Below, in pieces: positions 1-64,000 of a DNA stretch of 64,000 bases (its first letter is position 1; each line of letters begins with the position of its first letter). The notes beneath the pieces are model-generated. The model was given only the letters and a program-made list of their open reading frames with translations. It did not search any database and was not told the origin of the DNA. A program made the position numbers and the translations under genes. The DNA comes from Ascidiella aspersa (Eukaryota), in NCBI GenBank assembly GCA_963924565.1, contig OZ004615.1, positions 15,562,001 to 15,626,000 of the forward strand, read 5' to 3'.

Positions 1-3000
1 TTTCTTAAATATAAAAAGCCTTAATTCGAATGAATGAGGTGACTGTCAAACTTACAGTACCGGTATGCGCAGTTTTCTGGCAGTGCCACAAACGGTTACT
101 CGCCGCCTATTGAAGTTGACCGACACGCTCCTCCACTTTGTTTAACTGGTCAAGCACTTATTTAAATTACGGGAATCGTCTTGCTTCGCACTGCCCCTCG
201 TCTAATACACAAGTTTTAAGTCAGAATTGATCAGATTGTGGTAAATTCCCGCTAACCGAAACAGATATATTATTTCCGTGTACAATGATGAAATTATCCA
301 CCACCGTTGCTTGCGCGTCCACCTATTTCATGCGACCGCTCGCGCAAATAAACTGAAAGTTTCTTTAGGACACCATTTTGAAACTGGGTATATTAACTCT
401 TTTTGCAAGTAATTTGTTAAGCGCACTATAAATTGTGAAGGGCTTTTATCGAACTGATGTTCCTCAGCAAGGAATTTTGAGCAATAAACCTTCTCTTTGG
501 GTTCATTCATTTAACAATATCTGCTCCAAAGCGTTATAGTAAATCACGTAAGTATCTGATTATAATTTAAATTTAATCGAAAACACGCGTCAGGCGCTCT
601 ATCAACAAACTACTTTTCGCCCATACTAGCAGCAAATCGTTCATTCCTTACTTATCTCAGTAAGCATAGCTGTCTGATTCCTTTTCATTGGCAAACCATG
701 GTAACTTTATATCATTATCCTGACTTAATTAGCTGCCACATCCTTAGCATTGTTCACCTCGGCTAGTTGCAAGTCAAACGTTTTCATTTCTATTAAGAAT
801 CCACGTCCCGGCTGAGGCTCGTTTAATTCATTTTCCTCAAGCTGTTTGCTTGCAATTTTCGGTTCCTGGATTTGCTTGGCCTTAGCAGTTAAGTCACACT
901 TAATGTATTGCTATGCAATCACCAACTTCAAGGCTCATAATAACTACAGGCGTAAACTTTAGAATGACCTGCTTAGCAGCGATCATGCCACTTTTAGGGT
1001 AGTATGACGTATTACAAATGTTCGTCGTAAACAACAAGGGGGAAATAAAATTTCTTGTATATGACACCACAAGTTAACGTAGCATCGCTTCAAGTAAAAT
1101 GAAAGTAATGTTCTCGAAATAACTGATGGTGTGTTTATGCAACTGACGCCAAGTTCATTGCGAGGAGCGCAAACAAAAATTGCAAGTTCTCACGAAACGC
1201 AAAAAAGTATAGCATACATTGCATGTATATTTTTTCATTACTTTGAAAAGTGGATATAACTATTACTTACGATGCAATGGCCATATTGCAAAACAGTATA
1301 TAATATTGCATTAACTAGGTAATTTCGCAGAAAACGCATTTTGCAAAGAGTCTGAGTTCACACAGCGCTAAGGTGTGGACACATAGAAAATGTTAAAATA
1401 CAACACGTCGCCGTTAGGCTACAAATATATCTCCTTTTAATCATACCAGAGTCCAACAGCTTAACAAAACCATTGTGTTCTATAATCCGACAAAAGTTCA
1501 CAAATTTTGCAGCGCCCACCACTTAAGGTATCAACCACGTGGTACCAGTCTTTTACACACAGGTGGCTGCCAAACCTTTTTTGAATGTTTCTTAAATATA
1601 AAAAGCCTTAATTCGAATGAATGAGGTGACTGTCAAACTTACAGTACCGGTATGCGCAGTTTTCTGGCAGTGCCACAAACGGTTACTCGCCGCCTATTGA
1701 AGTTGACCGACACGCTCCTTCACTTTGTTTAACTGGTCAAGCACTTATTTAAATTACGGGAATCGTCTTGCTTCGCACTGCCCCTCGTCTAATACACAAG
1801 TTTTAAGTCAGAATTGATCAGATTGTGGTAAATTCCCGCTAACCGAAACAGATATATTATTTCCGTGTACAATGATGAACTTATCCACCACCGTTGCTTG
1901 CGCGTCCACCTATTTCATGCGACCGCTCGCGCAAATAAACTGAAAGTTTCTTTAGGACACCATTTTGAAACTGGGTATATTAACTCTTTTTGCAAGTAAT
2001 TTGTTAAGCGCACTATAAATTGTGAAGGGCTTTTATCGAACTGATGTTCCTCAGCAAGGAATTTCGAGCAATAAACCTTCTCTTTGGGGTCATTCATTTA
2101 ACAATATCTGCTCCAAAGCGTTATAGTAAATCACGTAAGTATCTGATTATAATTTAAATTTAATCGAAAACACGCGTCAGGCGCTCTATCACAACAAACT
2201 ACTTTTCGCCTAAACTAGCAGCAAATCGTTCATTCCTTACTTATCTCAGTAAGCATAGCTGTCTGATTCCTTTTCATTGGCAAACCATGGTAACTTTATA
2301 TCATTATCCTGACTTAATTAGCTGCCACATCCTTAGCATTGTTCACCTCGGCTAGTTGCAAGTCAAACGTTTTCATTTCTATTAAGAATCCACGTCCCGG
2401 CTGAGGCTCGTTTAATTCATTTTCCTCAAGCTGTTTGCTTGCAATTTTCGGTTCCTGGATTTGCTTGGCCTTAGCAGTTAAGTCACACTTGTCTTCCCAT
2501 TCCCCGTCGCACTTGAAATTGTGCAATCATCAACTTTAAGGCTCATAATAACTACAGGCGTAAACTTTAGAATTACCTGCTTAGCAGCGATCATGCCACT
2601 TTTAGGGTAGTATGACGTATTACAAATGTTCGTCGTAAACAACAAGGGGGAACTAAAATTTCGTGTAAATGACACCACAAGTTAACGTAGCATCGCTTCA
2701 AGTAAAATGAAAGTAATGTTCTCGAAATAACTGATGGTGTGTTTATGCAACTGACGCCAAGTTCATTGCGATGAGCGCAAACAAAAATTGCAAGTTCTCA
2801 CGAAACGCAAAAAAGTATAGCATACTTTGCATGTATATTTTTTCATTACTTTGAAAAGTGACTATATAACTATTACTTACGATGCAAAGGCCATATTGCA
2901 AAACAGTATATAATATTGCATTAACTAGGTAATTTCGCAGAAAACGCATTTTGTAAAGAGTCTGAGTTCACACAGCGCTAAGGTGTGGACACATAGAAAA

Positions 3001-3041
3001 TGTTAAAATACAACACGTCGCCGTTAGGCTACAAATATATC
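1..3041. repeat. Direct duplication, period 1587 bp (copy 1 <1..~1431, copy 2 1588..~3041)
   Basis: The sequence at 1 (tttcttaaatataaaaagcc...) recurs at 1588 and stays nearly identical until ...ctacaaatatatc (1431/3041). There is one small replacement indel at ~901/2491. The near-identical 60-aa ORFs at 328-510 and 1915-2097 reflect this. Confidence 0.95.
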
Positions 3042-5893
3042 CTTGAAATGTGTAAAACACATAATGTATCGATAAAAAAATGTTTTCGTCACGAACGTGA
3101 GACAAGCGAAGCCGTTAACCAAACGGATATGATTAAAGTTGAAATTGAACGTTGGCACAAGACGCCAGTTAGCAACGAATTAAAAGTTAACCTCATTTCA
3201 TCAGCTGTATAACGACAAAGCATATTCAACTATTTGCAGGATAGACACTAACTTATTTAAAAACAGAAGGTAATACTTAAGCAAACCAAACCAAACAACT
3301 TCGCCATTTTGGAGTCGTACGATAAATCTAAATTTAGGCTAAATAGTCTGCAATTGCGGTGCCGGTTTTCATGAGACTGGTGAAAGTATCTAGGAGAATA
3401 ACAATTACCACGCTATATACCGCAAGCTACTAACAGTTTTTAATATTTTAATTAAATGTCTTCTTTTCAACACAGTAGCCCTATACACCTAGACTAAATT
3501 TTACAACCTAATAGTCGAACTACCTAATTGACTTTTACAGGGATAATTTAAAAGTCAAGGCAGGTTGTTCTAATGTGTAGTCATCGTACACGACTAATGT
3601 ACCAGCATGGTATAACATTAAAATAATTGCATTTAACAGACAAAAGTAAGTTTGGTCAAATTATTTTTTAACAACATACTCCAGTAGGGTACAAAGGCTT
3701 TTGCAAATATTTTAATAAGAGCAGTAAATGTAAAATATATTAAAGCATGAACTTTAAATAAGTAATATTGACGCCAATTATAATAACTCTGCCTCTCGTA
3801 TGTTAAAATACAATCATAAACACACATCTTTAAAATCTATATAAATATTAACCTGTTTGTAATTTGTTTAAGAGACCCCCTTGCACGCAACCGAATTGTT
3901 GACCTTGTATCTGGTGTATTCGGCGCATTCGTAAATGTGGTGTTGCCAAACCCACGAAGCCTATTGTATTAAAAACAACATAGAAATATTTCAGATGAAA
4001 AATATATAATTCGTCATTTTATATATCAATCTCGCAAGGGGTATATAAAAACGATGATATGCCCATTCGCCGTTTATAAAACGGAATTCGAATTTTTCTT
4101 GTTTGTTAGTCGCACTTTGGAAAAAATCTTACTAGGAAAATAATTTTCGTGTTCGTTTAAATGAAAAAGAGGTGCCACTGGTTTAACCAGTAGGCTATAG
4201 CTAAAATAGATCGAAAGCATTTATTGAGGCAACTATAAGCGCTAGTCATCATTAAACAGCACTTACTAACGGGTATAATATTAATCTGAAAATGTTAGTA
4301 TGTTGGGACAATTTAGGCTGAATATAGTTTTTTAACATAATCCTAGTGTGAGGCAGCACAACTAGGGTAACTTACCTGGTTGGTTCCAAATTACCTTACA
4401 AATTTGCTAAATTTTATTGCTTTATCTTTTACTGTAATGGAACAATAACACTTTCGGTAAACTTTGCTCATTCGGTTTAGAAACAGACAATCACTTAATT
4501 AATTTGCCGAAAACGTAACAACAAAAATCGTAAACTTATAGTTATGCAAACTTGTAGCCGTATGTGACCAAGAAGCAGCAAGCAGAATAAATACCACTGC
4601 AAGCTATGTCATTGTTGGCCTGAATTTTAATTTAAAGCTACATTGTCATGAACTACTTACGGCACTTGCTTTTGTGCTCAAAAGGCTTTATCAAAGAGGG
4701 ATTAACATACTAAAATAGAAATAGTGTTCGAAAGTCTTTTGCGTTTACGCGGTTAAAGTTGCTAAAAAACATAGTTTGCCAACTGCACAAACAAGGCAAA
4801 CTTTCTAACAAACTGGTAAAATTTGTCGTGGACCAACAGATAAGGTCCGCTTCTAGTCTAGATAGAGTACCTTCCTTGTAACGTTGAGTTGTTTCGTTGG
4901 CACTTTTTAATTCAAAATGTTACAAATTTGAAAGGTCTTTTCTCTCGGCAGTTACAATTACCGATTAAACTTTACAATTGTAACAGGTTCTAAAAAGTCA
5001 ACTGCTAGATCTCGTTTGTTTAAGTTCTATAACTTCTCAACTTGGGCCATTTAGCATGATCAAATAATTGAGATACTTGTTCACTGCTGTTTTTGCATTG
5101 TCTTGCACAAACTGCGAACGTAAGGACACTAAGGCAAGACATTGCTACCCATATCTGTAAAGCTGTATTTGCACTTTAACCGACGGCCGTCATACAGTAA
5201 TTTACTGAGACACTTTAATGGACCATAAAAGAGTTCACTGTTCAGCCCTGACTCCGATAGTGGGACGATACAGTCCAGCGCGATAATCAAAAACGATTTT
5301 TGAACGGCAGTAAATCGCTCGCCATCAAGTTAATTGCTGGAGGCTCTCGACGGGTTATTGTCATTTTGGTTACCGTTCATATTGAGGTTGGAATAGATTC
5401 TTTGGAACTTGAAAAAGGTATTTCGAAAGAAAATCAATATTAAAAGTCTTCTATATGGTCATCTATATAAAAGGGATCTATATAGGTTTGAAATTTTCGT
5501 AGCAAGAATTTAATACCTGGAACAAATCATTGCATTTGTCTAGCCATATCAAGTTTCATATTTAAAGCATTCCATGTTGGCGAAATATTTATCAATAACT
5601 GCTTTAATGTCACAATTCACAAAGCATTGTAAAAGGTTGACAATAATCCCCCAACCAATACATGTATTGTACACAAAGTTCATGCAGCAAATCAACGAAT
5701 AACCGAATGAACTAATGATATAAAACGCAAACATAGGCTACATGCCTTAGATTTTGGAATTGTTTTTCAAAACTATACCTAGCATTATCCGGTGAAGAAC
5801 GACTTTTTAATAATATCGCACATTCATACAATTTATTTTTATTTTAACCTAAGCGAATTGCTTGTTGTTGTAATGTAAACACCAAATGAATAT

Positions 5894-8800
5894 TTAAAGT
5901 GCAGTTGATTTAGTAGTGGAGTTCATCGTTGCAATAGAATTTGTGACGTGAGAATGTCTTCTGAATGCTATCGAGGATAATCGTTTTCTAGACTTTAAAA
6001 CACAGGTTCTCAACTTCTTAAAAACCACCTGTGGCAAGCTGCTGTAAATCAACGGATTCAGGGAGCTGTTGATTGGCAAAAGAAGAATGGCAGAAATGGC
6101 GTAAGACATGGGCGATAAAATAGCACCACCCATGCTGAGAAACGTCATGATACAGATTGGAAGCCAGCAGCACAAATCAGTAGCGATTAGTAGCGTGACT
6201 TTACGCTGCATCGCTTTAGTTTGCTTGCTTTTCTTTGTGAGGGATTTAGCCTCTTGCACAATTTCACTTCGCCGCTGTGAGATCCAGTAAATTGCCCCGT
6301 ATGCGCACGCAATATACAACAATGCGACGAAGTTGAACGTGATAATAACTGACGACATGGCATTAACACTGTCACTGGCTTCGATGCGATATAGCCTTGG
6401 AATGCACACGCTACTGCTACTGTAATAACCATAGGAATTGACAGAAGTTGGTACTGACGAGCCAAATTTGCCAAGGTAGCTTGTCAAATCAAACCAGTTG
6501 GAATTCCACAAGTCGATTTTGGGTTGTGACTTGTTGGTGATGACGGAAAGCCGCCCGGCAAAAGTTTGTAACTCCGTCAACACTACAGTATCAGTAGGAA
6601 AATAGGGACTTGGGCGAATCTGAATTTTCGATACCATTGAACTGGACAGAGCTGGTATAAAAGGAAGGACTGACACAGCGAAGGAAACAAGCCACATGGT
6701 AACAATCCACATAACGGCAATTCTCAGCCGAAAATTTCGCGATGACATCGGGTTAAAGACGCTGAACAATCGGTAAGATGTAATGCATACTAGCGTAAGA
6801 ACGGAAGTCTCGGAAGAGAGAACTGTCAAAACACCAATAATATCACATAGATTACTTGATCTCCAAGCTTTGTCGCGAATGCAGTACTCACCGCTAAACT
6901 GAACCGCTTTAATGCCAATTATCAACAAGGCGACGCCCATGATAAAATCCGAAACGGCGAGGTTCAGGATTAGGACACGGTTTATCAAACCCAATCGCTG
7001 ACGGTTCTGCGCAGTTGTACGTTTGCGCAGATACACGCAGGTTTGAACGAAAACCGCCAGGTTTCCCAGCAAAGCGAGGACAGCCATAAACCAAACTAGG
7101 ATCTCCAGTGCGCGCAACTTTATCATTTGGGTGTTGGAAGCCAGGGCATCGTTTTGCAAATACTCGGGAGGACATTCGTCTGAACCATCCTGACAATCTA
7201 CGACTCCGTCTTGAACCTTGTCACGTGGCACGAACAGTGGCTTCTTATCCGTGCAGTAAAAGTGCGTGCTTTTGGAGCAGTTTAGCTCGTCCTTCCAGTC
7301 ATCGCAGTCCGGTTTAAGATTGCACAATTTCTCTTTAGGAATGGCGGTTTTAGTTTTCACTGCAAATGCAACACTGGGGTAAGTATATTGACATGTCAAT
7401 TAAACAATATAAACAAAATATGTTATTGATACTCAAAGGTTATTTTTATGTTTTGTTATTAACTTCTCTACATTTAAGCTTTTCGTAGATTTACAAATAT
7501 AGGTCACTTTTTTACTTATTGTTCTAGCCTATACCCTATTATAACTGCCTTTCCTAAATAAATATAGAAAATATAACTATTTTGCGTGAATTGTCACATT
7601 ACAGTTTACCTCCAAACACGGTCTGAACTGGGCCTGCTTGACATTGGAATAGGTTACTGCAGTTCGTCTCATCAAATCCTTCATTGCACTCCACCACCCC
7701 GTTGCATATGTTGGATCCAAATATAAAATCAAATCTACCGGAGCATTTTCTTGATCTCAGATGGTATGTAAGTCCAACATCGAAAAGAGTATGTAAGTCC
7801 AACATCGAAAGATATTCTGGTGGTATGGGGGTCTGAAAAATAAATTATCTACGACTTAAGTATACGTTATTTGGATTTAGCCATTATTCACACGGGTAGG
7901 GTCGTAATTACTAAGGTCTCAACGTGTTTGGCCGTTCACCTCGTAAAGTTTGTATAAAACTGTCTTTATTCTTGTGTATGACATAAGTAAACTAACAGAA
8001 TATCTTTGCTTACTCTGTGGCGCTTTATCATGGATTTTGACTTTGAACCTTCTGTCGGCGTCACTGGTCCTTACTTTTATAAGTGTTTCTTTATCGCGAA
8101 TTCTATTTTTTTAAAACGTAGTTTAGTCATGAGGTGACCACGCGGTTTTACTGCGAAAAGATGGCCGTGGCTGACAAGCCTGCTTGCATAAACACGTGCC
8201 CTGACAGTTCTATTTGCTAAGTTCAAGGTAATTAAGAGCTATTCATAACAAGATTTCCGGTGCAACTAATTGTTATCTCACTGTGTCTAGGTATAATACT
8301 ACGGTATAATTAATATTCAAATAAAGAAAATTTGCTCTAATTAAAATAAATTGAAAGTAGATATTAATTAATATTCCTTCTATCCAAAAAACATAACCCG
8401 TTATTTTGCCTGTTTTAACTGCGGAAACACAAAAGTAGTACGCGCTTTGTACGATTTAGACTAGAGTTATGTTTTTCGTATATTTTCTTACACGTTTATC
8501 GAATCGGTTTACACTTACATCTTACATGCATCAGCGTCTCATTGCAACCTCGGTCTTAAAGATAAAACTTTAACCAAATAAACGAAATGTTGTGTTTTCA
8601 GTGTTACTTCTGTATGGCGTTACGTTTAGATATAACTTTGTGACGTGACGCTTTGACGTAATTTTGTGACATTGTTTTCATCTCTGAACAAATGTCATGG
8701 CAAAAAACAGAAAATCTTGGATATTCATAGATCTAGCTATGTAAAGGTTGGGGACTAGGTTACAACTTTCGATGTATTTTATGCGAACGGATCGTTCCCG

Positions 8801-11800
8801 TCCTAAATCCAATCCGAAATAGGTAAATATAATGAAGCGAAGCAATTTCACCCATCCTAATAAACTTCGCTATATGATTTCGTTACGTTTTATTTCTCTT
8901 TTTTAAATATAACTTTAACTGTAGAGATTTTTTTTATTTTTTTTATATTGGAGGGCATCACAAGTTATTGTAAAAATTAGAAAAAAGTCAGCATTTTGGA
9001 AAACACAGATATAAGGCATACGTGGTTCAAAGAAAAATTATAGCGGTTTTAGAAAACCTTATGCAAAATGTAAAATGCTATACGTACAGTTGTTATTGGA
9101 ATCTGGTCGCAAACAGCAGGTTTCTCGGAACAATTTGCCCGGTCGCTGCACTCGTCTTCAAACAATGCACATTCCACTTTTCCATCACACCTTGTTTCGA
9201 CGAAAAACAGAATTAGTCAAGAAGTCTAGGAAAACCATGCAATGAAATGTCTTCTTATTTGTAGCAATCTCAGCATGCGTGAATCCGGTTTGGAGGACGT
9301 GGCCCAAAACTTTATTTTTTTTAAGTGCAAACATTTTCGCACTTTGCGCGAATGTGCAATGTGTTTATGAAATGTTTTATTTATTTTTGTTAAAATCGTT
9401 TTTGCTAACGGCGTGGTGCGTCTCATCGCTATAAACGTATTGCCTTTACGCAAATAAATAACACCTCTGTAATGTTTTTTGTGTTGGAGTAACACCTCTA
9501 TAGTGTTCAACCTAGAACTTACAAAATAAACCAACTGTGTGGTGTTCTTCACGTTACTGTTTTAGGATGTAACGTTTCAATAATTTTGTTACGTCACGTT
9601 ATGACGTAACGTTGTAACGTCATAGTTGTGTGTTTTAAAGAAAGACGAGCCAACGCAACCTGTAAATGATTTGCCTCAGCGTCTAAGCTTCCGGTTCTTA
9701 CAAAGCGTATCCATTTAGAACAGGGGTCGACAACCTTTTTCTAGTCACGGGCCAAAACCAAACCCAAAATGATCTAGTTTAACATATAGTATCCAAACGT
9801 AAACAAACCGGAGGAGCAAAGATCATTATCAAAATTTACGCAGTTAAAATAGTAAAAAAGTATTTGAAATGGACTCATGTCTATAGTTTGGCAAAGAGGT
9901 GGCGGGCCGGATGAATTCCATTGGCGGGCCGGTTGCCGACCCCTGATTTCGAACGTGTAAAACGATATCTTTTTCGTTGTTTTTTACAATATGAAGACAT
10001 TATATTACTGGGTCGTGTTTAGACACGAACTAAAATTAATTCGCTTATTTCAATGAGTTCGTTGTATAAAACAAAAACTGGGTTACAACTTAAGCGGTGT
10101 ATGTTTTTGTAACCGTTCTGCCGCGCGCCTACACGGCCAATTTGAAAGCTTTTCGACCATTCCATTTATTAACTTATATTGTAAAAAATGCGAAAATCTT
10201 AATAAGCATATTATAGAAATGTATGTTTAAACTTAATTAAACATTTTCGCTTGTATTTATTCTAACGCCATAAATAAAGTTTTAAAAGCATTACCCTAAC
10301 TTAAAACATAGCTCCGTTATCCTAATGGTCCAATGTCAGATGGTAACGAACTACGGTAATACAATGGAACCGAAATTTTATAGCAGAGGATATTCAAAGC
10401 GGTAGATTGCAAATTTTGTCTTTGGTTTGTTATCATTAAATTTGGGTTAGGATTTCTAGTAACCTAATATGGTGGAACATATTTTTTAGTATTACAGAAT
10501 AAACAGTTAGTTTTGCTTGTGTTGACAAAGTTCCTGTCAGAAACAAACAGTTGAACGCATTATCAAAAAAATAAAAATAAGTGGGTGCGTCACAGAGACC
10601 AGCAAAGTTTTCCAAAGAGATGCAAAAGAAAACAGAAGAATCACTGCTTTACAATAGTGTCTGTGTAACGTTAAGGTGTCTTACCGTTTAGCGTTGATTG
10701 GCAATATAGCGTCCACCAGCGAACTGTCTAGAATTGATTTGGCAATATCGGAAAAATTCTTGGGAATGACATCACACAGAAAGTCAGATGCCAGCGTAGT
10801 ATTGGTTGTGAGAATATCCCCTCCGCAGCTTCTCTCGTCAACCTTTGAAATCGAACAGTCGACAATTCCATCGCAAACCTGCTTTCTAGAGATACAGGCT
10901 CCAGTTTGCGGACACTCAATCTCTCCTTGCATGCATTTCGGGCAAACGGCTGGAGTCGGCGTTTCGCCGTAGCAAACTTGGTCACAAAGGTCGCGCGAGC
11001 GATTGGCGGAAAGCTGGTCACGTGAGCAGAGACACTCGTCGCTAAGGTCTGGGCAGTCGAACACGCCGTCGCAAACTTGACGCATGGCGATCGTCATGTT
11101 GGATTGCAAGCATTTCGCGCAGTTAAAACTTCCGTTGCTGGAAAAAAGCAGGAAAAAGTCATTCGGGGTAATATGGTGCATCAAATCAAATCTTCATGGA
11201 GTCTGTTAAAACAATTGCTTCTACAAACATTAGTAGGATTATAATTTAATTGCTATTACTTTTTAGGCTTATTGTTCACTATTAGGTCGTTTGATAGGTC
11301 CGATGTACTTCATATTACTTATCCAGTCTTCAACATATTATACCTTCGTAATGTTTAGGTCTAGGACAGTGATCGCGAACCACTGTCCCGCGGGTCACTT
11401 TGTGACCCACCACAGAACTGCACTTTAACAAATCGGTGCAGAAAAGCAGACAACTAAAAGGATTTTGTTTATCGCTGTTAAACGCATCGGGTGGTGATCC
11501 TTTAAGGGAAACTATAAGACTAAACGTTCTAAAAATCCTGGTTAAACCAATAAACCATGCTGAAAAGCTTTCTGCTGACCTCTTGTAATCCCATAAAAAA
11601 TGCTGCAGCATTTGTTAACTATTTAGCTTCTTAATAATTGTGGGATTTTAAATATGGAAGTGATGGAAAAACCTTGAATTACCAACCCAGACAATAATAC
11701 TCAAAACGACGCAGCAGAGTTTCGCATAAAATTAGAAATTAATTAAATGTATGGCCCACTTGTGCATTTTGTTCAAAGGATTAAAGTCGTGTTGTGACCC

Positions 11801-14800
11801 GCGCGATGAAAGGGTTCGCCATCCCTGGTCTAGGAGATGCCGTAAGGCACATTGTATGTTGTAATACATTTCACATTGATTTATAATTGGTTCAGACAAG
11901 GATGAACATAGATAAGATGCAACGTAACTAACATTTATTTGTTAACATTAAGTTTGTCACTTGGAATTTTAGCGCATCGCAAGAGAATAACAGGATCAGG
12001 GTTATAATATCCCACTAGCCGACCAATTTGCATGTTTTTGCGGTTACTTTTCCGTTGCAAGGTAAATTGGCACAATCAATATTAAATCATCGGTTAAAAA
12101 CGCGACTTGGACAAATTTACACGAATAAGCAAAGCATAATAGATTATAGTGATTATGTGACTATGTGTTCACATCGCTTATTTCACAATAATTACTTTCC
12201 ACTTAACAGCACCGGGACAGACAGTCGTCCTTAAGTATGTAATTCCAAATTTAAGGAAACGGTAAATACGCTATTAAGCTTATGTAACACCGGGTATTTC
12301 GTCTAGTATTTAACTAATTGGATAGAGGCCTGTGAGATAAGAAAATATTTAATATGGTGAATAAACAATTTGTTAATTTAGAATAACGCACTAACGCAGT
12401 GCACATATAAAGAAATGTTAAACAAATAAAGAAATGTCTTTTTTACTTTATATCTTTCTTCATTTAAGACGTTTAGCATAGGTAGACAGCAACGTATTTT
12501 AACATTTGGTAAAGTCATGGCATGAAATCATAGAATAATAAAAAATGCTTTATTTATTTCGTTAATCTAAAAATATTTATGTGCTTCTATAATCTCTGAA
12601 GTCTCGCAAATGTATAAATGGCAAAATGTTATTTGAATGGAGATAAGTTATAAGTCAAATGCCGTTAAAAACAGTAAACTGCTACAAAAACTGTTGGTAT
12701 AAAACACTTAACGGTTCCCTAACAAAAGTGACTTGTCCTATACAACTTTTACTTTTCAGTGTAAAAAATGTTCGTTTTAAGCTATTGAAATCACCTCACT
12801 TAAATTCATATCATAACAGCTTTTCTTACGTGTAACAAAGATCGGAATCGTCGTTGCACATGGCATAATTGTCCAGTAGGGACCACTGAGGCAACACGCA
12901 ATAGTTGACATTCTCTGTGATGCCGAACACTGACTTGTAACACTTAAACCCAGGTAAGTTGCGGAAATCGTCAGCCCGACCCGGACAGTCCTGGTACTCA
13001 TCGCACGAGTACGTACGAAACACGCACGTTTTCGGATCCGTTTGACAGCGAAACATCCGCGGATCTGGACAGCTTTCGATCTCATCACTGCAATCGCCGC
13101 AGTGATCCATTCCATCACATAGTAGGTACCTTTTGCAATATTGCCGTTTTAACTATTCGAAGAGTAGACACAATCAGCTAAACATGACGATATACTTCAC
13201 AGAAAATTAATCAGTATTAGTGAATATAGAATGGTATGTTTGTAGCAATCACTTAAACTCATGATTACAACCAGTAATCATGTTTTTTTATTGAAAAAGA
13301 CTAAGTGGGTTATGTACTTGCCGAGTGACAAATATTGCAGGGCACTCCACTTTCGCGTTCTCATTTGAAGAATTAATTTGGTAAAACCTGAAGGCTACCA
13401 AATTTACACCCTATTTTTACTAGAGCACGCGTATAGCCTACTGGCCTTGCTCGAAATGTTTTTCGGGCAATCAGAAATATTACTTTCAAGATGCCAATTT
13501 TAATATACCAACCTGGGGATGCAGCGTTTTTTGTTGTGGCAGTGGAATTCTCCTTCCACGCACGTCTCGTTGTTAAGTGGCGCCACTTCATCGCTTCCAT
13601 CCTTGCAGTTTGTCATCTTGTTCCCCCTCCACGACCGCGGGATGCAGCGTCCTCCATTTGCGCATCGAAACTCGCGACTCGGATCGCACTGGAGGCTTCG
13701 CAGCTCGTCGGATCCGTCCGTACAGTCGCGGTATCCGTCCACGACCCGGTATCTTGCGATGCAGCGCTGATCAGCCTCACACCTGAACTCTGTGGCGTTA
13801 TTGCAGGTTGAGAGTGTCAACGCTTCGTCTCGTCCGTTGGCGCAGTCCTTCACTCCATCTGCTACCCACTCCCTTGGAATACACTGAAGGCTGCTGTTGT
13901 TGTTATTGTTTACTAGACTGGAGTTGTTTATCGAGAGGCAGGAAAATTCTGATGGAAGGCAAAATGGTAAGCTTTGCTTCTCGTCGCTGTCATCAATAAT
14001 CAGCTTCCCGTCGCAGTTCCGCACTACGTTCATTACCATCCAGCGTGGGATGCATATCTTGCTCAAAGCGCACGCGAACTCTGTCGTAAAAAGCTGTTTT
14101 TAGGTATATTTTAACTTGAAATGAGTTGTTTTCAGATTAAACAGTATTTGTCATTTACAAAATGCTTTTAGCGCAAATACTTAGTCGAATATTTTGGACT
14201 ATATGTTATGACTTAAGTTAGTAACAACAATTATATGCACATGTCACTGATTTTAAAAGAATGGATTTTATATTTCGGAAAAATGAATGGGCTTGGACTT
14301 ACGTCTATTGGGGTGATTTCAGAAATTGTCTTAAAATATTTTTCGAAACATTTTAGGTTAATAAAAAATCACTTGGCCTGGGACTTGACTTACCATTTTC
14401 CCTATTTACTTTACTTAAGTAATTGTGAATAACCTCAGCAGTTATATTAGGTATTATACTAAATTTGAGGTATATTTAAACAGTTTGATCTTCAATTACT
14501 GCCAAATATATTTAATGACAGTACAAAGACAAACAATTGGCACTTTATTTTTGTAGCATGTGAAAAATATGCGAATACCTCGTTTCGGATAATGTTCTTT
14601 ATCACGTTGTAAATCCTTACTTGTATTATTTAAATTACATGCGTAGTGGGTATTTAGTTTTAGTTTTCTACAACTTACCGTTTTCTCGACAAGGCAGCAC
14701 CAAACTTTCGTTTCCCCTGCAGCTCCTCTCAGTGTTGATCAGATATCTTGGGGTACATTTTAACGAGAAGCGGCAGCGAAATTCGTCGTCCGTACAGTTT

Positions 14801-17800
14801 AGGGGCGCTAAAGGACATACACGTGGTTGGTTGGTATTGTTCAATATTTACGATAAATTGTAAAAAAAAGTAAGCGAATTTAAATTGATAACGTTTGTTG
14901 TTAGGTCCTTTTTTAGCACGGGTATAGACCTTCAGTTTTAAAATATCTAGAAAAGAGTCCGTATAGCTTTTTATATTACGGTGAGTGTCGTCGCTGTCAT
15001 CTCTGCAGTTCCACTCGTAATTTCGAACCATTTCCCTGTCGATGCAGCCACCACTTGTTAAGCAACGGAAGTATCCATCTTCGGGTCGACAAAGCCTCTT
15101 CGAAGGATAGTTGTTACCTTTACAATATTTTTAGTTCGTTGAGTGGATTTCAACTAACAATAAGGTTATTTGGCAACTTTTCGCGAATCTAAAAATGAAA
15201 AAAGATGAAGCGGAGCATAGTGAGCTTAGCAGTTTAATTTTGTACCATAAACGTACACGTAAATTTAGTCTCACTGTAATTCTTCTACCTGGTGTAGTTC
15301 CAAATTTGGTTGGTTGCGAAAAGTTTGCCATACGGTTATTTGTATAACAACCTTGCTTAAAAAATATAAAAAAAGTAAAAGATAAAACATTGCACTTTAA
15401 ACCCAGAGGGCCAGATAGGTAGTAATGGTTTGCATTATACGAGTATTCAATGAGCAGAATTCAAAATATTCCGGCGAGGATTAAAAATCAAAATTCAATG
15501 GTAGCCTAAATGAATTTATTAAAGAAATCGAAAACGGGTAAACAACTTGAAACCCCCTGAAGGGTTTGTTCATTCGTCATAGGTATCCAGAACTTTTCAT
15601 AAAGGGCTAATGCTGCTAATGCGTGTTGAAATAACAAATTTTAGATCTTATTTCTCGGTATTACTGCCTTGATGGCTTTGTTATGTCATTCATAATCTTA
15701 ATTTCATGTATATTAGATTATTCTTCTTAAGATATTGTTACTTTGCGGGTATTGCTGTGTATTCCCTTTGCGAATATAGCATTTTAGATCATATGAAGTT
15801 TCAATAAAAATCTCGATTGCAATTATCTGCATTTTTCAGAAACATTGTTAATAACTGAAATTCCGCCTTTTAAACTAAAAGTCATCTTAATTAAAAATAA
15901 TGAAAGACGGGTGCCCCAAGTAGCGGTTCCAGGAGAGGAAGTCAAGTAACAAGTCTGTATTTTTTGTCTATTTTAACTACGTAAATGCAAAAGATTCTCA
16001 ACGAAAATATTATTTATTTTTGAAGTGTTCAAGACCATATTTTTACAAAAATAGATTTCGCCTAAAGGTGCCGTGCGTCTAACCGCACAATCCAAAATAA
16101 AAGTTCTGTCAATATAAACGATATATAAGGACTTTTTTTTTGCAGATAACATCTTTGTAAACGCACTGAGGTACCGGTACTCTTCTTTTAGGACAGGGGT
16201 TCTTAAAGTGGGGTCCATGGACCCCTTGGGGGTCCGTAAATATCCCCTTGGGGGTCCGTAAAAATAGTTTTAGGGGGTCCATGAAAGCCTGCTTGAAATA
16301 TTAGTGTAAATTTTAAAAGTAATCATTTTTTCAAAGAAAGCAGTAACTAAACGGTTTTGCACTGACTGTATTTAGACTTCATTTCACTTTCACATTTTTT
16401 AGGCCGCAATCAACAGATTTATGAAGTTCATTTGTATTGTGACGTCAATTTATGACGTCATTTTTTGAAAAATTTTGCCTATGGTGGTCCACGCGACGTC
16501 AAAAAAAATTTTAGGGGTCCGCGGTAAAAAAAGTTTAAGAACCCCTCTTTTAGGAGGTTGCTTCTCTATGGCGTCACGTTTAGATGTTACGTTGGAACAG
16601 CACGCTATGTTGTAACTTTGTGACGTAATTTCTATTTTTAATGACTCTTTCAAAAACCTGTATCCTACGATTGGGTAGCCCCATAGTATAGTTGCACCGG
16701 TGCATTTTTCCTGGCATGTTATGAAAAACAGCAGTTGGCTTTAAGCCTCAATGAGAAAACAGTGTGGGATTAAGTGTCTTTTCGTCTTTAAAATCACAGG
16801 TTTTGGGGGTAAACTACGTTCGGTAAATAGATATTTTATGTAATTTGCTGTTGTTCGCATTCCTCAGCATATAAACAGCGATTGCGTTTAACTTGCGTAT
16901 GTTATTTGATTCATATTGCGCCCAAAGGTTTTCGGTCGACCCTATAGGCCTACTTCCCTAAACTCTAAATTTCAATTAAATGTTACTACATTCAGTCTTA
17001 TTGCACCATATTGAATCCTGGTGACTAATTTGGGTGATTTCATGTCACCTTTCTCGTCATGGAATTACCAAAGAAGTTCGGTTTCTATTTGTTTGACTCT
17101 GTTATGTTGTTTAGTGCGCAAAAACGGAAAAGCAGTTTAGTTTCAACCTAAAAAATTATATGTCTCGTGTTGAAGCATTTTACGTTTTAAACATTATGTA
17201 TTTAAGACAATTCATGAGTTTAGAATTAGCTTTGGTAAACCTACGTAACTTTTTTTTACTAGCTTTCACGAAAGCCCACAATGGAAACAACGCATTGCTA
17301 TATGGAGTTCTGTATTAGTGTCTTGGCATCGTCAGTCACTTGTTTTGGCGTTTTATTTAACGCAAATAAGTATTTTTTTAGGAGGGGGGTAGGGGATTAT
17401 GTGCAAAACTCTTTGATATTTTTGACATACCAAAATAACAAAAAGCTAAACAAAAAGCCAAAACAAACGTAGCATATTGTCTTAATAGGAAATGGGGAAA
17501 TTGTAAATAACTACCACAAAAAGCACAGCAAATATCGCTCGATACATTTGTCAAAATCAGATAAACACAACCATCTGAAGAAAAATCCAAGTTCAAGCTG
17601 AACCTAATGTGATAAACCATATCATATAGCTACAATAAAGACATAATTAAAAAAAAAGTTGTTGGGTGTATTTTACAATGAATTTTTTATAAGTTTTTAG
17701 TTTTATAAGCGATTTTTGTGACGTTTTTTTTCGCAAACGATTTTGACTGACATAACGTGTCAATGTAGCAAAATTTGTACTTTTTTGGCCAAGTGGAAAA

Positions 17801-18393
17801 TAATCGCCCTACTATACTGACTATTGAACGCCTAAAGAATGGATTTGATTTGTCAGCATTTCAGTTAAGAAAACTCTTAGCATATCGGTGGTAAAAGTTA
17901 TTTGAGAGCCTTTAATACGAAAACCTGTGTTAATTCACAATAAACTACAGTAAACGATTTTCATTTACGAGATTCAGGAAATTGTTCGTAGCCTTTAGAA
18001 ATGGTTCTAAGCCGTCAAATATGCCTTATTGCTCTACCAAAGAGGAATGATTTTTAGTTTTACTTAGGAATTACGGCAAACTGATGACTGAATATATAAA
18101 CAGTATAAACACGCATGGCGTCATAATGGCTTCTAAAACTGAGTATTTTTTACAAGGCTTTTTCGGAGTTTTTGGCACAAAAAAAAATGAAACTCCAAAT
18201 GCTTTTGGAAGATTTGGGTCTTTTTTGCCTTTTTGCTACTTTGTGGTGCATCCAACTATCATAACAAAGCGTAACACCAGTGTTAAGAACATAATATACA
18301 AAAGCCAAGCAGTTTACTTTAATTGAAACCACACTTACCCATTTGTAAAACACAGTTTAGCACCACCAAAGTCGAAACCACCGATAACCGCAT
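5894..18393 (-). CDS. Gene A: multi-LDLa, LRR-less RXFP/GRL101-like class A GPCR, ~1144 aa; complement(join(5894..7359,7610..7832,9088..9190,10685..11137,12830..13129,13513..14080,14679..14807,14980..15117,18339..18393))
   Basis: All 8 introns are GT-AG with consistent phases (1,1,1,2,2,2,0,1); 3435 nt open frame. Exon 1 is a signal peptide, [19 protein letters not shown]|gtaagt. Repeated F-x-C...C-I-P...D-C-x-D-G-S-D-E modules follow. 7TM motifs [44 protein letters not shown] and [12 protein letters not shown] are typical of RXFP1/2 and GRL101. Confidence 0.9.
9721..9945. mobile_element. hAT-type MITE (gene A intron 6)
   Basis: TIRs caggggtcgacaacc / ggttgccgacccctg; 8-bp TSD atttagaa/atttcgaa; empty site in gene B (~28290). 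Confidence 0.85.
11367..11827. mobile_element. hAT-type MITE (gene A intron 5)
   Basis: TIRs cagtgatcgcgaacc / ggttcgccatccctg; perfect TSD gtctagga; related copy at 51450-52045. Confidence 0.88.
16194..16547. mobile_element. hAT-type MITE (gene A intron 1)
   Basis: TIRs caggggttcttaaa / tttaagaacccctc; perfect TSD ttttagga; internal ggggtcc subrepeats. Confidence 0.85.
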
Positions 18394-18882
18394 TTCTTTC
18401 TTCGTATTCTTTTGGAATAAATCAAAGTTTTACTGTAGGCTAAATTATCTAAAATGATACGCACTGTTTTCTTTCTGAGCAAGCCTTTATTTTATTCATA
18501 ATCACAGTATGCTACATCCTAAATGTTTATTGTCCCGGAGACTTCTGCAATATTTCCCTCAGCAAAAACTAACCATCAATTTACCGAAAAGACTGCACTT
18601 TAAAAACAAAGTTGCCCAATGTGTGAAATGGTAGGCTCTAGCAAGTAGGTTGGTATATGAGTCACATCCGAGCCTGCAAACGTGAACTAAGTCGTTCTAA
18701 AACGAAAATAGCAAAAGGATAAATAGCTACAACATGCATGTACACAGCGGATGTTGAAAAGCTCTAAATCGACGTAGTAAACTGTTTACGCAATAACATG
18801 TCCTTAGTCACGACTCTAAAGTTAAGAAAAGAAAGCCATGACCAGTAATGAAGTGCTATTTCGTATTTCGCTTCTTGTAAAC

Positions 18883-20207
18883 CAGTGCTTGTCAACCTTT
18901 TTCGGAATGGTACACCCTTTTTAGGTTTACTCAAAACCTGTACACGCCAGTCCACGCAATACACCAAATCTGTAGTAAGCCCAATCGGAAAATGGATAAG
19001 CAAGGTTGCAAGTATAGGAAATCCGTAAGATATCTTTATACAAACACAACATTTTGTCAGTCATTTAGTGCGAGCGTTTCTGATGTTGAATTTTTTCAGT
19101 CAGTTGTGCGAACCGAGGCAGTAGCCTTGTTTCGAGTGCTCCTGTCATAAGCAGATAAACATCCTTGATATAATTTCTTTTTTGGTTTCAATTTCAACAA
19201 CAGCAGAAAATCTTTGCTCGCAAAGGTATGTCGTTGGCATGCGAACAAGGATTGAAATCGCTTTTTCACTAAGATTTCGGTATTTATGAATGTTGAGAAG
19301 CGATACCCAAAATTCCATCCGATCTGTTAGAAATTAGTGCAGTTCTAAGCATTAAGGCCTGTGACTACAACTCGGGCATCCAAGGGCAGAAAAGTTTGAC
19401 TTTTAGACATTGAGGTCGTGGTAATGCACTAATTGTACATTTGGGTAAACTCCCGGCATAGATAAATTTAAAATAATCGGTGAAAGTTCACAAAAGATAA
19501 AAAATGTGAGATAGAATTAATAATACTTGACCTACCTGAATAAGTTAAACGCTATCCTGAATCCTACCTCAAATAATTTATGTTAATTTAATAATTATTT
19601 GAACGCTGAGGAAATAGCCTAAACTCTGGGGGCAGAAGATAACTTCTCGTCCAAGGCCGCGTAACCAAAATATGTGGTCCGCCCGCGGTGTGCTTTGGTT
19701 TTTGATCCGCACCACAAACATTCAGTTGCAGGCTTTTGAAATTGCTTTATGGCATCGTTCCAACCATAATTTGCTCTAGTGTGTCACAAATTTTAATTCC
19801 AATATTCTTAAGTTACCGGTACTATTTTGTGCTAGCAAACCTTAAACGTGTACAGCAAAAACTGCAGATGCTTACTTTAACATCGTTTAAGTCGTGTATG
19901 TCGATTGGCACAAAGTCACGTCAAAACAACAGGGTACTGCAGGTCAAACTGGTCGCACGATAATATAATATAATAGGAATATCACCTATATAATAATAGG
20001 AATATTACATCATATATAATAGGAATAATACCTCACAATGGTCAGTGACAGGCGGCAAAATAACGCAACTGCTATCAGATAGCTATAGTCATCGGCCTAT
20101 TGTCATGCGTTATCTGGTACACCCCTGTACACCCCATCAAAGTGGTACACCCTTTAAAAATTGTGGTACACCCTGGGGAGTACGATACACCCGGTTGAAA
20201 AGCACTG
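18883..20207 (-). mobile_element. Internally deleted Buster/Charlie-type hAT transposon with transposase C-terminal remnant
   Basis: TIRs cagtgcttgtcaacc / ggttgaaaagcactg; perfect TSD ttgtaaac. 19065-19318(-) reads MEFWVSLL...MPTTYLCEQRFS...ETKK, then a frameshift, then ...LLPRFAQL...QHQKRSH*, matching the hATC dimerisation domain of ZBED5/FAM200-like transposases. Empty site in the gene B upstream region (~37775). Confidence 0.9.
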
Positions 20208-21420
20208 TTGTAAACTATCATTCCACAGAAATATCTTTATATTGCTCAAAATTGTTGTTGAACGCAGGTAGAACACATATCCAAACGGAAACGAATGAAA
20301 CAAAAATTACAGGCTACTTAGTGCTTATATTAAATGTTTCATTTTGCGGAATTGTTTGTGGACGCATGTAGTCTAAAATACTATCTTATTCCATATCTGT
20401 TTGGATCTGTCCTGCAGACATAAACACCTGTCCACATTTACAGTTACTATGTAGTTCTACGAAAGTAAGCGCCTTGTTTGGCACTATTAAAACGGTAATA
20501 TTTTTCCAGTTTGTTTTGTTCTTGATCAATAACGCCATTAAAAATATGTTCGTAAAATCGACGTTCGTCGTGTTACCATCTATAATACTAAAGAAAAGAT
20601 AACGGCATGGTTCATGCAAATCGCTTTCGGTGAAAAAGTTCGCCAAACTGGTTCCCCCCTGGACAACTTTCATAGGGTTGAACTAATTATACAAATATAA
20701 TAACCTTAAGTAGGGTGAGCAAAAGTTGCTCAATCCCGCCACTTGGTAACGGTGGAATTAGAATCACTTTTGGAAGAACATTGCCTGCGAACTAACTTCC
20801 AGTCGTAAAACTTAATAGGCCTATGTTTGAAATAATTTATTTTGCTTCTAACAAAATTTATTAAAATCTGCAAGTTTTATGAAAAGTTTTCGTTTCATTT
20901 TTTAAATTGGAATTATAGCCGCTTGTGTTTGTGCTACTATGGGTTTCTTGGAGTTACACGGATGAACCTTACAACATTACAAATATGATTTATAAAAACA
21001 TAGTTCGTCTGGTACTTGCCTTTGGTGTATGAACAACTGCACGATCTTTTATTTTTGATCAAATGCTTAAAAAGTTAAACTTAGTCATTTTGCTTTGAGT
21101 GCTATTGCATCTCTTCATATCATCGAAGGTATAAGGACCTATTTAATTACAATTTTGCTTATTTCTAGATAAACGATAAAAGTTATCCACCGTTCAAACT
21201 TTTCTTTATCCATATTTTATATATGATAACAGGCTAGCTGCTAGCAACAGGGGGACTCAAACTTTTTTGCGCGAATCTATAATGTTTTTACAATATTGCC
21301 GTTGTATTGTGTTTCGTCACATCTTTTGAAACACAATACAGGAATGTTTAATTTTTAAGCTTGACATTTTTATTTGCTTTCGACATCACAGACTTTCAAC
21401 TGTGGATTAAATGCACCTAC

Positions 21421-22176
21421 TGTTACGCCCCGCCGCGACTTGTGTACTGGGGGTGACACCTAACCCTAAACAGCTGTCCGGCAGGATGCAACCGCGTGAA
21501 TTCTTATTGGTTGGCGAAGGTTTCTGGTCAGATATGCTACCTGTCAAAACCACAACTAAAATACCAATTAAAAGTATATTGTTACAAAGTGAATTAAAAC
21601 GTAATCAAAAAGCATTAATGAACGTATATTGTTTTCAAAGTTAGTGTGTGACAGACAGCCACCGCGTATTACGGCGACTGTCCGCTTAAGACTGCGCCAA
21701 AGACTCCGCGAAAAGTGCGCGAAAAAACACTAAGACACGGCATAAAAAGCGAGAAAGTTACACGTCATATTTGGCCATGAAAGAATGGCAGACACTTTGC
21801 AAACATAGCTAGGCACTCTTTCAACTTTACGGCTGGCTGTTCTAAGGCCAATTTGCGGCGACGGTAAGGCGTGTTTATCACCGCCCGCAGGACTGTTTAT
21901 AGATTGAGAGAATAAAGGTTAAATGACAGGCTAGAACATGGCGAACTGAAGCAGGAAAACTTAGGAATTTTACACACAACAATACGGAAAACTTTACATC
22001 ATCAAATATGATATTATGTAACTGAATAAAATGTTTGGCAAACGAAAGCTGTAACACGTATACTAAAACCCTATATTATCATTTCATAAAATAACTTAAT
22101 ATTAATATGAACTCTAAGATTTGGCTTATGACAATTACTTAATTTAGGTGTTTTATGTGTAAGTGAACACGTAACA
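21421..22176. mobile_element. Solo LTR (756 bp)
   Basis: Termini tgttacg...cgtaaca; 5-bp TSD cctac on both sides; empty homologous site at ~40828. Confidence 0.8.
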
Positions 22177-22680
22177 CCTACAACACGTTTGTCAATATCA
22201 GCTCGATAAAAATCAATGTGTCGAGCACGACCAATTTGTTGTGTGCCCAGTGCGAGAAGCCTCCTGGATTTACAGTTTATCGCCAATTCAACCAATTAAA
22301 CTCAGTTTATTTCGCGCTTCGCGTGACCAGCAATACCCTTCACTATTTTCAACTTACCTCAGTGATATTTAATTGAAAATGCCCAATTGCTTTTCGTGGG
22401 GGGCACAAGGCATAGGAAAAAATTGTACAATTAATCACCCCAAACTGACTGAATTAACGAAATTCTCTTAATTCCGTTCTCTTACTTCCAATCGGCAAAA
22501 CAACTTTACCATTTGAGAGAACGAGAAGTTTACCATTTGCTGCAAAAATTAAACTCAGATTTTGGAATTGTTTTCCTATACCTATAATAGTATACGGTGG
22601 AGATCGTCTTCTTTTCAGTAATATCTCACCCATTCAATATTCGAATTTTTTTTGTTGCAGCAGAAACATCAAATAAATAT

Positions 22681-25600
22681 TTAAAGTGCAGTTGATTTAG
22701 TAGTGGAGTTCATCGTTGCAATAGAATTTGTAACGTGAGAATGTCTTCTGAATTCCATCAAGGACAATCGCTTTCTAGACTTTAAAACACAGGTTCTCAA
22801 CTTCTTAAAAACCACCTTCGGCAAGCTGCTGTAAATCAACGGATTCAGGGAGCTGTTGATTGGCAAAAGGAGAATAGCAGATATGGCGTAAGACATGGGC
22901 GATAAAATAGCACCACCCATGCTGAGAAATGTCATGATGCAGATTGGAAGCCAGCAGCACAAGTCAGTAGCGATTAATAGCGTGACTTTACGCTGCATCA
23001 CTTTAGTTTGCTTGTTTTTCTTTGTGAAGGCTTTGGCCCCTTGCGCAATTCCTTTACGTCGTTGTGAGATCCAATAAATTGCCCCGTATGCGCACGCAAT
23101 ATACAGCAATGCGACGAAATTGAACGTGATAATAACTGACGACATGACATTAACGCTGTCACTGTTTTCGATGCGATACAGCCTTGGAATGCACACGCTA
23201 CTGCTACTGTAATAACCATAGGAGCTGACAAAAGTTGGTACTGACGGGCCAAATTCGCCGAGGTAGCTTGTCAAATCTAACCAATTGGAATTCCACAAGT
23301 CAGTTTTGGGTTGCGACTTGTTGCTGATTACGGAAAAGCGCCCAGCAAAAGTTTGTAATTCCGACAATACTATCGTGTCATTAGCAAAATAGGGACTTGG
23401 GCGAATCTGAATTTTCCATACCATTAAACTGGACAGAGCTGGTATAATAGGAAGGATTGACATAGCGACGGAAACAAGCCATATGGTAGTAATCCACATA
23501 ACGGCAATTCTCAGCCGAACATTTCGCGATGTAATCGGGTTAAAGACGCTGAACAATCGGTAAGATGTAATGCATACTAGCGTAAGAACGGAAGTCTCGG
23601 AAGAGAGAACTGTCAAAACACCAATGATATCACATAAATTGCTTGATCTCCAAGCTTTGTCGCGAATGCTGTACTCACCGCTAAACTGAACCGCCTTAAT
23701 GCCAATTATCAACAAGGCAATGCCCATGATAAAATCCGAAACGGCGAGGTTCAGGATTAGGACACGGTTTATCAAACCCAATCGCTGGCGGTTCTGTGCA
23801 GTTGTACGTTTGCGCAGAGAGACGCAGGTTTGAACGAAAACCGCCAGGTTTCCCAGCAAAGCGAGGACAGCCATAAACCAAACAAGGATCTCCAGTGCGC
23901 GCCACTTTATCATTTGGGTGTTGGAAGCCAGGGCATCGTGTTGTGAACACTCGGGAGGACATTCGTCTGAACCATTCAGACAATCTACGACTCCGTCTTG
24001 AACCTTGTCACGTGAGATGAACAGTGGCTTCTTATCCGTGCAGTAAAAGTGCGTGCTTTTAGGGCAGTTTAGCTCGTCCTTCCAGTCATCGCAGTCCGGT
24101 TTAAGATTGCACAATTTCTCTTTAGGAATGGCGGTTTTAGTTTTCACTGCAAATGCAACACTGGGGTAAGTATATTGACATGTCAATTAAACAATATAAA
24201 CAAAATATGTTATTGATACTCAAAGGTTATTTTTATGTTTTGTTATTAACTTCTCTACATTTAAGCTTTTCGTAGATTTACAAATATAGGTCACTTTTTT
24301 ACTTATTGTTCTAGCCTATACCCTATTATAACTGCCTTTCCTAAATAAATATAGAAAATATAACTATTTTGCGTGAATTGTCACATTACAGTTTACCTCC
24401 AAACACGGCCTGAACTGGGCCTGCTTGACATTGGAATAGGTTACTGCAGTTCATCTCATCAAATCCTTCATTGCACTCCACCACCCCGTTGCATATGTTG
24501 GATCCAAATATAAAATCAAGTATACCGGAGCATTTTCTTGATCTCAGATGGAATGCAAAGTCAAACATCGGGATAAATCCTACTGGTATGATGGTCTACA
24601 AAACAAATTAGCTACGACTTAAGTACGTAATTGGGGCCTGGCCAATATTCAGATGGGTCGGGTCGTATTCGATTAAGCTCTCAACGTGTCTGGGCATTTA
24701 CCTTGTAGAGTTTGTATAAAACTGTATTTATCCTTGTGAAAGACATTATTAAACTAAAATAATTGTCATAGAGTTCCACCACCATATTAATTTAGTGCGT
24801 TTGTTGCGTTATGAGTATATTGCCATGCAGCATGCACGACTTGTACACGCGTTTCTCGCCTAGCTATTTCGCTAGCGTCCCTAACGGGGGAGTAATTATT
24901 AGTTTACGTTGGAATGGTGATTGCATTCTGCGCCCTATATAACCGTAACCGTGCGTGTTATTCGTTCTTTCATTCTGCTTTACCTCTACGCCTATGAGCA
25001 GCGTCTTAAGCTACCAAGGTCCTAGTTGAAACAAGAGTATACCGGTAACATGATCACGGACGTTCAACTAGCTGTGTTTGCGAACATGCTTGGAGTATCA
25101 CTGTTTTTGTTGGTTGTTGCATGTCATTATGTTGCAGTCAATAAACCAAAATCGAAATCTGACTAAATCAAGTTCCCCAACATGTACATATTTCCATGAA
25201 ACTTTTGTAGAAAAATTTTCTGCGATTGCAAAAATTTGCTGCGATTGCAAGACTTTCTTTGATGTCGAATTTATTCATGAATGCTTTTTTGAATTGCCTA
25301 TGCCAAAATAATGGCATATAACCTTGAAGACCAGTCTTGTGCAATAAAATCGTATCACAATAAAAAAAAAAAAAAAAGCAACAAGCCTTTTACGAATACA
25401 ACAGACGAATTAAATATGATCGCGGAACGACTGAACGGAAAACCGCTGTCGAACTACGTAGATCCTCACTGTGGAGAAGGTTATGGAACTGGTGCAGAAG
25501 CAACTACAGCAACAACCGCTACAACTGCAGCAAAACCAACAGCAACAGCAGCAGCTGCAGAACCTTCAGCAAAGCCAGATTGAAGCATAAGAGCGCCGCC

Positions 25601-28600
25601 ACGCCGAACAAATGGAAGTTATGATGGCGCTTATGAAGGAGAAGCCATCGAGCGTCTCATGTCGAGTACTGCAGCTGCAACAGCCACGCCTTCAAAGCAT
25701 TTGACGCGACGACGGAGCTTTGGGATGATTATTACTTTAGCACCTTCGCTGAAGCGCACGCTGTGCCCGAGGATAGAAAAGCGCAAGTCTTTAGAACGAT
25801 ACTTGTAGATTGTTGCTGCCTGGTCTGATAACGCTTTTCCATCTCGCTGCTCAAAGTTCACTGGCCAAGCAAATCAACGACCTTACATCCGATGAGATAT
25901 TTGCCTTTATGAAGGAGCAGTTCGACCCAAAACGCTTCGTGATTCATGAACGTTTCAAATTCTGGAACGACATGCAACGCAAGCCGGGTGAATCCATTCA
26001 ACAGTTGGCTGCGCGGATCCGTCAAGACGCCAGCACTTGCGATTTCTTTACAATCGAGGATCCATTGTCGAGTCGCTTCGCACACGTTTCATTTGCTCGG
26101 TCAATAACGAAGCAGTGCTTAAAGCCCTTTTTAAAATTCGATGCGACGAACTACCCTTTTTCCGTGCTGAACAAGTCGCTATACAAATCGAGAATGCCGC
26201 CAAGGTAGCTAAAGAAACACAGTTTACGGAACAAAACCGAGGCCTGTAGTGAACAAGGTGCGCGAATTTCGTAGACTAAGGCAAGACACAAAATAAGATG
26301 TGGTAAAGTGGGTCATATTAACCCTGAATGCCGTTTCAAGGACACTGTTTGCAATTTCTGCAAGCACACCGGTCACATGCAATCGGTTTGCCGTAAAAAA
26401 GCAGATGGCCTCTTTGCAAATCAAGTGGGTCGGTTTTTTCGGGTACCAAGGTTAGAGATTCCTATCTTGATCAATTCCAAAACGCGTCCCTAAGGCGCAG
26501 TAATTATTGGTTTACGTTGGAATTACACTTATGTAAAGCTATAGACCATATAGACCATATAGACCATAGCTTTACATAAGTGTTTTTTTGTCGTGAATTT
26601 TATTTAAAAAACGTAGTTTCGTCATGAAGTGACCACGCAGTTTTACTGCGAAAGCATGACCGTGACCACCAAGACTGCCTGCATTACCACGCGCCCGACA
26701 GATTTATTTAAGGCCAAGATAATTAAAAGCTATTTATAACAAGATTTTCGGCGCAACTAAGTGCTGTCACACTGTATCTAGACCCAAAACTACGATATAA
26801 TTAATATTTAAATGAAGAAAATTTGCTTTAATTAAAATATAATGAAAGTAAATATTAATTATTCCCCCCACCCAAAATAATAACCCGTTATTTTCCCTGT
26901 TTTATCTGCGGAAACTCAAAAGTACGCGCTTTGCACGATTTAGAGCTATGTTTCTAGAGTGTTTTCTTACACGTTTATCGAATCGGTTTGAAGCATAGCG
27001 TCTCATCGCAACCTCGATAAGTAACATCTTAAACCTAAAGCTTCCTAGTGTTACTTCTGTATGGCGTTGCGTTTAGATGTAACTTTGTGACATGACGCTT
27101 TGACGTAATTTTGTGACATTGTTTTCATCTCTGAACAATTGTCATGATAAAAAACAGAAAATCCTGGATATTCATAGATCTAGCTATGTAAAGGTTGGGG
27201 ACTAGGTTACAACTTTCGATGTATTTTATGCGAACGGATCGTTTGCCGTCCTAAATCCAATCCGAAATAGGTAAATAGAATGAAGCGAAGCAATTTCACC
27301 CATCCTAATAAACTTCGCTATATGATTTCGTTACGTTTTATTTCTCGTTTTTAAATATAACTTTAACTGTAGAGATTTTTTTTATTTTTTTTTATATTGG
27401 AGGGCATCACGAGTTATTGTAAAAATTAGAAAAAAGTCAGCATTTTGGAAAACACAGATATAAGGCATACGTGGTTCAAAGAAAAATTATAGCGGTTTTA
27501 GAAAACCTTATGCAAAATGTAAAATGCTATACGTACAGTTGTTATTGGAATCTGGTCGCAGACAGCAGGTTTCTCGGAACAATTTGCCCGGTCGCTGCAC
27601 TCGTCTTCAAACAATGCACATTCCACTTTTCCATCACACCTTGTTTCGACGAAAAACATAATTAGTCAAGTTGCCTAGGAAAACCATGCAATGAAATGCC
27701 ATTTGTTTTGTACCAATTCCTGCAGGCGTGAATCCAGGATGAAGGACGTGGCCCGAAACTTTATTTATTCTTTTTTAAACTAAATCAGGGGTTCCCAACT
27801 TGTGGGCCATGAGTCTTTTTTAAGCGGGCCATGAGTCTTTTTTAAGCGGGCCATGAAAAAATTAAAAAAATATATATTTTTAATTTATCATCTCTAAGTC
27901 TACTCCGTTCTAACTACCGGTTACTGCACAAACCATTCTTTTTTAATTAAAAATGATGTTTCTTATTTTAGCATATGGTTGAAAGAAATAGGGGGGCCAT
28001 TACTTGCTCAAAATTTTTAAAGGGGGCCACCGTATAAAAAAGGTTAGGAATCCCTGAACTAAATACACGCAAACATTATCGCACTTTGCGCGAATCTGCA
28101 ATATGTTTGTTAAATGTTTTATCCATTTTGAAAAATTTTTTTTTTTGTGACGTTACGTTATGACGTCACGTTGTAACGTCATAGTTCTGTGTTTTATAAA
28201 ATGACGTTTATCTGATATTACGCGAACCAACGCCACCCGTAATTTATTTGCGGCAGCGCCTAAGCTTCCGGTTCTTGAAAAGCGCATCCATTTAAAACGT
28301 GTGAAGCCATATGTAATAAGTTGTTTCTTACATTGTAAAGACGCTGTATTACCGGGTCGTGTTTACTACATAAACAGAAACAGGATTACAATTTAAGCGG
28401 TGTATGTTTTTGTAACCGTTTCATCTGCAGGCCAAACATAAGTTTCCAGACTTTTCGACCCTTACATTTATTAATTATATTGTAGAAGAAAGACGAAAAT
28501 CTTAATTAACATAGTATAAAAATATATAGGCCTAAACTTACGTAAACCTTTTCGCCTTAATACTAATGCCATTAACAAAGTTTAGCAATCATTATCCTAA

Positions 28601-31600
28601 TTAAAAAACATTGCTCCGTAATGGTCTAATGCTCGGTCGTGACCAATGGTCTAATGCTAGATGGTGACGAACTACCGTAATATAATGGCACTAAAACTTT
28701 ATGGCAGAGGGTATTCAACACGGCGGATTAAAAATATTGTCTTCGGTTTGTTATCAATACATTTTTGTTAGGATGTCTAATGATATAACCGTAGCTTATG
28801 TTAAAATATATTTTTGCCATTTCGTTCCTCATTTATTATTTGTTTTAATAGAGTTTAAATATTGTTGCTTAGACCTTTGAAATGGCGTTTAATGATTACT
28901 GATCAAATCGCAATACGTGACTGGGATAGAACACGTTTATCATGCTAATGGAGATTGTTGCAAAATACTTTTTTTAGTGTTTGTTTTACTAAAAAAATAT
29001 AATTTAGTATGTGTTTAGTGTGTGTTTTTATTTAAAAAAATATATATAATTAGAAGCGCAAAACCTAAAAAAATGATGTAAAAACAATATAAAATTGCTC
29101 AACAACTACCGGTTTGTTACGTTCATCAATCCAATTTGAATGTAATGGCCTCTTTTAGTTTTATCAAGCAATTTAAACATCTGTAATCTAGAACTGCCCA
29201 GCAATTTATTACTTTAGTTATGCACACACTAACGCGCTTGACTTAGTGCAGGATGACATAAATGCGGCCACCGTACAAGCTGGTGGTCACAGGCATATAT
29301 ATACAGAACTGCATCAAAAAAATCTACCACGGTGTAATATTTTTTAGAACCAGACACTCAGCCAATTAACTCCTGCTGTGTAAAATTAAAAAAAGCAATA
29401 ACTGTTATCTAGCCCTTCACTCTATTTGAATGTATACAGAATATGCAGTTAGTATTGCTTGTCTTTGACAAAGTTCTTCTTAAAAACAAACAATTCAACG
29501 AATTAACAAAAAGAAAAGGGGTGCGTCACAAGATCGACCCGCAAACTTTTCCGAAGGGATGCAAAGGAAAACAAAGGAATCACTGCTTTACATAACAAAT
29601 ATTGCTCCTATACATATAGTCTGTTTTACTTAAAGGTGTCTTACCGTTTAGCATTGATTGGCAATATAACGCCCATATATGAGCTGAACAAAATTTTGGC
29701 ATTGGAAAAGCCATCACACAGAAAGTCATATGCCAGCTTAGGTTTGGTTGTGACAATATCCCATCCGCAGTTTCTCTCGTCAACTTTTGAAATCGAACAG
29801 TCGACGACCCCATCGCAAACCTGCTTTCTAGAGATACAGGCTCCCGTTTGCGGACACTTAATCTCTCTTTCCACGCATTTCGCGCAAACAGTCGAAGTCG
29901 ACGTTTCGCCGTAGCAAACTTGGTCACAAAGGTCGCGCGAGCGATTGGCGGAAAGCTGGTCACGTGAGCAGAGACACTCGTCGCTAAGGTCTGGGCAGTC
30001 GAACACGCCGTCGCAAACTTGACGCTTGGCGATCGTCATGTTGGATTGCAAGCATTTCGCGCAGTTAAAAATTCCGTTGCTGGAAAAAAGCAGGAAAAAG
30101 TCGTTCGGGGTAATATGGTGCATCAAATCAAATCTTCATGGAGTCTGTTAAAACAATTGCTTCTACAATATTAGTAAGATTAGAATTCAATTGCTATTAC
30201 TTTTAGGCTTATTGTTCACTATAAGGTCTTTTGATAGGTCCGATGTACTTCATATTACTTATCCAGTCTTCAACATATTATAGCTTCGTAAAGTTTAGGT
30301 CTATTCTAGAAGATGCCGTAAGCCATATTGTATGTTGTAATGCATTTTACATTGATTTTTATTTGGTTCAGACAAGGACGTAAATCAGATGCAAGTATCT
30401 AACATATATTTGTCGACATTAATTCTGTCACTTTGAATTTTAGCGCATCGAAGGAAAAACAATAGGACCAGGGTTATAATGTCCCACTAGCTGGCTAATT
30501 GTCCCTTTTTTGCGGTTAATTTCTCGTTGCAAGGTAAATTGGCACAATCAATATTAAATCATCGGTTAAAAACGCGACTTGGACAAATTTACACGAATAA
30601 GCAAAGCATAATAGATTATAGTGATTATGTGACTATGTGTTCACATCGCTTATTGTCACAATAATTACTTTCCACTTTACAGCACCGGGACAGGCAGTCG
30701 TCCCAAAGTATGTAATTCCAAGTTTAAGGAAACGGTAAATACTCTATTAGGCCTATGTAACACCGGGTATTTTGTCTAGTATTTAACTAATTGGATAGAG
30801 GCCCGTGAGATAAAAAAAATTAATGTGGTAAAAGTATAGGGGACGTCTTATAATTATTTGTTGTTATTATTCAAAACTAAGTTTTATAACCATCAACTTA
30901 ATGACGTGACCCAAACTCATTCCTGTCACCATAAAACATTGACCGCGTAAAGTAACATGAAGATGTTATTTCCTTACGTTAACACCCCTCTGCTAAACGA
31001 TTCATGGCCATGCAACGTGTACAAAAGCCGTTGGCATGAAGCCAAACGGGACTTAACGAAACTGATCTTAACTTAACCAAACGAACTCAACTGAACTGAA
31101 TGCAATTGGACAATGGCTTAATTCACTCAACTAGAATAATGTAACGGACAGAAGGTATTATGTTGGACCGTTAGTTCTGTGCCATGGACCTTAAGCTATT
31201 TTTGTAAGTTGATTGCCAATCTGATGTAATTCAATAACTCAGATACGTTTAATCCATTACTGTGGCTAAGCTGTTGGAACACGAAACCTTCAACCTCAAT
31301 TTTTGCAAATGGAGGGGTGTCAATATCAGCGTTCACTCGCATCAGTCTCTAAACTAATATCAGTTTAGTCCTGCAAAAGCACAATGTTCAAATAACAAAA
31401 TATTTTTTGGATGGAGATCAAGTATTAAGTCAAGTGCCGGTAAAAACAGTAAACTGCTACAAAAACTGTTGGTATAAAATATTTAACTGTTCCCTACTTA
31501 AAGTGGTTTGTCTTATACCACGTTTACTTTTCAGCGTAAAAAGTGTTCTTTTTAAGGTTTTAACATCACCTTAAATTCATATCATCATAGATTTTCTTAC

Positions 31601-31949
31601 GTGTAACAAAGATCCGAATCGTCGTTGCACATGGCATAATTGTCCAATAGCGACCACTGAGGCAACACGCAATAGTTGACATTCTTGGTGATGCCGAACA
31701 CTGACTTGTAACACTTAAACCCAGGTAAGTTGCGGAAATCGTCAGCCCGACCCGGACAGTCCTGGTACTCATCGCACGAGTACGTACGAAACACGCACGT
31801 TTTCGGATCCGTTTGACAACGAAACATCCGCGGCTCTAGACAGCTTTCGATCTCATCACTGCAATCGCCGCAGTGATCCATTCCATCGCATAGTAGGTAC
31901 CTTTTGCAATATTGCCTTTTTAACTATACGAAATGCGACACAATCTGCT

Positions 31950-31987
<38 letters not shown>

Positions 31988-34900
31988 TACCGCTGTACTT
32001 CACGAAATGTTAACTATTATTAGTTAACGTTGATTTGTACAACAAGACTTATAATACTTTGCTTTAAAGAGTTTATTGAAAACAACTATTTGTTTTCACT
32101 TATTAAAGAATTATAGCATCATACCTGTTATTAAATTCAACCCAAAATTACAACCTCGTTACACGACATATCACGAAATTTTAATATTCCTATTAGGCCA
32201 AATAATGTGAAAAAAGGATTAAATACAATTAAACAAACCGGCAACCAAGCCTTTATGATTTAACCTCGGAATGCAGCGTTTTTTGTTGTGGCAGTGGAAC
32301 TCTCCTTCGACGCACGTCTCGTTGCTAGGTGGCGCCAGTTCATCGCTTCCATCCTTGCAGTTTGTCATCTTGTTCCCCCTCCACGAGCGCGGGATGCAGC
32401 GTCCTCCATTTGTGCATCGAAACTCGCGACTCGGATCGCACTGGAGGCTTCGCAGCTCGTCGGATCCGTCCGTACAGTCGCGGTATCCGTCCACGACCCG
32501 GTACCTTGCGATGCAGCGCTGATCAGCCTCACACCTAAACTCTGTGGCGTTATTGCAGGTTGAGAGTATCAACGCTTCGTCTCGTCCGTTGGCGCAGTCC
32601 TTCACTCCATCTGCAACCCACTCCCTTGGAATACACTGAAGACTGCTGCTGTTGTTATTGTTTACTAGACTGTTGTTGCTTGTCGAGAGGCAGGAAAATT
32701 CTGATGGAAGGCAGAATGGCAAGCTTTGCTTCTCGTCGCTGTCGTCTTTAATCAGCATCCCGTCGCAGTTCCGCACTCCGTTCATTACCATCCAGCGTGG
32801 GATGCATATCTTGCTCAAAGTGCACGCGAACTCTGTCATAAAACGCTGTTTTTATATATATTTTAAGTTCATATGAGTTGTGTTTAGATTGAACAGTATC
32901 TATGATTTATAAAATGCTTTGACCGCAAATACTTAACTTTGTCGAATCTTTTGGACTACATGTTCTGTCTTATACAATTACACAATTTACAAAAAGTCTG
33001 TGCTGTTAGTTTCTCACCTGTTAATGTTCCTAATTTACCATTGCCCTCATTGCATTATTTAGGTTTAGGCCTTAATTACAATGTTGTTATAATAAGTTTA
33101 ATAACCAGAATTGTTTGCACTTAAGTCACTTATTTTAAATGAATTGATTGATCTTTCAGAAAAATGAATTGACTTGGACTTGAGCCAATTGGGTTGATTT
33201 CAGAAATAATTTTTATAAAATTTGGTTTGTTTTTCACTCCCATTTCTTCTGTGAAACTGCGGGTTTGCGATATGTTATGTTTTTAATGTTTTCTATCAAA
33301 GTATCGCCCGTGGTTGGACAAGTTTACCAATTTTAGTATAGTTAACGTTTTAGTTTGATAAAAATACATTTTGACTACTTACTATTTTTGCTAATGACTT
33401 AACCCAGGGGTCGGCAACCCCTGGCACGCGTGTCGTAACTGTGTTGTATTTAATATTATTTTTTGTGGGCATACTTGTTGTTTACCAACCGTTCGTATTA
33501 CGTCGCAATGCCCTAAATTTGGCGTAAGATTTACTACGTTAAAGCAGGGCATTCTAAATCAGTGGTTCTCAACCGCCGGTCCGCGTCAACTTTTCTGCCG
33601 GTCCGCCAAATGTATTACAAATTTATATCTCAATTGCAAAAGCAAGATGTTTAAGGCGGCTTGTCCATCAAATTTAGAACTTAGCCAGTTCCGTAATTTG
33701 CAGCATTGTGATGTAACATAGAGTTAACGGTCTACTTTGGACTTCATCTTACGTCACAATACTGCAAGTGTTGTGCCCAACTATTTAAAAGTAGGCTACA
33801 ACTCGTTTCAATCCTAAACTTTAGGGTTGAGAACCACTGTTCTACATTAAAAGTAAGCACGTGTGTTTTTGTGCGACTGAGAAACCAACAAAAAGCTAAA
33901 CTGATAGTTAAACACTTCTAGGTATCGGCTTAAAAGCATCGAAGTATATTTCAAAAAAGATACGTAAATTAGATGTCAGATCACAGCAGGGCTGCTGAGT
34001 CGCACTCGGGAGTCGAAGAAGACCAGGTAAATCTACCCGATTCCTACGTGTCCGCATGAGCAGTACCAAATTTCGAAACTGATATGGCAGCAAACTGTAA
34101 ATGGTTAAGGTGGAATAGCATATGCTCGTGGCATATTTTCCATGACCCTATGAGTGGATTGCGGAATATCCACCCACCTTAATTTAGTTACGTAAATTGG
34201 TGAAATACAAAGGCTGAGTCGGACTCGGGGCGTGATGAAATCTGATATTTGTCCGGAGTCGGACTCGGGTTGGGTTTAACCGACTCCACAGCCCTGATTG
34301 CCAGTGCGAAACCAAACATAGAAAAATGTTGGGCACGCGAGTTGTTAATATTTTGACATTATACATAAACTGGCACACTGCGTACGAAAGGTTGCCGACC
34401 CCTGACTTAACCTATTGTGAATAACATCAGCAGTTCTGTTGGGTTTTGCATAAATTTGAGGTATATTTAAGCAGTTTTATCTTCTATTACTGCAAAACAT
34501 TTTTAATGACGATACAGATACAAACAGTGCAACATTTTATTTTTCGTTGCATGTGAAAAATATGCGAATGCCCCATTTCGGATAATGTTCTTTATCGGGT
34601 TGTAAAAGCTAACTTGTTCTATTTAAGTTGCATTCGTATAGGTTGTTTAGTTTTCTACTATACTTACCGTTTTCTCGACAAGGCAGCAACAAACTTTCGT
34701 TTACCCTGCAACTCCGTTCAGTGTTGATCAGATATCTTGGGGTACATTTCAACGAGATGCGGCAGCGAAATTCGTCGTCCGTACAGTTCAGGGCGGCTAA
34801 AGGACATATACGTTGATGATTGATATTGTTTAACTAATAAAACCTTTGTCGCTTGGATACGACACATTTACGCTAATTTAAAAAAGGCTAGTGAATTTAA

Positions 34901-37278
34901 ATTTATAACGTTTGTCCTGGGGTATCTTTTTTAAGCTAGGGTACACCTGCAGTTTTGAAATATCTAGAAAATAGGCTGTATATATAGATTTTCATCTTAC
35001 GGTGAGTGTCGTCGCTGCCATTTCTACAGTCGTAAGCGTATTTTCGAACCATTTCCCTGTCGATGCAGCCAACACCACGTGTTAAGCAACGAAAGTATCC
35101 ATCTTCGGGTCGACAAAGCGTCTTCGAAGGATAGTTGTTACCTTAATACAATATTAAGCTATTTAAGTTCGTCTCTAAACTAAAAACAAGGGTATTTTGC
35201 AAATTTTCGCGAAGCTAAAAATTCAAAAATAATAAACGGAGCTTAGCAAGCTGAGTAGTATAAATTTGTTTGCCGTCTATCGGCAACACGTTAATAAAGG
35301 CTTTTGAATACAGTACACCCGGCAATACAATTAACAACTTGGGTGGCTCTAAAAAAACATATACACATGAACAGTCACCTGCAGTAATTGATTTGACTAA
35401 AAGTAGCTGGAAGTAGCTTATGTGAAAACGGACACTTTGTGGACAGAAATGATCTGATGACCAAGCCCTATAATGCAAGTTGCAATTTCAAGTGATGGTT
35501 AACCACATGCTCCCCACCATAATCGTACACGTAAATTTAGTCACAGCGTAATTCTTCTACCTTATAGTTCCACATTTGGTAGTATAATATACCAAAATTG
35601 ATTAGTTTTCGTTCTTTTGTTGTTTTATGATGAAGATACACAGAATTTTAAGATTTGCCTGTAGGTAACTGATAGCAGTGTTGCTATTAAGTTTAGTTAT
35701 TTTGTAGTAGGACGAATATAAAGCACTAATTATTTTTGCAAAATTGTCAGTTCTTATTGAGGTACAAAACTTTGGGATGGTTGCGAAAAAGTTTGCCACA
35801 CGGTTATTTGTATAATAACCTTGTTTAAGAAATACAAGAAAAGTAAAAGATAAAACATTGCACATTAAACCAAGAGGGGAAACATTTGCACTTTAAACCC
35901 AGAGGGCCAGATAGGTAGTAATGGTTTGCATTATACGAGTATTCAATGAGCAGAATTCAAAATATTCCGGCGAGGATTAAAAATCAAACTTCAATGGTAG
36001 CCTAAATGAATGCCTAGCACTTTCCATAAAGGGCTAATTCTGCTAATGCGTGTTGGAATAACAAATTTTAGATCTTATTTCTCGGTATTACTGCGTTTAT
36101 GGCTTTGTTATGTCATTCATAATCTTACTTCCATGTTGATTAGATTATTCTGCTTAAGATATTGTTACTTTGCGCGTGTTGTTGTGTATTCCCTTTGCGA
36201 TTATAGCATTTTAGACCATATAAGGTTTCAACAAAAATTTCGATTGCAATTATCTGCATTTTTCAGAAACATTGTTAATAACAGAAATTCCGCTTTTTGA
36301 GCTAAAAGTCATCTTAATTAAAAATAATGAAACACGGGTGCCCCAAGAAGCGGTTCCAGGAGAGGAAGTCAAGTAACAAATCTGTATTTTTGTCTATTTT
36401 AACTATACGTTAATGCAAAAGATGCTCAACGAGAATATTATTTATTTTTGTATTGTACCATACCATATTTTTAGAAAAATCGTTTTAGCCTAAAAAGTTA
36501 ATTAATAATTGTGTTATTAAAGTTTTAGAACAACTGTGAATCAGGCTGGTATCGGATAGTGTTTCACTTGAAGACGTGTTTAATTACATTTGAAAAGGCA
36601 GTAAAGTGTTGGCGCAAAGCGCAAGTTTTTAGTTTTGTAAGCGATTATTGTGACGCTTTTTTCGAAACGATTTTGAATGACCCAACGTGTAACTGTAAAT
36701 GTAGCAAAATTTGAACTTTTCGGCCAAGTGTAAAAATAATCGCCCTACTAATGAATAATGAACGCCTAAAGAATGGATCTGATTTGTCAGCATTTCAGTT
36801 AAGAAAACTCTTGTTATTGAGAGCCTTATCAATTTAAAAACCTATTAATTCACAGTAAACTACTAAATGGTTGATGAGAGATTCAATGTGCGTATATAAA
36901 AATGTTGGTATCCTTTGGAAATGGTTCTAAGCCGGTACATATGACTTACTGCTTTTCCAGAGGAATGATTTTCAGTTTTACCTATAGCAATATAAACACG
37001 TATGGCGTCATAATAACGGCTAAAACAAAATATTTTTTATGAGGCCTCTTTAGAGTTTTTGTCAGTCTACGGGTAACAAAAAGGGAAACAGCAAATGCTT
37101 TTGGAAGATTTAGCTCTTTTTCGCCTTTTGCAATAACTACCATAACAAAGCGTAACACCAGTGTTAAGAACAGAATATACAAAGGCTAAGCAGTTTACAA
37201 ATGTTGATTGAAACCACACTTACCCATTTGTAAAACACAGTTCAGTACCACCAAAGTCGAAACGACCGATAACCGCAT
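22681..37278 (-). CDS. Gene B: paralogous multi-LDLa GPCR, ~1131 aa; complement(join(22681..24146,24397..24595,27537..27639,29645..30079,31601..31900,32265..32832,34668..34796,35001..35141,37224..37278))
   Basis: Same exon set and phases as gene A; 3396 nt open frame. Exon lengths 55/141/129/568/300/435/103/199/1466. Confidence 0.9.
24764..26523 (+). mobile_element. Degenerate Ty3/Gypsy (Mag-like) LTR retrotransposon remnant: gag pseudogene in gene B intron 7
   Basis: Frameshifted gag pieces: Q-rich N-terminus, [22 protein letters not shown]...[34 protein letters not shown], and two zinc knuckles ([25 protein letters not shown]). A ~40-bp repeat gcgtccctaa...gtttacgttggaat at ~24876 and ~26484 looks like LTR remnants. 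Absent from gene A/C introns. Boundaries approximate. Confidence 0.85.
27786..28056. mobile_element. hAT-type MITE (gene B intron 6)
   Basis: TIRs caggggttcccaac / gttaggaatccctg; perfect TSD aactaaat. Confidence 0.85.
31953..31985. repeat. (AT)n microsatellite
   Basis: Uninterrupted AT dinucleotide run in gene B intron 4. Confidence 0.95.
33405..34404. mobile_element. hAT-type MITE with a nested MITE (33560-33839)
   Basis: Outer TIRs caggggtcggcaacc/ggttgccgacccctg with TSD acttaacc. Inner TIRs cagtggttctcaacc/ggttgagaaccactg with TSD ttctaaat/ttctacat. Confidence 0.88.
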
Positions 37279-38139
37279 TTCTCTTTTTGTATACTTTTCA
37301 AATAAATCAAAGTTTTACCGTAGGCAATTTATCTAAAATGATACGCACTGTTTTATTTTTGAACAAACCTTTATTTTATTCATGATTACAGTACGCTACA
37401 ACCTAAATGTTCATTGTCGCCGGAGACTGCTGCAATATTTCCACTAAACAAAAACTAACCGTCAAGTTACCGACAAGACTGCACGGACTTAAAAAACAAA
37501 GTTGCCTGATATGTGAAATGGTAGGCTATCTAGCAAGCAGGTTGGTATATGAGTCACATCTGAGCCTTCAAACGTGAACCAAGTCGTTCTAAACCAAAAA
37601 AAAAACAAAGGATAAATATCTACCACATGCATGTACACAGCGGATGTTGAAAAGCTCGATATCGACCCAGTAAACTGTTTACGAAAGCAATAACGTGCTC
37701 TTAGTCACGACTCTCAAGTTAAGGAACGAAAGCCACAACATATGATGAAACGCCATTCCCTATTTCGCATCTTGTAAACTATCACTCCACGGAAATATCT
37801 TTATATTGCTCAAAACTTTTGTTGGACGCACGTAGAACACATATCCAAACGGAAACGAATGAATCATAAATTAAAGGCTGCTTATATTAAATGTTTCATT
37901 TTGCGGAATTGTTAGTGGACGCATGTAGTCTAAAATACTATCTTATTCCATATCTGTTGGATCTGCCCTGACAGACATAAACACCTGTCAACATTTACAG
38001 TTACTATGATCTCCAAAAGTAAGCGCCTTCTTTGGCACTATTAAAAGCGTAATATTTTTCCAGTTCGATTGGTCCTTGATCTATAAGGCAATTAAAAATA
38101 CGTTCGTAAAAACGATATTCGTCGCGTCACCATCTATAC

Positions 38140-39647
38140 CAGTGGTTCCCAAACTGTGGGCCATGGCCCAATACTAGGCCAGCAATTTTCAATGGGCCAC
38201 AGAGCCATTTGAACAGGTTCGTCTGTTTTGTTATACTGTAGATCAGGGGTCGGCAACCTTTTGTATGCAGTGTGTCAGTTTATGAATAATGTCAAAATAT
38301 TTACAACTCGCGTGCCAAACATTTTCATAGGCAGCTTATTTTCGCGGTTCCCTAGGTAGTATGGCCTATTTTCGCCAAAATAAGACATATTTTTAAGCTT
38401 TGTAGTGGTGTACGAGCTTATGGCGCCATATAATGAATATTTCAAAATAATTGTAAAATTCGTTTCGCGCACTCGCGCAAAGCGGCGTTTTTACAAATTT
38501 GCAGAAACGGCTTAAGTGACCGTACGCTGACCTCGACTATATAATAACTAACTTAAATCCAAGTACAATTAAAAGCTTTTTTGTTGTTAATGCCAATCTG
38601 TATCAGAACCAGGCCTGCCATAATATACTTCATCCGGCCCGCCGCCTCTTTGACTAATTAAACACGAGTCCATTTCAAATACTTTTTGACTATTTTAAGC
38701 GTGTAAATGCGAAAAATTTTCCGGTATACCAAAAAATTCGCGCTCGCTTCGCTCGCCGGTGTGCCCCAAATGGGTAACAAACACTAAAATAGATTAAATT
38801 TAAACATCTATCGTGTTATCTCATAGTAGTTTTATTACACTTTTTTAATAGTAGTAGGGGAATGACGACGTGTGGACTCGAATTTTAAACCAAGTATACG
38901 CTTTTTTTAGCGAATTTGCGCCAAGACTTAACTGCCTCCTTAAAAGTTATTATTATAAACACGTTTCAAGTGCAAACAAATCCGAGGCCCACCTGATTCA
39001 CAATTGTCATAAAGTTGTAATAACACAAATTCTCATTTAACATATCTTGTGCGGCCCGCAGAGACCTTTCTGAGTTTGGTTTTGGCCCGCGACTACTACA
39101 CAAAGGTTGCCGACCCTTGTGTAAGGATTTGAATAATCTGATGTTAGAATTAACCCCGCATAGAGTTTTGCTCATTTCAGCAACCTTATTTGGCAAAAAA
39201 CAACTATACAGTAACTTGAAAATTGACAGAAGTGTCATGAAAGAACCACAGCTGACCGCAGCAGACAACGCTATGGTTTTATTGCGACGTGGCCTCGGCG
39301 CTTTTTCGGTGGCATGTGCGGTTGCTCTCGCCTTTTCGGGAAAAAGCAAGATGTGTAGAGAATACATGGTGGCGTCTTTCAGCGATATTCTTCATACCGG
39401 GTCCAATTAGGAAACCGGTCCACTGTAGAGGCTAACCTTATTACTTTTTCGTGCTTTCAAAAGGTCTGTTCTTCGCGTTATTTTGCAGGAGTTAGTTTAT
39501 TTGGCCAGCCGATGTTATTTTTACCTGAAATATGACGTCACGCAATGGTATACTTTTGTGACGTTATATCGGAAAAAATGTGAAGTCATATCTGACAAAA
39601 ATGCATGGCCCTCCCCAAATTAAAATCCTAGATCCGCGCCTGCCCTG
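38140..39647. mobile_element. Compound hAT-type insertion upstream of gene B, containing MITE 38244-39119
   Basis: Flanked by perfect TSD atctatac; left end cagtggttcccaaa; inner TIRs caggggtcggcaacc/ggttgccgacccttg. Confidence 0.75.
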
Positions 39648-41699
39648 ATCTATACTAAAGAAAAGATAACGGCATGGTTCGTGCGAATCGCTTTCGGTGA
39701 AAAAGTTTGCTGAACTGGATCCTGGACAACTTCCATGGGGTTATACAAATATAAAACCCTTAAGAAGGGTGAGTAAAAGTTGCTCAATCCTACCACTTGG
39801 TAACGGTGGAATTAGAATCACTTTTGGAAGAACATTGCCTGCTAAATACCATTCAGTCGTAAAAGTTAATAGGTCTAAATTTCAAATATTTTATTGTGCT
39901 TCTAACAAAATTTATTAAAAACTGCAAGTTTTATGAAAAGTTTTGGTTTCAATTTTTTAATTTGAATTATAGCCGCTTGTGTTTGTACTGCCATGAGTTT
40001 GTTGGAGTTTCACGTTTTAACCTTGTAACATTACAAATATGATTTATAACAACATAGTTCGTCTGATATGCTTTAGTCATTTTGCGCAGGCCAAATAGTA
40101 TAGCTCCGTCATGGAATGACGTATGAATAAAATTTGTTCGCAAAACCAAATAACTTCGCGAACAGTTTGCAGCCACTTATTTGCATGCAGGTCAATAGTT
40201 TTAATTCTATAAAAAAATAAAACGGTATTCTCTAAAGGTCAAAATTCAATCATTATTTTATAAAAGTCAAACAAAAAAACAGTTTTAAGCTGATTAACTA
40301 AATAGGGGGGCGACAAGCAATTCAGGGGGCGCGAGCAAGGTAAAAAAATATTGTAATATTTCTAATGGTTTCGTTTGCCTTGTTCACCACTCCTACAGCG
40401 CTGTGCAAACTCTGTTTTTGCCAACTTTAACATTTAAACTGTAAAAAACTCTCGCGTTTCGCGCGTATCTTCTGTTTTTACTTTTGCTGACTACGTTTTA
40501 GCCAAAAGTCTCTTTGAGTGCCATTGCATCTTTTCATATCATCGAAAGTATAACGGCCCTATTTAATTACAATTTTGCTAACTTATAGATAAACGATAAC
40601 AGTTATCCACCGTTTGAACTTTTCTTTATCCATATTTTATATATGATAACAGGCTAGCAACAGGGGACTCAAACTTTTTTGCGCGAATCTATAATGTTTT
40701 TACAATATTGCCGTTGTATTGTGTGTCGTCACACCTTTTGAAACACAATACCGGAATGTTTAATTTTTGCGCTTGACATTTTTACTTGCTTTTGACATCA
40801 CAGCCTTACAACTGTTGAGTAAATGCCCTCACAACACATTTGTCAATATCAGCTCGATAAAAATCAATGCGTCGAGCACGAGCAATTTGCTGTGTGCCCA
40901 ATGCGAAAAGCCTCCTGTTTTACAGTTTAGCGCCAATTCAACCTAATAAACTCACGCGTCGCTCGACCAGCAATAATTGAAGTCGGTATTGCGCGAAACG
41001 AAATTCGGAAAAATATTAAAAACACCATGCAATAACTTATATCAGACATACCCTTCACTATTTTAAAGTTGTCTCAGTGATATTTGATTAAAAATGCCGA
41101 ATTGCTTTTCGTAGGGGGGCGCAAGGCATAGGAAAAATACCAAAGGGTTCGCGGCTGAAAAAAGGTTAAGAACCACTGGTCTAACCATGTCAAGTTTCAT
41201 ATTCAAAGCATTCCATGTTGGCGAAATAGTTATCAATAACCGCTTTAACGTCACAATTCACAAAGTATTGTAAAATGTTGGCAATAATCCCCCAACCATA
41301 GACCTACACTACATGTATTGTACACAAAGTTTGCAAAGTTCATGCAGCAAAACAGCGAATAACCCAATGAACTAATGATATAAAACGCAAACATATGCTA
41401 CATGCCAATTCCCCAAACTTATGCATTATTTGACTGAAGTACCGAAATTCTATTTTCGTTAACTCAGTTCTCTCACTTCCAATCTGCAAAGCAACTTTAC
41501 CATTTGAGAGAACGAGAACTTTACCATTTGCTGTAAAAATTAATCTCAGATTTTAGAACTGTTTTCCTATACCTATGGTAGTATACGGTGGAAATCGTCT
41601 TCTTTTTGGCAATATCACACATTCAATATTCATACAAGTTATCTTTATTTTAATATAAGCAAATTGCTTGTTGTTGTAATGTAAACACCAAATTAATAT

Positions 41700-44600
41700 T
41701 TAAAGTGCAGTTGATTTAGTAGTGGAGTTCATCGTTACAATAGAATTTGTGACGTGAGAATGTCTTCTGAATGCTATCGAGGATAATCGTTTTCTAGACT
41801 TTAAAACACAGGTTCTCAACTTCTTAAAAACCACCTGCGGCAAGCTGCTGTAAATCAACGGATTCAGGGAGCTGTTGATTGGCAAAAGAAGAATGGCAGA
41901 AATGGCGTAAGACATGGGCGATAAAATAGCACCACCCATGCTGAGAAATGTCATGATACAGATTGGAAGCCAGCAGCACAAATCAGTAGCGATTAGTATC
42001 GTGACTTTGAGCTGCAACGCTTTAGTTTGGTTGTTTTTCTTTGTGAGGGGTTTAGCCCCTTGCACAATTCCACTACGCCGCTGTGAGATCCAGTAAATTG
42101 CCCCGTATGCGCACGCAATATACAACAATGCGACGAAGTTAAACGTGATAATAACTGACGACATGGCATTAACGCTGTCACTGGCTTCGATGCGATATAG
42201 CCTTGGAATGCACACACTACTGCTACTGTAATAACCATAGGAACTGACAGAAGAAGGTACTGGCGTGTCAAATTCGCCGAGGAAGCTTTCTAAAGCGAAC
42301 CAATTGGAATTCCACAAGTCAGTTTGGGGTTGCGACTTGTTGCTGATGATAGAAAGGCGCCCAGCAAAAGTTTGTAATTCCGACAATACTACAGTGTCTG
42401 TAGGAAAATAGGGAATTGGGCGAATCTGAATTTTCGATACCATTGAACTGGACAGAGCTGGTATAAAAGGAAGGACTGACACAGCGAAAGAACCAAGCCA
42501 TATGGTAACAATCCACATAACGGCAATTCTCAGCCGAAGATTTCGCGATGTCATCGGGTTAAAGACGCTAAACAATCGGTAAGATGTAATGCATACTAGC
42601 GTAAGAACGGAAGTCTCGGAAGAGAGAACTGTCAAAACACCAATAATATCACATAGATTACTTGATCTCCAAGCTTTGTCGCGAATGCAGTACTCACCGC
42701 TAAACTGAACCGCCTTAATGCCAATTATCAACAAGGCGACTCCCATGATAAAATCCGAAACGGCGAGGTTCAGGATTAGGACACGGTTTATCAAACCCAA
42801 TCGCTGGCGGTTCTGTGCAGTTGTACGTTTGCGCAGAGAGACGCAGGTTTGAACGAAAACCGCCAGGTTTCCCAGCAAAGCGAGGACAGCCATAAACCAA
42901 ACAAGGATCTCCAGTGCGCGCCACTTTATCATTTGGGTGTTGGAAGCCAGGGCATCGTTTTGCAAATACTCGGGAGGACATTCGTCTGAACCATCCTCAC
43001 AATCCACGACTCCGTCTTGAACCTTGTCACGTGGAACGAACAGTGGCTTCTTATCCGTGCAGTAAAAGTGCGTGCTTTTGGAGCAGTTTAGCTCGTCCTT
43101 CCAGTCATCGCAGTCCGGTGTCAGGTTGCACAATTTTTCCTCAGGGATGGCGGTTTTTGTTTTCACTGCAAATGCAACACTGGGGTAAGTATATTGACAT
43201 GTCAATTAAACATTATGAACAAAAAATGTTATTGATACTCAAAGGTTATTCTTATGTTTTGTTATTAACTTTTCTACATTCAAAATTTTCTTACATTTAC
43301 AAATTTAAGTCACTTTTATTACTTTCTGTTGTTGCAGCTTAAGCCCAATTATAGCTGCCTTTCCTAAAGATCAAAGGAAATAAAACCTTTTTTCATGAAT
43401 TGTTACATTACAGTTTACCTCCAAACACGGTCTGAACTGGGCCTGCTTGACAATGGAATAGGTTACTGCAGTTCATCTCATCAAATCCTTCATTGCACTC
43501 CACCACCCCGTTACATATGTTAGATCCAAATATAAAATCCATTTTGCCGGAGCATTTTCTTGATCTGAGATGGTACGTAAAGTTCAACACGGGGAAAAAT
43601 CCTGCTGGTATAGTGGTCTACAAAACAAATTAGCTAAGACGTAAGTAAGTTTTTGGGACTTCGCCGTTATTCAAATATGTAGGGTCGTATTTCGACTTAG
43701 GTCTCAACGTGTCTGGCCATTCAGCTCGTAAAGTTGGTATAAAACTGTCTCTGTCCTTGTGTATGACATAAGTAAACTAAAAGAATACCTTTGCTTATTC
43801 TGTTGAGCTTTATTGTCATGGATTTTGACTTCGAACCTTCTGCCAGTTTTACTGGTCCATAGCTTTACATTAAGTGTTTTTGTCGTGAATTTTATTAAAA
43901 CAAACGTAGTTTAGTTATGAAGTAACCACGCGGTTTTACTGCGAAAGCATGCCCGTGGCCGCCAATACCGCCAGCATAACGACGTGTTGGTAATCATTTA
44001 TTGTGTTGTGCGTTGATTGTATCGCAGTGTGAATTGCGCGACTACTTATAAAATGCTGGTGTGGTAACTGTCGTTGCCCCATTCGTAATAAACCATTTGT
44101 CTTATTTTGGCTCTGACGTTAAATTGGAAAGGCAAACAAAGGTTAAAAACACAAAAAGGGGTTATAACATAACACGGTCGCACTGCGGTCGTTCGGTGTC
44201 ATTCACCCTGAAGAAGGCGACTTGAATAGGTTGCCGAATCGTTGGTTAACAATTACAAATTACCACATGAGCTGCTATTGGGGCTGGGCTAGGACTTTCA
44301 ATGATCAAAGTCAATTTCATTTATTCAAATTTATTAGATTGAATTTGGTTTCTATTTAAGGTATGTTATTCCAACACATGTAATTTTGAGTTATAAATCC
44401 GCAAATGAATGGTTTTCCGTTTTAAACCCAACCCGCAGTAGGTAAATATAATAAATCTAAACAATTTAACCCATTTAAATTCATTTCGCTATATTAATTT
44501 GTTTTAATACGTTTTTTTGTTCATTTTAATTAGATAGTTAATGTAAGCCTAGAGACTTTTTTCATTTTTTTGTTGTTTTGGCGGGGATGGATCACAAGTT

Positions 44601-44827
44601 ATTAAAAAAAATTAAAAAAGTCTGAATTTGGAAAACCGCACTGATCTAAAGCACACGTGGTTCAAAGAAAGATCATTTCGGTATTAGTAAACCCTATATG
44701 CAAAATGTATAATGCTATACGTACGGTTTTTATTGAAATCTGGTCGCAAACAGCAGGTTTCTCAGAACAATTTGCCCGGTCGCTGCACTCGTCTTCAAAC
44801 AATGCACATTCCACCTTTCCATCACAC
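41700..44827 (-). CDS. Gene C, 3' part (exons 7-9): complement(join(41700..43165,43419..43617,44725..44827))
   Basis: Intact 7TM exon (1466 nt), exon 8 (199 nt) and exon 7 (103 nt), homologous to genes A/B. Exons 2-6 are not visible and the N-gap lies upstream. Confidence 0.85.
43985..44376 (+). mobile_element. Short retroelement-derived insert (Penelope-like pseudo-LTR or solo LTR) carrying a hammerhead-like motif
   Basis: Termini tgttgg...ccaaca; absent from gene A/B intron 7; contains CTGAAGA-stem-GAAT-CG-TT. Confidence 0.55.
44202..44249 (+). ncRNA. Degenerate minimal type I hammerhead ribozyme motif
   Basis: TTCACC-CTGAAGA-A-GGCGAC(ttgaatag)GTTGCC-GAAT-CG-TT-GGTTAA; the core GAAA is mutated to GAAT. 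Confidence 0.5.
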
Positions 44828-45356
44828 CTAGATTCGACAAAAAAAGAATTAGTCAAGTAGTCTAGGAAAACCATGCAATGAAATTCCATTTCTTTTGTGG
44901 CAATACCAGCAAGCGTGAATCCAGGATGGAGGACGTGGCCCAAAACGTTATTTTGTCCTACTTAAATTACATAAATGCAAACATTTTCGCACTTGCAATA
45001 TTTATGAAAATATTTATCCATTTTGTTAAAATCATTTTTGCCAACGGAAATAAAATCATTTTTGCCAACTATTATTGCGCGAAATAATAACACCTTTGTA
45101 ATATTTTTGTATTGGAGTAATACCTCTATAGCAGGGGTGGGCAAATGTAGCAATGAAAGAGCCATTTGCAGAAAATACAAGTACCAAAGAGCCTCAAAAT
45201 TATTTCAATACAAATACGGTAAATAATGCAAGTTCAGCAATGATAACAGAGTTGTAATATAACAAAACGGTATTAATAAACACAATAATAATAACGGTAA
45301 TAACAAAATAACACGCACAAAATTTATCAGTCTTTTGTTTGATTTGCTAACTCTGA

Positions 45357-45556
45357 NNNNNNNNNNNNNNNNNNNNNNNNNNNNNNNNNNNNNNNNNNNN
45401 NNNNNNNNNNNNNNNNNNNNNNNNNNNNNNNNNNNNNNNNNNNNNNNNNNNNNNNNNNNNNNNNNNNNNNNNNNNNNNNNNNNNNNNNNNNNNNNNNNNN
45501 NNNNNNNNNNNNNNNNNNNNNNNNNNNNNNNNNNNNNNNNNNNNNNNNNNNNNNNN
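45357..45556. other. Assembly gap (200 N)
   Basis: Run of exactly 200 N, which suggests an unsized scaffolding gap. Confidence 0.99.
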
Positions 45557-46390
45557 AATAACTCCATTGTAAGTGTCTGATCCCCATAATTTTCTTTTTT
45601 ACCAAAATACCCTACTTTTCCCTACAAAGTACAATTTATCACGTAGGTATTCACTACTCCCTACTTTAGGAGAAAATACCCTACCGTAGGGTAATATCCC
45701 TACGAGTGGCAACCTTGACAACAAGGCGAGTAACCAAAAACAAAGAAATAGTTTTGAACAAAGTGGTATTGTTATGCATCACAAAGGATCAATCACAAAT
45801 TTTTTTGTCAATTACAATACCAAAGAAACAAAAATTGAAGTGATATTGCTAGATTAAGGCAAAGCTGGCTATCAGTTGGCGGGCCAAACAAGAGGAACTC
45901 GCGGGCCAAGGGCCTGCAGTTGGACCACGCTGACGTAAATGAACAACCAATCGTAGCTTTTGATGACGAGCGCAAACACGTTGAAATTAAAATGGTCTCC
46001 TTCAGGAGGTCTAGTTGATTTTTGTTAGGTGCTTCGCGGTCCCAGAAAATTGTCTCTCTGACCCCAAATGGACCGCGGACCCCAGTTTGAGAACCACTGG
46101 CTTAGACTAATCGATTTTAATTGACTTTCCTGTTACGTGTTTCTTGAATTTACCAAAAAAATCAGTTACTATTTGTTACTTTGTTATGTTGTTTAATGCG
46201 CTAAACGGAAAAGCAGTTTAATTTCAACCTAACCTAGCAATTACGGTAAACAAATGACTGAATATGTAAACACACATGGCGTAATATTTGCGTCTAAAAC
46301 TGAATATTTTTTATAAGGCTTACACCAGTGTTAAGAACAGAATATACAAAGGCCAAGCAGTTTACTTATGTTAATTGAAACCACACTTAC

Positions 46391-46445
46391 CCATTTGAAA
46401 AACACAGTTCAGCACCACCAAAGTCGAAACGACCGATAACCGCAT
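46391..46445 (-). CDS. Signal-peptide exon 1 of gene C (or of a further paralog across the gap)
   Basis: ATG...[19 protein letters not shown]|gtaagt, 55 nt, homologous to 18339-18393 and 37224-37278. Confidence 0.8.
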
Positions 46446-46910
46446 TTCTTTCTTCGTATACTTTTCAATTAAATCAAAGTTTTACCGTAGGCTAATTATC
46501 TAAAATGTTACGCACTGTTTTCTTTTTTAGCAGACCTTTTTTTATTCATAATTACAGTATGCTACAGCCTAAATGTTTATTGTCGCCGGAGACTGATGCA
46601 GTATTTCCCTCAGCAAAAACTAACCGTCAAGTTACCGACAAGACTGCACGCACTTTAAAAACAAAGTTTTTCAAAGTTCCTGCAAACGTGAACCAAGTCG
46701 TTCTAAACCAAAAAAAAATCAAAAGGCTAAATAGCTACAACATGCATGTACACAGCGGATGTTGAAAAGCTCTATATCGACGTAGTAAACTGTTTACGAA
46801 AGCAATTACGTTCCCTTAGTCACGACTCTCAAGTTAAGGAAGGAAATCAGTGACATATGATGAAACGCCATTCTGTATTTCGCATCTTGTAAACTATTAC
46901 TCCACAGTTA

Positions 46911-48733
46911 TCTACATAATAAAAGAGAAAGTTTGTGAGATGTGTGTATGTGTGTGGCAAGTTGTTCGCCCATTCACATTACAATATATTTGTGTTACAT
47001 CACAATGGAAATGTTACGTCACACTCAATGCGATTTACAACATGGTACAATGTTACCAAGATTGTGTTTAAGCATGTATCCCAAGCCCCAGCGTTAGTTA
47101 ATTTAATATAGGTATATTTATAGGTTTTTGTGGACCCCCGGTTGAGAAACACTATTATAAACTATGCAAACAAACGTGTGCAACGTTCCAAGTAAAGACT
47201 TAAGTTTAACAATGCCAAATTTTGGCAAAGTTCGCAAAATATCGTGTCTGTTGTCGCAGTAAGTAAAAGATAGTCCAAGTTTAATTTACCTGCCGGGAAA
47301 TAAAAAAATAAAACTAAGTACATTTCCTTAACGTATCCGCGCAAAACTTTGTTCAAGCGCAATTACCTGCCGGGAAATAGAAAAATAAAAGTAAGTATAT
47401 TTCCTTAGTAAAGTAAAATTTTAATGTTTCGAACTAAGACTGTCATGTTTAGGAACTTATTGATGCCTGTTTACGCGTAAAATTTAGGTAGAGTTCGCAA
47501 ATTTACGAAGAATTGAATTTATATTTTTAAGCCGTTTGTTAGCAATAGTAAAAGCCTAATGACTTCTTACCAGGGACGTGCGGTCCCAAAACATACTTGG
47601 ACAACTAGATTTATTTTAGCTTTTTAAAATTAGATTATAATTAAAATTAGAGCATTTTATTTTTTCCAAATTAGATTAGAATTAGAATTAGATCATTTTG
47701 AGTTTTCTCAAATTAGATTAGAATTAGAATTACCGAATTCTTAAAAAAACGAATTTGAACTAGAATTTAAACTAAAATTACATTTTACTATTCACAATCA
47801 ATTACATTTAAATCGAGAAGTATTTTGATAGGAATGTGCATGTCAATTATGTGTGTGCTAATTTTTAAGCATTTTAGCATAGCATATGATTTTTAGTCCG
47901 TGAAAATTACGTTTCAACCAAAGAGTTTGAATTCAAATTCTTTATTTTCACTAAGAGACTAAAAATGTCGTTGGACAAAGTAAGATTTTTGGTAAAATCC
48001 GAATTAGATTAGAACTAGAATTAGAGCGCACAAGCAATTCACAAATTAGATTAGAATTAGAATTAGCCGCATTTTGCTCTAATTCAATGAATTAGAAAAC
48101 TAGAATTATCTAGTTGTCCAAGTCTGTCACAAAAGCATACCGCTAATTTTTTTATCTTTATTAGTACGATATCGATTTTGTGATTGTTAAAGAAAAGCGT
48201 GGCTTGAAAAAATTAGTGCCTCACCATCTAGGAACGTCACCGCACGTCACTGCTTCTAATGTGTTTTCCCACGCAATACTCAGCAGAGTTCGCGAAATAT
48301 TGCGTTTATTACAGTAGTTAACAGTAAGCATTTTTTTTTCTATGAGGATTTTTCTCACGTTTGACGCAGTTTAGCACCGGGATTACGTATTTGCTTAAAT
48401 ATGACGCTATCAAGCAAGTCTAAGCAAATTGCTGCTGCATCCTAAAGTTTTACGTTTGGGAGTTATTCTCAATTAACAAACGTCACAGGTTTTCGTTACT
48501 TAAAAGATGCATTGCATGCTTAGCCAAGTGTTGTGCGCTATAGTTAACCGACTTCACATCACATGACTTGAAATTTTTATTTAGTGACACCTAGTTCAAA
48601 CGTTTAGGCATTAGCAAATTTGTTATGACATTTAAAAAAATATGTTTGCATTTATTTATGTTATTTGCGAAGATCTTACGAATAATCGGTAAATATTCTA
48701 TTTAACCTGGGCAACGCCGGGTATTTCGTCTAG
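46911..48733 (+). mobile_element. Non-autonomous Helitron upstream of gene C, with nested TIR elements (47571-48252 containing 47592-48126)
   Basis: A|TCTACATAATAAAAG start; 3' hairpin cctgggcaacgccggg followed by CTAG|T; no TSD. Empty sites upstream of genes A and B. The nested element has TIRs cttggacaactaga/tctagttgtccaag, TSD tcccaaaa/tcacaaaa and TTAGAA subrepeats. Confidence 0.85.
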
Positions 48734-48874
48734 TATTTTTATATTGCTCAAAACTGTTGTTGAACGCACGCAAAACACATGTCGAAACGAAAACGAATGA
48801 ATTATCAATTACAGGCTGTTTATGTTAAACGTTTCGTTTTACGGAATTATTAGTGGACGGCATGTAGTCTACAA

Positions 48875-49127
48875 CAGTGCTTTTTAAACTTTTTTAGTTT
48901 TGTTCACCCTTAGCATCTATCTCCAGATTTAATTCCCCCTTGTCTCGTGATATGATAAAACTATCTCGTCTATATACCAGCACGAAATGACCACTCGGAT
49001 ATCCCCCTACTCGCAAGCTATCATCCATTTCTGACGGTTCACCCATATACACACCTTTTGGTTGGCTCACCCCCTCAAAAATTTTATTCACCCTGGGGTG
49101 AACCATTCACCTGATTAAGAAACACTG
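48875..49127. mobile_element. hAT-type MITE
   Basis: TIRs cagtgctttttaa / ttaagaaacactg; perfect TSD gtctacaa; empty in the A/B upstream regions. Confidence 0.82.
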
Positions 49128-49336
49128 GTCTACAATACTAACTTATTTCATATCTGTTCGGATCTGCAGATTAAACACCTGTCCACATTTACAGTTACTA
49201 TGTATTTCTACAAAAATAAGCGCCTTGTTTGGCACTATTAAAAGGGTTATACTTTTACAGGTTGTTTTTTACTTACCCAATAACGCCACTAAAAATACGT
49301 TCGTAAAAACGACATTCGTCGCGTTACCATCTATAC

Positions 49337-50052
49337 CAGGGGTCGGCAACCTTTTTCTAGTCGCGGTTCAAAACCAAACTCAGAAAGGTCTCCGCGGGCC
49401 GCACAAAATGATAACTAAGAATTGTGTTATCTTCATGTTACAACAACTGTGATTCAGCCGGGCCTCGGATCGTTTTTGCCTTTAAAATGTGTTTAATTAC
49501 GTTTACGGAGGCAGTAAAGTGTTGTCGCGAAGCGCGAAAAAAAGCGTTGGTTTGGTTTAAAGTTCGAGTTCACACGTCGTCATCCATACTACTAATAAAA
49601 GTGTAATAAAAATAACATTTAAAGTTAATCTAGGTCGGTGTTTGTTAGTTTTGAAGTGAAGACCCATCTGGCGAGCGAAGCGATCGCGTTTTTTTTTAGG
49701 GTATTCTGGCATTTCTTTTAAATTTCTTGCAAGTTTTTATTACATTGCCGAAATACAAAAATGGTAAAAAAATATATCTCCAACATTTTGAATACGTTTT
49801 CCGTGACGCACTTAGCGGCCTTCCACGGCGCAACGGTAAAAAAGCGTTGATCTAGGTGAAAACACAGCAGCAAAACGTAAACAAACCGGAAGTCGAATGA
49901 TGGTTCGCGAAAATTTTTTGCACTTACGTAGTTAAAATAGTCAAAAAGTATGTGTAATCGACTCGTGTCTAATTTGTCAAAGAGGTGGCGGGCCGGATGA
50001 ATTACTTCGGCGGGCCGGATGCGGCCCGCGGTCTGTAGGTTGCCGACCCCTG
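49337..50052. mobile_element. hAT-type MITE
   Basis: Perfect TIRs caggggtcggcaacc/ggttgccgacccctg; perfect TSD atctatac. Confidence 0.9.
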
Positions 50053-50893
50053 ATCTATACTAAAAAAAGATAACGGCAATAGTGGGATCCAACCGGTTCA
50101 TGCGAATCGCTTCCTTAATGTTAAAAAGTTCGCAGATCTGATTCCTGGCCAACTGCCATGGGGTTGTCCTAATTATGTAAATATAACAATTTTTAAGTAG
50201 GGTGAGCAATAGTTGCTAATATTAATTCCCACCACTGGTTAACGGAATAACCATACTAGGAATCACTGTTGGAAGAACATTTCCCGCTAAATAAGTTCCA
50301 GTTGTCAAGTTATTAGGCCTTTATTTCAATATTTGTTTTGCTTCTACCAATTTTTTTTTAAATGCAAGATTCATGATAAGGTTTCGTTTTAAGTTTTAAA
50401 TGGAAATTTATAGCCCGCTTGTCCTTGTACTACAATGGGGGTTCTTAGAGTTTCACGTTTTGACCTAATAACATTACAAAAATGTTTTATAAATTCGTCT
50501 GGTATTTGCCTTGAGTGTATGAACAGTGGCACGATCTTTTATTTTAATAAAACGTTTGCAAAGTCAAAGTTTTAGTCATTTTGCGCAAGGCCAAATAAGT
50601 AGTTCCGTCATGGAATGACGTATGAATAAATATTGTTTTGCAAAACTAATTACATTTCGCGAACAGTTTACAGCCACTTATTTGCATGCAGGTCATGGTT
50701 TTGATTCTATAAAAAATAAAACGGTATTCCATAAAAGTCGAACAAAAAATAGTTTAAAGTTGACTAAAGAAATTGTTTTTGCTTATTTAAAGATAGAAAA
50801 CAGTTATATCAAGAGCAATCGTTTTTATTCACATCGCCTAATGGACTGTTTTATTCGCTAATAAGTTGCTTATAAAAATTGTTACCTGTGACT

Positions 50894-53800
50894 ATGTTGT
50901 TACTCGCCCTATTTTCTTTGGTGGTCGTGAACTGTGTTAATACTGGTGAGTGCGATTTCCAGTTAAGTGGCTACAATGGGTTAAAACGAGTGTGATTGTA
51001 AATTTTATTACAAAGTATAGGAAACATTAAGGAGGACAAATCGAAAAAGGAATCGTAATGCTCGAATATTTTTCGAAGTACCCATGATGGTTTCCTTAGA
51101 TAAATTGGAGATTATTTGACAAACTTGTACCCAGGTTACAGCAAGCCATCGAAGATATATTGTCGGCCGGATGACGGCTACTTTCGTTGCAAGAAAGGCG
51201 CGTGTTTAGATCGGGATAACGTTCGGAACTACTGGAAGGACTGTGATAACGACGAATCTCACCGTAAGGCAATTGCTTTTTTCGGATTTTAATAAGCTGA
51301 TTTTGAATTTGTCACTAATTATTCGCGCATTTTGTATATAGTGCTATTATCTAACAGTTACTCTTATCTGATGTCAAAAGTTTACTTCGGCACTATCAAA
51401 AATTACATAAGTTCAGCAAAATATTTTGGGGCCTCTATATGCACTAGACCAGGGATGGCGAACCACTGTCCCGCGGGTCACGAAGTGACCCACCACAGAT
51501 TTTTAATGACCCACTTGCCTCTCTAGAAATACCGAAATGTTATCAATCATTTTCATCAAAGGATAAATGCAAAAAAACAGTTCTTCGTTAAATAGCACTA
51601 TACTGTTTAAATTTGGGCTGCCCATCTGTGGGTCGTGCAAAACTGTTTGAGGGTGACGATTATGCCTACATTAACTGCACTTCAACAAATGCGTACAGAA
51701 AAGCAGACAACTGAAAGCATTTAATTTATCGCTGTAAAACGTAACGCGATCCTGGGAAATTAAGAGTTCGCAGACAAAAAATTCTAAAAACCCTGGTTGA
51801 ACCAATAAACAATGCTGAAAAACTTTTTGCTCAACTCCTGTAATCTCATAAAAAATGCTACTGCATTAGAATCCGAATTTGGAAATCATACAAAAATTAC
51901 CAACCCAGACAATGATACTTAAAACGACGCAGCAACAAATTTCGCAGCAAATTAGCAAATAATTAAATAAATGACCCATTTGAGCATTTTGTAAGGATTA
52001 AGGTCGTGTTTGTGACCCGCGCGATAAAAAGGTTCGCCATCCCTGCAGTAGACTAACGATGTCCAACCTGCGTCGATGAATAATTGTGCGGCCGTTAACA
52101 CGTATTTTAATAAGCATGTGTCGGCGGCCGTGGCCGTGTCTGCTTAAATGGTTGATATACTAAATGCAGATTATATTGTTTTACGACTTTAGGGAGTGCA
52201 GTTAAATCAGTGAGCTAAGCTCTTTCGCTGCATTCTTAGTGAACAGATTTCTTATGTGCGCTAAAATAACTTGATTTCATTGATTGATTGATGCACAAAG
52301 AAATCAGTGTATGACAGGGGTAGGCAACCTTCGGCCCGCTGACCGGATCGGCTCGCCAATGCAATTTATCCGGCCCACGGCCTCTTTGGACAAACTATAG
52401 ACACGAGTCCATTACAAATACCTTTTGACTATTTTAACTAGGCAAGGACGTAACAATTTTTGAATGATATTTGTTCGTCCGGTTCGTTTACGTTTTGAGA
52501 CTGTCTTTTGAACTAGATCAGCGATTTTTTACCGTTGAACAGTGGAAGGCTGACAAATGGGTTGCGGACAAACGGAAACCGTATTCAAAAATATCGGGCA
52601 TATATTTTTAATTTGTTTTTAATTTTTGGCAATGTAATAAAAACTTGCACGAAATTTAAAACAAATGCCATTATAGAAAAAAAAATGCTGAATTTGGAAC
52701 TTTGAGGCAGGTTTGAAATTAGACGGGGTTTTTATGTAATAGGCAAGCCAGACATTCGTCTACCATTGCTGGTCATTAGATTGGCTGAGAGCATTAGAGC
52801 AGGGGTGGATCCTGGCCATGCCCCTAAAAATATCATTTTGACAAATTTCAATGCAAACGCTATTTTTTCGCGCTTTGCGCGAACTTCTACTATCTGTCTT
52901 TATTGTATTTTAGTCCCTTTGAACTAAATTCGCGCGATCAATCTGCTTTAAGGTTCCATATTTTACCACGAGTTCGTCAGACAAAACGTCAAGATTAATT
53001 ATGCTATGACGTTACGATTTGACAACTTTTTGAGTCATCCCTGAAAACATTTAACTTGCGGCCGTGAGGAAAATAAGACTGTCAATGCGGCCGTCAAGAG
53101 CTGAAAGGTTGGACATCCCTGCAGTAGACCTAAACCTATCATATTTATTTTTGGTTTAGATCAAGCTCTCCTTTTACGTGTTAGAGAATCTTGCTAATAT
53201 AAATAGACGTGTAACGTTAACCGAAAGTTATGGTATGATCCGTTTCATTGCGCTAATAACGCAAAGTTTGCAAATAATATCTTCAAATGTAGGTCATCGG
53301 TAGTTTTGCCGAATTCAGACTTTTCGAAAATGTATCTTATTGGCGAGCAAGTGTGGGTTATACGTAACAGCTCTGATAAAAGCATAATAATACTTGTTGC
53401 TTCAGCGCCCTTGAACTGTACGGACGACGAATTCCGTTGCCGCTTTTCGTTGAAATGCATTCCAAGATATGTGCTCAACACTAAACGGAGCTGCAGGGTA
53501 AATGAAAGTTTGGTGCTGCCTTGTCGAGAAAAAGGTAAATATATACATACTATACATGTAAAATTAAGAGGCATATGATATCACTTTTATGATACACTAT
53601 AGAGCAGGGGTGGGCAAATGTATTCAATGAAAGAGCCATTTCAAAAAATACAAGTAACAGAGAGCCTCAAAGTTATTTCAATTTACAAAAACGGTAAATA
53701 ATGTAAGTTCAGCATTAATAACAGAATTGTAATACTGCATAACAAAACGGTAGTAATTAACACAATAATAATGACGGTAATAATAAAAAAACACGCACAA

Positions 53801-56800
53801 TATTTATCAATATCAGTCATTTGTTTGATTTGCTAATCTATAAAACCTTAGCAATGATGAAATTGCGTTAACTTGCTGTTAACTAACTCTTCGGATTCTA
53901 CGTCTTGTGTACGTCATAAACGAAATGCCTAAATCAGTGGTTCCCAACCTTTTTGTACCCGTAACCCCTTTTTGGAGACGGGGATGCGAACATTTTTTGC
54001 ACAATGTGCGCCAAAATGTGCAAAAATTGTGCGCAAAAATGTGCACGCCAAAATGTGCAAAAAATGTGCGCACATTTTTAAGTAGCTTCAAAAATGTGCG
54101 CACTTTTCTTAAACAATGTGCGCACATTTAGAACTGCCTTCAAAAATGTGCGCACTTTTTTAACAATGTGCGCACATTTTAAACTGCCTTCAAAAATGTG
54201 CGCACTTTTTTTAACAATGTGCGCACATTTTAAACTGGCTTCAAAAAGGTGCGCACTTTTTTAGGTTAGAGTTAGTTAGGGTTACTCTTAGAGTACAGAG
54301 TTTAGCTAACTCTAATTCTAACTCTAACCCTAACCCTAACCCTAACCCTAACCCTAACTCTAACAACTCTAACTGTAACTCTAACTCTAACTCTAACTAT
54401 ACTTCGAATCCTGACTGTAACTAAAACTCTTACTTTAACTTAAAAATGGCGCACATTGTGAAAAAAAGTGCGCACATTTTTTAAGGCAGTTCAAAATGTG
54501 CGCACATTTTTTGCACATTTTGTCGTGCACATTTTTGCGCACATTGTGCAAAATAACGCCACGTCCCCTGTTGCCTTTTTGATGCTTTCAAATATTCGTG
54601 GAGCCCCTTTTTCTGGTGATCACTGAAGTAAGTCTTAAAACGCGTGATTGCGTTTTGAAAATGCTAGACCAGGGGTCCGCAACCCAAAATGTTACACAAC
54701 TGTGTATCAGGCGGGCGTCAGATTTTTGCAGCTAAAATCGTGTTCAATGACATTTAAGGCGGCAGTAAAGGCACAAAGCGCAAATAAAATGCGCTTGTTT
54801 GGCTCAAAATTCGAATCCATACGTAGTCATCCATATTACTAATGAATAGTATAATGAAACCACCTTAAGGAACCCCGATAACTTTGAATAGTTAATCTAG
54901 TTGTGTGTTTGTTAACGTTTGTAGGTGGGAAGAACTCATGGCGACCGAAGCGAGCGCGATTTTTTTCGGTATACCGGGCATTTCTTTTAAATTTTTTGCA
55001 AGTTTTTATTTAGACTTGAAAAAAAGGTTAAAAAATATATGTCCAATATTTTTTAATACGTTTTCCGTTTGTCCGCGACGCAATTCACGGCGCAATGGTA
55101 AAGAAGCGCTGATATAGTTAAAGACAGCATGATAACGGAAACAAACCGTAACAAGAACGATCATTCGCGCGAAGCGCGAAAATTTTTGCCCTTATGTAGT
55201 TAAAATAGTCAAATAGTATTTGAAATGGACTCGTGTCTAGTTTGTCAAAGAGGCTGCGTGCCGGATAAATTACATTGACGGGCCGTAGGTTGCCGACCCC
55301 TGTGCTAGACGCATGACATTTTTGCGACTGATATCATAAACTAAAATCAAGTACATGTGAGCTAAAATAATGCTGCCTCCCAATTCACAATCTATTTGTG
55401 TTAGATCACAATGGAAGTGTTACGTCACACTCAACGCGATTTACAACATATTACAATGTGATTTTATCACTTACCAAGATTGTGATTAAACATGCTTCCC
55501 AGCGTTTAAAAGGGTATATTTAGAAATTTTTGCAGACCCCCTGAAAACCTCTTGCGGACCCCCAGGGGTTCGTGGACCCCCGGTTAAGAACCACTGGCCT
55601 AAATAAAGAAAGGAAAAAGAGAGAAACGTTCATAAACAGTATCTCGGTAGCCTTTATTAAACAGTATCTCGGTAGCCTTTGCTTTTTGGAATTTTACGAT
55701 TCGACTAGAAGAGCCACAAAAAACATGCCGGCGAGCCGCATGTGGGCCCACCCCAGCTATAGAGGCAAATGTTTATTTCTACAGACCTTAAACTTTGTCC
55801 TGAACGCAGAGTACCCAAATCTACCCATACTAACAGTAAAACCTTTTTAAAAGTTTTTTTATGAAGCTTGCTTGAGCTCACCAATGTAACATATATGTGT
55901 TTCATTTGATATATGTCATACGGTGGGATCAGTGTTACTAAATAAAATGAGGCTATTCATCTTCACAAGTTGGTAAAATCTGTTACATTTTACGACAAAC
56001 CGGTTCTTTTCATGATATAAAAATGGTTTGGCGTAAAAAAAGTAAAAATCGATCAGTTTTGTTTATTTTTCCTATCCATTAAACGTTTAGAGAGAATAGA
56101 TTTACTCAAGTGGTAAAATTGTGGTGATGGTTTAACACAGTGCTCAGACCAAAGACGGTATACACGAGGCCATGCCATAATCATCCAAAAACTATCATGT
56201 TTGCCTGTTTTTACAATGTAAATGCAAAACAAATAGAGTCTTATATGGGTATTATATGTTTACACGATTTGGGAGAACCAGCGGCACTGTGGGCATTCTG
56301 AATTTGCCTAATATTTTTGTCAAACTTTACGAATGCATTTTTTTCGGTCTTTTAAATACTCAGTGTCCAAAAGGCCTATAGTTTAATATAAAAGTTTACC
56401 AACTTAGACCAAACTAACAATAAAGATAAGCACGTTCCTTATAGTTCTTTTGATTCACTGTTATGTGTAAGCTTTGATTGCCCAACAGACGACAAACTAC
56501 AAATTCTAAGCACCTAATTTGTCTATAGTTTGTTCAATTTTGTTTGCGCTATCTCGTGAAACGCACTACATGATTTTTCGCGTCTGGAGCAACTTATACG
56601 ATGTTTATTGCAGAACTATACAGCTGTTGGGTAAATGGCTCGTGCGCAAAAATGTGCACGCCAAAATGTGCAAACAATGTGCGCAAAAATGTGCACGCCA
56701 AAATGTGCAAAAAATGTGCGCACATTTTTAAGTAGCTTCAAAAATGTGCGCACTTTTTTTAACAATGTGCGCACATTTTGAACTGCCTTCAAAAATGTGC

Positions 56801-59800
56801 GCACTTTTTTTAACAATGTGCGCACATTTTGAACTGCCTTCAAAAATGTGCGCACTTTTTTTAACAACGTGCGCACATTTTAAACTGGCTTCAAAAAGAT
56901 GCGCACTTTTTTTAAGAATGTGCGCACATTTTAAACTGGCTTCAAAAATGTGCGCACTTTTTTAGGTTAGAGTTAGTTAGGGTTACTCTTAGAGTACAGA
57001 GTTTAGCCAACTCTAACTCTAACCCTAACCCTAACTCTAACTCTAACAACTCTAACTGTAACTGTAACTCTAACTATACTTCTAATCCTGACTGTAACTA
57101 AAACTCTTACTCTCACTTAAAAATGGCGCACATTGTGAAAAAAAGTGTGCACATTTTTTAAGGCAGTTCAAAATGTGCGCACATTTTTTGCACATTTTGG
57201 CGTGCACATTCATGCACGAGTGATTATTTGAATCATGCACGAGTGATTATTTGTTTAATCATGCACGAGTGATTATTTGTTTCGAGACTTTTATTGAAAT
57301 CAACAAACCATCATCCGCTAAATCGCCAAGGGCGGCGAGAGTTTGTTGTAAATTCAAGTTGTGAATTTTTCAGTTTGAGTATTGTTATTGCTTCAGACTT
57401 ATTTAATTTGTTTAAAATTATTGTTGAATCGGTAAATAATAATATTTTGAACAGTAAACGCTTGTATAGTTAACAGATGTTACATGCGGTATAAGTCGAA
57501 AATTCTCAAACTGTTTTTCTGTGGTGTGTTTATGCCGGATATCAGACGATGTGCAATAAAGACAAAGTATATGTGCAACAATTTATGTAGGTAAAGCATA
57601 AACCTAAAACAAAAACTTTTTTCACCCGAAAGAGTTCGCGTGCGCTTTGAGCAAGATATGCATCCCACGCTGGATGGTAATGAACGGAGTCCGGAATTGC
57701 GACGGGATGCTGATTAAAGACGGCAGCGACGAGAAGCAAAGCTTGCCATTCTGTCTTCAGTCAGAATTTTCCTGCCTCTCGACAAGCAACACCAGTCTAG
57801 TAAACAATAACAACAGCAGCAGTCTCCAGTGTATTCCAAGGGAGTGGGTAGCAGATGGAGTGAAGGACTGCGCCAACGGACGAGACGAAGCGTTGACACT
57901 CTCCACCTGCAATAACGCCACAGAGTTTAGGTGTGAGGCTGATCAGCGCTGCATCGCAAGGTACCGGGTCGTGGACGGATACCGCGACTGTACGGACGGA
58001 TCCGACGAGCTGCGAAGCCTCCAGTGCGATCCGAGTCGCGAGTTTCGATGCGCAAATGGAGGACGCTGCATCCCGCGCTCGTGGAGGAGGAACAAGATGA
58101 TAAACTGCAAGGATGGAAGCGATGAAGTGGCGCCACCTAGCAACGAGACGTGCGTCGAAGGAGAATTCCACTGCCACAACAAAAAACGCTGCATTCCCAG
58201 GTTGGCAAATAGTAAAATTGGCATCTTGAAAGTAATATTCCTGTCTGCCCGAAAACAATTCGAGCAATGCCAGTAGGCTATACGTGTGCTCTTCACTAAC
58301 AATACGTGTGATTTTAAGTTAAAATTAGTAGCAACAAGGTTGTACACAATCCATTTAGTTGTTTTGATTAAAAGGTACCTACTATGCGATGGAATGGATC
58401 ACTGTGGCGATTGCAGTGATGAGATCGAAAGCTGTCCAGAGCCGCGGATGTTTCGCTGTCAAACAGATCCGAAAACGTGCGTGTTTCGTACGTACTCATG
58501 CGATGAGTACCAGGACTGTCCGGGTCGGGCCGACGACTTCCGGAGCTTACCCGGGTTTAAGTGTTACAAGTCAGTCTTCGGCATCACGAATAGTGTGAAC
58601 TATTGCGTGTTGCCTCAGTGGTCGCTACAGGACAATTATGCCATGTGCAACGACAAGTCGGACCAATGTTATAGGTAAAGATGTGATTATTTCCTTATAC
58701 ACAAAAACATTTCCGTTTGGTATATTTGATGTGCTATGGAAAAGCCAATACTTTTTTTAATTATGTTGTTGTTTATATTTATACCAAGCAATACCGGTTG
58801 AGATTCTTAACTTTAGTAAAAGTCAAATAAAACCTATTTATTCTATAAAACGAGAATATAGTAAATACCAAAAATGTGCAACTGTATAGCCGGAAGGGGG
58901 ACTAACCGAAAAAAATAATAAAGATTTTCATACAAGTAAGGGCAATCTAGAAAACAATAGGCTGTGCAAAGTTCGAACACACTATATATAGGCTATATAG
59001 TACCATAAGTCGGGAAAGAATCATAGAATCAGTGTCTGTGGCATTTTGTTAGTACACGAAGGGGATTGCTATATAAAGTTACTGAAACATTTATATACAA
59101 GTATGTATGAGTGTATCAATAATTAAGTTTACAATAAAATTGTTATCTTACCAATGTTTGTAGTGACAATATGTTTTAACCAACGATTTACGGACTTGTT
59201 TTGATACCCTTTAACTTTTTATAAATTCACTGCTAAATTTCAGCAACGGAAGCTTTAACTGCGCGAAATGCTTGCAATCCAACATGACGATCGCCAAGCG
59301 TCAGGTTTGCGACGGCGTGTTCGACTGTCCAGATCTTAGCGACGAGTGTCTCTGCTCACGTGACCAGCTTTCCGCCAATCGCTCGCGCGACCTTTGCGAC
59401 CAAGTTTGCTACGGCGAAACGCCGACTCCAGCCGTTTGCGCGAAATGCGTGGAAGGAGAGATTGAGTGTCCGCAAACGGGAGCCTGCATCTCTAGAAAGC
59501 AGGTTTGCGATGGGATCGTCGACTGTTCTATTTCAAAGTTGGACGAGAACAACTGTGGTGGTGAAGTCACCACATTGGATGCAACTAGGGATTCTGATTT
59601 TCGTTGCGACGTCTTCCCTGACGATTTTATGGACAACGCTAAACGGATTCTAAATAGCAACTTGGTTGATGTGATGTTTCCCGTCAACGCAAAACGGTAA
59701 GCTTCTAAAACCTTTTTCTGTACGATAACAAAAATTACAAATATTCTTTTCAAGTGTTTTTTAAATGAAACGCCCTCCGTGGACCATGAAAATATTTCGC

Positions 59801-62800
59801 CTTTAAATTATTTTACAAAACAAATTATAAAACAGTTACATTTGCATCTGAGACTAATATTGTCACGCAAACATAATAGAGAGTGTTGATGTTTTACTTT
59901 CCTGAGGCAAAGGTCCTTAAAATAGTAAAGCTGAAAATATTTTTTCCTGAATTCAGATGTGACGGAAAAGTGGAGTGTGCTTTGTTTGAGGACGAATGTA
60001 GTGACCGGGCAAACTGTTCTCAAAAGCCGACTGTTTGCGATCAAATCCCCATCATAGACGTAAGTAAGACTAGAATTCACCATTCAACGATTTAGATATT
60101 TGAGTATCTACACTTGCCTTTTTCATATATTTTTTTATTTATCCACGTTAAACCCGGGTCGATAGGTATAACAAAACTATTTTTGACTCAAAAAGCTTTC
60201 CACCGAGGCTTAACTCGTGGTTCAAGAGTGTAACAAAGGAACATTAATGCTCATCAAATTTTCCTGTATATTTATATGTGCATGGTAATGGACGTGAGTT
60301 TTTTTGGGGGGGATGAATCTTTGGCTTTGTAGTATGATGATTTAGCATGTTTCGGGCGAATCTTTTTCGTACAAGTGACGTTTACTCTTTTTTTGTTATT
60401 GTGAACATAACATCGAGAAAATAACTATCCTATAAAAGTTATATTGTTTGACAACCTGAACTAGATATCGATAAAATGTGCGTTTTTGTAAAAAAAAATT
60501 ATGCACATATTTCACCAAAGGCTAGTACGATCGTGCTTTCAGAATCTTTCAAATTTGAAATTTCCGGCAAGTTTTTTGTTGTCTATGTTACACTGAGTAT
60601 GTCATAATGGAAATCACGAAAAGTTAATATATTTCATTCAATTGTTTTAAGATTTGCCCAAATAAGTTTGGGCCATATTGTTGTCCTATTATACATAACA
60701 CCTCTTCAAGATAAGAATTTAACAGGCAAATGGTCTGTATGTTTTTTGCGCAAACTGTTGGTGTTAATTATGCACCTGTTGGGTCAACGGCGCACAAAAC
60801 CTATTTTCTTTGATTTTCTATTACAAAATGTCATAATTTTAGGTATCGTGCGAATTATTATGTTAATCATATTTGCCCGAAGAGTCACGGCTCCTTTCAA
60901 ATTAAATGTTTTCTAAATTTAAAACAAATAAATAAAAACCAAAACGCAGCAATTATCTCATTGGATATATTAAGTCTTTACTTCAGTTGCACATTTGCGC
61001 AATAGTTCTTCTAGCAAAGAGAACTTTCTTTTTAAGGTTACTTGTATTGGCACGTAACGTTACTACTTAACTTTGTGTCATTATTTCTAAATGTTTTCAT
61101 GCAACTAAAACATAACCTTGTGTTACCAAATGACATTGAAGTTACAGTTCCTTCAAATTTTCTGTTTTTGCGTTTTGCCTGATATTGACTTTAAACTGTT
61201 GATAATTTGAAAACCTTTGATCCGAAATAGTGGTAGCCTACAAATTGCGTAAGAAATATCTGGAATGGTGCCCATATATATAGGAAGTCTGCACCAATAG
61301 AAATAAAACGTGTACTAAACGTTAACATTTATTTAATTTCTTACTCAAGACAACAATTCCAGCGGGATACCACCGGGCGATTAATTACGACTTCATACTT
61401 ACAACGAGAAAATGCTCCCGTAAAGTGGATTTTGTTTTCGGCTCAAGTATTTGCAACGGAATGTTGGATTGCACTGAGGGCTGGGATGAGATGGACTGTG
61501 ATAACCTCTTTGAATGCAAGGCTGGAGCTGTGCAGACAATTTTTGGAGGTTTGTAACACAATTTAAAGTATGGACGTGTAAAGCAACGTCTAAATCAAAC
61601 TATAGTGGGGGAACTGTAGTCATTCTTGCAGTTAAGTCGCAAGATTAGTGAATCAAGATAATACAAACAATTTAAAACAGAAAAAATAAAACTATACACA
61701 AATCCATTGTTGATTTTGCAGCAAAGCAAGTCACCGCCATACCGGAGCAGAATAAGTGCAACAAGATACCGGACTGCGATGACTGGAGAGACGAGCTAAA
61801 CTGCTCCAAAAGCACGCACTTTTACTGCACGGATAAGAAGCCATTGTTCGTTCCACGTGATAAGGTTCAAGACGGAGTCGTAGATTGTGAGGATGGTTCA
61901 GACGAATGTCCTCCCGAGTATTTACAAAACGATGCCCTGGCTTCCAACACTCAAATGATAAAGTTGCGCGCACTGGAGATCCTTGTTTGGTTTATGGCTG
62001 TCCTCGCTTTGCTGGGAAACCTGGCGGTTATCGTTCAAACCTGCGTGTATCTGCGCAAACGTACAACTGCACAGAACCGCCAGCGATTAGGTTTGATAAA
62101 CCGTGTCTTAATCCTAAACCTCGCCGTTTCGGATTTTATCATGGGCATTGCCTTGTTGATAATTAGCATTAAGGCGGTTCAGTTTAGCGGTGAGTACTGC
62201 ATTCGCGACAAAGCTTGGAGATCAAGTAATTTATGTGATATCATTGGCGTTTTGACAGTTCTCTCCTCAGAGACCTCCGTCCTTACGTTAGTATGCATTA
62301 CATCTTATCGATTGTTCAGCGTCTTTAACCCGATCACATCGCGAAGTGTTCGGCTGAGAATTGCCGTTATGTGGATTGTTACCATATGGCTTGTTTCCGT
62401 CGCTGTGTCAGTCCTTCCTTTTATACCAGCTCTGTCCAGTTCAATGGTATGGAAAATTCAGATTCGCCCAAGTCCCTATTTTTCTAATGACACGATAGTG
62501 TTGTCGGAATTACAAAATTTTGCCGGGCGTCTTTCTATCATCAGCAACAAGTTGCAACCCCATAATGACTTGTGGAATTCCAATTGGTTTGAATTGACAA
62601 GCTACCTTGGCGAATTTGGCTCGTCAGTACCAACTTCTGTCAGTTCCTATGGTTATTACAGTAGCAGTAGTGTGTGCATTCCAAGGCTATATCGCATCGA
62701 AACCAGTGACAGCGTTAATGCCATGTCGTCAGTTATTATCACGTTCAATTTCGTCGCATTGCTGTATATTGCGTGCGCATACGGGGCAATTTACTGGATC

Positions 62801-63166
62801 TCACAACGGCGTAAAGGTATTGTGCAAGGGGCTAAAGCCCTCACAAAGAAAAACAAGCAAACTAAAACGATGCAGCGTAAAGTCACGATATTAATCGCTA
62901 CTGACTTGTGCTGCTGGCTTCCAATCTGCATCATGACATTTCTCAGCATGGGTGGTGCTATTTTATCGCCCATGACTTATGCCATTTCTGCCATTCTCCT
63001 TTTGCCAATCAACAGCTCCCTGAATCCACTGATTTATACGAACTTAGTGCAAACGGTTTTTAAGCAAATTAGAACGTGTTTTTTTAAAGCTAAACAACGG
63101 TTTCCAAATTTTAAACCAAACACTCACGCAGCGTTTGATACGCCAAGCAAAACCACTGCTGTTTAA
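50894..63166 (+). CDS. Gene D: divergently oriented multi-LDLa GPCR paralog, ~1125 aa; join(50894..50945,51135..51263,53406..53534,57633..58200,58375..58674,59244..59696,59957..60059,61350..61548,61722..63166)
   Basis: Signal peptide MLLLALFSLVVVNCVNTG|gtgagt with an in-frame upstream stop. Same intron positions and phases as A/B; 3378 nt open frame. Distinct C-tail ending TTAV. Confidence 0.88.
51450..52045. mobile_element. hAT-type MITE (gene D intron 2)
   Basis: TIRs cagggatggcgaacc/ggttcgccatccctg; TSD cactagac/cagtagac. Confidence 0.88.
52054..53121. mobile_element. Second hAT-type MITE adjacent to the previous one
   Basis: Right TIR ggttggacatccctg, decayed left TIR taacgatgtccaacc; cagtagac on both sides. 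Confidence 0.75.
53605..55756. mobile_element. Nested hAT MITE stack (outer 53605-55756, middle 53935-55596, inner 54670-55302)
   Basis: Perfect TSDs ctatagag, gcctaaat and tgctagac respectively, each with matching cag...ctg/cag TIRs. Confidence 0.88.
53980..54568. repeat. Foldback-like element: 51-bp tandem units (aatgtgcgcacatt palindromes), central (CCCTAA/CTCTAA)n, inverted arms
   Basis: The left-arm subrepeats are reverse-complemented in the right arm; ends ggggatgcg / cacgtcccc. Confidence 0.85.
56640..57210. repeat. Second copy of the foldback-like 51-bp-unit element
   Basis: Same units and telomere-like core as 53980-54568, with more 51-bp units; followed by 3 copies of catgcacgagtgattatttg (57211-57280). 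Confidence 0.85.
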
Positions 63167-64000
63167 AATTCCGATGAGACAAACGGCATGCTTCATTTTT
63201 CTCAAATCAATTTACCATAGACAGTTTTGGTACATTATAGATTTTGGACACTTTGCATGCGACAGTATCTGTAAAGCAGTTGGTTTCAAACCCATATTAT
63301 TTCCATGTTGACCAAATTAAAAACTTTTAATAATTAAAAACACCCAGTTGGTTGTCGGCACTGTTTTACCTTCGTTTGTCAAATATCGGGCCCATCTGTA
63401 ATGTATATGTATTTTTTTCATTTTATTTTTTATTTTTTTAGAAAGGTTTTGAAAATAGTATTGGCAATTTTAATAAGGGATCTAAATATAAGTATCGAAA
63501 TCATCCAATAAGGTATTTTGCAACAAACCTTATCGCTTAATAAAATAGAAACATAAAATGTTTAAGTTTAAAACATTTAAAAATTTGTTTATAAAAAATA
63601 ATGAAAAAGAATAATTTGAATTGTATGTGTTGTCTATATCGAAGTTTGCAGTTCAAAATACATCTAGAAATAAATATTTACTTATAATCGTCTTGTTACA
63701 TCTATAGCCTGAATAATAAAAATCTGACTATAAACAATTTAATAATTTGACAGCAATTTAGATCAAAAGCACTTTGTCGCAGGATAGATACGGACACAAT
63801 CCCAAAAGTAGCTACTAAAGATAAGGATTGACTTTACGTTCTCGAACAAGACGTTTTGGTTGTCCTTTAACTGTGGCCTGCAACCGATGTAACCAGTTTA
63901 TTGTAACTGCGTTTTTTTTTAAAGATACAAGTCAATTCTATTAATAAAAAAAACATGAACAAAGACAGAAATTTCCACCGTATACAATATTTCAGCTAAA

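Follow-up and report, generated by a model that had tools for sequence, protein, structure and literature searches.

Can an LGR-type 7TM be carried directly by an array of LDLa modules, with no LRR domain between them, and if so how would such a receptor be held in check? This question is raised by a tandem cluster of genes in the stretch of the Ascidiella aspersa genome analysed here (64,000 nucleotides, hereafter the window). The first-pass annotation had described four paralogous genes (labeled g1 to g4) as a lineage-expanded orphan family, with an RXFP/LGR-type 7TM fused to an LDLa array without LRR, and the results below support that description.

The terminal exons of the four genes, at 5894-7359(-), 22681-24146(-), 41700-43165(-) and 61722-63166(+), are paralogous. 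Each is a single open frame encoding two LDLa-like modules, a linker and the entire 7TM, which bears out, in all four, the earlier observation that one exon holds both the last module and TM1. The 20-amino-acid linker sequence is the same in g1, g3 and g4, and g2 has its own version. I modeled g1, g2 and g4 as intact nine-exon genes, with products of 1144, 1131 and 1125 amino acids respectively; the introns are all GT-AG, every frame is open, and the product of exon 1 is signal-peptide-like. The three products share one layout: a signal peptide is followed by about 15 LDLa-like modules, and a short hinge then leads into a 7TM of the rhodopsin class. A Phallusia mammillata protein of 859 amino acids (CAB3263497.1) is collinear with every exon, with no stretch left over. 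Elsewhere in the window, an Rfam scan gave no match, and the ORFs of positions 1-5800 contained nothing of note.

The exons of g1 all lie on the minus strand. Exon 1 (18339-18393) carries the start codon and a signal-peptide-like segment, and ends on a GTAAGT donor in phase 1; it is conserved in g2 (37224-37278) and g3 (46391-46445), and diverged in g4 (50894-50945). Exon 2 (14980-15117) encodes LDLa-like module 1, with four cysteines and an acidic DDSDD cluster (Pfam Ldl_recept_a, E 2e-4), is bounded by AG/GT splice sites, and is collinear with residues 22-58 of the Phallusia protein. Exon 3 (14679-14807) encodes the degenerate module 2, which has no acidic cluster and no Pfam match, and is 70% identical to Phallusia residues 70-109. 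Exon 4 (13513-14080; AG/GT, phase 1 in and phase 2 out) contains modules 3-6, the first half of module 7 and an Asn/Ser-rich insert, with four Ldl_recept_a stretches (E 1e-27). The second half of module 7 and modules 8-9 are in exon 5 (12830-13129), where a stalk (GFKC..LPQW..SDLC) begins that is conserved family-wide, as judged from a consensus over 17 other family members. Exon 6 (10685-11137) encodes modules 10-11 and the first half of module 12, with two Ldl_recept_a stretches (E 7e-9), and exon 7 (9088-9190) the second half of module 12. Exon 8 (7610-7832) encodes module 13 and the first half of module 14, with a weak Ldl_recept_a match (E 0.037); a 24-nucleotide in-frame tandem duplication within it is not found in g2-g4. 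Finally, exon 9 (5894-7359) contains the end of module 14, module 15, the hinge, the full 7TM, the C-tail and the stop codon, and matches both 7tm_1 (E 9e-20) and Ldl_recept_a (E 1e-10).

The same organization is seen in g2 (22681-37278, minus strand), with exons at 37224-37278, 35001-35141, 34668-34796, 32265-32832, 31601-31900, 29645-30079, 27537-27639, 24397-24595 and 22681-24146, all AG/GT and with no internal stops. It is also seen in g4 (50894-63166, plus strand), which lies head-to-head with g3 and has exons at 50894-50945, 51135-51263, 53406-53534, 57633-58200, 58375-58674, 59244-59696, 59957-60059, 61350-61548 and 61722-63166. The proposal of four genes therefore stands in full for g1, g2 and g4, and in part for g3 (41700-46445, minus strand), where only exons 1 (46391-46445), 7 (44725-44827), 8 (43419-43617) and 9 (41700-43165) are assembled. 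These four are intact, while exons 2-6 are missing from the assembled sequence. A run of N (45357-45556), which is an assembly gap, occupies their expected place; it lies in non-coding sequence between exons 1 and 7, and adjoins no exon or frame. The sequence flanking the gap matches g1 intron 6 at one end and g1 intron 1 at the other, so that about 7.5 kb with exons 2-6 is either in the gap or deleted. Since the position of these exons coincides with the gap, g3 is described here as a partial paralogue as assembled.

RNA reads were drawn from a 6% sample of one run, at 90% likeness, on 5601 letters covering g4 exons 4-9. Among the 38 reads found on this stretch, the exonic ones fall on exons 5, 8 and 9, with a depth of at most 4.6x in exon 9, and are all sense if the library is of the standard stranded type. 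No junction among exons 4-9 rose above threshold in these 38 reads, and the splice model therefore rests on the sequence and the orthologue. Joints in two runs (X1 and X2) were considered as splicing and rejected: the same runs carry introns, so these joints are paralogue or allele differences.

The earlier count of about 15 LDLa modules agrees with the cysteine pattern of g1, which gives 15 LDLa-like modules, but many of them are degenerate, without Cys4 or the acidic cluster, and many also lack the canonical calcium-cage residues. About one module in three has an acidic DxSDE cluster. Profile and sequence searches were run exon by exon, or with database proteins and single-ORF paralogues. 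Searched in this way, the g1 exons gave 11 Ldl_recept_a stretches at E<=1 in Pfam, distributed over exons 2, 4, 5, 6, 8 and 9, with eight of the 11 in exons above the gathering cut-off. The best match of the last module is to the LDLa-like calcium-binding domains of glucosidase II beta (G2B).

I next consider the 7TM. By sequence, its best solved relative is RXFP1 (E 2e-23), followed by a C. elegans LGR, TSHR, LHCGR and FSHR, and LGR-type structures rank far ahead of other class-A receptors; the placement near RXFP1 is thus a ranking against solved structures, used in place of a 7TM tree with RXFP, GRL101 and LGR. Foldseek with an AF2 model (pTM 0.76) agrees, as its first 30-odd matches are all LGR-type receptors. 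Residues R196, D137, W398, P400, D394, N434 and P435 are invariant in 34 family members, and throughout the family the DRY motif is without its acidic residue, reading S/A/T-Y/F-R instead.

Two regions with a role in RXFP1 self-activation are also recognizable. Erlandson et al. reported that residues F564/P565/L566 of its ECL2 and L402/L403 of its hinge are essential, and that the receptor has high basal activity when the LRRs are removed. The g1 hinge, between the last module and TM1 (7115-7174, minus strand), aligns without gaps by HMMER to RXFP1 residues 394-403 (DGISSLENLL), in line with the likeness noted in the first-pass annotation. In this alignment M78/I79 fall on L402/L403, and the first position is [ML] in 34/34 members and the second I in 32/34; the motif [FL]-S-[SN]-x-x-E-[ML]-I is conserved in the 34 members. 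The g1 ECL2 (6362-6658, minus strand, ∼99 amino acids) consists of a family-specific insertion, followed by an RXFP1-like core (6389-6430). The core pattern GYY....VC[M/I/L]P is conserved across the family, with G310, Y311, Y312, V317, C318 and P320 invariant or nearly so, and R/K at the position matching RXFP1 L566. The insertion, of 65-86 amino acids, is present in 34/34 aligned members, and is predicted by AF2 to be folded (pLDDT 74-89). The LDLa part of the same model is of low confidence (pLDDT 44-68), and it therefore gives no readable placement of the last module against the 7TM.

This architecture is not new, and the caution to that effect in the first-pass annotation was right. Kamesh, Aradhyam & Manoj (2008; BMC Evol Biol 8:129, PMC2396169) named it LDLRR-GPCR in Ciona, and described it as LDL-A repeats with a relaxin-receptor-like TM, no LRR and orphan status. 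Three Ciona 'GRL101-like' proteins are homologous to the genes described here (E 1e-74 to 1e-92, 35-40% identity), and in a quick tree (midpoint-rooted, with SH-aLRT support) two of these Ciona proteins fall on the same side of the root, in a starred group of 20 rows. g1-g4 are thus new members of a known, uncharacterised family. The Ciona receptors share with them tandem LDL-A repeats on an INSL3/relaxin-receptor-like 7TM, the lack of LRRs, an ascidian-specific expansion and orphan status, but were reported with 1-10 repeats and 14 (+14) genes, whereas the genes described here have ∼15 modules each and their genome at least 143 loci. The insertion in ECL2 and the conservation of its core and of the hinge are reported here, and were not encountered in the passages of that article consulted. 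A literature search returned no ligand, coupling or phenotype for any LDLRR-GPCR member, and searches on ascidian GRL101, haemocyte transcripts and tunicate Ldl_recept_a/7tm_1 expansions nothing beyond Kamesh et al.

The type C LGRs RXFP1 and RXFP2 share with these proteins the motifs TDxxCWxPI (TM6) and LPINSxLNP (TM7) and the ECL2 core YY....VC-hydrophobic-P. Further shared features are LDLa in the ectodomain and a pair of hydrophobic hinge residues ahead of TM1. In RXFP1, however, a single LDLa is followed by a 32-residue linker and by an LRR domain, to which relaxin binds and which keeps the receptor autoinhibited, while the ascidian genes encode 15 modules and no LRR, an ECL2 longer by ∼70 residues, and S-Y-R in place of DRY. 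Lymnaea stagnalis GRL101, from which the ascidian database names originate, likewise has many LDLa on an LGR-type 7TM, but with LRRs between the array and the 7TM according to Kamesh et al. (2008; PMC2396169), and none are found here. The LDL receptor/LRP family has the same module type, combined with EGF and YWTD domains and a single-pass anchor that are absent from these genes.

On this basis, g1-g4 are best read as ascidian LDLRR-GPCRs of the LGR clade, closest to RXFP1 and gated in the RXFP1 manner without an LRR domain, a reading to which I assign a probability of roughly 55%. The 7TM would work like that of RXFP1, with the ECL2 segment GYY....VC[M/I/L]P and the hinge M-I self-activating the helix bundle. 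In RXFP1 the LRR domain acts as a brake on this self-activating module, and the idea of autoinhibition is transferred here from that one human receptor. In the ascidian proteins the restraint would be provided by the conserved membrane-proximal stalk of cysteine modules, by the folded ECL2 insertion, or by both, and calcium-dependent binding of a ligand to the variable N-terminal LDLa modules would release it. Judging from LDL-receptor relatives, this putative ligand is probably a protein, or a lipoprotein, that carries basic patches. Signalling through G proteins is plausible, given that R3.50, D2.50, CWxP, D6.44 and NPxxY are invariant or nearly so.

Could these be ordinary GRL101/RXFP-type LGRs whose LRR exons were overlooked, for example as 24-amino-acid single-repeat exons in introns or upstream of exon 1? 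In vertebrate LGR genes each LRR does occupy a small exon of its own, Pfam performs poorly on isolated repeats, and RNA junctions were not seen. However, a single exon takes in the last module, the hinge and TM1 without a break, which leaves no room at the place where LGRs carry their LRRs, and the intron phases close the frame exactly without additional exons. An LRR regular expression found no match in the open segments of g1, g2 and g4, and the 110 minus-strand open segments of at least 24 amino acids over 7400-17000 gave Ldl_recept_a alone in Pfam, with no LRR. The sole LRR-type signal, an LRRNT match at E=0.19 and 11.8 bits against a cut-off of 25.8 bits, was rejected as chance level. No LRR is present in the collinear Phallusia orthologue, in the Ciona and Clavelina proteins or in 17 single-ORF paralogues of the same genome, and Kamesh et al. 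(2008; PMC2396169) report none in Ciona either. The Pfam scan that had been suggested thus gives Ldl_recept_a and 7tm_1 in the exons and no LRR, the claim of an LRR-free gene holds, and I consider overlooked LRR exons extremely improbable. It is also very unlikely that the cluster consists of decaying, non-functional duplicates with little or no expression, g3 being a truncated pseudogene. The very low RNA depth in the 6% sample would fit this, as would the five exons absent from g3 as assembled, where a direct splice from exon 1 to exon 7 is out of frame (phase 1 vs phase 2). In contrast, the reading frames of g1, g2 and g4 stay open for 3.4 kb, none of their splice sites is broken and their dN/dS is far below 1. 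The exons that g3 retains are likewise intact, at a dN/dS of 0.24-0.31 vs g1, and the part missing from g3 corresponds to an assembly gap, as is common in tandem duplicates.

A further alternative is that these proteins are endocytic or scavenger receptors, like relatives of the LDL receptor, the 7TM serving mainly as a membrane anchor. The Phallusia orthologue carries the automatic database name 'LRP2-like', a misleading one, and the DRY motif lacks its acidic residue; but Pfam returned only Ldl_recept_a, 7tm_1 and related LDLa-like models, with no EGF-precursor/YWTD propeller and no single-pass anchor. Moreover, the class-A microswitches and the RXFP1 activation core are invariant in deeply diverged members, which makes a passive anchor hard to sustain, and I regard this alternative as improbable. 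The remaining one concerns biological role and is compatible with an RXFP1-like mechanism: a diversified recognition repertoire (chemosensory, immune or allorecognition), in which the LDLa arrays are variable ligand-binding surfaces, analogous to expansions of olfactory or innate-immune receptors. A genome-wide copy count, proposed in the first-pass annotation, gives at least 143 loci (∼300 first-look candidates) in the Ascidiella aspersa genome, many in tandem arrays, with N-terminal arrays varying widely in length and open frames of up to 1907 amino acids. In Ciona, family ESTs come mainly from blood cells and haemocytes, according to Kamesh et al. (2008; PMC2396169), and this is the sole expression hint in print. 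The selection data point the other way. The cluster is a young tandem array whose copies are kept by purifying selection, with dN/dS among paralogues of 0.19-0.49 (ectodomain) and 0.30-0.44 (7TM), and there are signs that gene conversion has partly homogenised the exons. Diversifying selection within the cluster was not found by dN/dS, and a value of 4.6 for exon 8 between g1 and g2 was set aside, having one synonymous difference, next to an indel. With dN/dS at 0.2-0.5, the chemosensory or self/non-self role suggested earlier finds no support within the cluster, and I see a recognition repertoire as a possibility to be taken seriously, if an unlikely one.

In this family the residues of the self-activation core defined by the 2022-23 RXFP1 structure are retained, and the LRR domain that restrains this core in RXFP1 is absent. 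The gating of an LGR-type 7TM that lacks LRRs can therefore be tested directly in these receptors, as can the capacity of LDLa arrays to sense ligands and signal. The family is about five times the size reported for Ciona, and comparable to chemoreceptor families. A more speculative extension, which I consider doubtful, is that a relaxin-receptor scaffold has given rise to a repertoire of several hundred genes, in which the self-activating ECL2 and hinge were kept, the stalk and a folded ECL2 lid replaced the LRR brake, and variable LDLa arrays became diversified sensors, for example on blood cells. The family would then be a natural LRR-deletion experiment on the autoinhibition model of RXFP1, and chordates would have a large recognition-receptor family of a new kind. 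The nine-exon models obtained from the window also correct the 'LRP2-like' name given in a related species.

Four long open frames in the window encode the same ∼500-amino-acid product: 5894–7399 in g1, 22681–24186 in g2 and 41700–43205 in g3, all on the minus strand, and 61844–63166 in g4, on the plus strand. A Pfam search placed Ldl_recept_a (E 1e-10) and 7tm_1 (E 9e-20) within a single uninterrupted frame; the final LDLa module, the linker and TM1 therefore share one exon, as the first-pass annotation had read directly from the sequence. Eight exon blocks of g1, g2 and g4 are collinear with a Phallusia mammillata protein (CAB3263497.1, 859 amino acids) that begins with a signal peptide, continues across the LDLa array and reaches TM3; the whole of this protein finds a counterpart in the exons. 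Reading of the junctions gave nine coding exons, canonical GT-AG introns and closed phases in these three genes, with a g1 coding length of 3435 nt (1144 amino acids, no internal stop) and products of 1131 (g2) and 1125 (g4) amino acids, also free of internal stops. The exon 1 product is identical in g1 and g2, carries one substitution in g3, and is diverged yet still hydrophobic in g4. Two in-frame length changes, a 24-nt tandem duplication in g1 exon 8 (7610–7832; 223 nt, versus 199 nt in the other copies) and an 18-nt deletion in g2 exon 6 (29645–30079), both lie within linker-like stretches between modules.

Database and Pfam searches were run exon by exon. Counted by cysteine pattern, the LDLa-like modules of g1 number 15, and introns interrupt three (E4/E5, E6/E7 and E8/E9). 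The count of about 15 proposed earlier thus holds by cysteine pattern, but many modules are degenerate and Pfam detects 11 Ldl_recept_a stretches at E ≤ 1, eight of which are in exons scoring above the gathering threshold. Cys4 is missing from modules 1 and 3–6, module 2 is without the acidic cluster, and module 4 contains an Asn/Ser-rich insert. For the last module (THFYC...DGVVDCQDGSDEC), the best match of solved structure is glucosidase II beta, in its calcium-binding, LDLa-like domains.

No leucine-rich repeat (LRR) was found in g1, g2 or g4 by any of several tests. An LRR consensus regex found no match in open segments of at least 24 amino acids on the coding strand of these genes. At E ≤ 1, Pfam identified Ldl_recept_a in five of all 110 such segments across 7400–17000, and no LRR family. 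Ldl_recept_a and 7tm_1 are also the only two domains seen in the relatives from Phallusia, Ciona and Clavelina. In the exon-by-exon Pfam search of the window genes, a single LRRNT match (E 0.19), at 11.8 bits where the cut-off is 25.8, was dismissed as noise.

Among all PDB sequences, the best match to the 7TM is RXFP1 (E 2e-23), followed by a C. elegans LGR, TSHR, LHCGR and FSHR, with generic class-A receptors appearing only from ∼1e-9. A 34-sequence alignment of family members was used to model the exon-9 product with AF2 (pTM 0.76, mean pLDDT 78.7), and LGR-type receptors account for all of the first 30-odd Foldseek matches to this model. In the 34 members, N1.50, D2.50, C3.25, R3.50, W6.48, P6.50, D6.44, N7.49 and P7.50 are invariant and Y7.53 nearly so, while the acidic residue of the DRY motif is absent throughout.

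A word search with the terminal exon retrieved Phallusia mammillata (62% identity across the shared part), Ciona "GRL101-like" (35–40%) and Clavelina proteins, and many unnamed proteins with only PF00057 and PF00001. The Phallusia orthologue CAB3263497.1, automatically named "LRP2-like", ends past TM3; it is a truncated member of the Ciona LDLRR-GPCR family, not an LRP. The report on that family (Kamesh, Aradhyam & Manoj, 2008, PMC2396169) describes a cluster of 14 receptors with 1–10 tandem LDL-A repeats and no LRR, whose TM regions resemble those of INSL3/relaxin receptors, along with another 14 LGR-like sequences in which no N-terminal domain is recognisable. It also notes EST matches mostly from blood cells and haemocytes, and calls for de-orphanisation of these receptors; I found no later functional work on them in the literature. 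The suspicion that the architecture might not be wholly new was therefore justified: the window genes belong to an already described, still uncharacterised ascidian family. What is added here is the family's size in A. aspersa, a conserved RXFP1-type hinge and ECL2 core, and a family-specific ECL2 insertion.

Two six-frame searches of the 308.6-Mb genome, in which the best 101 of 297 and the best 101 of 336 first-look candidates were scored, gave only very strong matches among the scored loci. Their union comprises at least 143 distinct 7TM loci on nine contigs; the proposed lineage expansion is upheld. Tandem arrays reach at least 16 genes among the matches listed (16 loci at C6:7.61–7.75 Mb, nine at C2:35.36–35.86 Mb and nine at C8:5.25–5.34 Mb). 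The four window copies form their own clade, and their next relatives among the matches listed are only 45% identical. The other members mostly consist of one uninterrupted frame of ∼860–1900 amino acids, containing as many as 223 cysteines; each of the 17 scanned contains Ldl_recept_a and 7tm_1, nothing else and no LRR. Across the family, Ciona and Clavelina proteins included, conservation of the membrane-proximal ectodomain sets in at a GFKC...LPQ...SDLC motif, whereas the N-terminal arrays are variable.

The g1 hinge aligns ungapped to RXFP1 DGISSLENLL (HMMER), in agreement with the likeness noted at first pass. With a one-residue numbering offset applied, its M-I falls on L402/L403 and its L-A-S on I396/S397/S398. 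Family members share the motif [F/L]-S-[S/N]-x-x-E-[M/L]-I here. The ECL2 core, GYY....VC[M/I/L]P[R/K][L/I/F], matches RXFP1 NYYGTNGVCFPL. Judged from these alignments, the RXFP1 activation core is retained in the family. In RXFP1, this ECL2 segment occupies the orthosteric pocket, signalling requires F564, P565, L566 and L402/L403, and removal of the LRRs leads to ∼70% basal activity (Erlandson et al.). Between TM4 and the core, RXFP1 has ∼8 residues, whereas all 34 family members carry an insertion of 65–86 (in g1, ECL2 spans 6362–6658 on the minus strand, with the insertion ahead of the conserved GYY...VC.P core). It is predicted to fold as a hairpin and two helices (AF2, pLDDT 74–89), and I found no description of it. 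The ECL2 and hinge could form a self-activating module from which the LRR brake is gone, and the receptors would be either constitutively active or restrained otherwise, possibly by the conserved stalk of membrane-proximal cysteine modules or by the ECL2 insertion. Ligand binding would then fall to the variable LDLa arrays.

Three of the four paralogous genes originally reported (g1, g2 and g4) are complete, but g3 is not as assembled. Its exons 1 (46391–46445), 7 (44725–44827), 8 (43419–43617) and 9 (41700–43165), all on the minus strand, are intact, and no trace of exons 2–6 was found in the assembled sequence. The only N run in the window (45357–45556) lies in non-coding DNA between exons 1 and 7, and is therefore crossed by no frame. 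Its low-coordinate flank matches g1 intron 6, followed by a dispersed repeat, its high-coordinate flank matches g1 intron 1, and the absent segment is the counterpart of ∼7.5 kb of g1. Splicing exon 1 straight to exon 7 breaks the frame. g3 is thus a partial copy as assembled, its exons 2–6 being either hidden in the gap or deleted. Apart from this fourth copy the original observation is real, and its interpretation essentially correct. Within the cluster, short dispersed repeats recur in both orientations, in introns as well as between genes (9770–9936, 38607–38708, 49848–50022, 52349–52520 and 55192–55302; 45120–45350 matches 53592–53836), one copy adjoining the gap.

The genes g1, g2 and g3 are arranged in tandem on the minus strand, spaced ∼19 kb apart, with intron identities of 75–92%. 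g3 and g4 are head to head, and the 4.4 kb between their first coding exons (46445–50894) may serve both as a divergent promoter region. Pairwise dN/dS is 0.19–0.49 for the ectodomain and 0.30–0.44 for the 7TM, hence both are under purifying selection. Because these values give no sign of diversifying selection within the cluster, the suggested immune or self/non-self role finds no support there. Between g4 (51135–63166, plus strand) and the other copies (5894–15117 in g1, 22681–35141 in g2), dS is a mosaic, saturated in exons 2, 7 and 8 and 0.15–0.33 in exons 4, 5 and 9, a pattern suggesting that old duplicates, whether in tandem or inverted, have undergone gene conversion with one another.

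In one same-species RNA-seq run (∼6% sampled, 90% likeness), 38 reads matched, and for 11 of these the identity to g4 is at least 99%. The reads concentrate on g4 exons 5, 8 and 9 (depth up to 4.6), with first mates on the minus strand over the exons, which is sense if the library is standard stranded. None of the 38 spans a junction. They show that g4 or close copies are weakly expressed, and have no bearing on the splice model. Further reads fall on repeats in a g4 intron (60405–60965); at 60584–60617 and 60899–60932, in intron 7, they match over ∼33 nt and run into unrelated sequence at both ends; these short segments also occur in transcripts from elsewhere and are probably a repeat fragment. 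In another run, whose label names a different organism, 27% of the sampled g4 words (region 57600–63200) were present, mostly from exons but also from some intron pieces, which suggests that the species is closely related or the sample mislabelled.
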